DNA of 54,890 bases from an uncultured virus (IMG/VR IMGVR_UViG_3300013127_000001) (IMGVR_UViG_3300013127_000001); one strand, 5' to 3'; counted from the stretch's first letter, positions 1 to 54,890 are shown. The notes: generated by a model not told the origin, from the letters alone. Numbers and translations: made by a program.

Positions 1-1
1 A

Positions 2-2080
2 GTTCCATTTTCGCAAAGATTTGTTGATACGACTGTCTGGATCGTTTGCCGTTTCTTTACTGGTAAGCTTGCTCTTCATGCCGCCCATCCTGGCGCAAAA
101 GCTGGCTTTGCGCCCTGCACGCTCGCCTTTGGGATTGCTTTCAGTAACTGGCGGCTTGATGTCGTGACCCTGTGCTTTGAGGCTGGCACGGCCTTTAGCG
201 TTAAGCCCGCCTGAATCGCTCTGGCCTTCTTCGCGGGTCCAAGCACCTTCAGCTTGCTTAACTGCCAGTCGAGCCATTTTTTGAATTGGCGAATTGTCGT
301 CAAAGCCACATTCACCGTCAGGCTTACCGCAACCACAGCTACACGCTTCAGCTCCTGCTTTCAAACTACCAAGACCGCCAGAAGCTGCGCCGGAAAGCAT
401 ACCTGTCAATACGTTCATTAATCGACTTTTATCTTTTCCAGTTTCAGGATTTACGCCAGGGTTTTCAGCTAATCCTTTCAAGCCACCAAAAGCGCTACCT
501 AAAACCAAGCTAGGAACGGCATTCATTGCCAATTGCGCTATAGCGTTTGCTTTCTTTTCTTCCTTTGGTTTACGCTCAAATTTCTCTTTCTTCTCAGCCT
601 CAGGTTTAGCTTCGTTAGTCGCTTCAGACTCATCATTTTCAAACAGCTCAGGGTAGCTGGCCCGCATCGCATCTAACTTGGTGCGACCACGAAGCCGGTC
701 ATAGAGCACCTCAGGCAAACCACGGGGAAAGTTGCGGGTAATGCCGCTTTTGCGAGGATGGTTCCATCGCAAGCCGATATAGGGGCTAATGCCGTAATCA
801 GAGTTGACAGAAGGAGTAACGCCCATCGAAAAGCCTTTCCGGGGGCCACCAATGTCGATACCAGCCAACGGTATGGGCAACGTGCCTAGCAGATTGGTGT
901 AGCCAAGCTCGCCACCAATGCCGCGACCTTTAGGATGCAGGCCCAAACTACCGCCGCCCCAAGCTAAAAACGCCTGCTTAATGTGCTGGTCGATGTTTGC
1001 TTGCTTCACTTTACTTTTTTTTTTCTTACCTGAACCGGCCGGTCGACAGCTGTCTTCACTGTAAGGTGCCTTGCCGGGTACAGGCTCATAACCTTTCCAG
1101 CAACGGGCTTGCTTAACTGCTTCCCGGGCAAGTAAAGCTACATCGCTTATGGAGAACGCCTCTTTTTCTTCCATTTTTGATCTACGCTCAAACGTTTGAG
1201 GTTTGCTTTCAGTCGGACTGGCAAGCTGCGTTTTGATGTTCTGACCGTAACCATGAAGTAAAGATGCGGGCGGGCCTACATAAGGTAGGTTACCAAGCGT
1301 ATAAAGGGCACTGCGAGCGCCACGCTGCTCAGGAATTGTTCGTTCACCTCGCATTGCTTTGACAGCTTCAACCTGTCCAGTGCGGTGCGGTCCACGCAAA
1401 GGCAACAGAAAAGCAGACAAAGCTGACAGCTTAGGATCTTTAGAATTAACTTTACCGGCCGCAGAATCTTCGTCATAAAAATGTCCGATTCGCTTCATTT
1501 CATTACGACGAACACGACCTGCATTTAACTTACCAGCTATTGCTCCAAGAAGCGCACCTGCACCGCCAAGTGTAGTAGGGGCTTCGCCGCTTGCTCTGCC
1601 TGTGAGGTAGTTTAAGCCTATACCAGCTCCTGTGCCTAATAACCCACCTAACCCTCCACCAACTAAAGAGTGACCAACAGTTTGCATATAAGGATGACGC
1701 ACGCCAAAAGTAGTCTTTTCACCAATAGCATCAGCCATGGCCTGAGTTCGACCCGCACGTTCTCCACCCCAATGTACTGGAGCTAGGTAATCAGCTAACG
1801 CTCCGCCCACGCTGTTCATGTCCACAATCTTCTTAGAAGGCGAATCTTTCTTTTTAGGCTTGTCTTCGTCTTCGGCCGCTTGCTTGACTGAAACCAAGAG
1901 TTGAGCGGCTTGGCGATGCAGCATGTTCAACGCGTCGCTGGCTTCTTTCTCTTTGACCTTCTCTGGCAGCTTTTTACCGCGGCTGGAATCATTCCATTCG
2001 TCGACATCTACACCCTGTGACTCAAGTTCTTTGCGGTTAGCGTTGAAATACTTGCGCTGAGCGTCTGACTTATATGGCAT
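2..2080 (-). CDS. Large modular virion-associated protein, truncated at the window edge, with a C-terminal DUF6321-like motif
   Basis: Not in the ORF track. Read manually: the frame is open from ATG 2080 (MPYKSDAQRKYF...) to the left edge (...RKASFCARMGGM...DPDSRINKSLRKWN). Gly-rich hydrophobic stretches and recurrent KQA/KEA motifs. Confidence 0.7.
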   Translation of the reverse strand, partial: MPYKSDAQRKYFNANRKELESQGVDVDEWNDSSRGKKLPEKVKEKEASDALNMLHRQAAQLLVSVKQAAEDEDKPKKKDSPSKKIVDMNSVGGALADYLAPVHWGGERAGRTQAMADAIGEKTTFGVRHPYMQTVGHSLVGGGLGGLLGTGAGIGLNYLTGRASGEAPTTLGGAGALLGAIAGKLNAGRVRRNEMKRIGHFYDEDSAAGKVNSKDPKLSALSAFLLPLRGPHRTGQVEAVKAMRGERTIPEQRGARSALYTLGNLPYVGPPASLLHGYGQNIKTQLASPTESKPQTFERRSKMEEKEAFSISDVALLAREAVKQARCWKGYEPVPGKAPYSEDSCRPAGSGKKKKSKVKQANIDQHIKQAFLAWGGGSLGLHPKGRGIGGELGYTNLLGTLPIPLAGIDIGGPRKGFSMGVTPSVNSDYGISPYIGLRWNHPRKSGITRNFPRGLPEVLYDRLRGRTKLDAMRASYPELFENDESEATNEAKPEAEKKEKFERKPKEEKKANAIAQLAMNAVPSLVLGSAFGGLKGLAENPGVNPETGKDKSRLMNVLTGMLSGAASGGLGSLKAGAEACSCGCGKPDGECGFDDNSPIQKMARLAVKQAEGAWTREEGQSDSGGLNAKGRASLKAQGHDIKPPVTESNPKGERAGRKASFCARMGGMKSKLTSKETANDPDSRINKSLRKWN

Positions 2081-2131
2081 GACATACGTCCTTGTGTTGC
2101 TGAGGTTATGGGTCAATTCGTTATTGTGGTA

Positions 2132-2491
2132 TTAGTCCTTATCAAACTCAAGGGTAATACCGTTGGTAAGAAATTCAAAGATCAAATAAGTCGATCCACA
2201 TTGTGTGCAAACGGGCCGATGCAGTCTACAGCTTTTCCTGCCCAGCTCTAACTCTAGATCAAAGCAGTGACCAAGCATTCCGTATCGCTCAGCATACTTG
2301 GTAAATGTGAATCGACTCGCAAAGTGCAAGTTTAACTCTAGCCTGGCAAATTCCGGATTTTGAACAAAATGCCATTTTGTTGCCCTCAACGGACGCAGTT
2401 TTGGATCGCCTAAATCCTTAGCGATTAAGACGTTACGTCTGCTTTGTGCTTTAAGCATCGTATAGGGATCAACTGGCTTGGATGGGTTCAT
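2132..2491 (-). CDS. Hypothetical protein with CxxC motif
   Basis: 119-aa ORF with CTQC, in line with neighbouring genes. Confidence 0.55.
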   Translation of the reverse strand: MNPSKPVDPYTMLKAQSRRNVLIAKDLGDPKLRPLRATKWHFVQNPEFARLELNLHFASRFTFTKYAERYGMLGHCFDLELELGRKSCRLHRPVCTQCGSTYLIFEFLTNGITLEFDKD

Positions 2492-3209
2492 GCGTGTAAA
2501 AGATGCTGTAGATGCTCCAGTAATCCAAACTCAACAAAATGTTTTTATGGCTTTTTTTCATTACCGGCGTAGTAAGCGCTTTCTCAACCGACCACTTTAG
2601 CTTAACCAAGCGAAACCATAATGTGTCTTGGTTTATACCCTGAGTCCTAGCCCATTGGCAGAGATTTTTGGTCACGCCATTCCAAGTTATTTTATGGTTA
2701 GTTCGTCTGTTGTTTGCTTGCTCTTCTTTAGTAGCCCAGCGACAGTTTCCTGGCTCGTAATGCCCCTTATTATCTATTCTGTCTACTTCAAGTTCTGGCG
2801 AAGGCGGAAAACCCATGTCTTCGATAAAATTTCTTAAACCGTATACTGGATCTAACCAACGATCACACACTTTAATTGGTTTTTCTCGTCCGCCATACCG
2901 GTGATAATTCACATGTTTCTTGTCGTAACAGCGACGAATTATTCCCAAACGCCTAAGCGCCATTAGGCGTACCATAGGATCAGGATGCTTTAGACCTGCT
3001 TTCCAACCAGTTGTAACTTGTGCGCAAGGCATACAACTTTTACTCTTGCCGCAGCGCAACTCCGTCAAACGAATTTTTTTTATTGTACCGCAAACACATT
3101 GGCAAGGTACATATGATGCAGTTTTATCCCCAATGCGTTTAATAAACGCAGGCCCGATCGTAGTCCACTTGCCATACGTTGTTGGAACAAAGTTCTCTTC
3201 AGTCATCAT
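2469..3209 (-). CDS. Free-standing HNH-type homing endonuclease
   Basis: CQCVCG...KSC, YGGR..IKVCDRW, EDMG.PP and VDRIDNKGHYEPGNCRW are motifs typical of phage HNH endonucleases. Confidence 0.85.
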   Translation of the reverse strand: MMTEENFVPTTYGKWTTIGPAFIKRIGDKTASYVPCQCVCGTIKKIRLTELRCGKSKSCMPCAQVTTGWKAGLKHPDPMVRLMALRRLGIIRRCYDKKHVNYHRYGGREKPIKVCDRWLDPVYGLRNFIEDMGFPPSPELEVDRIDNKGHYEPGNCRWATKEEQANNRRTNHKITWNGVTKNLCQWARTQGINQDTLWFRLVKLKWSVEKALTTPVMKKSHKNILLSLDYWSIYSIFYTHEPIQAS

Positions 3210-3504
3210 TAGCCTTTCCATAAGGTAACATTTTAGGACCCCAGGGATTAGTACGTTCCAATCCCTGTTCTTCCTCAGAGTAATAAGTCACATTCACAAT
3301 CATTTTTCGCTTCTTGGCTTCTTCATTTGCCCAGTCAATCAAATGCGCACTGTTGAGCCCGCACTGGAGTTGTTCCCCCTTCTCATCCTCAATGCGATAT
3401 CCTGCGCCGTAACAAATTACCGCCTTCCAATTAGCTGCTGGAGGTGTTTTGTCTTCGCACACAATCATGAATATCGCCAAAAGAGCAATGAGACGTGGAA
3501 CCAT
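3199..3504 (-). CDS. Hypothetical protein with hydrophobic N-terminus
   Basis: 101-aa ORF with a signal-like N-terminus (LIALLAIFMIVC). Confidence 0.5.
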   Translation of the reverse strand: MVPRLIALLAIFMIVCEDKTPPAANWKAVICYGAGYRIEDEKGEQLQCGLNSAHLIDWANEEAKKRKMIVNVTYYSEEEQGLERTNPWGPKMLPYGKANDD

Positions 3505-3511
3505 GATTCAC

Positions 3512-3838
3512 CTAACTAGAAGCTTTGATGCTCGGTATCGGCCCAACGTAGCAGTACCAACCAGGTAACTGCTCCTTGTCAGGCACCTTCAAAGAAACAG
3601 AAATAAGCTCAGGCTCAGTTGTTTTACAGTTACCACCATAAGCCCATACACCCGCATACTCCACTGTCAGCCACTCCCACTCAAAGTAGTCGCGGTTATA
3701 ATGGTTTCTGTGGTGTTCTCTATGCACACGCTCCAGTTGCTGCAAAGCATCGTCAAGATCTCGCTTAACCGCTTTACCTTGAGCTCTGATCTGCGCTACC
3801 GAATGTGGCTTCTTTTGTGGACCAATATTGTCACTCAT
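3512..3838 (-). CDS. Hypothetical protein
   Basis: ORF; likely start MSDNIG at 3838, overlapping the previous stop. Confidence 0.55.
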   Translation of the reverse strand: MSDNIGPQKKPHSVAQIRAQGKAVKRDLDDALQQLERVHREHHRNHYNRDYFEWEWLTVEYAGVWAYGGNCKTTEPELISVSLKVPDKEQLPGWYCYVGPIPSIKASS

Positions 3839-4055
3839 GCTTAGGTTCCTTCGGTTGAAACTGTCCGCGGCCAAAAGTCAGGTTGTTTACTGCACGAATG
3901 TCTCGATTCGTAAACTCCCAAATCTCACCGGTGGCTTTGACAATGCAAGTAAAGACTTTCTCAGTCTCTACACCATACTCCGTAACCAACCACACAGTGG
4001 CTCTGCCTTTCGGCGTTTCAACTTCCAAACAATTTTGAGGCTCATAAATTATCAT
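3831..4055 (-). CDS. Small hypothetical phage protein
   Basis: 74-aa ORF (VETPKGRA...TGEIWEF) in tight operon spacing. Confidence 0.6.
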   Translation of the reverse strand: MIIYEPQNCLEVETPKGRATVWLVTEYGVETEKVFTCIVKATGEIWEFTNRDIRAVNNLTFGRGQFQPKEPKHE

Positions 4056-4191
4056 TGGGTTTACTTCCTTGCTTAAACTTCTTCTCCTGAGCTTCCCGCT
4101 CAGCTTTCTTTTGCTTCTGATGATGCAACGCTAGTCGGCGCAAAGGCCGACGTGCCTTTGGCTTTTTTTTAGTCATTGGTAACATTCAGGC

Positions 4192-4770
4192 TCATTGAGC
4201 AAATACACCTACATAGGCACGACCTGTACATCCGTGGTGATTCTTAAAGTCTATCACATTTCCTCGAAAAGCATGAAAAGATGAACTAATCCATTTGTCT
4301 AAAAGTTCCTGGGTAAGCATTTGCGGATGTCCTTCATGTGGCGGAATATCCACCCACTCAAAAATCCGAAATACAGAGCCAGCTCTTACACAGTTATGAA
4401 TGATGCGCTCAGGATCTTCCGTATGCTGAAGGCAGTTGTATAGCCACACTTCGTCCCAGCCGGTTTCGTCTAAGTCTTCTCCTCGAGCTTGACGAACAGC
4501 AATGTTAGCCGAAGCATAACGGTCAACAGTCCACTGCGGATATTCTAACGGATCCCACACCAAACCAGCAGCAAGATTAGGTACTTTTAGCAGCATACTT
4601 ACCGGACCACCACCGACGTCTAAAATCCGTAATTTAGGACGCGGTACAATTCGATAGTGCTCTATTGAAAGCCCCATACACCTGGCATAGACATAGTGCT
4701 TCTGCTCTTCATCAAACGTGTTACAACAGTTGCCCCAATAATTAGCTTCAAACGCAAATTCTTGTGACAT
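4192..4770 (-). CDS. Class I SAM-dependent methyltransferase-like protein
   Basis: ILDVGGG motif I and WDEVWLYNCLQH post-II motif. Confidence 0.75.
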   Translation of the reverse strand: MSQEFAFEANYWGNCCNTFDEEQKHYVYARCMGLSIEHYRIVPRPKLRILDVGGGPVSMLLKVPNLAAGLVWDPLEYPQWTVDRYASANIAVRQARGEDLDETGWDEVWLYNCLQHTEDPERIIHNCVRAGSVFRIFEWVDIPPHEGHPQMLTQELLDKWISSSFHAFRGNVIDFKNHHGCTGRAYVGVFAQ

Positions 4771-4776
4771 ACAAAC

Positions 4777-5091
4777 CTAGCGTTTAGTTTGAGTGATAGA
4801 AATCGAATTGTCTGGATTAGCCATGTCGCCCGGGCGCTTTACCTGCGTGACAGGATCTGGGCTAATTCGGATACGTTGTCCGTTGGTTAACTGAACACCG
4901 TAGTTGTTGTCTACCGCGAAAACTTCCGTCGGCCGATTCTTCGCTAAATAGTCTTTCGCCCATCCGATAAAACCATCTGCGGGGTTGTAAAGACCCGCAT
5001 GACTTTTCGTTTCAGCGCGATAAGCCGCTTCTAAAAACGAAATCAAGTCTGGAAGCTCACCTGAAGCGCCAGTTAACGTTGTGGAAAACAT
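4777..5091 (-). CDS. Hypothetical protein
   Basis: Likely start MFSTT at 5091, preceded by a purine-rich RBS-like sequence. Confidence 0.55.
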   Translation of the reverse strand: MFSTTLTGASGELPDLISFLEAAYRAETKSHAGLYNPADGFIGWAKDYLAKNRPTEVFAVDNNYGVQLTNGQRIRISPDPVTQVKRPGDMANPDNSISITQTKR

Positions 5092-5155
5092 GTTAATTCT
5101 TTCCCTTGTTGTAATGGTTGAAAACAAAGTTACAGGACAAATAAGGCAATTTACC

Positions 5156-6448
5156 TTAGTCATTTACCCCCAAAAACTGGGCTAAACCGCTTGACAATTG
5201 GCTCTTGGAAATGTTGGCTTCCTTAGCCAGCTTCGCCAGTGTCGCAATTGGCGGCTTCAAATCAGAGATCATCGCATAAGCCTGCAAGCCTGGACTTGTA
5301 CCAATGTAAATACCGCGGTGTACGACACTGTTAGTGCCGCCTTTGAGCGTGCGATTCATTTGAGTGAATCCTGCGTCAAAGAAATCCAAACTCAAATTAT
5401 CAAGCACGTTTTGATCTCCCACAAACAAACAAGCACCTTTGCTACCCTGCTTCAGGTCAACTTCCGCAAGAACGTTGTTTGTAAGCTGATCTCGAATTGC
5501 CGCACTGATGTCCGCAGGGCTAGTGATATTCTGAAGACTTGCTGCACCCATAACACAAATGCCATGGTCAAGAAGTTGCGCTAGCTCAGAACGATCGAAC
5601 GTAATCAGCGGGCTATGCACTGCTGCCAACTGATTAAACAAGTGGAACAAAGCACTAACCGTGCTATTCGCCACATTGTAAAGCTGCGTCATTCCTGGGC
5701 GGTAAAGCGTGTTGATACGCGCATTGTCAATCAAGATCAAAGGACTGACCTTGAGCTCTAGCAGCCTTTGAAACGCTGTAACCGCATTTCGGCATACCTG
5801 CTGACCTTCAGTGTAACTAGGAATAGAGGCAATCACGCCAACGCGTGGCGGACGGCCCTTAGATTCCATGTACTCTCTCGCAATCTGCACCAGACGGCCG
5901 CTAGTGCCAGAACCAGTGCCACCACCCAGCCCAACACAGATCAAACCATAATCAGGATCGTTGCCCCAGGAACGTTGTAGCAAGTCCCAAATCTCTTCCT
6001 CGTGACCATTAAGGCTTTGTTCAGCAAATCGAGCGTCCTTTGCTGCACCGCCAAGCTGGAGAGTATGACGCTGAATCTCTTCAGGCAAACCCTGGAAGTC
6101 ACTTTCGGCAGTATTGAATAAGCCTACTCGGCGGTATCCAAGCTGGTAAAAGCTGGACGCCAACCGAGCGCCGCCCTGACCCGATCCCAAAAAGGCCAGG
6201 TTGAAGGCTACATCATAGTTGAAAGTATCTTTGATGATGACTTGCGTTGCTGCTTGTCGATGTGCAGATGGATCCAAAGCTGCGGCAACATTGCCAATGT
6301 TTACTGCTCCAGGCATCGGAATTGAAGGTGACGCCACGGCTACCGGTACAGGTGCGGCTACATTGACGGGAGTAGCGGACATGCCGCCAGAAGCTTTGCT
6401 CAATGAGTCATTCATCTGCTGTTCCACTGATTCGTTTGAGTTACTCAT
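5156..6448 (-). CDS. Tubulin/FtsZ-family GTPase (PhuZ/TubZ-like)
   Basis: LGSGQGGARLA, FNTAESD, the GLGGGTGSG tubulin signature, LIDN and FDRSEL motifs. Likely start MSNSNE at 6448. Confidence 0.9.
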   Translation of the reverse strand: MSNSNESVEQQMNDSLSKASGGMSATPVNVAAPVPVAVASPSIPMPGAVNIGNVAAALDPSAHRQAATQVIIKDTFNYDVAFNLAFLGSGQGGARLASSFYQLGYRRVGLFNTAESDFQGLPEEIQRHTLQLGGAAKDARFAEQSLNGHEEEIWDLLQRSWGNDPDYGLICVGLGGGTGSGTSGRLVQIAREYMESKGRPPRVGVIASIPSYTEGQQVCRNAVTAFQRLLELKVSPLILIDNARINTLYRPGMTQLYNVANSTVSALFHLFNQLAAVHSPLITFDRSELAQLLDHGICVMGAASLQNITSPADISAAIRDQLTNNVLAEVDLKQGSKGACLFVGDQNVLDNLSLDFFDAGFTQMNRTLKGGTNSVVHRGIYIGTSPGLQAYAMISDLKPPIATLAKLAKEANISKSQLSSGLAQFLGVND

Positions 6449-6521
6449 AACTGATCCTTCGACGGGTATTGGAAATGATTTTGGACCGTATTCGCCCGTC
6501 AGACGTATTCGATCCATGGTT

Positions 6522-7106
6522 TTAACCTGCCAAAACAGAGTCTAAAAAAAGATCAAGGTCCTCAAATTGCTTTTTGAAAATCTCTGCATTCGTAATTGTA
6601 AACACCTTTGGAAACAATTTCAGGTGTCGTCGATAGCGTTCTACATATACCTTGCGAATTGCTCTCAAGTAATTCTCAGGTGTTCTGCCGTAAGTCCATT
6701 TTACCAAAATGTTCAAATCGGCAATTTCGTCTGTTTGTATGTCAATGACAATGTCCGCAGCCACACGCCAAATGTCAAGGAACGGTGGTAATGCTGGAGC
6801 AGAAATAACAGTGTGAAACGGAAACTGCCGTATAAAATCAGCAGGACCTGGACAAGGTACATCGTAGTAAACAGGTAGCTTGTCAGAAAGTACTTCAACT
6901 CCTGCTGCATCGCAAATTGCTTTGATGATTGACTGGACTTCGTAGTTTTGCGCGTTGTGTTCAAACAACGATCTTCCGTAGTCTACGTCAATGTCTTGGT
7001 TTGGCCACTTAACAGCCCACCCTTTGCTTGCCAACCTTTTGTTGATGACGTTGGTAAACGCGCCAGGACTTCCAGCGACAATGATGTTTTTAAGATCGTG
7101 ACTCAA
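6522..7106 (-). CDS. Hypothetical protein, possibly a degenerate sulfotransferase/P-loop fold
   Basis: N-terminal IIVAGSPGAFTN loosely resembles the sulfotransferase PSB loop; lies in a glycosyltransferase cluster. Confidence 0.45.
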   Translation of the reverse strand: MSHDLKNIIVAGSPGAFTNVINKRLASKGWAVKWPNQDIDVDYGRSLFEHNAQNYEVQSIIKAICDAAGVEVLSDKLPVYYDVPCPGPADFIRQFPFHTVISAPALPPFLDIWRVAADIVIDIQTDEIADLNILVKWTYGRTPENYLRAIRKVYVERYRRHLKLFPKVFTITNAEIFKKQFEDLDLFLDSVLAG

Positions 7107-8173
7107 AGCACAAACTCTTTCATGATGAATTGCTCAAAAGCTGCTTGTTTCTTTTTTAGCTGTTGAGCGATTGCCGTTTGCATTGTGATCAACTCAGTTT
7201 CACTCAACATGAGTACGTCGTCTAACTTATTGTAAACCTCGACCGCGTTTATTTCAGCCAGTGGAAATGGTTTTTCATGTAAACCACAAGGTATCAAATA
7301 CCCTGTTTTTTTGTCTACGATGTGCCCTCCTACAGGAGGTATGTCGTGACAAATGATGGGAACCGTGGTTATTTGCAAATGCGATAGCAAAGAACCAAAT
7401 TGGTGTCTGGTTGTTGCTAGGTATATCCAGTCGTGCTGCCTAGCTAGATGTAAGTAATCTGTGTAGTCAGGGTTATTTGCAAAAAATACTCGATCTTCTC
7501 GAATAAATTTCAAGCTGCGTACTTGGTCACGATATGGCGTCGGTAACGCACCCACAAATGCAAATGTAATTTTCAGGTGTGGGTGGTTTTGCAACAACAA
7601 ATCAAAAAGGTCGAATAGTTCTAAGTCTACATCCAGAACAGTAGATCGATCAAAAAGCACTAAGAGACTGCGACTCTCTGGCTCTACAAATCCTTGCTTA
7701 CATATTAGAGGTATTGCCGGAGAAACAAGATTTGCCCAGGTACGCTTTGTATCTATGTCCGGATATTTTGCATCCAGCCAAATTGCCATTTCTTGCGCTA
7801 AGCAGATAGTTCGCTTTGTGCTTTGAAAAAACTTCACATAGTTTGTTGACCAATTACACCAGTGTGGAAAAAAGAAGTTTTTGGTTTTTCGTTTCGGTCG
7901 ATCGGCCATGACTAGCTTCGCGGCATCAAAAGCAAAAACATCAGGCGCAAACCAGCATAAATGCGTTGCATTATGCGCCCAGCGGTACAGGCTTTCTACG
8001 TTGCGAACCCGCCGCACTTTTTTATCCCAAACAGCATGAACACCCTGGTTAACTTTACCATTGGTCATGAAGTCTACGTCTAGACCGCAACGCACTAGCC
8101 AGTCAGCAAACTGAACAGCAGCCAAAGTTACTTCGTTTTTGGCGTAAGGCGCATAAATACCAACTTTAAGCAT
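7103..8173 (-). CDS. GT-B (GT4-like) glycosyltransferase
   Basis: C-terminal FG...VPIICHDIPPVGGHIVDKKTGYLIP resembles the GT4 nucleotide-binding domain. Confidence 0.7.
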   Translation of the reverse strand: MLKVGIYAPYAKNEVTLAAVQFADWLVRCGLDVDFMTNGKVNQGVHAVWDKKVRRVRNVESLYRWAHNATHLCWFAPDVFAFDAAKLVMADRPKRKTKNFFFPHWCNWSTNYVKFFQSTKRTICLAQEMAIWLDAKYPDIDTKRTWANLVSPAIPLICKQGFVEPESRSLLVLFDRSTVLDVDLELFDLFDLLLQNHPHLKITFAFVGALPTPYRDQVRSLKFIREDRVFFANNPDYTDYLHLARQHDWIYLATTRHQFGSLLSHLQITTVPIICHDIPPVGGHIVDKKTGYLIPCGLHEKPFPLAEINAVEVYNKLDDVLMLSETELITMQTAIAQQLKKKQAAFEQFIMKEFVL

Positions 8174-8200
8174 AGTACTCTCCTGAAAAAAGTAACCATG

Positions 8201-8893
8201 CTAATGTGGTATGAAATCAAAAAAACGAGAAGCGTCTCTTCGCCCTGGAATGATGCCGTAAGCTTGGTTCAATTTCCAAGCTACATAGTTGAAGCTAAGT
8301 TGATCTCTAAAGCTATGCTGTGCAATTTGTTCCCACCACAGGTCATTAAACTTTGCAACTTCTGCGCAGGTTTGTCGAAAAATACAAGCTGTTTCGACCA
8401 TACCGTTATAAGCTGGATAATTCTCAGCTCGGTATTTAGCAATCTGTTTTTGCATGAGTTTTGGATTGTCTTTTTGATAGCTAATACAGGCTTGCATTTC
8501 TTGATAAATACAAGAACGATCTGGATGTTTGAAAGTAGCAAGAACGTACTTGGCCTCCAAAGGAGCAACAAGTTTTGCGTAAATTTCAACTGGTTTGATT
8601 TTTTGAGAGCCATCAATCCATACCGTTTGCTCTGCTTCTTGCGGCAAAAGGTGACTATTTACTTTGTGCCATCTCGCTGTACGTCGTTTGCATAATTCAT
8701 GCTTCCACACAAGTGGACGAAGTTCCCAAGTAATTGCAGAGTTTGGATTGCGCCTAAATTCTGGTTTACTAACCATGTCAGTGTAGACTATGTAGCTCAC
8801 ATTAGGCTCCGCCACGCCTACTGAAGCTAGCAATGTCTGATTGATCTTATCGTAACTTCCTGTCACACAGCTGTAGACAATAAGCTTACTCAT
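8201..8893 (-). CDS. DUF616/TOD1-like glycosyltransferase
   Basis: IVYSCVTGSYD, WIDG, KHPDRSCIYQE and RDQLSFNY motifs. Start MSKLIV at 8893. Confidence 0.8.
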   Translation of the reverse strand: MSKLIVYSCVTGSYDKINQTLLASVGVAEPNVSYIVYTDMVSKPEFRRNPNSAITWELRPLVWKHELCKRRTARWHKVNSHLLPQEAEQTVWIDGSQKIKPVEIYAKLVAPLEAKYVLATFKHPDRSCIYQEMQACISYQKDNPKLMQKQIAKYRAENYPAYNGMVETACIFRQTCAEVAKFNDLWWEQIAQHSFRDQLSFNYVAWKLNQAYGIIPGRRDASRFFDFIPH

Positions 8894-9687
8894 GTTTTGC
8901 GATACCAATTTCCACGTTTGTAACGATCTCCGCGAGACACAGCACGGTAATGAAAAACAAAGCTGGATAACGCGATAGCAGATCGCATACCTAACTTTGT
9001 CCACCGAGATTGTAACTCATCTTCGTTCAACGTCATTAACGGAGTGGGATTTCTACGTCCTTTTGCTGTGTGCGTATTTACTGGTCGATAGCAATGTCGC
9101 TCGTCATATCTACCTTTACGCCAACTGTCCGTATGCGCCATCTGGAAGAAGCCGTTAATCTTGCTTTCAACAACTTGCCCGAGCCGATTAGCGTGCAAGT
9201 AGCTAGCTATTTTTTCAAGCTCGTCAGGATTATCGTTAAGCAAATAATTAGGATAGTAGCGATCAACTTCCTGTTTGCCTTTTGCGGTTATACCTGGCGC
9301 ATTAGACAACGGTCCAACTAAGTGATAACCATTATCCAACGCATGTAGTAAGCCTTCGTACCATTTTGGCGTAAACAACACATCGTTGTTTCCGGCAATC
9401 GCATAGTCTAACTTCAAATCAATTGCGCGACGTAAACCGGCATTCCAACTTCTGGTTAATCCGCCATGCTTCTCATAATGAATTAGGTGTAGTTCAGAAT
9501 GCGGAAAATGCGAAAGCTCTGATTTAAGTTTGGTTTCGTAGCTTGTAGACCAACTTGACGAACCATCATCTACCACAATACCGACACCGTTTGGCGTAGT
9601 CTCAAAAAATGTTTCAAGAGATGCGATAGTGTAAGTATGTAGTTTTGCTGCGTCGTAAGTAGGACAAACAAAACCTATTTTGAGCAT
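8890..9687 (-). CDS. GT2-family glycosyltransferase
   Basis: VCPTY, VVDDGS, WNAG, NNDV and VGPLSN motifs. Confidence 0.85.
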   Translation of the reverse strand: MLKIGFVCPTYDAAKLHTYTIASLETFFETTPNGVGIVVDDGSSSWSTSYETKLKSELSHFPHSELHLIHYEKHGGLTRSWNAGLRRAIDLKLDYAIAGNNDVLFTPKWYEGLLHALDNGYHLVGPLSNAPGITAKGKQEVDRYYPNYLLNDNPDELEKIASYLHANRLGQVVESKINGFFQMAHTDSWRKGRYDERHCYRPVNTHTAKGRRNPTPLMTLNEDELQSRWTKLGMRSAIALSSFVFHYRAVSRGDRYKRGNWYRKT

Positions 9688-9692
9688 TACGA

Positions 9693-12614
9693 TTACCCGC
9701 CACCAAATTGCTGTTGTTGCAGCATCGCTCCGCCTTGAGTTCGCATTTGACTGCGAATCTCGTCCATCTTTGCTCGAGTAATAGAGTGCAAAGTTGGATT
9801 GAACTGCTTGAGCTTGCGTAATTCTGAGTCTTTTACCCCTTCAGGCAAACCAAGCAATTCATTTGCCAGTTGTTCTGCTGCGGATTGCAAATCATTTGGT
9901 GTAACCATGGCGTTCGGGCCCATGGATTGAATGTAGTTAGATACTGGCGACTGCGATGGCATACCCGCAGCAGCTGGATCTCCGCCTGCTGGAGCACCAC
10001 CAGCAGGTGCGCCACCCGCACCACCTGCCGCAGCATTTGGATCGCCGCCCGCAGGAGGAGCCATTGGATTAACACCCTTAGCAATTTGTTGAGCAAACCC
10101 AGCTTGCTCCATTTCTTCTTGTTGCCTTGCTTGCATTTCCTGTTGCTTACGAGCTTCGTCAGCAATACGTTTTTGTTCTGTTTCCCAGTCGTAGCCAATT
10201 GCAGCAAGACCAGAAGTACCTGAAAGCTGTTGACCCATCATGAGCTGCAAAGCAGACATTTGCTTCTGCATGTCGTCTGCGATGGTTACTCGCTTCAAAT
10301 TGCAGTCTATCAATTCCCAGGACATGATACGACTGATAGCGTTAACCATCCATTGCAAGAGCATGTTTGCATCAGTGACTAATTGCCGGTGTGTGCTTTC
10401 AAACAGGCGCAAAGCAACAGGAGCAGCTTGAATAGCCAAACTTCCGTTGTAAAACTCAACTGGAGCGCCAGATTCATTCAATAATGTTTCGTACCCTTGC
10501 TGGATCATTTCAGTTGGTGCAAGCTGTTTTGCGTCACCGCCCAGCATTTGGTAATTCACCGGAAACGGCAGCATTTGCCAAGAAGCAGGATCACGACGTC
10601 TACGGTTAAGCATGCCTCGCACTTGAGATCTGAAATCACCTGCGGCGTAAATGCTCATTGGATCGTTTGTCGCGATACCGCCTGCACTTGTACCTCCACT
10701 AGTACCTGGCGTAATCAAGCGGAACGGAACAATGTAGTCCAGCGCAATGGCTTCGTTATATCTGCGAAGCACTTGTACATACCAGATTTGTCGGTAATTA
10801 ACTATGCTTCTGGGAATACCCCATCCCATGTTACGAATACCGGCTAAAGTTGGCTCTTTCATATGAAAGAGCGCTTCTTTATTAAAACGAAACAACTTGT
10901 TATGTCGAATCGCCTCAAGAACTTGTTTACTAGCTCGCTCAAGGTGAAAGAGATTGCCTTCTTTAACCATTCGCTTGTAATACTCAGGAATGCGCCAAAG
11001 ATAAGCGACTTCGTCTGTGTATGGATCGTGCAGTAGCTCAATCTCGTGCGGATTCCAACGCTTCAAGATTAAGTGATCTGACTCTTCTCGTGGTTTGTCA
11101 ATTAACTGCCACGGACCACGCCAACCTGTTTTTGGACAAGTTGCGACAAACTCAAATTGATCGTTGAACTTGAAATCAAAATTGTAGTAAACAACTTTGA
11201 GAGGATACATGTCGCCAGTTTTAGGGCATTGCAGGTATCTGCGAAACGGAACAACAACGCTGGCAAATGCGTTGCCATAGCAGTTCTTGGTCAGCACGCC
11301 CTGGTCGATGACGAAGGTGTGCGTCTCCATCTCCTGGCAGCAGAACACCTCGTCGACCAGCCCGGTCTCGGTCACGCCTCGCACCGCCACGTAGCGGCCG
11401 TAGCTGCTTTCAGGGTTCCACTCGGCGCAGAAGTTGGCGCGGTGGTGCTCGAGCAGGAAGTCGTCGGGGGTCATGAACTGCTTGAGCAGTGTCATGAAGT
11501 GGATCGTGGTGTCGTAAATTCCAGAATTGGTGCGATTCTCGCCGTTGTACTTCCGCAGGTCGGTGATCCGGCGCTGGGCCCGGATCGGCCCAGCGGCCAT
11601 TCCGATCCGCGGCAGCTGGGCCTCGATGGCCTCGAGGGTGGTCCGCGTGATCTGGGTCAGCAGGGCACAGCCGTGCTGGTCGACGGTGCCGTCGGCGGCT
11701 AGGAATCCGGACACGAAGCCGTACCAGTAGCTGGCGCTGGCGTCGTTGGCAGGCAGCTGCTTGTAGTGCGCTGGCAGGCCGTCGATCACCACCCGGTTCT
11801 GCTCGGGCTGTGATAGTGGCTTATAGCCGTGCCCCTCGAAGTAAGGCAGCAGCTGGCTGTCCTTGTCGCCATAGAAGCAGGCGCAGCTGACCAGGGGCCG
11901 CTCGGAGCCACCCGGGCGGCTGGGGCTGCGCTGATGCAGGTAGCCGTCGCCAAAGGTGAAACCGTGGCGCACGCCCTCGTGGTAATCGGCGTCCTTGGCG
12001 GGGCGGGGGGCCACCGTGCGCTGGATCCGGTACCGGGGCTTGAGGTCTTTGGTCGCGACCGTGACCTCCTTGCCCGAGCAGTTGAGCGCGATCCACTCGT
12101 GCTCGGGGGTGGCCAACACGGTGCGGCCATCGGAGAACTCGACCTGGAGCAGCTCCTGTCGGCCAAACGACTTGAAGGTCGCCGGGCGATACACGCCGTC
12201 TCGCGAGAGAACATCGACGGTCTGCCCGACCAGCTCGCGAAGTTTGAACACACCGTCCCGTGTGGTTGTCTTCACGTCTCCATGAAAACACAATCGGTCA
12301 CGCATGACCTGCCCTAAGAAATTCAACGCATAAAGCTGTTCGTCTAGAAATTCTTTGTATTTCTTTTTTTCGTCGTCGCTGGCTTCGCCGCCTAACTCAA
12401 TATCAGTCAAAAAGTAACTAACAATTCGTTCCATTGCCATGCGGTAGGTACCTTGTACCTGCCAGATATACTCTGACCACCATAGTGCCGACCGCATGGT
12501 GGTCGGCATCTGCGTTGTTGCGTAATCATTAAAAGGGTCAGCGAATGCAGACTCAGAATAAGTTGTACCTGCCCCTCGATTGAAAAAAGGGCTCGAGGTT
12601 CCGTAGAGTGACAT
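9693..12614 (-). CDS. Portal protein interrupted by an intein
   Basis: The spliced extein reads MRDRL-CYGNAF, matching the portal D.L..GNA motif. Q/G/A/P-rich C-terminal tail; ~637 aa after splicing. Confidence 0.75.
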   Translation of the reverse strand: MSLYGTSSPFFNRGAGTTYSESAFADPFNDYATTQMPTTMRSALWWSEYIWQVQGTYRMAMERIVSYFLTDIELGGEASDDEKKKYKEFLDEQLYALNFLGQVMRDRLCFHGDVKTTTRDGVFKLRELVGQTVDVLSRDGVYRPATFKSFGRQELLQVEFSDGRTVLATPEHEWIALNCSGKEVTVATKDLKPRYRIQRTVAPRPAKDADYHEGVRHGFTFGDGYLHQRSPSRPGGSERPLVSCACFYGDKDSQLLPYFEGHGYKPLSQPEQNRVVIDGLPAHYKQLPANDASASYWYGFVSGFLAADGTVDQHGCALLTQITRTTLEAIEAQLPRIGMAAGPIRAQRRITDLRKYNGENRTNSGIYDTTIHFMTLLKQFMTPDDFLLEHHRANFCAEWNPESSYGRYVAVRGVTETGLVDEVFCCQEMETHTFVIDQGVLTKNCYGNAFASVVVPFRRYLQCPKTGDMYPLKVVYYNFDFKFNDQFEFVATCPKTGWRGPWQLIDKPREESDHLILKRWNPHEIELLHDPYTDEVAYLWRIPEYYKRMVKEGNLFHLERASKQVLEAIRHNKLFRFNKEALFHMKEPTLAGIRNMGWGIPRSIVNYRQIWYVQVLRRYNEAIALDYIVPFRLITPGTSGGTSAGGIATNDPMSIYAAGDFRSQVRGMLNRRRRDPASWQMLPFPVNYQMLGGDAKQLAPTEMIQQGYETLLNESGAPVEFYNGSLAIQAAPVALRLFESTHRQLVTDANMLLQWMVNAISRIMSWELIDCNLKRVTIADDMQKQMSALQLMMGQQLSGTSGLAAIGYDWETEQKRIADEARKQQEMQARQQEEMEQAGFAQQIAKGVNPMAPPAGGDPNAAAGGAGGAPAGGAPAGGDPAAAGMPSQSPVSNYIQSMGPNAMVTPNDLQSAAEQLANELLGLPEGVKDSELRKLKQFNPTLHSITRAKMDEIRSQMRTQGGAMLQQQQFGGG
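11283..12290 (-). mobile_element. Intein with LAGLIDADG homing endonuclease (336 aa)
   Basis: N-terminal CFHGD, block B ATPEHEW, GFTFGDG and GFLAADG endonuclease motifs, C-terminal HTFVIDQGVLTKN followed by Cys+1. Markedly GC-richer than the flanks. Confidence 0.95.
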
Positions 12615-12644
12615 TCACCAATCCTCCTTGACAATGCCGATGAA

Positions 12645-12866
12645 TTACTGCTGCACGCTTGCGTTTTTGACGCAATCAATTGCTTCTTTCATCAGGTCTT
12701 TGTCAATCGCGTCTGCGGTTTTCGTATCTTCAGGGAATGTAAATTCAAGTTGCTTAGGCTGGCTAGGAATGAAGCTACTTGCTTGTTTGACTTTTTTGCA
12801 ACCACAACCTTTTCCGCAAGAATTGGGAGTTTCGCTGCTGATTGCTCCGTTTTTTTCCATTGTCAC
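12645..12866 (-). CDS. Small hypothetical protein
   Basis: 73-aa ORF with KQAS motif, overlapping the upstream stop. Confidence 0.55.
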   Translation of the reverse strand: MTMEKNGAISSETPNSCGKGCGCKKVKQASSFIPSQPKQLEFTFPEDTKTADAIDKDLMKEAIDCVKNASVQQ

Positions 12867-13861
12867 GATTCATCTCCTTTGTGCAAAATCAAAATCACAA
12901 CATCTAAACAGCCTAGCGACCAATGCAAACCAAGTGAAGAACAACTGTAAGTTTGCTTGAGTTTTGGTATTGAAACCACGATTCGTTCTTCACCCAAATT
13001 GGGTGGTAGGTACTGAAACCCGTCAACAAATCGAGTGTCATAAACTAAGGCAAGGCAAGACTGTCCGGCAATCACGGCATGATACCGAGCTGCCATTGTA
13101 CCCATTCTAGACATCTCAAAATAGGTTTCATATTCCGGTCGAACCGCTTTCTCCCCCGACAAGAAAGGAATTTGCAGGCTAGCAAACTCATTAACTTTAG
13201 AAGTTTCTTCCACTAAAGGCTCTGCTCGCTTTTCTACTACGGGCATTGAAAGTTGATTAACTCGCTCAATTAAAGCGTTAATCAAATTCGTCTGTTGCGC
13301 CATTTGTTGGTCTCGCAACTGATTGTTTCGCGAATCAGCATATGTAGGTTCCCAATTAATCTGAGGCGGTGCTACTGGTGCAGAAAAGTATTGAGCTTTC
13401 AACTCTGCGGCTTTTTTGGCTTGTTCTGCAAGTAGACGATCAACTTCTTGCACTTGCGGTTGTTCCAGCATAGGGATAGCTGGCAGAGGCTGTAAGGGTA
13501 TTGGCTTTTCAGAGGTAGGTTTAGTCGATTCTGACATAATTTTTTCCTTTACAGGTGCAAGTTCCGGTTGATTCAAGCGACGACTAAACTCACGATAAAA
13601 AGAAGACACATCGTTGACAACTGACGATTTGCTTGCAGCTGCGTTAAACGTACTTTTGTGTTTTGCAATTTCCGACAAATCCAATTCAAAACCACCGCCT
13701 GCTTCACCGGGATCAACAACCACTTTTTGCGGCTTATTATGATCAAACCCAAGTGATTCTCCTTCTTTGCCTGCTCTTGGAATCATTGTTCCAGGCATGC
13801 CTCTATTGGGGAAGTACTTAGTAGGGTCAGGTGTATCTGCTCGAATTCCTTGGTCTGCCAT
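12863..13861 (-). CDS. Hypothetical protein
   Basis: 332-aa ORF with an AAAGGA RBS. Confidence 0.7.
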   Translation of the reverse strand: MADQGIRADTPDPTKYFPNRGMPGTMIPRAGKEGESLGFDHNKPQKVVVDPGEAGGGFELDLSEIAKHKSTFNAAASKSSVVNDVSSFYREFSRRLNQPELAPVKEKIMSESTKPTSEKPIPLQPLPAIPMLEQPQVQEVDRLLAEQAKKAAELKAQYFSAPVAPPQINWEPTYADSRNNQLRDQQMAQQTNLINALIERVNQLSMPVVEKRAEPLVEETSKVNEFASLQIPFLSGEKAVRPEYETYFEMSRMGTMAARYHAVIAGQSCLALVYDTRFVDGFQYLPPNLGEERIVVSIPKLKQTYSCSSLGLHWSLGCLDVVILILHKGDES

Positions 13862-13895
13862 ATGATTTCCTTTCGCTGATAGCTAAAAAAAAAGA

Positions 13896-14525
13896 CTAGG
13901 CTTCGTCCGGCGCTAGGCCGTCATCGTCATCATCAAAATCAGGATCAGCTGAAAACTCATCATCTTCTACATAACCTGGAGTGTAATAGGTAGGAGTTTC
14001 TAAGAAGGCAGGATCACCCACCCAACCTTGCTCTTCAATTTCAATGTTGTTGTCGAGCAAAGACTGCTCAATCAGTTGAAACTGTTCCCCTGTCAATGCA
14101 ACCATTTCGTTTGGTAAAAACAAACAACGATAACGTTTTCCTGCGTTAGTCGCTTGTACTTTACTAAACGGCAAGCGCACACCATAAAAAGCAACTAACG
14201 CAGTTTCTCTGCCTTCTGCCCGAGTCATAGCCGCTACTAATTCGTGTAACGTATCGAACTCATACGTCTTTGGAAATTCACCCTCAGCCATGTCACATAG
14301 GCACCAAACATGCTTGATTTCCTTCTGCCAACTAATCTCGTCCGCTTTAAGGTGATTTGCTCTGATAAGTTCTTGTACGTCGTCAGGCAAGCTACCCATA
14401 AGCTGCATGAACGCAACTCCGGAATCTTCTAAAGGTGGCTCGCTTGACTCAAGCTTATCAGCTAGACCTGGAACGGCCGTCTTAAAAGTTTCCCAAATAG
14501 CATTTCCTTTGCTTGAGCTACTCAT
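13896..14525 (-). CDS. Hypothetical protein with acidic C-terminus
   Basis: ORF; likely start MSSSSKG at 14525. Confidence 0.65.
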   Translation of the reverse strand: MSSSSKGNAIWETFKTAVPGLADKLESSEPPLEDSGVAFMQLMGSLPDDVQELIRANHLKADEISWQKEIKHVWCLCDMAEGEFPKTYEFDTLHELVAAMTRAEGRETALVAFYGVRLPFSKVQATNAGKRYRCLFLPNEMVALTGEQFQLIEQSLLDNNIEIEEQGWVGDPAFLETPTYYTPGYVEDDEFSADPDFDDDDDGLAPDEA

Positions 14526-14755
14526 GTGCTCCCCACTGCGTTTACGTAAGTCAAACACAGACCAACACCTTGATCACCCAACAACGTCAGAGTTCCAGGT
14601 ACAGCTATGATGGCTTTTGACTCTCTGACCCATTCATTGATTTGATAATCTAGTTCTTCAATGTTTGCCGCAATGAATGAGCGAAAGAGCACAACCTGAT
14701 CTGGTATCAAAAATTGCCTCAAAGAAGCTAGCGGAAATTCTGTAGGCCTGTTCAT
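14522..14755 (-). CDS. Small hypothetical protein
   Basis: 77-aa ORF with ATGA overlaps on both sides. Confidence 0.6.
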   Translation of the reverse strand: MNRPTEFPLASLRQFLIPDQVVLFRSFIAANIEELDYQINEWVRESKAIIAVPGTLTLLGDQGVGLCLTYVNAVGST

Positions 14756-15480
14756 TGTTTCCCTTTCTGATCGCTGACTTTTTGCTGATACTCCTCATCC
14801 TGTGTCTGCATCAAAATTTCTTTATAACGCTCGAACGCTTTATCCTGATTCAACTTATCGTCCCAGAACAACAGTTGACCTGCTCGAACGTGGATCGGAT
14901 CCGGCTTAAATTGAACCACACTTGGACAATGCGGTACAGCTTTTCTTGTGTCAAAAGCTATTTGCTTTGTGTTGGATAGTACAGCAAACACATTAATTGT
15001 CACTTTTGGATGTGTAGGCAGTAGCAGTCTTTGAACATCGTGCGTCAATGGATCCGGAACAACTAATTGCTGCAAGGCGTACTGATACAGCAGTTTGTTA
15101 GGAATGTCGAATTGAACAGTTTCAAGTATAGCATCAACAAGCTTAGACCACTGATCTTCTCTTGCCGCCCACAAAATATGATTCCATCCTGGGTCGCCAT
15201 TAACAGTAAAGCCACTAAAGATAGGCTTATCAAAACGATACCAAAAAATCTGGAGATCATGCTGTTGTACAGCATCTGCCAAATTTGTTTCTTGATATCG
15301 ACCCCAAATATAAAGCAGTGCAGGCGTGTACCAAACATAACCCGGAATGTCAGCAAGCTTACCGGCGTTCTGAAACTCAATTCGGTATTTAGATACACGA
15401 AAAGGCTTAAACGCGTAAAACTTGTCTTCCTTTAACTTTGGTAGCTTGTCATCTGCCACACTAGACTCCCTTAAAACCAA
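14752..15480 (-). CDS. Hypothetical protein
   Basis: 242-aa ORF in operon; start uncertain. Confidence 0.65.
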   Translation of the reverse strand: MVLRESSVADDKLPKLKEDKFYAFKPFRVSKYRIEFQNAGKLADIPGYVWYTPALLYIWGRYQETNLADAVQQHDLQIFWYRFDKPIFSGFTVNGDPGWNHILWAAREDQWSKLVDAILETVQFDIPNKLLYQYALQQLVVPDPLTHDVQRLLLPTHPKVTINVFAVLSNTKQIAFDTRKAVPHCPSVVQFKPDPIHVRAGQLLFWDDKLNQDKAFERYKEILMQTQDEEYQQKVSDQKGKQ

Positions 15481-16147
15481 GCTTGAAAGCCGTGGCTAGA
15501 AGTATGGCACTGTCTCGTTCAGCGCTGGAAGAAGAACTAAACCAACCGCGGATTAGTGCTTTATGTTTAGCAGCCTTATCTGGATCTTCCTGATTAGCTG
15601 CACAGCTAGTAATTAGTTCTCGCACAGTAGTGCTGGGAGGCAATTCATACCTTGGCGTTAATTGCCACAAGTCTACTGGCAAAGGTTGATCGTACACCGC
15701 ACAAGCTAGTGCCCAGTTATGCAAGAAAAGGTCTAAGTCAGGCATCCCAACAAACGTTACGCGAAATCGCTCTGAACGTCTAAGGTTACCGTTCCATTCA
15801 CCGTTACATGCGTTTAATAGCCAGTTTCGCGCGCCTACAGCAACCGGAAGTTTTTTCTCTCCCGGCAATCGGTTCGCTAACTTAAAAGACTGCACTTCAC
15901 CCAACGCAGGAACAACAAAACGAATACCTAGCAAATTAGCCGTCAGCGAATCGAAAATCATCTTTCGATTCGCTGTAGCTTTCAAATATTCAGAATACTC
16001 AGGCAAACAGTTTTCAAGCTTCAAAGCCAGCGCAAGAGCTTTGTCCTCTTCGACTTTGCTCTTCTCTACCTTTTTAAGCCACTCTTGCCTGGCGTTATCT
16101 GCCTGAGCTGCTTCACTGGTGTAGCACCAACTGACGTAAATATACAT
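15461..16147 (-). CDS. Hypothetical protein
   Basis: 228-aa ORF in operon. Confidence 0.65.
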   Translation of the reverse strand: MYIYVSWCYTSEAAQADNARQEWLKKVEKSKVEEDKALALALKLENCLPEYSEYLKATANRKMIFDSLTANLLGIRFVVPALGEVQSFKLANRLPGEKKLPVAVGARNWLLNACNGEWNGNLRRSERFRVTFVGMPDLDLFLHNWALACAVYDQPLPVDLWQLTPRYELPPSTTVRELITSCAANQEDPDKAAKHKALIRGWFSSSSSAERDSAILLATAFKLGFKGV

Positions 16148-16155
16148 TCGCCTGG

Positions 16156-17214
16156 TTACTCCACCACAATGCTAGTTTTTTTGTAACTGTGCAACTCTTC
16201 TGTAGAGATCGTAGCAGCCACATGTGCTCCTACGTGAATTGCCCACTGGTCAGGCACATCTGTTGGCACAGCAGAAACTCCGCGAAGCACATTATGCACT
16301 CTCAAAGTTTCAAACTCAGGCAAGTTCAACTCATTGGCTTTCAAAGGCCTATCTAGTGCCAAACCGCCAACCAGCAAAGCCCCAGCAGCATTTGTCCATT
16401 TCTTGAGTTTGAATTGTATTTCATTCGCCCGTGTTGTAACTGAGATGAATGACATACTCTTGTAAGCAGGTAGCAAATTAGGAACGAACAACACATCAAC
16501 AGGATTGCTTAATTGCGGAAGAATAAACCGTTCGTAAACCCGTTGAAATCCGTTGTTTGAATTTGCGCAATTTTGCCATTCGCCAACGGGAACATGAATC
16601 GTCTTTTCACTAGGCTCCTTTGGTGCGGATTCAACTAGCTCAACAATTTGCCGAATGTTGTCGCAATTGGCCACGTGTGCTTTTACCTGTGACATAACCC
16701 AAGCAAGCACATGACTCTCGCCAACCAACAGTACAGGCATTTGTCGTTGCAAAGGTGCTTCTGAAATTGACAACCCAAGATCAATTGGCGTCTCTACGCG
16801 AACCTTTTCTTGTGCTTCAAAAAGCTTGAGTCGTTCTTTGGCTTGATACTCTGAGTGTTTTACAACAACCTTTTGCATCCAAGGAAAAACCGTACTCGAC
16901 ATGCCTTGGAACAGTACATTTTCGTCAAAAGGTTGTTGTGCCTGCACCGCAGCTGCATTAACCAGAATCTCTTTCAGCATCATCTTGTTGTGATCGGTCA
17001 TTTCTGGAATGTCTTTGACCTTCCAATCGCCTTCACGTACCAGCCACTCAAGCTCATACATGCACATAGCGTAAAGCTGTCTTGCGGCTAACATGCTTGC
17101 CAGTAGTTGTGCGAAGTTAGAATTACCAGCTACAAGTTGGTTAGCCGCTGCTGCGACTTTTTCCATTTCCTGTTTAAGCTGATCTACTTCAGCGGTTGGC
17201 TCTGAATCACTCAT
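16156..17214 (-). CDS. Hypothetical protein
   Basis: 352-aa ORF with an AAAGGA RBS. Confidence 0.7.
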   Translation of the reverse strand: MSDSEPTAEVDQLKQEMEKVAAAANQLVAGNSNFAQLLASMLAARQLYAMCMYELEWLVREGDWKVKDIPEMTDHNKMMLKEILVNAAAVQAQQPFDENVLFQGMSSTVFPWMQKVVVKHSEYQAKERLKLFEAQEKVRVETPIDLGLSISEAPLQRQMPVLLVGESHVLAWVMSQVKAHVANCDNIRQIVELVESAPKEPSEKTIHVPVGEWQNCANSNNGFQRVYERFILPQLSNPVDVLFVPNLLPAYKSMSFISVTTRANEIQFKLKKWTNAAGALLVGGLALDRPLKANELNLPEFETLRVHNVLRGVSAVPTDVPDQWAIHVGAHVAATISTEELHSYKKTSIVVE

Positions 17215-17228
17215 GCCGATCCTTTCTA

Positions 17229-17240
17229 AATTCCGGAATT
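17229..17240. promoter_or_regulatory. Intergenic palindrome AATTCCGGAATT, copy 1
   Basis: Perfect 12-bp palindrome just upstream of a gene start; identical copies at 46083 and 50044. Confidence 0.55.
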
Positions 17241-17263
17241 GAAACGCACTGGATAGCGATTAC

Positions 17264-17731
17264 TTAATTGTAATCGTAAATCTCCACTGCTTTTTTCTTT
17301 TGCGCAACCTTTGGTGTCGTTAGTTTGTGCGTACACTTTACCAGATTTTGCACGCATTCTGCAAACTTTACGAGATCATTTAATCGTACCGTGACCAACC
17401 AGTCGGTTCGATTCTTACGATGAAACACCGCAGGAATTTTGCGTTCCTTGGAATCGCGAACAGCTTGAGAAATTGCTTTGTGGATATTTAGATTTTCCAC
17501 TCGCTTGCTTTCAACATGAATACCGTCTAAGCCTACGACGTCTTCGCCTTCCAAGCCACTGAACTGTTGCCCTCGCCGAGCTGCTGTACCAAACAGCCGA
17601 TTAAATTCACCTGCCAACTCTCGTTCACCAACCGCACCTTTGTCGCGAGAGTTGATTCGCTTTTTCTTGACCGGCTTATCATTAGTACAAGCCGCCGCCT
17701 TCTTTTTCTTCACAACCATTACAGCCCTCAC
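17264..17731 (-). CDS. PD-(D/E)xK Holliday junction resolvase-like protein
   Basis: NSRDKGAVGEREL...EDVV...HVESKR...HRKNRTDWLV pattern. Confidence 0.8.
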   Translation of the reverse strand: MRAVMVVKKKKAAACTNDKPVKKKRINSRDKGAVGERELAGEFNRLFGTAARRGQQFSGLEGEDVVGLDGIHVESKRVENLNIHKAISQAVRDSKERKIPAVFHRKNRTDWLVTVRLNDLVKFAECVQNLVKCTHKLTTPKVAQKKKAVEIYDYN

Positions 17732-18639
17732 ATCAGACGCTGACGTTTCAAAGGCTTCGGCGTCTGTTGCGAAGCACTCTGCCCGGTAACTGTAGAAGTG
17801 TTTTGCTTTTGCACAGGTACAAGGTTAGGTTTTACTTGATCGGCTTTGAACACGCGAGGCACTTCAGGTGCCGGAATTTCTCGCGGTGTTACCATTGAGC
17901 GGTATTCTTCCATTATTAAATGCAAACACAAGGCGTCAAAACCTGCATTGTGCAAATTAGAAGTATCCAAGTTGTGTTTTTTGATCAGATCGAAATGTTC
18001 CAAGATCAACTTAAGTGACCAGTGAACACCTCGTATCCTAGCACCACACACTCGATGAAAATACGCTTTCAACGTTTCAGTTCTAGTGGGCAATATGATT
18101 GCACGATAGTTAGTCAAATCACCGGTTTGTGCCTGCCAAATTTGATTGGCCTTGAAAATTGCTCCTGTATCAAAGTAACTGTTTGCCGGTATTTCAAAAG
18201 TCTTGTTCAAAAACCTATTCAAGTTTCCTCGAATCATAGGTTCATCAGCATTTGTGCCATTCTGCGCGACAAAGGGCAAACCTCGGTTTGCCCAAGTGTG
18301 AAACAACTTATGGTAAAACCGCAAAGCTTGAAGAGGATTGATTCCTTCTTTCTTCACAGTTTCAGGAAGCAATCTCCATTCTGGCCCTACAATGTGCCGC
18401 ATTTGATTGAGTTTGTAGTCCAACCAAGATGCAGGAACAATGTTCATTTCATACCAGTTCAACACAAGGTTGAACCGGTCGACTATTTTTCCATCCTCTA
18501 CCAGAACGTGACCAATTTCTACAATCAAGTCATCCCGCTCGCTTCGACCGGTAAATTCCGTGTCGAAGCATAAGTAAGACGGTGGAAAGTGATGACCATA
18601 CTTTGCAGTAAATTGATTATCCCACGCATTGATAATCAT
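17728..18639 (-). CDS. DEDDh 3'-5' exonuclease (DnaQ-like)
   Basis: FDTEFTG, AQNGTNAD, FDT and HNAGFD exonuclease motifs. Confidence 0.85.
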   Translation of the reverse strand: MIINAWDNQFTAKYGHHFPPSYLCFDTEFTGRSERDDLIVEIGHVLVEDGKIVDRFNLVLNWYEMNIVPASWLDYKLNQMRHIVGPEWRLLPETVKKEGINPLQALRFYHKLFHTWANRGLPFVAQNGTNADEPMIRGNLNRFLNKTFEIPANSYFDTGAIFKANQIWQAQTGDLTNYRAIILPTRTETLKAYFHRVCGARIRGVHWSLKLILEHFDLIKKHNLDTSNLHNAGFDALCLHLIMEEYRSMVTPREIPAPEVPRVFKADQVKPNLVPVQKQNTSTVTGQSASQQTPKPLKRQRLM

Positions 18640-18669
18640 TTCGCATCCTTACGTTTCTATTCCTTCCCT

Positions 18670-19138
18670 CCCTCAGTGAATCTAAGTTCTTATCTTCACT
18701 TCAGGTGTGTTCGTCTCGGCGGTCGGCCGATTGCGTCATTGCCCTCAATGAATCTAAGTTCTTATCTTCACTTCAGGTTCCGATCACGATGCAGGATTAC
18801 GTCGAGGCTCACAGCCCTCAGTGAATCTAAGTTCTTATCTTCACTTCAAATGTGCTCGTCTCAGCGATCGGCCGATCGCGTCATTGCCCTCAATGAATCT
18901 AAGTTCTTATCTTCACTTCAGGCTATCGTCGAGAAAGAGATGGATCTCGAGTATGGGCCCTCAGTGAATCTAAGTTCTTATCTTCACTTCAGGGTGTTCC
19001 ATTGTCATCGAACATGAGTTTTCCTCCGAGCCCTCAGTGAATCTAAGTTCTTATCTTCACTTCAGGATGGCTGAAAGGCCAAGCTGCGATCGATCACATC
19101 CTCCCTCAGTGAATCTAAGTTCTTATCTTCACTTCAGG
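18670..19138 (-). CRISPR. CRISPR array 1: 7 repeats, 6 spacers (35-37 nt)
   Basis: 36-nt repeat CCTGAAGTGAAGATAAGAACTTAGATTCA(C/T)TGAGGG (minus strand) with leftmost + coordinates 18670, 18742, 18815, 18887, 18958, 19031 and 19103. Confidence 0.97.
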
Positions 19139-19273
19139 GGCCATCAGGTTTGACCCTGAATATCCCTGACTTTTAATGGCATTCTGCGAGGGGTTAAATC
19201 ACTCAAAGTGTTTAACCCATCGCTGTCGGCCTAAAGGTGGCCATCTCTAAACGTATCTTAAGACACGTCTAGG
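19139..19273 (-). ncRNA. Structured scaffold (omegaRNA/tracrRNA-like), copy 1, overlapping the effector stop codon
   Basis: 135-nt sequence conserved in five copies, contiguous with the first repeat; its stems covary between copies. Confidence 0.75.
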
Positions 19274-20631
19274 ACTTGAGCGATCTGCGAGAGGTTTCCG
19301 GCATTTCCTAACCAGCCCCTATCTCGCAACCACTTAATTACGTAACCAGCCTCAAATACCTCATTGCCAGCTTCTTTTCGACCTGTCACGCGATGGTTGT
19401 CAAACAAAGCGTGCCAATGGTTTTCTCTGCTTACCAATTTGTTGATTGGCTGATTGTCGATCGCCAACACTACACAATCAGGCACGAATGTGTAGTATGA
19501 CTCCAACCGACCTGCTTTACCTTTCGTCCTGCCAATCTTTACGCGCTCTGCGTTTGGATCGTACAAAAAGTAAATATGAGGCTTGTCTAAGTCTGGCTCT
19601 GCTATTGTCTGCGTTTTGTCAAAAATCGCAATACCGCATAGCTCCGCTTTGTGCTTGATTTTTTCCTTAAGATCACTCCATGGAAATTGTTTCAAATAAC
19701 TCTTGATGGTAAAGTCGATTTCGATTGTTGCGACTTTGCATCTATCAGCCTTTTTAACAATCTGCGACGCCAGCTCGTGAACTTTAGTTTTGAGTCTGCG
19801 TTGCATTTTTTCCGCAAATGCTCTCGATTGTTCTCGCAACCGTTTTCTGTCAGCGCCTTGTTTTCTTGCCTGTCTCCACTGTTGATTACGTCGGACGCTT
19901 GTTTCTTTCCAAATCCGAACGTCTTCACCAGTAAAAACAAAAGGACTTTGCCTTCGTGGAATAGTCATCGCAACAAGAAATTCAATGCCGCTCACTACTT
20001 CAACAGCACCGGTTCGTTCTTTTTCAACTTTCTTAGGCAACTTAACACTAATGCCAAGCATCGCTTTGTGCTTTTTATCTCCTGCCTTTTCAATCCACAA
20101 CTTACTGTCGCCTATACCGTCAATTGAAATTGACTTACGCAAACCTGCTATTTGATCTCGGTAGTTACTTCCGCCTGCCAAACGAACGTCATAGGTTCCG
20201 TCAAACAGTCGAATTCTTGCAACTAAAAATTCTCCATCGTCAATTAGCTTAAAATGGCCTTGACTCTGTAGCAGCGGCCACGGCATGGTACGATAGTTAC
20301 GAAGACTTCGATCGCCTCGCTGAACTTTCCACCGATCTTGCAAGTAGTTTTTCTCTACGGCACGACATAATGCCGAAACAATCGCGCCCTTACCTGGTAC
20401 CGCATCCAATAACGGATCGTGGCATGCAGGATATGTATACAACTTTTTGCACTTTTCATCGCGGATATCGTCTTGCCGCGCACATTCGCTTGCCGCCAAG
20501 TTTGAAACTCTACGCGAAGCATCAAGTGACTTTCGTATAGCTGCGTAAAGTTCTGTTTTGGTATGCGAGATACACTCAGCAACCGGAACACAAATTGTTC
20601 GGACGTATACGTCCTTGATTTTTTTAACCAT
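19258..20631 (-). CDS. TnpB/Cas12f-like RNA-guided protein with degenerate RuvC, fused to a C-terminal GIY-YIG-clan (T5orf172/MUG113-like) domain
   Basis: TnpB-like VRTICVP N-terminus, bridge helix KTKVHELASQIVKKA, and FPWSDLKEKIKHKAELCGIAI. RuvC-I reads VEVVSG (no Asp). C-terminus HIYFLYD..RVKIGRT..RL..ENHWHALF..HR..NEVF. Flanked by arrays. ATG 20631 follows an AAAGGG RBS (ORF track start 20664). Confidence 0.8.
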   Translation of the reverse strand: MVKKIKDVYVRTICVPVAECISHTKTELYAAIRKSLDASRRVSNLAASECARQDDIRDEKCKKLYTYPACHDPLLDAVPGKGAIVSALCRAVEKNYLQDRWKVQRGDRSLRNYRTMPWPLLQSQGHFKLIDDGEFLVARIRLFDGTYDVRLAGGSNYRDQIAGLRKSISIDGIGDSKLWIEKAGDKKHKAMLGISVKLPKKVEKERTGAVEVVSGIEFLVAMTIPRRQSPFVFTGEDVRIWKETSVRRNQQWRQARKQGADRKRLREQSRAFAEKMQRRLKTKVHELASQIVKKADRCKVATIEIDFTIKSYLKQFPWSDLKEKIKHKAELCGIAIFDKTQTIAEPDLDKPHIYFLYDPNAERVKIGRTKGKAGRLESYYTFVPDCVVLAIDNQPINKLVSRENHWHALFDNHRVTGRKEAGNEVFEAGYVIKWLRDRGWLGNAGNLSQIAQVLDVS

Positions 20632-20676
20632 AATTTTCCCTTTCGTTAAAATGACGTCAAACACCGACGATACGGG

Positions 20677-20785
20677 CCCTCAGTAAATCTAAGTTCTTAT
20701 CTTCACTTCAGGCTGTTTCCCATTTCATCAAGTTCGTATCGGTTTCCCGCCCTCAGTGAATCTAAGTTCTTATCTTCACTTCAGG
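20677..20785 (-). CRISPR. CRISPR mini-array 2: 2 repeats, 1 spacer (37 nt)
   Basis: Repeats at 20677-20712 (variant) and 20750-20785. Confidence 0.95.
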
Positions 20786-20916
20786 GGCCATCAGGTTTGA
20801 TTCTGAATATCCCTGACTTTTATTGGCATTCTGCGAGTCACTAAATCACTCGAAGTGTTTAGCCCCTCGCCGTCGGCCTGAAGGTGGCCATCTCTAGTTA
20901 TGTTGCCACAACTAGG
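20786..20916 (-). ncRNA. Structured scaffold, copy 2
   Basis: Homologous to 19139-19273; 5' hairpin CUAGUUGUG-GCAA-CAUAACUAG has a GNRA loop. Confidence 0.75.
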
Positions 20917-21421
20917 ACCTCAAAGCTTTAATTCCAGCTTTGATTTTTCCTTTCAATCTTTCCCATCGGCGACGCCAACGTGATTGACCTATGTGTGCTT
21001 GAAATCTCTCTGCATGCACGATCAAGTCAGCCACGGTGTACATCGGACCTTCGCCGCCAACGCTAGCTTCTCGAATGCCAGCATGCTGAATACCTGAATA
21101 ACAGGTACCCAGCATTGCCATCACAGCTACCTGCGCAGCAGGTTCGCATTGCGTAAAACCTGAACGAGCTAAGCCTTCGGCCATAGACACGTTAGGCTCC
21201 TGCGCTGCGCTAGCTAAATACCGACAATAAGCACCGCAAGCTTCCCCTAAATCATCAATTGTGATTCCTTCGCGAGCCAGAACTTCGTTGAGCTCCGGCC
21301 AAGCGTAGTCCTCTAAACGACCCGCAACTAGGTTCATAACTTCTTGAAAGTTATGCGCAACATCGCGAGCCGGATTATACAATCGGCGATCATCCGCAGT
21401 CATTCTAGCCTGTAGTGTCAT
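20912..21421 (-). CDS. Hypothetical protein
   Basis: 169-aa ORF whose TAG stop lies inside the scaffold 5' hairpin. Confidence 0.7.
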   Translation of the reverse strand: MTLQARMTADDRRLYNPARDVAHNFQEVMNLVAGRLEDYAWPELNEVLAREGITIDDLGEACGAYCRYLASAAQEPNVSMAEGLARSGFTQCEPAAQVAVMAMLGTCYSGIQHAGIREASVGGEGPMYTVADLIVHAERFQAHIGQSRWRRRWERLKGKIKAGIKALRS

Positions 21422-22332
21422 CGTTTTCTTTCTTCACGAGAACAAGTCAAACAGAGTTCTGGATACTCTATTTCAGTTGGATCAAAAAAGCTAACACAAG
21501 CGCATTTTGGACAGAGCTTTCTTTCGTATGTTGCTTCGTGCGTTGCAAGAACACAGCGATCAACTCCAATAGGACACATGTAACATTCTAAAGTATTCGG
21601 AAACTTTTTTATGCAAGGTGTTCTAGCCCTGTCTCTTCCTTCAATCAATCGTTTATTGTACTCAGTTGTTGCGCTTGTGTGACCTACCTCTATCACAAAT
21701 GGATCAGGTTGCGAGCGTACGGGGTCTAGCAACAGAAAGCATCGTAGCCCGTAAAACTGCATCGGATTACGATACAGTCCTGTATTCTGCTGTTCTCCAC
21801 GACTATTAATCCTAGAACGACTAAACCCAAAACCATAACCTGACGAGTTTTTGTAAACTGATAGGTAATTGGTTTTTTTGAAGGACCAGAATTGAGTCAA
21901 CCGTAATGGAACAACGCTGCCAGCTAAACTTTGAAAAGACAAAAAATTGACCAAGTTACCAAATCGACGAACAGTCTGTATTTCACAAACTTGAGCTGGA
22001 ATCCATTCAAACTCTTTTTGCCCGTTCCATTTCGGTACTGGTTGCTGTTCTAGTAGCTTTTCAAGATTACCTGCCAACCTCCAAGCCGTATCTACCAACA
22101 AGTCTTGCGTTAACTCCTTCTTAAGAAGATGCTTGACGCTTTCGTGAACTGTGTGTCGCAAAACCAATCCAGGCAGATTTGCATGCAAACGATCAACAAA
22201 TGCCTGGAAAGTGCCTGCAACCAATTTATGACCCAGGAAGTCCGAGGACTTCGCCGTCAGTTTGTCCCGCCTCTTCAAGATCTGACTGACGGATAAGTGA
22301 GGCAATGGGGGATGACTCGAGTTGGTCGTCAC
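21418..22332 (-). CDS. Hypothetical protein with Cys-rich C-terminus
   Basis: 304-aa ORF with several CxxC motifs. Confidence 0.7.
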   Translation of the reverse strand: MTTNSSHPPLPHLSVSQILKRRDKLTAKSSDFLGHKLVAGTFQAFVDRLHANLPGLVLRHTVHESVKHLLKKELTQDLLVDTAWRLAGNLEKLLEQQPVPKWNGQKEFEWIPAQVCEIQTVRRFGNLVNFLSFQSLAGSVVPLRLTQFWSFKKTNYLSVYKNSSGYGFGFSRSRINSRGEQQNTGLYRNPMQFYGLRCFLLLDPVRSQPDPFVIEVGHTSATTEYNKRLIEGRDRARTPCIKKFPNTLECYMCPIGVDRCVLATHEATYERKLCPKCACVSFFDPTEIEYPELCLTCSREERKR

Positions 22333-22750
22333 TTATCTCCTCCAAAGTAAGGTTTGTGTCAATGAATTCGTGCCGTACCCACCGTACAAAGTTTTCACAC
22401 TTATCATCCATAAATTCGTGAACGCGATGACCTGTTGTCGGCTCTACGCCGCCATCAAAGTAGTGCCAGCCCTCTGCCCACAAAGAACCTTCACCTTGCG
22501 GTAAAAGGTCTGCAAGCTCTTCTACATATCCGCCAGCATTCAAATACTCTGCAATTGCTTCAAGCACGATTAGCTTGCGCTTCATGTTTCCTAGTTGAAA
22601 CACATCAGCATCAGAAGCCAGTGAAACTGTCCTTGCTTTGTGCAGCTTTCCGTCGACCTGCAACCCTAAGAACAAAGTTGCTGTTCCACCGGAAAACTCA
22701 AGCCTTGCAAAGTAACCGTCGCTAGGCTGCAATTTTGTCCAATCAAACAT
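22226..22750 (-). CDS. Hypothetical protein
   Basis: 174-aa ORF. Confidence 0.6.
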   Translation of the reverse strand: MFDWTKLQPSDGYFARLEFSGGTATLFLGLQVDGKLHKARTVSLASDADVFQLGNMKRKLIVLEAIAEYLNAGGYVEELADLLPQGEGSLWAEGWHYFDGGVEPTTGHRVHEFMDDKCENFVRWVRHEFIDTNLTLEEISDDQLESSPIASLIRQSDLEEAGQTDGEVLGLPGS

Positions 22751-22752
22751 TG

Positions 22753-23145
22753 TTATTTTGCCTCAATAGTGATTCCAAAATATGCCCGATAACGTCTGTC
22801 AGCTAATTGATGGCACGTTTGAGCCATCAAGATAACGGCTCTGACTGCCGGTTTGTCTAAGTTGAGTTGATTGAGAAATCGCATAGCGACTTCCATACCT
22901 AACGCGGTCAAAAGACTTCCGTGTGTCAAATACTGCAAATCACTGTTTTCAGTGGGAGGTGTCGACATTGCAAAGACGGGTATGCGATGAACTTTACCGA
23001 CACTCTTTGAGTAATTGCCAGTAGCTGGGTCTGACAATGTGTAAAACACAGAAGCCGGATCTAATTTTTCATCCAACCAAAACAATGGTTGAACTCCTTT
23101 TTGAACGTAAGGCTCAACGTCAAACGAATAGTAATCAAACTTCAT
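22753..23145 (-). CDS. Hypothetical protein
   Basis: 130-aa ORF overlapping the upstream stop. Confidence 0.6.
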   Translation of the reverse strand: MKFDYYSFDVEPYVQKGVQPLFWLDEKLDPASVFYTLSDPATGNYSKSVGKVHRIPVFAMSTPPTENSDLQYLTHGSLLTALGMEVAMRFLNQLNLDKPAVRAVILMAQTCHQLADRRYRAYFGITIEAK

Positions 23146-23947
23146 ATCGCAGAACTCTCATGTCAAAGTTTTGATGAGTTAATGATGGAACTGGATTACC
23201 GTCATTCCAGACATAACGCTCGTTTTGCACGCCAATACCTCGCCGCCCTTTTCGTCCACCAACGTTGATGTGCACTACAGGCTTACCTTGTCCTGTACCA
23301 TGACGTAAACAGCTTTCACAGTGACACTGCACTCCACCTGGAAATCTAGTCACAGAATGACCTTGCTGTCGCAAAAGCTCTCCCAGAATAGAGTCACCGC
23401 CGTTGTGGTAAAGCGCAGGAAACGGATAGTCCCACTGCAACAAGAAAGAAGAATCAGCAATCCACCATCCGCCTGTTGCAAATTCAAAACGATGTTTTGC
23501 GTTTATGACTTTACCTGTAAACCATGATTGCTGCTGTATCACTTCATACTGCTTGTTTCGTTGCATAATCAAATGTACTGCACCTACTTGAATCTTGTTA
23601 CGGCTTAACTCGTATGCGCGAGACCACCACTCTTTACCGGCCGAAGAATCAACGTAGCTGTCATCATCAAACCACATAATTCGGCGAGCGACAGTTCGAT
23701 CTCTAAACATTTGACGCATCAAAGGATACTTGCCAATGTTTGCCCCGTTAGCTTCAGTGTAAACGTAGACCTTTTGTTGATGATATTGTTGCAATGACCA
23801 ACTATGAATGTAGTCCAGCGTTTTATGTCCGACCTGGTTCAATCCAAAACGAAAATCTTGTACATACTCGTTGACGCGTAAGGAGTCCAACAAGCGTTTA
23901 GCTAGATCAGGATAATCGCCGTAAAACAGCGCGCAGACAGAAAACAT
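23135..23947 (-). CDS. GT-A/GT2-like glycosyltransferase
   Basis: NIGK...IMWFDDDSY DxD motif, FATGGWW and HNGGD. Confidence 0.7.
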   Translation of the reverse strand: MFSVCALFYGDYPDLAKRLLDSLRVNEYVQDFRFGLNQVGHKTLDYIHSWSLQQYHQQKVYVYTEANGANIGKYPLMRQMFRDRTVARRIMWFDDDSYVDSSAGKEWWSRAYELSRNKIQVGAVHLIMQRNKQYEVIQQQSWFTGKVINAKHRFEFATGGWWIADSSFLLQWDYPFPALYHNGGDSILGELLRQQGHSVTRFPGGVQCHCESCLRHGTGQGKPVVHINVGGRKGRRGIGVQNERYVWNDGNPVPSLTHQNFDMRVLRYEV

Positions 23948-23971
23948 ACTGGAGTTACCTATCTAGAAACT

Positions 23972-24013
23972 AAAAAAAAACCCGCAGCTGCTAACGTAGC
24001 AAACTGCGGGTTT
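23972..24013 (-). terminator. Rho-independent terminator
   Basis: cccgcag...ctgcggg stem with an A9 run on its left side. Confidence 0.75.
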
Positions 24014-24038
24014 CCCTACCACAAAATCACTACGCAAA

Positions 24039-24953
24039 CTACTTACGAGCTCGCCTAGGGGCCTTTCGACCGTCAATCTTGCCCGCTGCGACTATGCTTT
24101 CTGCCGCATCTTCACCATTCTGACCTGGATCTTCAGTTACCGCTTTCTTGGCAGCTAGAGCCATTTCAGGTTCGGACGAAGTTGCAATTGAAGCAGCTCG
24201 TTTGCGTACGTTCTTGAGCTTGCTGCGCGTTTCTTTGATGTGTTGTTCCATCTGATCTAGCCGAGACAATGTGTTGTCAAGATTTTCAACAAACTGCTCA
24301 TCAAACTCAGTTGGAGCCATCTCCATGAACATACCTTCAAGCGGCTCAGCAACAGCTTCCAAATAGTTGTCTGTTTGCTGGACCGAGGCAAAGATCTTTT
24401 GCAACATCGCTGTCGGCGTCTTTGGCAAGGCTGGCTTGCGACCACCCGAACGCTTGATTTCGGATTCTTTCTTGCCTTGAAGTTCCAAAGCAAGTTCTTT
24501 TGCAGACCAGCAGTGCTGTCGAATCTGCTTGAGAACCGCCATCTGTCGTTTTTCTGACCCGATCTTTTGCAGTTCCTTAAAGTGACTCCACGTCAAGTAA
24601 CCGCCGTTGACCATTCGCTCTTCGACTTGAGCTTTGATAAAGTCTCGCTCAAAAGCTGTCGAGACGTTACGCAAATCGTACAGTGTCGACGTGTTGATGT
24701 TAGGTTGATTCCAATAATCAGCCAGTCGTTGAATTTCCTTCTTCTTTTGCGCATCATTCAGCGTTTCGTCTGAGTAGATCGAATTAACCAAGGTACCCAA
24801 ATCGTACTGCACTAGCAGCGAAATTTGGTACCCGGCTTGCAATCGCTTCAAACCTTCGAGAGCCACATCACGAGTCACCGGTGCCATCTCCTCAAAGATA
24901 GCTTCGCGCGCTTTGACTGTGAGTTCAGTTGAAATTGCCATGGTTTTTTTCAC
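24039..24953 (-). CDS. Putative DNA-binding protein (YhcG/DUF1016-N-like helices plus coiled coil)
   Basis: LTWSHFKEL...WSAKEL motif. Confidence 0.55.
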   Translation of the reverse strand: MKKTMAISTELTVKAREAIFEEMAPVTRDVALEGLKRLQAGYQISLLVQYDLGTLVNSIYSDETLNDAQKKKEIQRLADYWNQPNINTSTLYDLRNVSTAFERDFIKAQVEERMVNGGYLTWSHFKELQKIGSEKRQMAVLKQIRQHCWSAKELALELQGKKESEIKRSGGRKPALPKTPTAMLQKIFASVQQTDNYLEAVAEPLEGMFMEMAPTEFDEQFVENLDNTLSRLDQMEQHIKETRSKLKNVRKRAASIATSSEPEMALAAKKAVTEDPGQNGEDAAESIVAAGKIDGRKAPRRARK

Positions 24954-24976
24954 TTTCTAAAAACCGGAATTTAACC

Positions 24977-25540
24977 CTAAAACGTCCATCCGAGACCATC
25001 TCGAATGTGATCGACAAACCCGCTGTAGGGTTGAACCAGCAAGGTCATCGCGTGCTTTTTACCACCTTTGAATACATGGCAACTAGACTGGGTCGGCACG
25101 AACAAATCCCAATCTCCATTGTGAAGAACTAATCCTTGAGCAAAACCTTTGCGTGGAAATACCATGCCAAAAGGTTTGCCTTTGAATGTTGAGTATAGCT
25201 CCTCAAACCGTTCTTCGTAGCGCTTGACGAACGGAAGTCCGCGAAAAGATTTGAACCACATAGGATGGATAGACCGCGGATCGCGGTGAATAGGCATACC
25301 ACCCTTTAACGGTTCAGCGATCAAGTATAGGGGGAAGCTGGGCACGACCCGACTAAACTCCGCAAACGTATACTGGTTTCCAACCGAAGACGCCAAAATT
25401 TCCTTGCGCTGTGACTCAAGCTTGAGTCTCCTTAAAGTCCACTCTACTCTAGCCGACTCCCATTGTCTAATCCCTGATTCGGCTTGTTCAAACTTTTCAA
25501 TCTTTCCAAGCAACGGATTTAGCGGATTGATCTTGTCCAT
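24977..25540 (-). CDS. Hypothetical protein
   Basis: 187-aa ORF directly after recA. Confidence 0.65.
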   Translation of the reverse strand: MDKINPLNPLLGKIEKFEQAESGIRQWESARVEWTLRRLKLESQRKEILASSVGNQYTFAEFSRVVPSFPLYLIAEPLKGGMPIHRDPRSIHPMWFKSFRGLPFVKRYEERFEELYSTFKGKPFGMVFPRKGFAQGLVLHNGDWDLFVPTQSSCHVFKGGKKHAMTLLVQPYSGFVDHIRDGLGWTF

Positions 25541-27001
25541 CTATTTCGCCTTCTTCAAATGGTCTTTGATAATCTCATCGTAAGGGCGATCAAGATGGTA
25601 TCTTCGCTTGATGTTCAACGCATCACGAATCCGGTTACATACCTCTTCGTTGTCTTGGATCAACTGACCCACTTCTTGAAAAGGCAAGTACTCGTCTTTG
25701 CCCATACCTACCGCTCGGAAGTTTGCCAGACACTCAAGATCAGCCGCTGGACTCTTGCACTGAATACGTAGATCACGGTCAGACAACCGTTGTTTTTGAA
25801 TTCCGTCCATCTCGTTCAGCAGCGTACACAACGACCAATTCCAATCCCAAAGAAAAACGTCTCTAGGTTCACCTGTCTCTGCGTCGTCTTCAATCCACCA
25901 AAGAAAACGTGTTTTGATTCGACGACCAGTAGGTCCAAAAGAATTCTTCGCGCAATGAATACGAATGCCAATTCCCTCAAACTGCGCATTCTGAAATTTG
26001 GTTTTCCAAATTGAGTTACGCAGTTCAAAAGACTCATGGAAGTTGAAACTCTGGCCACCTAACGTGTACTGATGGGTATTGCCCATATCATCCAGTTTTT
26101 CTTTGAGGTGGTTGACCACCAACAAAGTAAACGGCCAGTTCTCAAATTGCTTTTTGATGCCTGGCAGGAAGATAGAATTCTTCAAAGCGTTAACAGGGTG
26201 AGTTCGATTTGCCATGCCGTCTTTCATAATCTTCTCCTGAATTTCTTCAGAAGTCGCACCAGCAAGCGAATCAATACAGAAACACACAGGAACAGTTTTA
26301 CCTGGCCCAGGTTCTTCTTTAGTGCCAATCAACATCTTCTGCACTTCTCGTAAGTAATGCGTCAAAATTTGTTGCATTTGCTCAACCGAACTTGCACGGT
26401 TTGAAATGATTGGCATTGAATCTTTTGGTGCTCGCATGATGTCACACGCAAACTGTGCGTCAAACTTATCCTCAGTGTCAGTGTGAACAGCCAAACCGCT
26501 AAGCTCGTAAAACCAACGAAAGAACTCGTAGGAAAGAGCAGATTTGCAGCTACCCCAACTACCTGCAAGCATCATGACGCTCGACAATGGAAAAATGTCG
26601 TTCGCAATCAAATACTCAAAAGCTAGGCTAGGTGTTGGAATGCCAATAGCTAGCTGATCTAACTCTTCTCTAGAACCAAAAACACGATCAGCGCCAAACT
26701 TGCTTCTTGCTGCGTTTAGCAGTCCTTGCATCATCATGTTACGACTCTGTCCACTATTTTCAGCGGACCAACGACTACGCAACGATTCAATGCCTTTGTT
26801 GGTTAGCTTGCGACCATCTTCCAGCTTGGCAACACGCTTCTTGCTAGGAGCAGGTTCAGTTTTATCCGAAACTGCCTGCGGTTTTTCTTTAGACTTTGCT
26901 TTGGGTTTTGGCTTCGTTTCAGACTCTGATGCGGCCTTACGTTCCGGTTTCGGACTAGGTACAGGAGTTTCAGGAAGCTCATAGTCATCAAAATCTGCCA
27001 C
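25541..27001 (-). CDS. recA: RecA/UvsX-like recombinase
   Basis: GIPTPS, Walker A AGSWGSCKS, DTED, IDSL, VNHL, LGGQ and KNSFG motifs. Confidence 0.85.
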   Translation of the reverse strand: MADFDDYELPETPVPSPKPERKAASESETKPKPKAKSKEKPQAVSDKTEPAPSKKRVAKLEDGRKLTNKGIESLRSRWSAENSGQSRNMMMQGLLNAARSKFGADRVFGSREELDQLAIGIPTPSLAFEYLIANDIFPLSSVMMLAGSWGSCKSALSYEFFRWFYELSGLAVHTDTEDKFDAQFACDIMRAPKDSMPIISNRASSVEQMQQILTHYLREVQKMLIGTKEEPGPGKTVPVCFCIDSLAGATSEEIQEKIMKDGMANRTHPVNALKNSIFLPGIKKQFENWPFTLLVVNHLKEKLDDMGNTHQYTLGGQSFNFHESFELRNSIWKTKFQNAQFEGIGIRIHCAKNSFGPTGRRIKTRFLWWIEDDAETGEPRDVFLWDWNWSLCTLLNEMDGIQKQRLSDRDLRIQCKSPAADLECLANFRAVGMGKDEYLPFQEVGQLIQDNEEVCNRIRDALNIKRRYHLDRPYDEIIKDHLKKAK

Positions 27002-27025
27002 ACTAAGTCTCCTATTTATTTAAGG

Positions 27026-27060
27026 AAAAAAACGGGGTCAGGGCTTAGCCCTAACCCCGT
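27026..27060 (-). terminator. Rho-independent terminator downstream of array 3
   Basis: ACGGGGTTAGGGCT-A-AGCCCTGACCCCGT followed by a T run on the minus strand. Confidence 0.8.
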
Positions 27061-27084
27061 GAAAAAAATTAACAGTCTTGGATG

Positions 27085-27325
27085 CCCTCAGTAAATCTAA
27101 GTTCTTATCTTCACTTCAAGCAATTTCAACGTCACCACTGGAGATCCCTCAGTGAATCTAAGTTCTTATCTTCACTTCAGGTAAGTGTGATGAAGACCGG
27201 GTAGCCTAACCCAATTGCCCCTCAGTGAATCTAAGTTCTTATCTTCACTTCAGGTTTTTCATCGCCACAACCTAAAGCAACCTCCACGACCCTCAGTGAA
27301 TCTAAGTTCTTATCTTCACTTCAGG
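27085..27325 (-). CRISPR. CRISPR array 3: 4 repeats, 3 spacers (25, 37, 35 nt)
   Basis: Repeats at 27085 (variant), 27146, 27219 and 27290. Confidence 0.96.
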
Positions 27326-27456
27326 GGCCATCAGGTTTGACCCTGAATATCCCTGACTTTTAGTGGCATTCTACGATGGACTAAATCACTCGAAGTGTTT
27401 AACCCATCGCCGTCGGCCTGAAGGTGGCCATCTCTAGTCATGTTGCCACAACTAGG
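27326..27456 (-). ncRNA. Structured scaffold, copy 3
   Basis: Homologous scaffold; 5' hairpin CUAGUUGUG-GCAA-CAUGACUAG contains the upstream gene's stop codon. Confidence 0.75.
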
Positions 27457-29236
27457 ACTTCTTACCCTTTGGAGGTGTTGAAGTTCGTTTGCTGCTTCGA
27501 GCAAGACCTTTCGCCTTTGACAGGTGATTGTTCAATTGCTCTTGCACTGCGGAATTATCTACCTCGTCGTCAAAGTCGTCAGACTTTTCTTCTTCAGCAT
27601 CGTCTTCCTCATCGTCTTCGTCATCAAAATCCTCATCCTCGAGCTCATCGTCATCAAGCTCGTCTTCGTCAAGCTCTTCCTCGTCTTCATCGTCGAAATC
27701 GTCTTCGACTTCAAAAGGAGGCTTTTTCTTCGTTGGATTTGGTTTTGATTTCGTTGCAACAACAGGCTCGTCATCAAAAGATTCCTCTTCATCAGACTGA
27801 GCAGCGTTGACGTCTTCCTCATCGTCTTCAAATTCGTCGACCAAGTCAGCAGCACTCTTTGGTTTGTCTGCTTTCTTCGTAGTCTTGGTCTTTGTCGCAG
27901 GTGTAGTAGTTTGCACTACTTCCTCTTCGACGTCGTCCTCATCTTCCTCTTCGTCGTCCATGTCAGGCTTTTGAACTAACACGGCTTTTCGATTCTTGAG
28001 AACAGTTTGAACGGAATCGAAATTCAAGTATTCCGGATTCGACATCCAGCAAAATTCAAGCAGCTTTGGAACTTGTTTGTACGCCTTTGCAATGAGAAGG
28101 CATCGCTCCTCAATTGTCGGCTCGTGCAACAAATACGAATCCTCAGGATCCGCGCTGCTTTCTTTCCAAAAGAACAAATGCTTCGACAAGATATTGTCGA
28201 CCTGTTCTTTCGACAAATCAGCTGTCAATTTGCCGTTTGGTCCTTCATACACCTTCGACACCGCTGCTTCGTACTCAACCACTTGCGGATTAAGGATACC
28301 GCGGAACGTTGAGTTCTTTTCAATCTCTACCTTTTCTGGGTTGTACAGCGTGAAAAACACGCCGCCTTTAACTATCCCAGAACTAGCATCGAAATGACCG
28401 CAAGGATCTCCGTATTTGAACATAACGGATGGATTGACATTCTCGTCGCCTTCCCAATCTTGCTTTTCAGCGCAGCAAAGCTGTAACAGCTTTTTGCCAG
28501 CACTAATCGGGAGCTGAAGAATAACCAAAGGATCTTCGGGCCCTTCGCCAAGCGGAATTCCATTACGAGCGATATCCTTCGAGACGTCCTTACCAGACTT
28601 TCGATACTCAATGTGCTCTCGCGTCAAGTCCAGTGATGGACCATTTTCGTAAACAGAGCACACAACAAAGTGGCGTTGCTTGAACGGACCCAAAGCTGGG
28701 TTTTCTTTGTTTGTCATCAAAGCATTCCACTTTGGATCCCAAGCACGACCGTGACCAAATTCGCCCGTGTCTCGAGCTTTCTTCGCCGTTACATACAGCT
28801 TGACATACGGTTCGTCCCAGAACCCGACACCCTCATAGACGCTAGCCTTACTACGAGCGATGATGTAAGAACACGGCTCAGCATCTTCTGGTCTAGACAG
28901 GTAATTGCCGATAGTGTCCTTGTTAATACCAGCATACTGCACGCAGTACGCAGGCTCTGAAATGGACATCCCACCAAGACCAGCCATGTCGACTGCGGAC
29001 AAACGACCGTTTAGCAACGCGTCACTGGGGTTCTCTGGATCAAGCATGTTCCAGATACGAATGACGGTTTTTCCGTTCTTGTAGCAACGGAGACGATCAA
29101 ACCGAACATTCTTGAGCTTTGGATTGATGCTGAAGTCTCCTTTCGGAGTCATCGCAAATCCGTCATCCTTCGTACTGTCCAACTGTCGATTTACCGACTC
29201 ACGAGTACGTGGCACCAAACTTCTTTTCTTACGCAT
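27452..29236 (-). CDS. Putative single-stranded DNA-binding/replication protein with a long acidic tail
   Basis: Globular N-terminus plus an Asp/Glu-rich C-terminus; located between tmk and recA. Confidence 0.5.
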   Translation of the reverse strand: MRKKRSLVPRTRESVNRQLDSTKDDGFAMTPKGDFSINPKLKNVRFDRLRCYKNGKTVIRIWNMLDPENPSDALLNGRLSAVDMAGLGGMSISEPAYCVQYAGINKDTIGNYLSRPEDAEPCSYIIARSKASVYEGVGFWDEPYVKLYVTAKKARDTGEFGHGRAWDPKWNALMTNKENPALGPFKQRHFVVCSVYENGPSLDLTREHIEYRKSGKDVSKDIARNGIPLGEGPEDPLVILQLPISAGKKLLQLCCAEKQDWEGDENVNPSVMFKYGDPCGHFDASSGIVKGGVFFTLYNPEKVEIEKNSTFRGILNPQVVEYEAAVSKVYEGPNGKLTADLSKEQVDNILSKHLFFWKESSADPEDSYLLHEPTIEERCLLIAKAYKQVPKLLEFCWMSNPEYLNFDSVQTVLKNRKAVLVQKPDMDDEEEDEDDVEEEVVQTTTPATKTKTTKKADKPKSAADLVDEFEDDEEDVNAAQSDEEESFDDEPVVATKSKPNPTKKKPPFEVEDDFDDEDEEELDEDELDDDELEDEDFDDEDDEEDDAEEEKSDDFDDEVDNSAVQEQLNNHLSKAKGLARSSKRTSTPPKGKKS

Positions 29237-29919
29237 CAGTCAATTCCTCTTTCGTACATTTGAAACAACATTCCACGCACATTCTCTACGATTTCATCAA
29301 TCGGTTTGAGACTGTCATTGGATACACATTCGACGGTCTGAAAACATGTCGAAGACGGATGATAATTTATCAGTTCCGACATGTAAAAGGACCGCACACG
29401 GCTCAGATACTGCTCATCTGCCTCGAAAATATCCGAGGCCTTATCAGTATAGCTGCGTGTCGCCTTCTTGGCAATGTTTTGGACTGCAAACTTTACCGGA
29501 ACGTCAAGGAAAAAAATCACGTCAGGTACGGGCATCTGGAGAAACCCATACTCGAACTTCGCAAAATGTCTTACCAGCGCATCACGTTCTCCTTCCTCCA
29601 CTTTCATTGCGGAATAACACAGGTTTGACGGAATGTATCGGTCACATAACACAAAGTCACAGTTGCTCAATCGGTTTTTCAAGTAATCCCGACTTTCAAA
29701 CCGATCCATGGCAAACAAAGTACCATGCAGATAAGGATGGGCTTCAGTACCAAAGTCACCGTTCAAATAACGTCCAACAAGTTTTCCGTAACTTGTGTTC
29801 TCGTACCTTGGGAAGCTTAGTTTCTCTGCTTTCACCTCTGCACTCGCTAATGTAGCAAGTAACTTCGTAGTTACGGTACCTTTGCCGGAACCATCAATAC
29901 CCTCAATCACTACAAACAT
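29236..29919 (-). CDS. tmk: Thymidylate kinase
   Basis: IEGIDGSGKGT, SFPRY, FAMDR, CDRY and PDVIFFLDV motifs. Confidence 0.93.
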   Translation of the reverse strand: MFVVIEGIDGSGKGTVTTKLLATLASAEVKAEKLSFPRYENTSYGKLVGRYLNGDFGTEAHPYLHGTLFAMDRFESRDYLKNRLSNCDFVLCDRYIPSNLCYSAMKVEEGERDALVRHFAKFEYGFLQMPVPDVIFFLDVPVKFAVQNIAKKATRSYTDKASDIFEADEQYLSRVRSFYMSELINYHPSSTCFQTVECVSNDSLKPIDEIVENVRGMLFQMYERGID

Positions 29920-32900
29920 TTACCATTTCCTTTTCTTTGGAAACCTCTCAGGTTCAACAAGATTTGCAACAGGCCTTGCTTTACTAGCCAGGACAACAGA
30001 ACGCTGCGGTTTAGCTTCTCCAGGTTTGCTGTAGTTCACAACGCAACCTTCAACTCCACCGTGACCAGTAGGTAGATTACGTTCGACTGCTTGCTCGAAA
30101 GTTAATCCTTCGCCCCAATGATCCATCACCTCAGCTTCAATACCAAGATAGTAAGGCCCCGAACCTGTTGGTATCCCTTCCAAATTAGAAGGGTAAATTG
30201 GCACAGCCTTTCTCATGTACGTCGGTAACACATGCTCACACACGTGCTTAACGTATTTGTAAGGAACCTCCAACAAAATCGCATCGTGAATTTGTAGGAG
30301 GATTGTGAACATGTCCCGACCTTTTCTAAATTGCTTCATCTTGTAGTCGTGGATGTAAGCCAACGCACGACTTACAGCAGAAGCAATCATACTTTGAATC
30401 GGATAGTTCATTGCTTGACGTTCAAACTCAGCAGCCAAAGCTAGGTCACCGGCAGAATCAGGAAACCGACGAAAACGTCCGTAACAGTTACACAGGTATC
30501 GCTCTTTTACAAGTTCTCCAGTTCCAGGATCTACATAGCGACCGGTAGCCCTTTGCTGACACTCCTCAAAAAACGGCTTCAGTAACGGATACATTTGAAA
30601 AATCGCGTTGATAACGGCTTGCGCCTCATCGACGGTAATTTCAATTCCCTGCTCTTTAGCAGCAACAGCAATAGCTTTTGCCCCTCGACCGTAAGCAATA
30701 CCAAAAATAACCGACTTAGCCACAATACGAATGTGCTTTTTACCGATTGAAGCCAAACCACTTTTGGTCGGCAAACAATTCAGCTTAAACGCAAACACGG
30801 CCACATTAGAGTGAATGTCGTAGTAGTCTGGGTGATCTTCTGGTAACTGATTTCGTGTGGCATGCTCAATCATGTTAGGATCACCAGACATGACTGCCAT
30901 ACCAAACAACTCAGCACCTACGTAATCTGCCTCAATCAACACATGACCCGGAGACGCTTTCAGTACACTCCGCAGACTGTACTTGTACTCGTCGCCCAGA
31001 AGCCGCTTGTAGTCAGGGTCCCGCTGCTTGCTGATATTCTGCAAGTTGGGGCGGGCACTCGACCACCGGCCGGTTTCCTTGGTCTGGTAAATGTGAGTCC
31101 GGACCTTTCCGTCGTCGCAGGTCATTGACGCTAGACCGTCCTCGTATGACCAATTACCGTCGTCATCAAAAACAGCTTCACCAGTATCGTCATCTGTTAC
31201 AGGTGGACGCAAAACTGTTTTGAGAACCTGATCCAGAAATCGGTAATCTCGTAACGTGTTGATCAACCTTGCAGCGTTGGCATTAGGAGCTTGCTGCGCC
31301 ATCAAAGACAAGGCTTGCTTATTCGTGCTAGGAGCATGTTCGTGTTCCTTATGCGCTCGAATAATTTCAATCCACGGTTTTGGTGGTTTACCTGTATCAA
31401 ACAAAGGTGTCAGCGATAAGCTAATTGCAGTCTCAGGTCTAATCCTTACAGGTTTACCCGTTTCTTTATCTAGCCTTCCGTTGAGCTTATGTCCGAATAA
31501 AAACTCCTTTACATGTTGCGTTGATCGAATGTTGAAGTCTGGCCACTTGATTTCAGCTCGCAGTTGCTCCTCAATTTTTAATCTTGCTGCCACAAACCTT
31601 GCAGTCAAGAAATCAATTCGACCACGGTCTACGGTGATACCGCTACGATGAATTTCAAGAACTGAAGGTGTTGCAATTTGTGATTCCCAAAATGCTTCGC
31701 GGCAATTGTTTCCTTCGTAATCTTCGTCTAGTAACACAGAAAACTTGTAAAACAATCGCAGTGTCACATCTGCGTCATACATACCGTATGGCAACAGAAT
31801 CTCATCAGGGCACATACCGTAACCTTCAAGATCACCGCTTTTTAGCCCTTGCTCCTGACAATACTTCGTACGCCAATCCTGTAATTCTTTGTCGTACCGC
31901 GGTGCCGTCGTGTATCGCATAGCCAGTGTCTCAAGCTTGTAGGTTGCAGTCTCTTCAATTGCATGAGCCATTAAACCTGTGTCCGCGCCGCCTTCGTACT
32001 TGGTGCGATACCAAGCAGGAACATTTTCGCCTACTTTGAAACCGTCTGTGCGATATTGCTTTGACCGCTTTGTGTTCTTGTTCTCTTCAGTGATACGGTG
32101 GTCGTATAGCGGTACCAGAAAACATTCCTGAATATCAATTCCATACGCTACCAACCACTCAAGGTCAGCGTTGAAAAAATGACCAACTACGCGCTTACGT
32201 TTGAACGTAACACTCGTACCGTCGCCCAAATCCAACTCGCCTCCCTTGAAAAAGGTATTCAACAAAGCAATCGTTTTAGTCAATATGCAGCGATGATTGA
32301 CGTAACCATCTCGAAACCCTTCAACAACTTCACCGCCAGGTTCGTGCAGCTTAATCCCTACAGCTTTCTTAGGAGCCCATGCGAACTGTATCGTACGCAT
32401 ATAGCTACCTTTGTTTACCGGATGCTGTCCATGCCATTCCGCGTCAACAGCGATAACGTTGTCTTCTGCTTGTTGCTCAATCTCGATTAGAGTTTGAAGC
32501 AAGTCTGCGTGGTTATCGACAACTCGATGATCTACCTTTTCGGTTGAACCGACATCTACGTTGTTAAGCAGCGCCACAAAACGCGCAACGCCGTTTTCAA
32601 GCTGCCTCGCCGCAGACTGGTCTCTGATCACTTGCTTTGGATGAACGACAGTCATGACTTTGGCTTCTCGCCAATGATTGTCTCCATCCTTTTCAGATAA
32701 AGCTGCGTTATACCGGAAAGTTTCAACGCGACCTTCCATTTCAGCGACACCGGCAGATGTGCCAAGAAGCACTTTGCTTGCATCTGCGCCAAGGCACAAA
32801 ATGAATTTGGGTTGTACGATCTTCAGCTCTTGGTAAAGCAGGTGGAAACAGTCTTTTATCCAAACGGCTTTAAGCGTAGTCTTCCAGTCTGGTGGGCGAA

Positions 32901-33477
32901 ATTTGACTAGGTGAGTAACGTAGAAACGTCCAACGCCTTTAGCTTTTAATCGCCTAAAGATATCCAATAACAAGACCCCGTCTTCGCCTACCATACAGCG
33001 ACCAGACTTCTCCTCAGGTAGCCATGGATTCTTGTTGATAATCATGACATCCGCAGCACGAGGACCAGTTGCTTTATCCGCACCCCACAAATGTCCAGGA
33101 ACGAACGTAGCTTCTTTCTCTTGATGAGGACCGACTTCAACAGGCAGCGTAAATCCTGGGTCACGAATCGCAGAACGAATCAAGGACAACAACTTGTCAC
33201 TGTAAATCAACCGACGCTCGGTCGACTTCTTACCCTCTTCGTTTTTAACCACCTCTTCAACTACTCTCGATTCTTCGTCTCCCAAAGCTTGCACATAGCT
33301 TAGAAAAGCTGAATTAGGCGGTAGCGGAGGTAAACCAGGTGCCGTCAATGGAAATATCGCCAGACCTTGCTGCATTTCAGCCAATCTTTTCAGGTAAACC
33401 TGTTGAATGACTGGATTACCTGTTGAAGCTGTTTGCGGCACAGTTTCGCCAAAAATTTTGACTTTACGTCGAACCAT
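29920..33477 (-). CDS. polA: Family A DNA polymerase with N-terminal uracil-DNA-glycosylase-like and 3'-5' exonuclease domains
   Basis: UDG4-like VKFRPP, ELKIVQPKFILCLG and VVHP; exonuclease VDAE, FNAD, YDAD; TGRWSS.PNLQN; motif A ADY, motif B KSVIFGIAYG, motif C QIHD. Confidence 0.95.
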   Translation of the reverse strand: MVRRKVKIFGETVPQTASTGNPVIQQVYLKRLAEMQQGLAIFPLTAPGLPPLPPNSAFLSYVQALGDEESRVVEEVVKNEEGKKSTERRLIYSDKLLSLIRSAIRDPGFTLPVEVGPHQEKEATFVPGHLWGADKATGPRAADVMIINKNPWLPEEKSGRCMVGEDGVLLLDIFRRLKAKGVGRFYVTHLVKFRPPDWKTTLKAVWIKDCFHLLYQELKIVQPKFILCLGADASKVLLGTSAGVAEMEGRVETFRYNAALSEKDGDNHWREAKVMTVVHPKQVIRDQSAARQLENGVARFVALLNNVDVGSTEKVDHRVVDNHADLLQTLIEIEQQAEDNVIAVDAEWHGQHPVNKGSYMRTIQFAWAPKKAVGIKLHEPGGEVVEGFRDGYVNHRCILTKTIALLNTFFKGGELDLGDGTSVTFKRKRVVGHFFNADLEWLVAYGIDIQECFLVPLYDHRITEENKNTKRSKQYRTDGFKVGENVPAWYRTKYEGGADTGLMAHAIEETATYKLETLAMRYTTAPRYDKELQDWRTKYCQEQGLKSGDLEGYGMCPDEILLPYGMYDADVTLRLFYKFSVLLDEDYEGNNCREAFWESQIATPSVLEIHRSGITVDRGRIDFLTARFVAARLKIEEQLRAEIKWPDFNIRSTQHVKEFLFGHKLNGRLDKETGKPVRIRPETAISLSLTPLFDTGKPPKPWIEIIRAHKEHEHAPSTNKQALSLMAQQAPNANAARLINTLRDYRFLDQVLKTVLRPPVTDDDTGEAVFDDDGNWSYEDGLASMTCDDGKVRTHIYQTKETGRWSSARPNLQNISKQRDPDYKRLLGDEYKYSLRSVLKASPGHVLIEADYVGAELFGMAVMSGDPNMIEHATRNQLPEDHPDYYDIHSNVAVFAFKLNCLPTKSGLASIGKKHIRIVAKSVIFGIAYGRGAKAIAVAAKEQGIEITVDEAQAVINAIFQMYPLLKPFFEECQQRATGRYVDPGTGELVKERYLCNCYGRFRRFPDSAGDLALAAEFERQAMNYPIQSMIASAVSRALAYIHDYKMKQFRKGRDMFTILLQIHDAILLEVPYKYVKHVCEHVLPTYMRKAVPIYPSNLEGIPTGSGPYYLGIEAEVMDHWGEGLTFEQAVERNLPTGHGGVEGCVVNYSKPGEAKPQRSVVLASKARPVANLVEPERFPKKRKW

Positions 33478-33479
33478 AA

Positions 33480-34562
33480 TTACCTCTTGTTCCAAGAGAC
33501 AGTTACACCTTGCTCAGCGGCTTGCTGCAAGATGTAAGGCCTTAAAAAATCACGATCGAGTGAACCAGGATCTGTGCCGTCAGGTAAGTACACTGCGCAA
33601 AATCCGGAATTTAACTGGTCGTGTAGCGATGAAACGATTGCCGCTACTTGTGATGCAATCTTGTCTTTGACGTCCGGGTCATATAGCAACACACCACCGT
33701 AATCCTTAAAGTGTTTGCGAAACAGGGTTTGTTGCGGTTGCGTGAATGAAGCTCCAAGCGTGCATACCGCTTGAGGTCCTATCTTCCACACGTCCGTAAC
33801 ACCTTCAACCACTATACCTGTTTGATACTTTGCTGCGTTTCCGAGGTTATACAAGACTTGACGTCTTGGAGTTCCTGGAGCCGTGTAGTACTTCGGTAAG
33901 TGCGATAGTTTCCAATCAATGTCGTAAGCTGCGCGAGCCTGCCAACCGACCATTTTTTTGTTGTGGTAGATTGGAATGATTATCCGTTCTTGGCAGATAT
34001 AACGCGGAGACTCGCTGCACCAGTGCACGTTCCAAAATTTTCCGATCTTGTCTGGATCAAATCCGCGACTTGTCAGATAAACATTGGCTTCATGCTCTGG
34101 CGGAAGCTGATCGATACGGGTTACTTTGCCTGGCCAAGTCATTCGTATTTGATCAACATCAACTTCACGACCTTCCGCAATTGTGGCCTTGCGCAAACTG
34201 ACTAGCTTTTGCCCGCACAACATTTCAGCTAATTCCTGATATGCGTGAGGTGCTTTCGATGCCAGTGAACAACCGGCATTAAAGCAAAAGGCTAACTGTG
34301 TTTGCGATCTACCAAACTCGTCATCTGTACCATACCGATGATTAATGTAACACCGATATCGCGTGTCATTGCAGAAAGGACAACAAACTGCGTAGTATTC
34401 TCCAGGATGAGTGATCACCGATTTAGGTTGTCCAGTAATCAAATCCGTCGTCAATCGGCGAGTTTGTTTTTCCCCGGGATTTTTAATGCGCACATGTTTG
34501 AACGTTGCTTTACAACGTCGAAACAAAGCCCGATTAAGCGCTTTTTTCTCGTCATTGTCCAT
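33480..34562 (-). CDS. DNA primase (Zn finger plus TOPRIM)
   Basis: CPFCND, RIIIP, PKYY, VEGVTD, YDPD and DPG motifs. Confidence 0.9.
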   Translation of the reverse strand: MDNDEKKALNRALFRRCKATFKHVRIKNPGEKQTRRLTTDLITGQPKSVITHPGEYYAVCCPFCNDTRYRCYINHRYGTDDEFGRSQTQLAFCFNAGCSLASKAPHAYQELAEMLCGQKLVSLRKATIAEGREVDVDQIRMTWPGKVTRIDQLPPEHEANVYLTSRGFDPDKIGKFWNVHWCSESPRYICQERIIIPIYHNKKMVGWQARAAYDIDWKLSHLPKYYTAPGTPRRQVLYNLGNAAKYQTGIVVEGVTDVWKIGPQAVCTLGASFTQPQQTLFRKHFKDYGGVLLYDPDVKDKIASQVAAIVSSLHDQLNSGFCAVYLPDGTDPGSLDRDFLRPYILQQAAEQGVTVSWNKR

Positions 34563-34589
34563 AGTCTCCCTCAATTACTATCATTAGGC

Positions 34590-36266
34590 TCAGTCATTTG
34601 CATCAAAATCGTTTTCATCAGAATCAGTTGTAGATTGATAACTTGGGTTTGCTTCTGCCATTAAAGCATCAAACATAGGATCGCTTGCGACAATACCGGC
34701 AGTTGAAGCCGTAGACTTGTCCACAATTTTACCATCGCTGTCGATGTGAAAGTTTTCTGGTGAAGATACCAGATTAAACTCACCGTCAACTTTGATGATT
34801 GATGGAGGTAACTTATGCCAGTGACGATGCTTGGTACATGCAATTTGTCCCATGCTGTCATTGTTCAAGTTTCCAAATACAAAACAGTGATCCAAGTTTT
34901 CTGCAAAAGATTTTGAACCTTTTGCGTCTGTGTGATGCAACGTCTTTGTAGGACTAAGCATCGCATTTGCTGTGCCACTAAGCTGATGAAATATCCACGC
35001 GTGACAATCGAAGTGTTGCTTGCATATTTCTTTAGCGACACGCTCGCCAGCTTGTTGGTATGTCTTGTGATCTTCCAATATAGATCGCTTATCTGCTTTC
35101 AAAGACAAATCGCGGTCGATCATTAAACCCAAGTAATCAATGATTACATTTTTGACGTAGTGTTTGTCGCTCCTGTTTCTTAGCTCCATCTTTATTCGCT
35201 CAATGATTTCGCTTATGCCTCCATTGCCTGCGGTAGGAAAGCGTTTATCCGAGCCCGAAAAATCTAAACACAAAGTATGTTCATTCAACCAAACAATAGT
35301 ATCTTCAACACGTTTGCGTTCTGGACGAAACACTCCGTCCATAATTTCTTGCTTGAATATTCTCTTTTCGTAGGTGTCTGGATTTTCAGGATCATCCCGA
35401 AGCATTGACAAACCAACACCTGCCATCCGGTCTAAACTGTATCGGCTAACTTGCGCTGCATACATTACACTTCGTCGTTGAATCTCAGGTGCAAGTGGTG
35501 TTTCGTACGTGACAAGCACTGACAACCCTTTTTGACCATCCCATTCATCCATCAAAGTTTGTTCGTAAGCTTGTTGTGCTGTCGTACACCAGAGCATAAC
35601 TGCAAGCGTAGTTTTGCATGTGCCATACGGAGCCATGACGCCATACACTTCACCTTTACATGCACCACCGCCAAGATACTTGTCGAGGAATCCTATCCCT
35701 GTCGACTGAATCATGCGTGCTGCTCGTTTGTCCCATTCCTCTGGAAACGAAATTGTTGCACCAGAGTGATAGCTAGAAAGCTGAATAAGCTCGATCTGGC
35801 TTTGTGCCGCTCGCAAAATAAACGGCAACTGATCAAGCGACGTTTCGGTGCGAAACGTTTGTTCCAGAATTGATTTCTGGTATTGCAGTAAAAACTTTTT
35901 ACCTGCGTTGTAAGCGAACTTTTCAAACTTAGGACTATTGACAGGATAATCTGAAAACAGTTCCGGGTTGAATGCGTAAGCTAAGAAATCTTCCAGCTCT
36001 TCTCGCGAGCTTTCAGATATGATTTCGGGATCTTCTTCAAAGTAGCTTTCAAGTCCTGTTTCAATCTCAGCGAAACTAGGCAAACTACTGTAAGCTGCAT
36101 GGTGATCGAGCACTGCACGATACAGCAGCCTATATTCATCTTCCTCAAAATGTTTGACTGTCAGTCGGCCCTTAAAATGCTCAAATACGCCCTCGTTCTG
36201 CACAAGGATCGCCACGAATAATCGCAAATGGGCTCCTGACAGTCTTGTAGACTGTCGGTCTTGCAT
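34590..36266 (-). CDS. DnaB-like replicative helicase
   Basis: STGIGFLD, APYGTCKT, IIDYL and HQLS motifs. Confidence 0.85.
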   Translation of the reverse strand: MQDRQSTRLSGAHLRLFVAILVQNEGVFEHFKGRLTVKHFEEDEYRLLYRAVLDHHAAYSSLPSFAEIETGLESYFEEDPEIISESSREELEDFLAYAFNPELFSDYPVNSPKFEKFAYNAGKKFLLQYQKSILEQTFRTETSLDQLPFILRAAQSQIELIQLSSYHSGATISFPEEWDKRAARMIQSTGIGFLDKYLGGGACKGEVYGVMAPYGTCKTTLAVMLWCTTAQQAYEQTLMDEWDGQKGLSVLVTYETPLAPEIQRRSVMYAAQVSRYSLDRMAGVGLSMLRDDPENPDTYEKRIFKQEIMDGVFRPERKRVEDTIVWLNEHTLCLDFSGSDKRFPTAGNGGISEIIERIKMELRNRSDKHYVKNVIIDYLGLMIDRDLSLKADKRSILEDHKTYQQAGERVAKEICKQHFDCHAWIFHQLSGTANAMLSPTKTLHHTDAKGSKSFAENLDHCFVFGNLNNDSMGQIACTKHRHWHKLPPSIIKVDGEFNLVSSPENFHIDSDGKIVDKSTASTAGIVASDPMFDALMAEANPSYQSTTDSDENDFDAND

Positions 36267-36294
36267 TTTTTTCCTTTCATGCGAGGTACACGTT

Positions 36295-37071
36295 TCACTG
36301 CCCTAAAGCAGTCGCCATGAAACTTTTTGCCGCTACACGCAAACGCTCCGGAATTGCATCTTGCCAGATTTCATTGTAGGAATTCTGAAACAAGGTGTAA
36401 TCCAGCAACGCTAAAAATTCGTATTGCTTTGCTAGATTTTCTAGCTTGTCGCAATGTACGCTTTCGTCGTTGTTTTTTTGAACCTTTTCCACTGTCGTAA
36501 TTGCTAGGCAATACTTGAACAATGGTGATAGGCCAAGTCGAGAATCAACGATGGCGTAGTATACCGCCAAAGGGAAAGACGAGCTACCCGCTTTTTGATG
36601 CAAACGAATCGCTGAAGTTGCTCTTTGCGTTTCTGAGATGAATTGAGCACGCAACTCAACAGGTACAGCTTTTATACATTCAACAACCAAATCAATCGTA
36701 CCTGGACAAGCTAGCTGCTGAACAGTTGGAATTGATAGCGATGAAGTACGCAAAACCTTAAACAGAACTCGCACAAAAAATACTGGCGTCGTTTCTTTTT
36801 GAAGCTTACATAACTTCTTGTATGTAAGTAACCACTGGTTTTCCTTACTTCGTTCTTCCGGTGAATCAAACATAGACTTACCGTCTAAACTTGCCGCAGG
36901 ATTGTAAGGAGTCGCTTCAGGATTACGAAAACGCTCAATAAGACGACGCTCTGTAATATAAGTTTGTTTGAACTCCTCTACCTCAGGTGGAAGCGCGTTC
37001 GCATCCACTCTTCTTGCTGGTCGTGCTTGACTTCCAATTTTAGGTGGACGACTAAACTTGCGCTTATCCAT
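36295..37071 (-). CDS. Hypothetical protein
   Basis: ORF; likely start MDKRKF at 37071. Confidence 0.65.
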   Translation of the reverse strand: MDKRKFSRPPKIGSQARPARRVDANALPPEVEEFKQTYITERRLIERFRNPEATPYNPAASLDGKSMFDSPEERSKENQWLLTYKKLCKLQKETTPVFFVRVLFKVLRTSSLSIPTVQQLACPGTIDLVVECIKAVPVELRAQFISETQRATSAIRLHQKAGSSSFPLAVYYAIVDSRLGLSPLFKYCLAITTVEKVQKNNDESVHCDKLENLAKQYEFLALLDYTLFQNSYNEIWQDAIPERLRVAAKSFMATALGQ

Positions 37072-38564
37072 TACCCTAGCAGCTCCTTTAACATTCCAGC
37101 TCTGGGAAAAATTTGTTTCCATTTGTTTCGCTCATAAGTCCTAGCACGACTTGCTGCCTGCATTTTCATGCCGCGGTTAAACTGATCGAGGTAGTCGTGA
37201 ACAATGCCATGCGTTTTTCCTTCAGCAATACGGCTAACACGTCCCGGAATTTGGATATCGTTGATAGCCGAACCGCCTCCAGCAGCTCGAATTAAAACAG
37301 CAAGACTGTTAAAACTAACTCCGACGTTCCATACCGTAGTACAGATCGCCTTTTTAAGTTTACCCTTTTCAAAGTCTTTTGTCAGTTTCATTCGTCGCTC
37401 TAAATCCATTAATGGCTCATCTGGTTTGCAAAATCCTTGTTTTGCGTATCTTGCGCGCTCTGATTCTGTCAAACCGTTTTCCATGTAAACCAAAGTGTAC
37501 TCAGGTAAAAGCCGCTTTAGATTCATGGCATGCTCTAGCGTGTCGACTGTAATCAACACTTGAGTGTCGTCGCTGTAGCTTCTTGCGTCATCTGCAATTA
37601 CTTGATTGCGGTATTCGTTTTTCCAGATGCCGCATCGCTTTTTCTCAACGTCTTCCCTAGCGCCACAAGGATCGTAATCCATGATCACAGAAGACCAATG
37701 GACTTCAATAGGAACTACCATTTCAGCTTCTTGTGCTTGCTGATAGTCCACCCTGAAAACAATAGGGCCAAAAATACCATGAACACGCAAGTCTTTGCCG
37801 TCCCAGCGTAAGTCGTGACTAGCAGACAACCCGTAATTACGACTGTTCTGCCAACGCACAAGTTCAGCTGAAGCCACATCCGCAGCTAATTCATGAACTT
37901 CATCACCTATCAAAATATCTGCGGTTGCCGGACTGTGCTTCATAGAACCGACTGTGTAACACATTACACGTTTGTTGCGAACGTTTTTACCACCCCCAAC
38001 AATGCCGACATCACCAACCATTTGCACAAGCTCAGGATAAATACGATCGCGCAATACTGCGACTCTTCGCGTTACTACGTCAATCTTTGCTTTTGGCAAC
38101 AAGGCTGCAATGATTCCAATCATGAAAGACTTACCAAAACCAGGAGGGCAATCAAATCGCCCACAGCGGTTTGTTAGCACTTTCTCAATAAACTCTGGTT
38201 GGTTGTCCCGCAACGAGTACTGACTTATGTTTTTCCAATGCGGTTCAAACTTTGTTGGTTGCGGTGGCGACAAGTCTTTGAAATTAACTTGATAACCTGC
38301 GCCTCGCAGAGCGTCTCGAATTAGCTTCCAAAAACCAAAACTTGTTGCAATCCTTTGTTTATGGTCCAACTCAAACAGAGTGTGTTCTACAAACTCGAAA
38401 GTTGACCGACCTTGCTTTTTTAACTGCGCTGCTTCGTAGCCAAATGCTTTTTTAGGCTCTTTGAAAGTCAGTACTGGTTTGAGAGTTGAAAAAATGCGAT
38501 CACTTGTTGGATCCAAGTAAATTAAATTTCCCGTTTTGTACAAAGTTACAACTTTAGCTGCCAT
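37071..38564 (-). CDS. SF2 helicase (UvsW-like)
   Basis: LRDNQ, PPGFGKS, DEVH, LSAS and QIPGRVSR motifs. Confidence 0.92.
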   Translation of the reverse strand: MAAKVVTLYKTGNLIYLDPTSDRIFSTLKPVLTFKEPKKAFGYEAAQLKKQGRSTFEFVEHTLFELDHKQRIATSFGFWKLIRDALRGAGYQVNFKDLSPPQPTKFEPHWKNISQYSLRDNQPEFIEKVLTNRCGRFDCPPGFGKSFMIGIIAALLPKAKIDVVTRRVAVLRDRIYPELVQMVGDVGIVGGGKNVRNKRVMCYTVGSMKHSPATADILIGDEVHELAADVASAELVRWQNSRNYGLSASHDLRWDGKDLRVHGIFGPIVFRVDYQQAQEAEMVVPIEVHWSSVIMDYDPCGAREDVEKKRCGIWKNEYRNQVIADDARSYSDDTQVLITVDTLEHAMNLKRLLPEYTLVYMENGLTESERARYAKQGFCKPDEPLMDLERRMKLTKDFEKGKLKKAICTTVWNVGVSFNSLAVLIRAAGGGSAINDIQIPGRVSRIAEGKTHGIVHDYLDQFNRGMKMQAASRARTYERNKWKQIFPRAGMLKELLG

Positions 38565-38651
38565 TCAAGCCATTCTCCTCATTGCATTTCATTTTTGTGT
38601 CGGTAAAATAACAACGGGTCATGCGACGTACACCGCAGACCGCTACACGCA

Positions 38652-38687
38652 TGCCACCTGGGTTTCGCCGCCCAGGTGGCAATTTTT
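38652..38687. other. GC-rich hairpin in a structured intergenic region
   Basis: tgccacctggg-N8-cccaggtggca 11-bp stem followed by a T-rich run on the + strand. Confidence 0.6.
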
Positions 38688-39183
38688 ATGCGTCAACGTC
38701 TACCGACAATTGACGCCTTCTTGGTTGAATGCTGATAACCTCGTAGTGACCGTATTTGCCGGGTTGCCAAGGTGAGAGACCTTTGTATTTTCCGGCAATC
38801 TGCATCAACGACCAAAAGTCTTGATCGTCAATTTCAACAGGTACTACGCAGTTGATAGTGATCGTTTGACCTTGCATAATAGATTCATGCAAACTCCAAC
38901 GTTCTCTACCTCCCGGTGACTTTTGATAGTAGCACTTGGTTAAGCACTTCTCTCGCAAAGTCGCGTCAATTTCAATATCCCAACAAATTTGCTTAATTGC
39001 TTCTTGATGACGCCCTAGCATGTCCGCAGCTAACTTCATGTTGGCATGTTGCCAAGTTGCTAAAAACAAAATTTTACCTTCACGTCCTGGACTGCGTTGA
39101 AAACGAAAACGACCTGTTTTGGAATCTTTTTCGTTTCCTAGACTGGGGTTAGTAAACCTGATGCGAACACTTAGCTCTCGCAT
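38686..39183 (-). CDS. RAMP (Cas7/Csm3-like) fold protein, tentative
   Basis: N-terminal VRIRFTNPSLG strand, HESI..GQTITI, and C-terminal Gly-rich loop AGKYKGLSPWQPGKYGHYEV. Confidence 0.55.
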   Translation of the reverse strand: MRELSVRIRFTNPSLGNEKDSKTGRFRFQRSPGREGKILFLATWQHANMKLAADMLGRHQEAIKQICWDIEIDATLREKCLTKCYYQKSPGGRERWSLHESIMQGQTITINCVVPVEIDDQDFWSLMQIAGKYKGLSPWQPGKYGHYEVISIQPRRRQLSVDVDA

Positions 39184-39189
39184 AACAAC

Positions 39190-40032
39190 TCAATCCTTGA
39201 ACTGATTAAAGTAACTCAATTTTGCTTCTTGATGCTGAAAAAACCGATCAGGATCAAAGTGATCTAGCGGTGTAAGCTGCGTCAACCAGTTGCGAACTAA
39301 AAATCCAAGTAACAATTTGCATCCATCTACGCGTTGAAGTGATCTCGCTGCAAGTTCTGACCATAACCAATTGTCATTAGGTAATGAATCCAATACCTGC
39401 ATCAAAGCAACACGTCTTTGTTGTCGCAAAACGTTTCTTTTATCTACAAGCTGCGAACGAATCAGCCCGAAATAACTTTCCAATCGAGTCATTCGATAAG
39501 GTCGTTTCGGATTCAAATACCACCGCGGATCTCCAATGCTGGCAATTACATTCGTCGCCAGTTTCCAGTCTGTCAAACCTACAAATTGACAAAACGGTTT
39601 AAGACAGTGCGAATTGTAGATTGCTCCAGTCAAGTCAGAAAACCCTTCATCATGCAAAGCTCGCAACAAAAGAAAATTGTTGTAAGTCTCACTTGAAAGG
39701 AGGTGCCATCGGTGATGCAGATTGTCATGCACTTCTAGTACTGACAAGCAAGAAAGCAACGGCGCAGGTTGGCAGTTTTTCCTAGGACAAACTTCAGGAG
39801 AACCAATCCAAATTTGCGCCTTTGCTTTTCTTCGCATCAACAATGCGTGTAGTTCCGTAATTAACCCGTAGTTAGTCGGTAAACCAACTACACGATAATT
39901 CCCTGCACGCAGTACTTCTTCTAAATCACGCAGCTTTACAGGCTTTGCTACGCCTTGAGGCGTCATGCCCCATATAATCCGATCCGAATCCATGTGAAGA
40001 CAGGTGTGCTCATGCCTTTTGCTTACGCTCAT
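39190..40032 (-). CDS. Hypothetical protein with an IS110/Nop-like segment
   Basis: VGL...VIASIGDPRWY...RLESYFGL resembles the IS110 IGDxxRF...LxxYxGL motif. Confidence 0.45.
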   Translation of the reverse strand: MSVSKRHEHTCLHMDSDRIIWGMTPQGVAKPVKLRDLEEVLRAGNYRVVGLPTNYGLITELHALLMRRKAKAQIWIGSPEVCPRKNCQPAPLLSCLSVLEVHDNLHHRWHLLSSETYNNFLLLRALHDEGFSDLTGAIYNSHCLKPFCQFVGLTDWKLATNVIASIGDPRWYLNPKRPYRMTRLESYFGLIRSQLVDKRNVLRQQRRVALMQVLDSLPNDNWLWSELAARSLQRVDGCKLLLGFLVRNWLTQLTPLDHFDPDRFFQHQEAKLSYFNQFKD

Positions 40033-42170
40033 CCTTTCTTGACCTCTATTAGCTGATCGAAAACCGTTCCAAGTTCTTGGACGTGTGTGATAACGACCAA
40101 CTGGCGACTGTGACCAACTTTTTGGGCAAGTTGTTGCAAAGCTTCATGAAAGAAATTCACATTGTCTGCATCCAACCCGGCCGTTGGCTCGTCTAGAAAC
40201 ATCATACCAACATCATGGCCAAAGACTCTATCCAGAGCAGCACGAAAAGCAATTGCTAGGATAACTTTTTGTCCTCCAGACAATTGCTTTGCTTTGACTG
40301 GCGGTTGACCTGGTAAAAATACTCTAAACGTGAGATCAGAATCGGCTTCAACTACAAACGGATTGTTGAACAACTTCAAGTTGCTGTTGATGTCATCGAT
40401 CAACAACTCGAGATTTGCTTGTGATACCGTTTTTGGCAGTTCGTTCCAGTGAAATACATCGCCAACATAAGAAATCGTTTCCAGCAAATTCCGGATTTTA
40501 GCCGTCTCGGCTAACCGAAGTTTGAGTTGAGCCAGCATTTCTTCGGAGTTTGCTTTCGTTCGCTTGAACGCACGATAGCGACCTAGTGCTATTGCCCGCT
40601 TGTTCTCGGCATCACGATGCGACTTAAGCTCTTTCTTAACTCTAGCAAATTCAGCTGCGCTAGGTGCTGCCTTAATGATATCTCGTGCAGCCTGCAACCT
40701 TGCTTCTGCACGAAATACATTTGCTTGACTTCTTTCGAGTCTACCTATAATCCCGCCTTCCGGATAACCCGATAGCTTTTCGTTCAATTCTTCAATCAAA
40801 GCGCTGCACTTTTTTTCTTTACGTAACCAATCTTTAGCTTCTTCAACCGTTAAGTTGTTTTCGATTGAATCAGATTCTTCAGCAGATTGTAGCTTTTCCA
40901 GTTGTGCCTCTAGCCGTGTTACAGTTTCAACCCAGCCTTGTAGCGATTGCTGCCTTGCTGCTTCTTCGTTGTCATACATTTCCGAATATTGCAATGCTAC
41001 GACAAGGTTTGAACGCTTTTTCTCGTTTTCAGCCAAACTGGCTTTAAGCTTTTGCTTATGCTTATCGTCAATTGGCTGTAAGCAAGTCTGACAGACTGCA
41101 TTGTCTAATTGGGATGCTTTAGCTGCCTTGATCATGCTAGTCAAGCTTGCAATTGACTCCTTTGTAGAAGACCGAATACTTGGCGAGATATACAGCTCTA
41201 CTTTGCATTTATCTGCGTCAGCACGTTCTTTAACCATCAATTTTGCGTCGCTTAAATCGATGGCAGTTTCTTTTATTAGACTTGCAATATTGTCACGAGA
41301 TTTTTGAGATTTCAAAAACGCTCTTGCAGCTGCAATAGCTTCTTCTGATTTCTTCAACCAAGCTTGTTTGGCTTTGATTTTATCCTCTAGATCAATCCTG
41401 GCTTCAGTCAGCGTTGTCTTTTCCTCTAGTGACAAAGTAAGCAAACCATTTGCTCTTGCTTCTTGTTCTCTAGCTTCTATAACACGCTTACCTGCCTGAT
41501 AAAGGTTCTGTGCTGCATCTAGCGCCTCTTCAGAAAGCAACCAAGCTTCAGCTTCTTTACCTTCTTTCTTAGCCTCGTCCATTGATTGTTTCGCTTCAGC
41601 AATTGCGGCTTCTAGCTCAACCGAGTTGTCAACAATCTCTATGTCTTGCTGCCGAGTTACATAGTCGGAACACACTTTGTTAATCTGACTTGCAATCTCA
41701 GTGCCGCAAAGAAATTGAAACGTTTTAGCTCGTTCGCTAGCTGTCTCGTTCAAAAAGCCAAACATTTGCCACTGGTCAACAAAGACATACTTGTCGATCA
41801 CTGACTTGGTAATGTTCAGTTCAGCCGTTACTGCGTCATTGACTTCGTTAGCCTTCGTATACGATTTTCCTCCAATAGAAAATTCGTTACCGCTTGGCCG
41901 CAGAGATCGCGTAAGCAAAAACTCTTGACCACGATGTACGCCTTCAAGCTGAATAAAACTAGGTTCTGTCCCTGATCCATTTCGGATAATGTCAGACTTG
42001 ACAGTTGAAAAGCGACTGAAATCATTTGTCAGCGCTGCGTAGATGCTGTTTACCAACGTAGACTTGCCTGCGCCGTTTGCGCCGACAATACCAATAAGAC
42101 CGCTAGTCAAATCAACTTGAAAGTGACGATGCGGTCCAATGTTTTGCAACCTAACTCTGGTTATCTGCAC
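40029..42170 (-). CDS. sbcC: SbcC/Rad50-like ATPase
   Basis: GANGAGKST, coiled coil, CQTC hook, LSGGQ, LDEPT and ITH motifs. Confidence 0.93.
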   Translation of the reverse strand: MQITRVRLQNIGPHRHFQVDLTSGLIGIVGANGAGKSTLVNSIYAALTNDFSRFSTVKSDIIRNGSGTEPSFIQLEGVHRGQEFLLTRSLRPSGNEFSIGGKSYTKANEVNDAVTAELNITKSVIDKYVFVDQWQMFGFLNETASERAKTFQFLCGTEIASQINKVCSDYVTRQQDIEIVDNSVELEAAIAEAKQSMDEAKKEGKEAEAWLLSEEALDAAQNLYQAGKRVIEAREQEARANGLLTLSLEEKTTLTEARIDLEDKIKAKQAWLKKSEEAIAAARAFLKSQKSRDNIASLIKETAIDLSDAKLMVKERADADKCKVELYISPSIRSSTKESIASLTSMIKAAKASQLDNAVCQTCLQPIDDKHKQKLKASLAENEKKRSNLVVALQYSEMYDNEEAARQQSLQGWVETVTRLEAQLEKLQSAEESDSIENNLTVEEAKDWLRKEKKCSALIEELNEKLSGYPEGGIIGRLERSQANVFRAEARLQAARDIIKAAPSAAEFARVKKELKSHRDAENKRAIALGRYRAFKRTKANSEEMLAQLKLRLAETAKIRNLLETISYVGDVFHWNELPKTVSQANLELLIDDINSNLKLFNNPFVVEADSDLTFRVFLPGQPPVKAKQLSGGQKVILAIAFRAALDRVFGHDVGMMFLDEPTAGLDADNVNFFHEALQQLAQKVGHSRQLVVITHVQELGTVFDQLIEVKKG

Positions 42171-43275
42171 TGGTTTGTTCCTTTATCCAACGATGGAGAG
42201 TTTGTTCTGGGTCTGGACTTTGCACTAAAGCCAAAGCCAACGAATAACTTAAAGGTTGTGTTTGTGGATCCAAAAACTGATCCAAACAACTCAACATGCT
42301 TACACGATCACTCGCATCGAGATAGTCAACCACTTTGTCTTCTTCTGTGGTATGGTTTGTCACTTGCTTGAAAAACAAGTGCGCGGCCGAACCCCATCTG
42401 GTTTGAAACCGGTTAACCAGTTCGTTGTCATCTACGTGATGCGTTAAGTGAATAAGCGGCATACGAAGCTGATCTGGAAAATTATGCTTTGCTGCATATT
42501 CGCTTGCAGATTCAAGCTCAGCTTTAACTCGTTTGTCGAGCGCAGCTTCGGACTTGAAACTTTTAGCGATTAACCAAATACATCGACGCGTAAACAGTTC
42601 CAGCGATTTGATCTTGGGTTTTTCTTCTCGACTGCCCAATTCCAACAAAAAGACAAAATGGTCTTCAGGTTCTGTAATTGACCGCATGTGCGTGCTGCCT
42701 GGCGACAACACAGTTAACTTGCCAAATTGTTGACAGATGTGCTCGTGGTAATCGCCAGTAATTAGCAATTTGACGTTTTCTGGGATGTCAGCAAACTCGC
42801 CCTGCGGCTTTCCAACTTCTCCCATAAAGTCTTTCCAAACTTGGTGACAGACGAGAATATCTGCTGCTTTAGCTCGAAAACTCTTTAGGAACGTTTGCAG
42901 ATTGTCTGCGTTTTGGTAGTCGCACCCAGAAATTACCCAGCCTTTCGGTGTAACGTAATCCAGCAATTGAAGCCATTGCGTACCAGGTCCGGCCGATATC
43001 CAAGGTTGAGCTTGAAACTCGTGCTGTCCTTGATTGTAAAGTACACGAATGCCTTCTTTTGATAATTCGGTTATACCTTCCAGCAAATGTTGAACAGGAG
43101 CAGACAAGTTCTGCTGCTTATCAAGCACATCTCCTGCTAGAATAACCGCGTGGACTCGTTCGCTAATTGCTAGGTCTACAATCTGGTGCCAGCTATGGTA
43201 GCTGTCACCTTCAATTGCTCGGTGTCGCCAAATGCGATCAGACAAGTGCAGATCGCTAGTAACTAAAATTCTCAT
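42151..43275 (-). CDS. sbcD: SbcD/Mre11-like metallophosphoesterase nuclease
   Basis: SDLH, AGDVLD, GQHE, CHQ, GDYH and PGS motifs. Start MRILV at 43275. Confidence 0.9.
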   Translation of the reverse strand: MRILVTSDLHLSDRIWRHRAIEGDSYHSWHQIVDLAISERVHAVILAGDVLDKQQNLSAPVQHLLEGITELSKEGIRVLYNQGQHEFQAQPWISAGPGTQWLQLLDYVTPKGWVISGCDYQNADNLQTFLKSFRAKAADILVCHQVWKDFMGEVGKPQGEFADIPENVKLLITGDYHEHICQQFGKLTVLSPGSTHMRSITEPEDHFVFLLELGSREEKPKIKSLELFTRRCIWLIAKSFKSEAALDKRVKAELESASEYAAKHNFPDQLRMPLIHLTHHVDDNELVNRFQTRWGSAAHLFFKQVTNHTTEEDKVVDYLDASDRVSMLSCLDQFLDPQTQPLSYSLALALVQSPDPEQTLHRWIKEQTSADNQS

Positions 43276-43297
43276 ACAAAACTCCGTTGAGGAAAAT

Positions 43298-43687
43298 ATG
43301 AAGGTACAACCTGTAGCCATGCCTGTTTGCGAATTGTGCGATCGTTATACCATTGCGCAGCTTAAACTTGAGCGATTACCAGATTCGGAAATCGACAAGG
43401 AAGGATTGCGGCGTCAAATCAGGTATTATGACAGTGGTATTGATCGCTCCTTGCCGGGTATGGCAGATTTTCTTTGTAACCTTTTGGAAATTAACGCTAG
43501 CATTTGGGATGCTGAAGCTGCTATCCGACAAGGGCTCGATGCCGACCTCGGTTTAAGCGAGATCGGCATTCGAGCTATTCATATTCGAGACCTAAATCGT
43601 ATTCGAGTTAGGATTAAAAACCAGATTGCCGAACTGGTAAGCCAATCGGACTTTGTTGATTGCAAAATGAATCACGCTAGTAGTTAG
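43298..43687 (+). CDS. DUF6165/DUF4254-like helical protein
   Basis: ELCDRYTIAQLK...IN..IWDAE..IR...N..R..IKNQI pattern; GAGG RBS; one of few + strand genes. Confidence 0.7.
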   Translation: MKVQPVAMPVCELCDRYTIAQLKLERLPDSEIDKEGLRRQIRYYDSGIDRSLPGMADFLCNLLEINASIWDAEAAIRQGLDADLGLSEIGIRAIHIRDLNRIRVRIKNQIAELVSQSDFVDCKMNHASS

Positions 43688-44411
43688 TGCGATATTCATC
43701 AAGCTGCACATCGTAACCCATGTTCTTAAGCCTCTCAGTCAACTCCGAAGTGCTTACGAATAAGTACTTCGGAACACTTAACACAATTTCATGTGTTTCT
43801 GGCTTGACGTTTCCAGACAAGTGTAGCGCTGCAAAGCTTTGACACACTGACTCTACTGTGTCTTCTTCTCCGATAAACCCACCACAAGAGTCGTACTCTT
43901 GTTCTTCAATCTCAGCTAGAGCTGGTCCGCACTTGCAAGATGGACAACCATGTAAAGTGCTGTGCGGATCTACAGGTAACTTTTGATCGTATGTGAGCGC
44001 ATACCACCAGCAGTCGCCGCGAGCCCATGCGTCAAAAGACTCGATCATGCCTCGCGCAGCTTTAAGTCTGTTTTCTTTGGGTATCTCATACTTGCCTTCT
44101 GTTTGCAGCAAGATAATGTACCCTGCCAAACGACGAGTATCCCACGGACAAGAGTTCTTATTGTCCTGCTGCAAAAACCAATGCGCGCCACTGTGACGAT
44201 AACAACTAACAGGCCAATACTTGACGTCAAGATCAGCAGTAGTCAAACCTTCGGACTCAAGCGTCCACTCATCGGCTTTGACGTCGTACATGCTATCCAT
44301 ACGAAACGTAACAAATTTCCAAAGATCATTTTCATCAAATGGCGATATTCCCTCTGAGTCCATGTCCAACTTGAGTTTGATTTTCATTTTGGTGTTCATT
44401 GCTATGCTCAT
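43677..44411 (-). CDS. Hypothetical phage protein
   Basis: YRHSG...WD...G and DSCGGF motifs; start approximate. Confidence 0.65.
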   Translation of the reverse strand: MSIAMNTKMKIKLKLDMDSEGISPFDENDLWKFVTFRMDSMYDVKADEWTLESEGLTTADLDVKYWPVSCYRHSGAHWFLQQDNKNSCPWDTRRLAGYIILLQTEGKYEIPKENRLKAARGMIESFDAWARGDCWWYALTYDQKLPVDPHSTLHGCPSCKCGPALAEIEEQEYDSCGGFIGEEDTVESVCQSFAALHLSGNVKPETHEIVLSVPKYLFVSTSELTERLKNMGYDVQLDEYRTNY

Positions 44412-44422
44412 TTGTTTGTCTT

Positions 44423-44707
44423 TCAAGGTAACATTTTTGTTGTTTTCTTGTTGCGGTCGATTACTTCGACCGCGCACAAAGTTTCAATCCACACTCTTGC
44501 ACCACAACTTAGTTTCTTGTCTAGAGGTTGTGTCACAATTGCAACAAGCTCACCCTGCTTGTCGTAAATCAAAACTTCGTGTCCGTACGTGTTGTCTTTG
44601 CTTTGCTTGACCGTAATGACAGGTTCGTCAGTCGCGCGCTTCAAGTTTCGCTTGATTGCGTGCTGGTTGACGTGAATTCTTTTGATTCCTTTCTTAATCT
44701 TCGTCAT
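44423..44707 (-). CDS. Hypothetical phage protein
   Basis: IHVNQHAIKRN...LSCGARVWIET motif. Confidence 0.7.
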   Translation of the reverse strand: MTKIKKGIKRIHVNQHAIKRNLKRATDEPVITVKQSKDNTYGHEVLIYDKQGELVAIVTQPLDKKLSCGARVWIETLCAVEVIDRNKKTTKMLP

Positions 44708-45248
44708 CGTTCGAGTTGAACAAGTTGTCGAAGTCGATTTCCGTGTTGTCATAGCTTTCGCCCTTCTGAAAGTTGTTGATCTCTTGAAAAGCCTTTTTGA
44801 CCTTTTTCAAGAACTCCTTTGACGCTTTTACTTTGAACTCATGATCTTTTGCTTCCCGTTGCTCGGAGTTCAAAAATGCAACGCTCAATAAAAGCGAAGC
44901 CATTCGCAAAATGTTGATGCGATGAAAAATGCAAGCGTCAGTTTGCCAGTCAATTTCCGACTCATAGTTTCGTACTACGTCGTCGTAACGCTCGCGAATT
45001 TGCCGTAACACTTGCCACGACATAAACATGTCAGGTACAGACAAGTTAATAAACTTGTCAAAATTTTCAGGTGTCGGTAAGACACCCATTTCTGGAATCC
45101 AAGGAGACTCTGGAGCGTCAAGACGTGACGCTTCTACGTTAGCCCAGTCTCTGTGCTCAGACGTCCAGGCATACAACTCCTGCAATGCCTGATACAGGTT
45201 TTGCGGCGAGGAGTTATTCTTCGGATACGGAGGACTGATGATTTCCAT
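44694..45248 (-). CDS. Hypothetical protein
   Basis: Likely start MEIISPP at 45248. Confidence 0.6.
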   Translation of the reverse strand: MEIISPPYPKNNSSPQNLYQALQELYAWTSEHRDWANVEASRLDAPESPWIPEMGVLPTPENFDKFINLSVPDMFMSWQVLRQIRERYDDVVRNYESEIDWQTDACIFHRINILRMASLLLSVAFLNSEQREAKDHEFKVKASKEFLKKVKKAFQEINNFQKGESYDNTEIDFDNLFNSNDDED

Positions 45249-46077
45249 CTGTGTTTCTTTCTCGATAGTGAGTGATACGTAACAGTTTTGTCGACTTGGT
45301 TTTTGACGACAAAACTGCATTTGAAAAAAAGTCAAAGTTCTCATTTTCGTACAACGGCAACCATGATAACGAAGCCATGTGCGACATAAGCTTAAAGATG
45401 TTTTCTGTCGTTGCTTTGGGCTCTCGAGCGATACTCAGAGCAGGAGAAACTGCGCGACGATTCAAAGCAGCTGTCACATCGCAGGACCTAGGCACAATTT
45501 GAAAACCGATGTGATAGTAGGATGAAAAAGTCTGGCGATTACTGGCACTGTAATACAACCAAGGAAAACCTAATTGCACAGTAACCAAAGCTTTACACCA
45601 CTGATGCGGACCGTAGTTTGACGCAAAAAACGGAAGTGGTTTTGCGTTAAAGTTAATCCTACGCCAAGCAACAATTGCGTGCTTTTCTCGAACTGGTTTT
45701 AGTACTTCGTGAAGCGCCAAATAAGTCGGAAGAAGCCAACGGCGCACAAAACACCAAGGACAAATCTGAGGCTGAGTACAGAATCGAGTTATTGGTGTGA
45801 CGTCAAAACCGACCGGACAACAATTCAACCTGTACACATTTCGCAATTTGTTTTCTTTGTCCAAGTTCATTAACCGAAAATACTGAGAGCGCAAACTGCG
45901 TTGAAGTAAAATCGTTTTTGCAACCGGAGATTTATTTTCGTGCCCTGGCATAGCGCTTAAGACACACTCACACAAAAGACGAAACGACACCTGGCTCTTA
46001 ACCGAAGTTGAAAGCTTGTGAAGAACTACACCTTTGAGTTTAGTTTGAGTTGTTGCTTCAACTTCATCCATAATCAT
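45214..46077 (-). CDS. Hypothetical protein with Cys cluster
   Basis: 287-aa ORF with CC...C...CPWC. Confidence 0.6.
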   Translation of the reverse strand: MIMDEVEATTQTKLKGVVLHKLSTSVKSQVSFRLLCECVLSAMPGHENKSPVAKTILLQRSLRSQYFRLMNLDKENKLRNVYRLNCCPVGFDVTPITRFCTQPQICPWCFVRRWLLPTYLALHEVLKPVREKHAIVAWRRINFNAKPLPFFASNYGPHQWCKALVTVQLGFPWLYYSASNRQTFSSYYHIGFQIVPRSCDVTAALNRRAVSPALSIAREPKATTENIFKLMSHMASLSWLPLYENENFDFFSNAVLSSKTKSTKLLRITHYRERNTDGNHQSSVSEE

Positions 46078-46082
46078 GGTTA

Positions 46083-46094
46083 AATTCCGGAATT
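46083..46094. promoter_or_regulatory. Intergenic palindrome AATTCCGGAATT, copy 2
   Basis: Perfect palindrome 5 nt upstream of the ATG at 46077. Confidence 0.55.
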
Positions 46095-46428
46095 AAGAAA
46101 ACAAAAAAGGAGATCGCCAACAGTAATTTTCAAGATAGTCTCGCAACTTGGTTAATTCTTTTACCGGGCAGTCTTGAATCAACTGAATAACCTCTGATGC
46201 ACATTTGTGCATTTCTTCAGCAGCTCGATCTGCGTTAGTAACTCCACAATACAACTCCCAGCCTCGTTCTGTTTTTGGCACAACAACAGCTGCACCTGTA
46301 ATAGCTTGTTTTAACAAGCATTGAAAAATTACGTCAGGCTCAGTGTCTCCTGCGCCTTGCGGTGCAAATGTTCTTTGCAGCGATTCAAATTTGCTAATAC
46401 CCGCGTGAATCTGTTCCAAGTAAGTCAT
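46093..46428 (-). CDS. Hypothetical protein
   Basis: 111-aa ORF with an AAGGA RBS. Confidence 0.65.
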   Translation of the reverse strand: MTYLEQIHAGISKFESLQRTFAPQGAGDTEPDVIFQCLLKQAITGAAVVVPKTERGWELYCGVTNADRAAEEMHKCASEVIQLIQDCPVKELTKLRDYLENYCWRSPFLFS

Positions 46429-46460
46429 AAATTTTCCTTGTAGAGTTGAGGTAAATGAAA

Positions 46461-46487
46461 CAAAAGCCCCGAATTACGCATCGGGGC
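46461..46487 (-). terminator. Possible terminator
   Basis: GCCCCGA-N8-TCGGGGC followed by TTTTG on the minus strand. Confidence 0.5.
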
Positions 46488-46646
46488 CACCGCGGAACGG
46501 AGTCGTTCTTTCCGTGGTTAAGGGCAAATGAGACCCCTGGCACTCACGGAGCACCGCCAATTTAGTCCGGTCACTCCGAGACTAGGTTTGGCAACCTTTG
46601 CTGCGCTTGCGCAGTTAGCATTGTACCACAAAAGAAGACGTTTTGT

Positions 46647-47015
46647 CTACAGCACAAGTTGCGAATTCGCAGCTTGTGCTATTTATCCTCTACGAGGATA
46701 TGTAGGGCTGGCTTAAACCAGCTCTACTCATATAAAAAAATCTAATGCAGATTTTTTGTAGCCAAAAGTTTTGCGGCAACTCAACAGCCTAGGAAGAGAC
46801 GCCGCCAGTACATCATCTTTTAGGTATTTTTAGAAACTCAAATAGGTACTTCGTGGCCGTACTCCCTTCAGAGGAGCCGTTGGAGGGTTTCACTTCTCCA
46901 GCGTCGATTCGCCCACCACTTTTCCCGAGCCAAAAAGGGCCTACACACGCGAGGTTTTACATATCCTCGTAGAGGATAAATAGCACAAGCTGCGAATTCG
47001 CAACTTGTGCTGTAG
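46647..47015. repeat. Perfect 58-bp inverted repeat pair (46647-46704 and 46958-47015) around a 253-bp non-coding core
   Basis: The arms are exact reverse complements. Each contains a 30-bp near-palindrome centred on GAATTC and a tatcctc-N3-gaggata hairpin. Confidence 0.92.
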
Positions 47016-47041
47016 GCTAAAAACCCCTCTTTTGGGTATTT

Positions 47042-47356
47042 TTACTGAAGATGTAACCGGTTAGGCAGTTGAAACTCTGCCAGAAGTCTTTGACACTTGC
47101 GTATAGTAATTTCCCCCAAATTGGGTACTGACGCAAGTTGTGTACCTGTGACCTGAGCTAAATCCCCCAGTGTGAAAATTTTTTGATTTTCAAGAGTGTT
47201 AACCACCCGAACGGGTAAGCCGACATCAGACAGCGTTACCTGATAAAGCTCTTTAATCCGACGACGTTCCTTTTCATCGTCGGACATGAATTCCAACCAC
47301 TCTGGATCTGGCTGTTTGCGTCTCTTACGCTTGGAGGGGCCTCCATGCACTTCCAT
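47042..47356 (-). CDS. Stand-alone RNA polymerase alpha C-terminal domain-like protein
   Basis: LSDVGLPVRVVNTLENQKIFTLGDL...LASVPNLGEIT matches the alpha-CTD HhH consensus. Confidence 0.85.
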   Translation of the reverse strand: MEVHGGPSKRKRRKQPDPEWLEFMSDDEKERRRIKELYQVTLSDVGLPVRVVNTLENQKIFTLGDLAQVTGTQLASVPNLGEITIRKCQRLLAEFQLPNRLHLQ

Positions 47357-47369
47357 TAGAAATTCTCCC

Positions 47370-47753
47370 TTAGACTTCGTCTTCTGCGGACCACGCTTTA
47401 AGTAAGTTATACACTTCTTCCACCGTGCTAACCATTACAAGCGGTCCAAACGCGTCTGTCGGAGCATCTCCCCAGCTAAGTCCGCCCGTTACCACAGCTC
47501 GCCAGTTCATTTCTGCTAGCTTCATATCCGAAGTGTCTCGCGTTTCGCACTGACTAGCCTCGCAAAACATGCAAGATTCAAACAGTACTTTTCTCGCTTC
47601 TGCTGGATCTTCTGTGTTGAAAACGTGGTACAGCTCTTCGTATTCAGCAAGCGCTTCATCTGAGATGTCATCAATTGCTTGCTGCAACGCGACTTTACGC
47701 TCATCTGTGGCTGTCCAAATCGGAGCTAACGCCCATAAAAAATTCGCACCCAT
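47370..47753 (-). CDS. Hypothetical phage protein
   Basis: 127-aa ORF with TGGLSWGDAPT. Confidence 0.65.
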   Translation of the reverse strand: MGANFLWALAPIWTATDERKVALQQAIDDISDEALAEYEELYHVFNTEDPAEARKVLFESCMFCEASQCETRDTSDMKLAEMNWRAVVTGGLSWGDAPTDAFGPLVMVSTVEEVYNLLKAWSAEDEV

Positions 47754-48061
47754 TGTTCACTCTCTATCTCTGTTGGTGGTTTAAGTTGCGTCCAAACTTC
47801 AGACATTGCACCTACAGCTTCTTCTTTTGATATGTGAAGAAGTGCAGCTCGCAGCGTTTCAGCGGCTTGACCTTGCTTGTCAAGCTTTCGGAACGTGTAA
47901 CTGTCACGATCGATTGCTTGTCGCCAGATACGCTTACCTGGTTCGCAAAGATACACATCAATTTCCCAATGTGGCCCTGAAGCAATGTAGTCACAAGAAA
48001 ACTTGACAACAATTTTGACTTTAGAACCGTCTTTTCGCTTTAAGATTTTTTCGTGTCGCAT
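47726..48061 (-). CDS. Hypothetical protein
   Basis: 111-aa ORF. Confidence 0.6.
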   Translation of the reverse strand: MRHEKILKRKDGSKVKIVVKFSCDYIASGPHWEIDVYLCEPGKRIWRQAIDRDSYTFRKLDKQGQAAETLRAALLHISKEEAVGAMSEVWTQLKPPTEIESEQWVRIFYGR

Positions 48062-48082
48062 GACTTGTCTTTCTTCTCTGAA

Positions 48083-48268
48083 TCATTTAACAGACTGCTT
48101 CTTTGGCCTACCAGCAGCAATGATCGGAGACTTCACTTTCAGCTTTTTAGCGATCGCATTCCTAACCCACTGATAAACACTAATACCCTCCCTCTCCGCC
48201 GCTTCGTCAACCAATGGCTGCAATTCACCAAGAAAAAGCGTAATTCTTTTAGATTTAACTCGCTTCAT
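48083..48268 (-). CDS. Ribbon-helix-helix-like DNA-binding protein
   Basis: KRITLFL...AAEREGISVYQWVRNAI. Confidence 0.65.
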   Translation of the reverse strand: MKRVKSKRITLFLGELQPLVDEAAEREGISVYQWVRNAIAKKLKVKSPIIAAGRPKKQSVK

Positions 48269-48587
48269 GTAAGTTGTCCCCTAGCGAAAGCGGAGGTGTA
48301 AATTTCCAAATGTGTAACTCTGAGAATCCAACAGGCAGGCGAACACCGGTGTCTTGAAACACTGTCGGCATCAAGTTCAACAGTTGTTCTACCCAGCCTG
48401 AGTTTTCATTGTATGTCTTTACAGCAATTTCACCTGGTTTGAGTGGATAGTCTGTATTGACACTGATTCGACCAAAAGGCCCATCTTCTCCGTTAGCAAA
48501 CACAGCCAGCTTTCCGTTGTGAAAGTGGCCAACTGCAATTGTGATTTCGACTTCTTCGCCATCACAAAAAGTAAGAACTGTTTTCAT
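48255..48587 (-). CDS. Hypothetical protein (DUF4313-like)
   Basis: GPFGRISVN...KTYNEN...TG...GF pattern. Start MKTVLT at 48587. Confidence 0.6.
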   Translation of the reverse strand: MKTVLTFCDGEEVEITIAVGHFHNGKLAVFANGEDGPFGRISVNTDYPLKPGEIAVKTYNENSGWVEQLLNLMPTVFQDTGVRLPVGFSELHIWKFTPPLSLGDNLHEAS

Positions 48588-48600
48588 TTGTTCCTTTCTC

Positions 48601-48891
48601 TTAAACTCCATACAAGATGTGTTTGATTTGATCGTACTCGTAGTACTGCATATCAATTGAAATGCCTTTTTCTTCTTGAACACAAAACCGCAGCATTTCT
48701 AGCGCGGCAGGGTGTTCTTCTTTTACTGTAGCAACTACTTTGGTTAAAAACTCCATGTCACTTTCAGGAATGCTGTCCCAAAGGTTGTGATAGAAACACT
48801 CGTAGTCATCGTAAATTCGATAACCGTAAGTTACGACTTTGCTTCGGACGTTGTGAAACTCGGTCGGAATGATTTCGACAATGTTCGACAT
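48601..48891 (-). CDS. Hypothetical protein
   Basis: 96-aa ORF. Confidence 0.6.
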   Translation of the reverse strand: MSNIVEIIPTEFHNVRSKVVTYGYRIYDDYECFYHNLWDSIPESDMEFLTKVVATVKEEHPAALEMLRFCVQEEKGISIDMQYYEYDQIKHILYGV

Positions 48892-48896
48892 TGTGT

Positions 48897-49205
48897 TTAC
48901 CCTGTATAAGGAAACATGAACAAAACATACTTATGACCAAAAATTGTCACGGTATAATAATTGCCGTCGTGCAGTCTTTGCAGCGTTGGCATAAGGTCTT
49001 TTTCCATTGCGGTATCTTTCATCCTCAGCATCCCGTCTGCGTCGTCGTAATAAACACGATACGCTTCTAAATGATGATAGCTACCGTCAATTACCACTGT
49101 AGTTAGTAATCTGTCTAGCTTAGCATCTTCGTTCTTAATGTCGGTCCAACCGACAGGACGCCAAGCTGTTTCAGGAATTTCTAACTTTACAAAGTTGCTT
49201 GCCAT
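48897..49205 (-). CDS. Hypothetical protein
   Basis: Start MASNFV at 49205 after GAGG. Confidence 0.6.
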   Translation of the reverse strand: MASNFVKLEIPETAWRPVGWTDIKNEDAKLDRLLTTVVIDGSYHHLEAYRVYYDDADGMLRMKDTAMEKDLMPTLQRLHDGNYYTVTIFGHKYVLFMFPYTG

Positions 49206-49207
49206 AA

Positions 49208-49441
49208 TTACCTCGACAAATTTACAGAAGACCAACTAAAAGAAGCACGTTTTTTGGCAAACTCAGCGTCTTCTAACGCGCGCTGCCATCGAAAATGATC
49301 ATCAGGCCAACCTTTATCTTCAAAGATTGTCAGTGCGTGCTTGCACTCAGCAATGATCTTGTCGTGGTTGCCTTCGTTAAGTACTCGAGTTAACCTTCGT
49401 TTGAGATTGGAATACTCGCGTTGTGTTAATGTCCAAGTCAT
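49208..49441 (-). CDS. Hypothetical phage protein
   Basis: 77-aa ORF with GWPDDHFRWQRA. Confidence 0.6.
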   Translation of the reverse strand: MTWTLTQREYSNLKRRLTRVLNEGNHDKIIAECKHALTIFEDKGWPDDHFRWQRALEDAEFAKKRASFSWSSVNLSR

Positions 49442-49446
49442 TTGAG

Positions 49447-49749
49447 TTAAACCTTGTTGCGAATTTCATCTGCGGACAAGAAACCAATAACTACTGACGT
49501 GTCGCTGGCTAGGCCGCGGGGACTGAAAGGGTGATCTGGAATGGTTTTGAACGTGTTGTTCGGACCGTAAGGTATAATTACACGAGAACCGAACCAGCTT
49601 GAATCCATCAAAGCTGCTTCACCCATGAACCAACCATCGCACTGATGTTGTGCGAGTTGGTTACGTAGGATGTCTAGCAGCTTGTCTGGTGTTGACTGTT
49701 GTGTTTCGCAGTACTTGGCTGCAAAAACAGAAAATGGCATCTGTTCCAT
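49447..49749 (-). CDS. Hypothetical protein
   Basis: 100-aa ORF. Confidence 0.6.
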   Translation of the reverse strand: MEQMPFSVFAAKYCETQQSTPDKLLDILRNQLAQHQCDGWFMGEAALMDSSWFGSRVIIPYGPNNTFKTIPDHPFSPRGLASDTSVVIGFLSADEIRNKV

Positions 49750-50045
49750 TACTTATTGCCTTTGCTGTAAAGCTGTTCGTAATCAATCACGCTCAGCGTT
49801 TTAGGTAATTGTTGATCCAACGTGTTCTTTGCCTGAACTAGCACGGCCATTGCTACAAACTCACGCCAGCTCATGTTGCAAGCAAGTGCTGCGGTTTGCA
49901 CTACAGCTACGTGCTTGGGTGTCAAAAAGAACGTCAGCGGTTTTGAGCGGTTAATCGCGCGTACTGAGTCTGCGGAAAACTCATTAAAGTTAGGGTCTAC
50001 GTTTACGACAGTGTTTTTCTTTTTGGTCACGATGTGATACCTCAA
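49749..50045 (-). CDS. Hypothetical protein
   Basis: 98-aa ORF; start uncertain. Confidence 0.5.
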   Translation of the reverse strand: MRYHIVTKKKNTVVNVDPNFNEFSADSVRAINRSKPLTFFLTPKHVAVVQTAALACNMSWREFVAMAVLVQAKNTLDQQLPKTLSVIDYEQLYSKGNK

Positions 50046-50055
50046 TTCCGGAATT
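50044..50055. promoter_or_regulatory. Palindrome AATTCCGGAATT, copy 3
   Basis: Perfect palindrome between a terminator and the next gene. Confidence 0.55.
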
Positions 50056-50063
50056 TAGAATAC

Positions 50064-50097
50064 AAAAAAAAAAGCCGGGCAGAACGCCTGCCCGGCT
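50064..50097 (-). terminator. Rho-independent terminator downstream of array 4
   Basis: gccgggcag-N5-ctgcccggc stem with an A10 run on its left side. Confidence 0.85.
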
Positions 50098-50163
50098 CGT
50101 GTAAAACTTGTCAACAACTAAACGCAGATTAGCTGTTTTTGACTTCGATCGGTGGTTTGCCGT

Positions 50164-50343
50164 CCCTCAGTGAATCTAAGTTCTTATCTTCACTTCAGGG
50201 GATCGTTCCGCAGCACAACACGCATGAACCAGTTACCCTCAATGAATCTAAGTTCTTATCTTCACTTCAGGGTGTAAGCAGGCTGTGAACGACCAATTGG
50301 CTTTAGCCCCTCAATGAATCTAAGTTCTTATCTTCACTTCAGG
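50164..50343 (-). CRISPR. CRISPR array 4: 3 repeats, 2 spacers (36 nt)
   Basis: Repeats at 50164, 50236 and 50308. Confidence 0.96.
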
Positions 50344-50478
50344 GGCCATCAGGTTTGACCCTGAATATCCCTGACTTTTAATGGCATTCTGCGAGGCATT
50401 AAATCACTCGAAGTGTTTAGCCCCTCGCTGTCGGCTTGAAGGTAGCCATCTCTAAACGTATCTTAAGACACGTCTAGG
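50344..50478 (-). ncRNA. Structured scaffold, copy 4
   Basis: Homologous scaffold with a compensatory GGCU/AGCC stem. Confidence 0.75.
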
Positions 50479-50487
50479 TGATAGCAT

Positions 50488-50515
50488 ATTGTGACTACAA
50501 CTTCATCCTAGTCAA
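50488..50515 (-). promoter_or_regulatory. Putative sigma70-type promoter for scaffold/array 4
   Basis: TTGACT-N16-CACAAT, homologous to 51133-51160. Confidence 0.5.
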
Positions 50516-50822
50516 GGTCAAGCGGTTTTGCTTTAGCAATGACCAATCGTGACCAACAGATGTCACACATTGGATGTTCTACGTCCGCCTTGTCGCACTC
50601 GCACTCCATGCCACTGACCATAGCGTTGAGCCGCTCTAGCAGTTCCGGTGCTGCCGCAATGAGGCGGGAATTAGCCTTGCGCTCATTCTCCGGCCTAGAT
50701 TCGCAGCTGTCGTTTGAGATGTAAGCAACATCCCAATTTTCTCCCTCGACATTAGCAAGTATTACGTCAGATCCATTTGGGCCGTCGTCATAAATTGCCC
50801 ACGGTCCCGGTGTATGACTCAT
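50508..50822 (-). CDS. HTPGPW-family small phage protein
   Basis: MSHTPGPW...ANSRLIAAAPELL...IAKA. Confidence 0.75.
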   Translation of the reverse strand: MSHTPGPWAIYDDGPNGSDVILANVEGENWDVAYISNDSCESRPENERKANSRLIAAAPELLERLNAMVSGMECECDKADVEHPMCDICWSRLVIAKAKPLDLD

Positions 50823-50823
50823 T

Positions 50824-51117
50824 TCACTCTCTCCTCCCCTCTGCTTTAGCGATAGCGGCAGCCCCAGCCTGTTCGCATTTTTTTGCTTGGCGATAAGCGG
50901 CCATGTCAGGGTAGTCGTTAGGGTCGTCGCTAACGATATTGACAAGACCTATTAGTGCAGCTAACAGTTCCGGTGCTGCGGCAATGAGGTGGGCAGAGCA
51001 GTCAATGACGTTAAATGCGACCGGCTCCTCGGGCGAATCAATCCGCACTCCATTGTCATACTCGTTGCCATCATCGTCCTCGTATGCAATCGTCCACGGT
51101 TCCGGTGTGTGATTCAT
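50824..51117 (-). CDS. HTPGPW-family small phage protein (tandem paralog)
   Basis: MNHTPEPW...AHLIAAAPELL...AIAKAEG; AAGGAG RBS. Confidence 0.75.
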   Translation of the reverse strand: MNHTPEPWTIAYEDDDGNEYDNGVRIDSPEEPVAFNVIDCSAHLIAAAPELLAALIGLVNIVSDDPNDYPDMAAYRQAKKCEQAGAAAIAKAEGRRE

Positions 51118-51132
51118 TTTTTGACTCCTTGA

Positions 51133-51160
51133 TTGACTAGGATTAAATTGTAGTTACAAT
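51133..51160 (+). promoter_or_regulatory. Putative sigma70-type promoter for scaffold/array 5
   Basis: TTGACT-N16-TACAAT ending 9 nt upstream of the scaffold start. Confidence 0.6.
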
Positions 51161-51169
51161 AGGCCATCA

Positions 51170-51304
51170 CCTAGACGTGTCTTAAGATACGTTTAGAGAT
51201 GGCCACCTTCAGGCCGACGGCGATGGGTTAAACACTTCGAGTGATTTAGTCCATCGCAGAATGCCACTAAAAGTCAGGGATATTCAGGGTCAAACCTGAT
51301 GGCC
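51170..51304 (+). ncRNA. Structured scaffold, copy 5 (opposite orientation)
   Basis: Reverse complement of the other scaffold copies. Confidence 0.75.
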
Positions 51305-51413
51305 CCTGAAGTGAAGATAAGAACTTAGATTCATTGAGGGCAGACAGTCGTCCGACCGCCTGAGCTACGATACCAGGCTTGAAGTGAAAATAAGAACTTA
51401 GATTCACTGAGGG
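51305..51413 (+). CRISPR. CRISPR mini-array 5: 2 repeats, 1 spacer (37 nt)
   Basis: Repeats at 51305-51340 and 51378-51413; the distal one carries 2 substitutions. Confidence 0.95.
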
Positions 51414-51463
51414 AAGGCAAATATGAGTAACGAACAAAGTTGCACTACAGATTAAATTTGCCT

Positions 51464-52147
51464 TCAAGTGTGAATTGACCAAAAAGTCGGTTTGTTGCTA
51501 ACAAGCACTGAAAAGGTTTCACCTGCCCCAGGCCCGTGATAAATCAAACCGCCGTTGTAGCCACGACAGTAATAGAACTGACGAAAACGATTACCGCAGT
51601 AACGCGTTTCGGTAAGTTCGTTGGAATATGGCTCGCGATCATTTAGCCGTTCAAGGATGTTCAATTCTTTAACGACTGCTTGGTGTGCCGTTCCATCAGA
51701 CTGACTGATGGGTCGATTTTCGTCGTGCTTTGCTTGATGAAACTTCAAGCGTTCGTTGTATCGATCCGGTGAAACCAGGAAGTAACTCAGAAACGAAAAC
51801 GAATGCAAACAACCATCGTCGTGCAGCACGGTTTTTCGTGACGGCAGTTTGACTGTTTCGTACTTGTTGTCGCCTGTGTTTATCTCAACCTCAATGTCGT
51901 GTCCTGCCAGGTGTTCCATTTGCAAATACAGGTCGTTAAGCATTGCCGCGGCTAGTTCTTCCTTTTCAGCGTGCTTAAGTGCAAGGATGTATCCTGCGAT
52001 GCTTGACAGCCGTTGAAAACCAGACTCAGTAAACAACGTAGTTCTTTTCCATTGCTCGCACCACCGATGTAGATGTCGATACATGGAGTTTTCTAGCAGC
52101 TCAAATCGCTTTGCAGTTTCTTCTGCTTGTACTTCATTAGTTCGCAT
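51464..52147 (-). CDS. Hypothetical phage protein
   Basis: 227-aa ORF ending YNGGLIYHG...WSIHT. Confidence 0.7.
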   Translation of the reverse strand: MRTNEVQAEETAKRFELLENSMYRHLHRWCEQWKRTTLFTESGFQRLSSIAGYILALKHAEKEELAAAMLNDLYLQMEHLAGHDIEVEINTGDNKYETVKLPSRKTVLHDDGCLHSFSFLSYFLVSPDRYNERLKFHQAKHDENRPISQSDGTAHQAVVKELNILERLNDREPYSNELTETRYCGNRFRQFYYCRGYNGGLIYHGPGAGETFSVLVSNKPTFWSIHT

Positions 52148-52279
52148 GATTGTTTTCCTCTAAGTATTCTTTCTCAGCATCTTTACGACGCCAGCTTGAT
52201 TCTGAACAGGATTCAATTGCTAAAACGATTAGCGCAAGAATCAAAAACAAAATTAGGACTGCTCCTGGTTTTTCGCTAC

Positions 52280-52492
52280 TCAAGACTTTTCCTCCGGAAT
52301 GTCGTATGTGTCGCAAATTCCAAAAGCTTCTGCGGCTTCATTTGGTTCTTCAACCAAAAATGCTATGCGTTTCAGTAACGCAGCAAGAACCATTTGACGA
52401 CCTTGCGCTGAATCCAACAAGGATTCTGCGTCTGGAAAACTATGCTCAACAGAAAACGCAATATCGAGCATAGTGTTGTACTTGAAAGCCAT
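52280..52492 (-). CDS. Small hypothetical protein
   Basis: 70-aa ORF in operon. Confidence 0.6.
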   Translation of the reverse strand: MAFKYNTMLDIAFSVEHSFPDAESLLDSAQGRQMVLAALLKRIAFLVEEPNEAAEAFGICDTYDIPEEKS

Positions 52493-52495
52493 GAT

Positions 52496-52798
52496 TTAAC
52501 CCTTTACCAGCTGACAGCACTTGAGAGGAACTCGACTTGACGGCACAAATGGTTTGTCTTTGTCTTTTTCCAATTTAACAGTGACAGTTGTTCGATTTAC
52601 GGCTGTTACTGTTGCACGCGCACCGTTTAGATGCTGAGGTCGGATGTTGTACAACGTAACCGTATCTCCAATTTGAACGGTGTACGACATGTGCTTAGCC
52701 ACAACGTCTCGTCGGTTGTTGATGTGCGAGATTATGTCAAGCAAATTGTCATCTAACTCGCCGGTAACGATGGCCGTAACTACTGTTTTGTAATCCAT
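52496..52798 (-). CDS. Small protein with an SH3/KOW-like C-terminus
   Basis: QIGDTV...ATVTAVNRTTVTV. Confidence 0.6.
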   Translation of the reverse strand: MDYKTVVTAIVTGELDDNLLDIISHINNRRDVVAKHMSYTVQIGDTVTLYNIRPQHLNGARATVTAVNRTTVTVKLEKDKDKPFVPSSRVPLKCCQLVKG

Positions 52799-52811
52799 AA
52801 GTATTACCCTT

Positions 52812-52841
52812 AAAAAAAAACCCGCAGGAAATCCTGCGGGC
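52812..52841 (-). terminator. Rho-independent terminator
   Basis: cccgcagga-aa-tcctgcggg stem with an A9 run on its left side. Confidence 0.8.
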
Positions 52842-52869
52842 TACGAAGTGATACAAACAACAGAGTGGT

Positions 52870-53403
52870 TTACCGAAACCACTCTTCTTTCTCTCTGAAG
52901 ATACTGCTGGCTCGAGGTAAACCTTGGCCGTAGTACTTTCCGTTGTAAAGTGTGGCTTGGTCTGGGTTACACCGCATAAAGAATATCTGGCAAATCCGCA
53001 TGTTTGCGTAAACTCTGACAGGCTGAATGCAAGAAACTTCTAACGTCCATGTTCCTAAAAACCCAACATCACCAAATCCGGCAGTAGCATGAATACTAAT
53101 GCCTAGACGACCGACAGAAGAACGCCCTTCGATTCCCGGCACATAGACATTGCCGCCAGTCATTTCTCGCGTGCACATCAAATACAACTTGCCGGGTTCA
53201 AGCAGCAAGCCGCATTTATCAATTTCAAATCTGCTAATAGCAGGTTCAACTGCGGCATCCAGGTATGGGTTTTCATAGACTGCAACGTGCGGAGCTAAAC
53301 GCAAGTCGTAGCTGTTTGGACCCAACTGCGCAGTATCAAACGGATCAATGACGATGTCACCACAATCAACCGCAGTAGCAATATCGTTGCCAGTCAAAAT
53401 CAT
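52870..53403 (-). CDS. dcd: dCTP deaminase
   Basis: PNSYDLRL, EGRSSVGRLG, TAGFGDVGF.GTWTLE, RICQ and Y.GKY..Q motifs. Confidence 0.93.
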   Translation of the reverse strand: MILTGNDIATAVDCGDIVIDPFDTAQLGPNSYDLRLAPHVAVYENPYLDAAVEPAISRFEIDKCGLLLEPGKLYLMCTREMTGGNVYVPGIEGRSSVGRLGISIHATAGFGDVGFLGTWTLEVSCIQPVRVYANMRICQIFFMRCNPDQATLYNGKYYGQGLPRASSIFREKEEWFR

Positions 53404-53579
53404 TTAGCTGCTTCTTTCTCGGTAGTTGTTTCTGCGGGCACAATCCGGACCGCAAAATCGTCATGATTTAAGTTAATTGACGCACCAGCCATGACACGTT
53501 CAGCTTTTCTGTCGTTCATTGGACCCATGCGTTTACAAACTTCGTTTGTAGCTTTGTTGTAAATTTCAACAAGTACCAT
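53400..53579 (-). CDS. Small hypothetical protein
   Basis: Start MVLVEIY at 53579, after the RBS in the half-attC. Confidence 0.6.
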   Translation of the reverse strand: MVLVEIYNKATNEVCKRMGPMNDRKAERVMAGASINLNHDDFAVRIVPAETTTEKEAAK

Positions 53580-53589
53580 TTTTGTTAAC

Positions 53590-53625
53590 TCTTTCCTTTC
53601 GGCTCGGTGAATCCGAGCGTTATGC
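53590..53625 (-). repeat. Truncated (left-half) attC-like site
   Basis: 32-bp identity (53590-53621) with 53861-53892; begins with the inverse core GCATAAC; no partner arm seen. Confidence 0.65.
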
Positions 53626-53853
53626 GTTTCTTGCCAACCACCGTTTAAGTGCGTTCCGATACCTGCGAGGATGCAGCGCAACGCCATAAGCGTTATGAGA
53701 CACACCTTCATAACATTGCTGACACGTTGCGCCATCTAATCTACTGCCCAACCCAAAGTAGTTGTCGAGATACCAGGCAATCTTGCGAACACGATTACAC
53801 AAGCAACAACGCACAACCACGGATTGCACCGAAGCCTCGTTTGTCTCGCTCAT
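53620..53853 (-). CDS. Cassette-borne small Cys-rich protein
   Basis: MSETNEASV..., two CxxC motifs; TAA stop inside the inverse core site. Confidence 0.6.
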   Translation of the reverse strand: MSETNEASVQSVVVRCCLCNRVRKIAWYLDNYFGLGSRLDGATCQQCYEGVSHNAYGVALHPRRYRNALKRWLARNA

Positions 53854-53896
53854 CTTGTTATCTTTCCTTTCGGCTCGGTGAATCCGAGCGTTCACA
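53811..53896 (-). mobile_element. attC-like recombination site (86 bp)
   Basis: TGTGAAC-GCT-CGGATT-CACCGA-GCC...GGC-T-TCGGTG-C-AATCCG-TG-GTTGTGC: paired arms with two extrahelical bases. Confidence 0.75.
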
Positions 53897-54323
53897 CGAC
53901 CTTACGCAACGCTGCTTTCACCGCGTTAATCGTTTGGTCGTACATATCCTGCACTTCGCCGTACGTCATATTCTGATTGTCCATATCGTGCCAAGCGACA
54001 ATCTTCCGCAACGCTTCTGCCATCACTGGCACAGAAGCGATTAACTCCGCGTCTTCGTTCCACGATTCGCGATACGGGTTGACCACCGCGATCTCGTTTC
54101 CATCCTGATCTACGATCAAACAACGCGGCTTGCCCCTCGCCTCGTCGCACATGATTTTCCACGGGCCTGGCGTTGGCTTTTCTGTCATCCCAAATACTCC
54201 TGTCCCGTTGCATCGATAGCAACGAAATCCCCAATTCTTGCCGGTTCCTTCGCACGTCCAACACTTCGGCGTGTGAACAATGCCATGAACCGGAGCCTCA
54301 TTAACGTCGTTTGGTTTGGTCAT
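53892..54323 (-). CDS. Cassette-borne protein: DnaJ-type Zn ribbon plus TPGPW domain
   Basis: CWTCEGTG...CYRCNGTG, then PTPGPW...DAELIASVP. Confidence 0.65.
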   Translation of the reverse strand: MTKPNDVNEAPVHGIVHTPKCWTCEGTGKNWGFRCYRCNGTGVFGMTEKPTPGPWKIMCDEARGKPRCLIVDQDGNEIAVVNPYRESWNEDAELIASVPVMAEALRKIVAWHDMDNQNMTYGEVQDMYDQTINAVKAALRKVV

Positions 54324-54360
54324 CGTTTTCCTTTCGGCCCGGTTATGGCAAGCGTTCGTC
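54272..54360 (-). mobile_element. attC-like recombination site (89 bp)
   Basis: GACGAAC-GCT-TGCCAT-AACCGG-GCC...GGC-T-CCGGTT-C-ATGGCA-TT-GTTCACA. Confidence 0.75.
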
Positions 54361-54366
54361 TGACGA

Positions 54367-54645
54367 TCACCAAGACCGATGACGCTCTCTCACGGCTTCC
54401 TGTCCGTCGTAATTGTCGATCTCCCAGCTAACATCGCCTGGGATGCTGACCACTTGAAGGTTCGCCAATGCCCCACTGGCTTTCGCGCCAAGCCTTTCGA
54501 CTACTTCGACCAGCTTGGGGTCGCTTCGCTTTTCTTCTTCTCTGTACGCAAATCCGTAACCGTCCCAATCAAGACCCAATTCCTTGTACGCTTCTTGCGA
54601 CAATCCGAATCCGCCCCAACATCTATTCACAACTACCTTTGCCAT
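54367..54645 (-). CDS. Cassette-borne hypothetical phage protein
   Basis: KVVVNRCWGGFGLS...RSDPKLVEVVE.LG...YDGQE; GAGGTG RBS. Confidence 0.75.
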   Translation of the reverse strand: MAKVVVNRCWGGFGLSQEAYKELGLDWDGYGFAYREEEKRSDPKLVEVVERLGAKASGALANLQVVSIPGDVSWEIDNYDGQEAVRERHRSW

Positions 54646-54663
54646 ATCTCACCTCGATTCGCA

Positions 54664-54754
54664 GACGAACAAAATGTTGTACCGGAGCACGCGATCCGGC
54701 GTTTTCTCGATGGAGAGCCTACCGGCGCGTGCCCGGTAAACATTAGCGTTATCT
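54664..54754 (-). mobile_element. attC-like recombination site (91 bp)
   Basis: AGATAAC-GCT-AATGTT-TACCGG-GCACGCG...CGCGTGC-T-CCGGTA-C-AACATT-TT-GTTCGTC. Confidence 0.75.
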
Positions 54755-54761
54755 AGCTAGA

Positions 54762-54890
54762 CTAAAGCATCCGAATATCGCGAGAAGCATACGTCACATG
54801 AGAAGACTTTTCGTCGGGCTCGTACCTCTCGGCAATCCTTGCACACCTTTCCCGCTCATCAAGCCTTGCCTCCTTATCACACTGACGCAA
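54762..54890 (-). CDS. 3' end of a hypothetical protein, truncated by the window edge
   Basis: Open frame ...EARLDERERCARIAE...RDIRML*. Confidence 0.5.
   Translation of the reverse strand: MRQCDKEARLDERERCARIAERYEPDEKSSHVTYASRDIRML

Follow-up and report, generated by a model that had tools for sequence, protein, structure and literature searches.

We found that the large phage studied here probably encodes a miniature CRISPR system, type V-like and belonging to the Cas12f/nuclease-dead-Cas12f lineage, with a T5orf172 domain as the putative cutter. The window, that is the whole stretch of DNA that was analysed (54,890 nucleotides, from an uncultured virus), contains a very small effector in which the Cas12f body that binds RNA and DNA is retained, while the RuvC triad and the zinc finger are gone. 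The predicted guide RNA has an omega-RNA-like scaffold, which starts in the last effector codons and forms one piece with the first repeat. This scaffold-plus-array cassette has been copied to five sites (Table 1). We infer nuclease activity for the T5orf172 domain.

Table 1. Features of the system and its surroundings, with positions counted from the first letter of the window.
Feature	Position	Strand	Remarks
RusA-like / PD-(D/E)xK nuclease	17264-17731	minus	downstream of array 1
Exonuclease, DEDDh-type	17728-18639	minus	directly downstream of array 1; Pfam/PADLOC
Array 1	18670-19138	minus	7 repeats, 6 spacers
Scaffold 1	19139..19273	minus	nhmmer E 1e-51; covariation counts
Effector gene	19258..20664	minus	Cas12f-like N-terminal part, T5orf172/MUG113 domain, invariant tail
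Array 2	20677-20785	minus	2 repeats, 1 spacer
Scaffold 2	20786..20916	minus	profile search, covariation counts, segment trees
Terminator-like hairpin after array 3	27032..27060	minus	13-bp stem, then T run
Array 3	27085-27325	minus	4 repeats, 3 spacers
Scaffold 3	27326..27456	minus	profile search
Terminator-like hairpin after array 4	50072..50098	minus	12-bp stem, then T run
Array 4	50164-50343	minus	3 repeats, 2 spacers
Scaffold 4	50344..50478	minus	profile search
Module 4 promoter-like site	50488..50515	minus	TTGACT, 16 nt, CACAAT; ends ~10 nt before scaffold start
Pair of small paralogous genes (145 aa, 97 aa)	50508..51117	minus	phrog_1273; bracketed by inverted modules 4 and 5
Module 5 promoter-like site	51133..51160	plus	TTGACT, 16 nt, TACAAT; 10/12 matches
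Scaffold 5	51170..51304	plus	profile search
Array 5	51305-51413	plus	2 repeats, 1 spacer

The effector ORF opens at GTG 20664, and the start is likely the ATG that yields 457 aa, the arrangement also seen in cluster member P0222. Only a single copy of the gene was detected in the window with tblastn, in agreement with the first-pass annotation, which had spoken of one effector. The protein consists of a Cas12f-like part (residues ~20-347), a T5orf172/MUG113 domain (~355-440) and an invariant tail, WLGNAGNLSQIxQVLDVS. The Cas12f/TnpB fold (WED, REC, RuvC core) was recognised by Foldseek (AsCas12f, 8j12, E 5e-18; TnpB, 4e-9), by PADLOC (Cas12f, 2e-17; Cas12u3, 4e-15) and in a comparison of the effector family profile with PDB sequences (AsCas12f, 7wju, E 1e-17). 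In the profile alignment to AsCas12f, the GIDLG aspartate of RuvC motif I was aligned with a V/S/T/A column and the IQMEDLT glutamate of motif II was deleted in the effector family. The match ended at approximately residue 347, ahead of the zinc finger and RuvC-III, and the T5orf172 domain came next. The Asp/Glu/Asp triad is not intact, the zinc finger/target-nucleic-acid-binding domain is absent, and the RuvC site is, judging by the alignment, dead. The C-terminal truncation without RuvC-III and zinc finger, combined with mutated RuvC-I and RuvC-II, is as described for dCas12f (PMC10691335, PMC13472631). That the effector is a putatively nuclease-swapped relative of Cas12f, the most unusual part of the system, had been overlooked in the first-pass annotation.

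T5orf172/MUG113 belongs to the GIY-YIG clan and is typically found in phage homing endonucleases. Among 23 family members, Pfam detected MUG113 in 12 (best 7e-9) and T5orf172 in 8; the effector of this phage matched T5orf172 with E 9e-4 (20.2 bits, at a curated cut-off of 20). Residues Y365, K376, G378, E414 and E435 are invariant in the family alignment, so that the Tyr, Lys-Ile-Gly and Glu of the domain do not vary across proteins which are 35-66% identical. An Arg lies in a loop that has many gaps in the alignment, and lysine replaces the second tyrosine of the GIY-YIG motif. Structural comparison of the C-terminal domain in VIA-align gave weak top rows, all GIY-YIG nucleases, namely HIGLE (Z 4.2), Slx1 (4.0) and I-TevI (3.9), with PD-T4-3 (3.8) and UvrC (3.7) also weak, and DNA-binding APSES/Mbp1 folds nearly equalled the GIY-YIG rows (Z 3.3). 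For the isolated domain, Foldseek gave no match at E 1e-3 or better. T5orf172 is described as a GIY-YIG subfamily, and the nuclease activity of Odn of phage ICP1 as requiring a conserved glutamate (PMC8263062, PMC10448857).

The loss of all three RuvC motifs would also suit an RNA-guided binder without cutting, as TldR, Cas12m and dCas12f, which would repress or redirect transcription or replication of its target and in which T5orf172 would be a DNA- or protein-binding module. The nearest relatives, hundreds of clusters of ~400-aa proteins, have an equally dead core without T5orf172, the known dCas12f and TldR are described as transcription factors (PMC13472631), and APSES-like folds are among the weak matches mentioned above. 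We regard such a binder as unlikely, however, because of the invariant T5orf172 residues and the behaviour of the spacers. None of them matched the 55 kb available of the phage's own genome, and two phages which are 97.5% identical over 9.8 kb (L002 and L005) had zero spacers in common. So complete a difference is more readily explained by an arms race than by fixed regulation. Protospacer searches gave no match for any spacer, which counts against the system that we favour.

In a mismatch-tolerant scan of the window, a 36-nt repeat turned up 18 times, never with more than 2 mismatches, and these repeats form five arrays of 7, 2, 4, 3 and 2, the same numbers as counted earlier. Arrays 1-4 lie on the minus strand and array 5 on the plus strand, a difference in strand that the first-pass annotation had not stated. 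There are 13 spacers of 25 to 37 nt, 11 of which have 36 or 37 nt. Spacers 4 and 6 of array 1 are mutual variants (32/36 identical), and one spacer of array 3 has just 25 nt. Array 1 abuts the exonuclease gene, whose ribosome-binding site and start follow immediately, and array 2 ends ~45 nt upstream of the likely start codon of the effector. Scaffold-distal repeats had been described as often degenerate; this was true for arrays 2, 3 and 5 (3/5), in the latter two of which it is the terminal repeat, but not for array 1, where the variant repeats are internal, or array 4, where they are the two proximal ones.

Each array is preceded by a conserved scaffold of ~135 nt, of which a profile search found exactly five copies in the window. 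All of them begin at CCTAG (minus strand 19273, 20916, 27456 and 50478; plus strand 51170), and in four modules the stop codon of the upstream gene lies inside, both as previously claimed. Scaffold 1 begins inside the last five effector codons, with the effector TAA (19258-19260) 13-15 nt inside it, and passes without a break into the first repeat of array 1. The ORF at 20912-21421 and the 594-aa ORF at 27452-29236 end with the TAG of CCTAG in scaffolds 2 and 3, respectively, and the stop codon at 50508-50510 overlaps the -35 hexamer in the promoter part of module 4. In scaffold 2 the sequence of stem 1 is divergent and the hairpin is retained. Scaffold 5, in the sole plus-strand module, starts ~10 nt after the end of its promoter-like site; this module is inverted with respect to module 4, and two small genes lie between them. 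Behind arrays 3 and 4, where terminators had been reported, terminator-like hairpins with T runs were found.

In a covariation set of 19 scaffold-plus-repeat sequences, scaffold and first repeat behaved as one structured RNA: 87.2% of cells were paired, as compared with 33-42% for slid partners, and both sides were changed in 37 of 56 pairs. The covariation score was 0.458 (slid partners, at most 0.129), a value reached in 0 of 500 shuffles. Two helices join scaffold and repeat, namely an anti-repeat helix of 5-6 bp with the repeat's first nucleotides and, next to the guide, a pseudoknot of 4 bp between its last nucleotides and the loop of a scaffold hairpin. The pseudoknot helix was 98.7% paired, with C-G changed to U-A in 5 of the 19 sequences. 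Since these two helices occupy the ends of the repeat, the spacer is left as a 3' guide. According to the covariation counts, the RNA thus has the tracrRNA-type anti-repeat and the pseudoknot to the repeat 3' end of the Cas12f branch; Cas12 tracrRNAs are described as characteristically forming such a pseudoknot (preprint 10.1101/2025.01.20.633832).

It had been proposed that only the scaffold-proximal spacer is loaded, as in a natural single-guide RNA, that whole modules are multiplied to gain guides, and that spacer addition is the work of host Cas1-Cas2. Scaffold and first repeat are indeed predicted to be one transcript with intramolecular pairing, and as the helices have just 5-6 and 4 bp, pairing in trans would be weak. 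The five modules of this phage and the solo modules with a single repeat in L003 and L009 also fit. Relatives with a single scaffold, however, have arrays of 15, 11, 9 and 8 well-conserved repeats, which argues that the distal spacers are used and that the scaffold acts in trans, and G002, a related phage that is 96% complete, carries a single module of 7 repeats. We therefore find exclusive loading of the proximal spacer unsupported and the whole proposal rather improbable. In the reading that we prefer, later repeat-spacer units would be served in trans by the scaffold RNA in a tracrRNA-like manner; we assume that a scaffold can do so despite its covalent link to the first repeat of its own array.

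As for the source of spacers, Cas1, Cas2 and Cas4 models matched none of the 180 ORFs covered by PADLOC (of 186 window ORFs of at least 60 aa, all but the last six, 53649-54756), and Pfam did not find these proteins in the 60 main window ORFs. We did not observe Cas1 or Cas2 in the 96%-complete related phage or in 150 ORFs around 7 related loci. The earlier statement that there is no adaptation module holds for the window but not as a claim about the whole genome, as the window is ~1/4 of it (for a 45-kb record of identical sequence, completeness is rated at 22%); because only about a quarter was read, cas1/cas2 could lie elsewhere. The Cas12f branch is described as generally without adaptation genes (Altae-Tran et al., PMC10691335), so their absence would be typical of the lineage and not specific to the phage. 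We also matched the repeat against host CRISPR repeats, taking a single genome from each of 185,579 prokaryote species and requiring three consecutive repeats with the 3' end of this family. The scan returned 22 loci, of which 0 carried this repeat family. This result, like the habit of the branch, speaks against host Cas1-Cas2 as the source of spacers.

The same lack of a host array in species-representative genomes makes it highly improbable that the scaffold-repeat units are decoys, i.e. RNA anti-CRISPRs soaking up a Cas12f-type effector of the host. Moreover, a matching effector is encoded by the phage itself, scaffold and effector lineage co-vary in every relative, and real, variable spacers are retained.

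The layout of gene, overlapping scaffold and array was shared by related loci. The scaffold lies at the effector 3' end in 18 of the first 19 relatives analysed, and likewise in L046. Arrays are present wherever the contig continues, and adjoin the effector gene downstream with 2 to 15 repeats. The number of modules varies between one (G002), two (L003, L009) and five (this phage); therefore modules are not fixed across relatives. For stem 1, the segment tree of our five modules separates 1, 4 and 5 from 2 and 3, while for the long hairpin it places 3 with 5 and 2 with 4. The trees disagree, therefore the copies exchange sequence. All this bears out the view of scaffold plus repeat as a duplicating cassette. 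Spacers differ between near-identical phages although cas1, cas2 and cas4 were not found in the window: L003 and L045, 99.85% identical downstream of the array, have spacers 2 and 3 in common and differ in spacer 1 and an internal spacer.

Mosaic exchange among modules is also consistent with RNA-guided homing, in which an RNA-programmed homing endonuclease would cut alleles of co-infecting relatives and repair would copy in the cassettes together with neighbouring small genes; modules would then lie at gene boundaries and vary in number. Between L003 and L009 (99.6% identical), 2 of 3 indels were small gene cassettes directly after a full or partial repeat. T5orf172 is reported as the usual domain of those phage homing endonucleases whose DNA-binding parts can be swapped (PMC10448857), and TnpB, the ancestor, as an RNA-guided homing nuclease (PMC10690162). 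Recombination genes (RecT, YqaJ, SSB, PD-(D/E)xK nuclease, UvsX-like, RusA-like) lie beside the system in several loci, but in phage early regions such genes are frequent neighbours in any case. Furthermore, spacers and trailing guides matched no 'empty site' in the relatives compared, where cross-matches were shared flanks only, and the spacers resemble ordinary hypervariable immune ones. We give homing a small chance.

The five cassettes are scattered among phage replication genes. The exonuclease and RusA-like nuclease genes are neighbours of array 1, and may be regarded only as candidate members of the system. Pfam scans of the window found no sigma factor adjoining the effector, and no rpoE (sigmaE)/HTH linkage; in the relative L016 a sigma-70-family ORF lies ~4 kb upstream. 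The same scans found no transposase, and a TnpB-type transposon context (TnpA, ends, identical copies) was not seen.

In the miniature type V-like system that we favour, modules 4 and 5 would be transcribed from their own sigma-70-like promoters, starting at the first bases of the scaffold, and modules 1-3 by read-through from the upstream gene. The complex would bind foreign DNA (competing phages, other mobile elements, host) at spacer matches, where the T5orf172 domain, not RuvC, would cut or nick the target. Extra cassettes would raise the dose of scaffold and spread guide expression over transcription units and times, and the arrays would gain new spacers by some route. We suggest, more tentatively, that this could be a natural exchange of nucleases within the Cas12 lineage, with a Cas12f-derived, RNA-programmed DNA-binding body that has given up RuvC and cuts with T5orf172/GIY-YIG, recombining and possibly homing cassettes, and spacers without Cas1-Cas2. 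If this is true, guide cassettes made of an omega-like scaffold and a CRISPR array would be semi-autonomous units spreading through phage genomes.

In the literature that we searched, there was no RNA-guided protein with a dead RuvC replaced by a homing-endonuclease-type domain. The system shares with type V-F CRISPR-Cas12f (Cas14, formerly V-U3) the fold, the small size, an array located behind the gene, a tracr-type RNA that is long and structured and has a pseudoknot to the repeat 3' end and, as described for Cas12f (PMC10691335), the usual absence of adaptation genes. It differs in that a T5orf172 domain is present instead of the RuvC triad and zinc finger, that the scaffold overlaps the gene end and is predicted to form one transcript with the array, and that the scaffold-array cassettes are multiplied and dispersed. 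With TnpB/OMEGA of IS200/IS605 it has in common a scaffold that starts inside the gene 3' end, a guide at the RNA 3' end and, as described for OMEGA (PMC10691335), additional guide units that stand alone at other places in the genome. Unlike TnpB, our effector has a dead RuvC, guides in CRISPR arrays and, in the window, a single gene copy without transposase or transposon ends.

The dCas12f-sigmaE systems and the CRISPR-associated dCas12f cluster are described as having a Cas12f-derived core truncated of RuvC-III and zinc finger, a new C-terminal domain, scaffold-repeat chimeric guide RNAs and duplicated units ('omega-RNA arrays'), all as here (Altae-Tran 2023, PMC10691335; Hoffmann 2026, PMC13472631). 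According to these sources, however, the homologs have an HTH-like domain and a sigma factor, or are proposed repressors, and reside on Bacteroidota chromosomes. Our effector has a nuclease-type T5orf172 domain, phage carriers and hypervariable arrays, with no sigma factor gene adjoining it in the window, and its arrays (2 to 15 repeats) have not been lost in favour of single chimeric guides. T5orf172 homing endonucleases and Odn of ICP1, which is reported to functionally replace a CRISPR-Cas system, likewise combine a phage nuclease domain with an exchangeable DNA-recognition part (PMC10448857, PMC8263062). Their recognition is described as relying on protein domains (CapR-like zinc fingers, RepA_N), whereas here it would rely on a guide RNA in a Cas12f-like body. 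In engineered I-TevI-Cas fusions, a GIY-YIG domain is tethered to an RNA-guided DNA binder as well (PMC12663268); these are described as man-made, with the Cas nuclease kept or mutated, whereas our protein is natural and its GIY-YIG-type domain replaces part of RuvC. In summary, we rate the system as a variant of type V/dCas12f systems.

One effector candidate was found in the window (ORF product P0001). It combines a Cas12f-type body without the RuvC triad with a T5orf172 domain, and its five modules encode a conserved structured RNA that unites scaffold, repeat and spacer. The protein is probably 457 aa long and starts at an internal ATG. Its AlphaFold model (mean pLDDT 85.9) was compared with known structures in Foldseek and matched AsCas12f (E 5e-18), more Cas12f structures, TnpB (4e-9) and a TranC structure (7e-7). 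PADLOC assigned residues 11-347 to Cas12f (2e-17) and Cas12u3 (4e-15), and a profile built from 23 family members matched AsCas12f at E 1e-17. The aspartate of AsCas12f GIDLG corresponds to a column of V, S, T or A in the effector family, adjacent to a Ser/Thr that is conserved. At the IQMEDLT glutamate the family has a one-residue deletion, with only the following Asp (D317) retained, and the alignment ends ahead of the zinc finger and RuvC-III. Judged from these alignments, the RuvC site of the effector is dead.

Where the AsCas12f alignment ends, a domain of approximately 110 aa follows. It was matched by MUG113 in 12 of 23 family members (best 7e-9) and by T5orf172 in 8 of 23 (best 5e-6), P0001 itself being barely above the T5orf172 cut-off. 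Residues H363, Y365, K376, G378, E414 and E435 are invariant in this domain of the family, and so is the tail WLGNAGNLSQIxQVLDVS. Since the tail codons vary synonymously among relatives, the tail is conserved as protein and not as RNA. Modelled alone, the domain reached a pLDDT of 77.5, and Foldseek returned nothing for this model at E of 1e-3 or better. A structure search independent of Foldseek gave weak top rows, all GIY-YIG nucleases (HIGLE Z 4.2, Slx1 4.0, I-TevI 3.9, PD-T4-3 3.8, UvrC 3.7); Mbp1-type DNA-binding folds were detected at Z 3.3. Published work places T5orf172 among the GIY-YIG subfamilies, as one that is characteristic of phage homing endonucleases whose DNA-binding parts can be swapped, and shows that the nuclease activity of Odn of ICP1 needs a glutamate (PMC8263062, PMC10448857). 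An effector that binds DNA and leaves it uncut, to which the dead RuvC site and the Mbp1-type folds would be suited, has to be set beside the invariant residues, and we regard it as unlikely.

The domain was also seen outside the effector. The short contig L018 holds an array, then the C-terminal T5orf172-plus-tail part alone, then scaffold and array, and stand-alone proteins of this domain type have 131 and 207 aa (P0140, P0109). These could represent a split form or mis-assembly across repeats. In the related phage L016 an N-terminal T5orf172 domain is fused to a Dam-type adenine methyltransferase, and a sigma-70-family ORF lies approximately 4 kb upstream of the effector.

Further, we searched for the family. 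A word-indexed search returned 76 proteins including the query, at 35-66% identity, and none had an informative name. An exhaustive profile search, limited to E values of at most 1e-3, returned 1614 representatives, with approximately 35 full-length clusters of the effector's type. Hundreds of 50%-identity clusters of approximately 400-aa proteins (P0110-P0221) match the Cas12f-like part only and share the dead core; a CxxC...CxxC motif is present at their N-terminus, and they have neither a T5orf172 domain nor a Pfam match. With one of these proteins as query no viral locus was found, and their nearest Atlas cluster is mostly viral, which is a lead. A search of 185,579 prokaryote species, each represented by a single genome, found no effector relative. 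We compared 19 loci from viral and metagenome contigs, and 2 more obtained by a repeat-pattern scan. In 18 of the 19 loci, as in L046 from a related 101-kb phage, the effector gene has the scaffold at its end, and an array of up to 15 repeats follows wherever the contig continues. The carriers are varied phages: L004 has a lambda-like portal and terminase, L002 a capsid gene and L011 ParAB. RecT, YqaJ, SSB or PD-(D/E)xK genes are often close by in related loci.

In the window the 36-nt repeat occurs in 18 copies with at most 2 mismatches each, and 11 of the 13 spacers are 36 or 37 nt long (range 25 to 37 nt). A scaffold of approximately 135 nt beginning with CCTAG precedes each array on the transcribed strand, and a profile search found exactly five. 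The repeat scan and this search confirmed the arrays and CCTAG scaffolds described in the first-pass annotation. Modules 4 and 5 form an inverted pair flanking two paralogous small genes (phrog_1273). Both have a promoter-like site (TTGACT, 16 nt, (T/C)ACAAT) that ends approximately 10 nt before the scaffold; no such site was found directly upstream of modules 1-3, whose start coincides with the stop codon of the upstream gene or lies just ahead of it. Two upstream ORFs stop at the TAG within CCTAG, and the effector reading frame overlaps scaffold 1 by 13-15 nt. Arrays 3 and 4 each have a terminator-like hairpin behind them. The read-level look at the window used contigs only, and these are broken at the arrays. 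Two contigs from the sequencing-run sets, one joining scaffold 1 to spacer 4 (X8, 216 nt skipped, depth 3.8) and one joining a module-4-type scaffold to spacer 3 of array 3 (X7, depth 4.3), were not counted, because each junction spans a repeat that exceeds the assembler's word in length.

Positions of the modules, genes and elements in the window and in related loci
Feature	Record	Position	Strand	Remark
Array 1	window	18670-19138	-	7 repeats
Array 2	window	20677-20785	-	2 repeats
Array 3	window	27085-27325	-	4 repeats
Array 4	window	50164-50343	-	3 repeats
Array 5	window	51305-51413	+	2 repeats
One of array 1 spacers 4 and 6	window	18706-18741	-	
Other of array 1 spacers 4 and 6	window	18851-18886	-	
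Effector ORF	window	19258-20664	-	P0001
ORF with stop in CCTAG	window	20912-21421		
ORF with stop in CCTAG	window	27452-29236		
Tubulin/FtsZ-family protein	window	5156-6517		Pfam Tubulin 2e-8
DEDDh exonuclease and RusA-like / PD-(D/E)xK nuclease	window	17264-18639		directly adjoining, downstream of array 1
Family-A DNA polymerase	window	29920-33495		1191 aa
Palindrome, first copy	window	46651-46680		30 nt
Palindrome, second copy	window	46982-47011		30 nt
RNA polymerase alpha C-terminal domain match	window	47042-47356		104 aa, 9e-11
Array, C-terminal part, scaffold and array	L018	1-1201		short contig
T5orf172-methyltransferase fusion	L016	16896-17831		
Array with scaffold-derived sixth spacer	L046	10000-10560	-	
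Small gene cassettes	L003/L043	3714-4211, 5340-5550		
Partial repeat without scaffold	L003	approximately 3714-3746		
MITE-like element	L003/L043	4314-4484		
MITE-like element	L045	741-920		

The alignment of 19 scaffold-plus-first-repeat sequences was used to draw up a structure of the guide RNA. Beginning with a 5' hairpin, the scaffold has two further hairpins, the third one long, and then a 4-bp helix, GCNN:NNGC, and a small hairpin. The scaffold anti-repeat pairs with the first bases of the repeat in a 5-bp helix, the repeat has its own hairpin, and the loop of hairpin 2 (CCTC or TCTC) forms a 4-bp pseudoknot with the last bases of the repeat (GAGG or GAGA). Paired cells made up 87.2% in the proposed structure and 33-42% with slid partners, a measure favoured by the derivation of the structure from the same sequences. 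Compensatory changes are unaffected by this derivation: both sides had changed in 37 of 56 pairs, and the covariation score was 0.458 as compared with at most 0.129 for slid partners (0 of 500 shuffles reached 0.458). The GCNN:NNGC helix was 100% paired with two covarying positions, and the pseudoknot 98.7% paired, with C-G replaced by U-A in 5 of 19 sequences. Stem 1 occurs in the window as two quite different sequences, both hairpin-forming. The pairing and covariation counts support the predicted structure of scaffold and first repeat. No Rfam family matched this RNA. A pseudoknot with the 3' end of the repeat is described as characteristic of Cas12 tracrRNAs in one preprint (10.1101/2025.01.20.633832). 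That the scaffold-repeat units are decoy RNAs is scarcely credible next to the phage's own Cas12f-type effector.

We compared the modules with each other and between phages. The window has five, L003/L009 have two, and G002, a related record of 101 kb with a completeness rating of 96%, has a single one. Modules 1, 4 and 5 have the same stem 1, which is unlike that of modules 2 and 3 at 12-13 of 27 positions; in the long hairpin module 3 is closest to 5 (1 difference) and 2 to 4 (2 differences). On these sequence comparisons the five cassettes are mosaics, and they show duplication and exchange. The earlier proposal that scaffold and repeat form a duplicating cassette therefore held, and the number of modules is not fixed among relatives.

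Spacers differed between close relatives. L002 and L005 have zero spacers in common at 97.5% identity over 9.8 kb, L014 and L015 are 99.4% identical and have only spacers 1-2 in common, and L003 and L045 have spacers 2 and 3 in common and differ in spacer 1 and one internal spacer. Spacer turnover is fast by this comparison and, as the differences lie at the start and internally (L003/L045) or later (L014/L015), has no clean polarity. It takes place without adaptation genes nearby. Cas1, Cas2 and Cas4 were absent from the window (Pfam and PADLOC on most ORFs) and from 150 ORFs around seven related loci, and neither Cas1 nor Cas2 was found in the related records G002, G003 and G004. This fits the statement that in the wider Cas12f branch arrays are linked and Cas1, Cas2 and Cas4 are not (PMC10691335). 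A three-repeat pattern, limited to repeats ending CACTGAGGG, found 22 loci in species genomes, all of them unrelated CRISPR repeats or coding tandem repeats.

No credible spacer match was found inside the window, among the fetched loci (L001-L019 of the 46), in isolate phages (arrays 1, 3 and 4) or in plasmids (array 1). A Salipiger aldehyde dehydrogenase gene from the plasmid search (34/38 bases to array 1) needed a 2-nt gap and was dismissed as chance. In array 1 one sequence is present in two variants, as spacer 4 and as spacer 6 (32/36 identical), as if to cover two alleles of one target; a degenerate pattern of this pair gave no credible match in IMG/VR. The kinship of T5orf172 with homing endonucleases would agree with RNA-guided homing as the main function; beside arrays with such turnover of spacers, we find that reading quite improbable.

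Several rearrangements were observed in relatives. The sixth array spacer of L046 is an approximately 36-nt copy of the 3' part of its own scaffold, and is either self-derived or a scaffold-array recombination product. L003/L043 and L009 are 99.6% identical; small gene cassettes distinguish them, and a full or partial repeat immediately precedes every cassette. A MITE-like element of approximately 175 nt with terminal inverted repeats is 100% identical in L003/L043 and L045; L009 lacks it at the L003 site, and L045 has it elsewhere in inverted orientation.

The window is phage DNA with nearly all genes on the minus strand. It encodes a tubulin/PhuZ-like protein (cf. PhuZ of large phages), glycosyltransferases, primase-like, helicase-like and SbcCD-like proteins, a UvsX-like recombinase, thymidylate kinase, dCTP deaminase and a family-A DNA polymerase with an N-terminal uracil-DNA-glycosylase-superfamily domain. 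No isolate relative of the polymerase exceeds 24% identity. The DEDDh exonuclease near array 1 matches PADLOC 'CAS-associated DEDDh' (2e-5), its PHROG being a DNA polymerase exonuclease subunit. One small protein matches the C-terminal domain of the bacterial RNA polymerase alpha subunit, and a near-perfect palindrome centred on GAATTC occurs in two copies (93% identical, 331 nt apart) where long ORFs are lacking. Record G001 was rejected as nearest separate record, being the window's own sequence (99.993% over 45,107 bases). For the identical 45-kb IMG/VR record completeness is put at 22%, and a 204-kb contig encodes a protein from the effector's 90% cluster; the full genome is therefore probably approximately 200 kb, with the window about a quarter of it. 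Of the words sampled from the effector region, six runs from six studies (freshwater or freshwater sediment metagenome) contain 71-86%; no RNA run was found.

We propose that transcription would start at the scaffold in modules 4 and 5, and that modules 1-3 would be transcribed by read-through. The first scaffold-repeat-spacer unit would be a natural single guide, and later repeat-spacer units would pair in trans with the scaffold RNA, a reading favoured by the long arrays that relatives have behind a single scaffold. The complex would bind foreign DNA matching the spacer, and the T5orf172 domain would cut or nick it. Taken as a whole, from the Cas12f-type body and structured guide to cutting or nicking, we consider this scheme reasonably probable. 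The first-pass annotation had instead proposed that only the scaffold-proximal spacer is loaded and that host Cas1-Cas2 add spacers. The same long arrays leave the first point unsupported, as the 22 unrelated loci do the second, and this combination is rather doubtful. Its cassette duplication stood; the key feature, the nuclease swap, had been missed.

If the T5orf172 domain is an active nuclease, the effector would be a 457-aa natural RNA-guided nuclease with chemistry unlike the RuvC of Cas12, TnpB and kin, and a natural counterpart to engineered Tev-Cas fusions. Homing endonucleases and CRISPR, two classes of phage weapons, would be linked. The guide RNA is intermediate between omega-RNA (gene-overlapping scaffold, 3' guide) and tracrRNA plus array, which bears on the splitting and re-fusion of type V guide RNAs. 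Quick spacer turnover without a Cas1 or Cas2 gene nearby makes the gain of spacers by Cas12f-type arrays testable in a defined phage family, and the dispersed cassettes, with or without promoter-like sites, may be a natural case of multi-locus guide expression.

In openly readable full texts we found no report of a natural fusion of GIY-YIG, T5orf172 or MUG113 with Cas12, TnpB or an RNA-guided effector; an earlier mention is possible. The closest described systems are nuclease-dead Cas12f homologs. As far as the accessible texts go, Altae-Tran et al. 2023 described loss of Cas12f activity along with RuvC-III, a half repeat fused to tracrRNA and duplication of whole guide units (PMC10691335), Hoffmann et al. 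2026 described dCas12f with sigmaE and a CRISPR-associated dCas12f cluster (PMC13472631), and neither contains 'GIY' or 'T5orf172'. Lacking the RuvC triad and the zinc finger, the effector is not a plain member of Cas12f. In contrast to the sigma-linked dCas12f group, it has no sigma link in the window and has kept its arrays, and it does not belong to that group.
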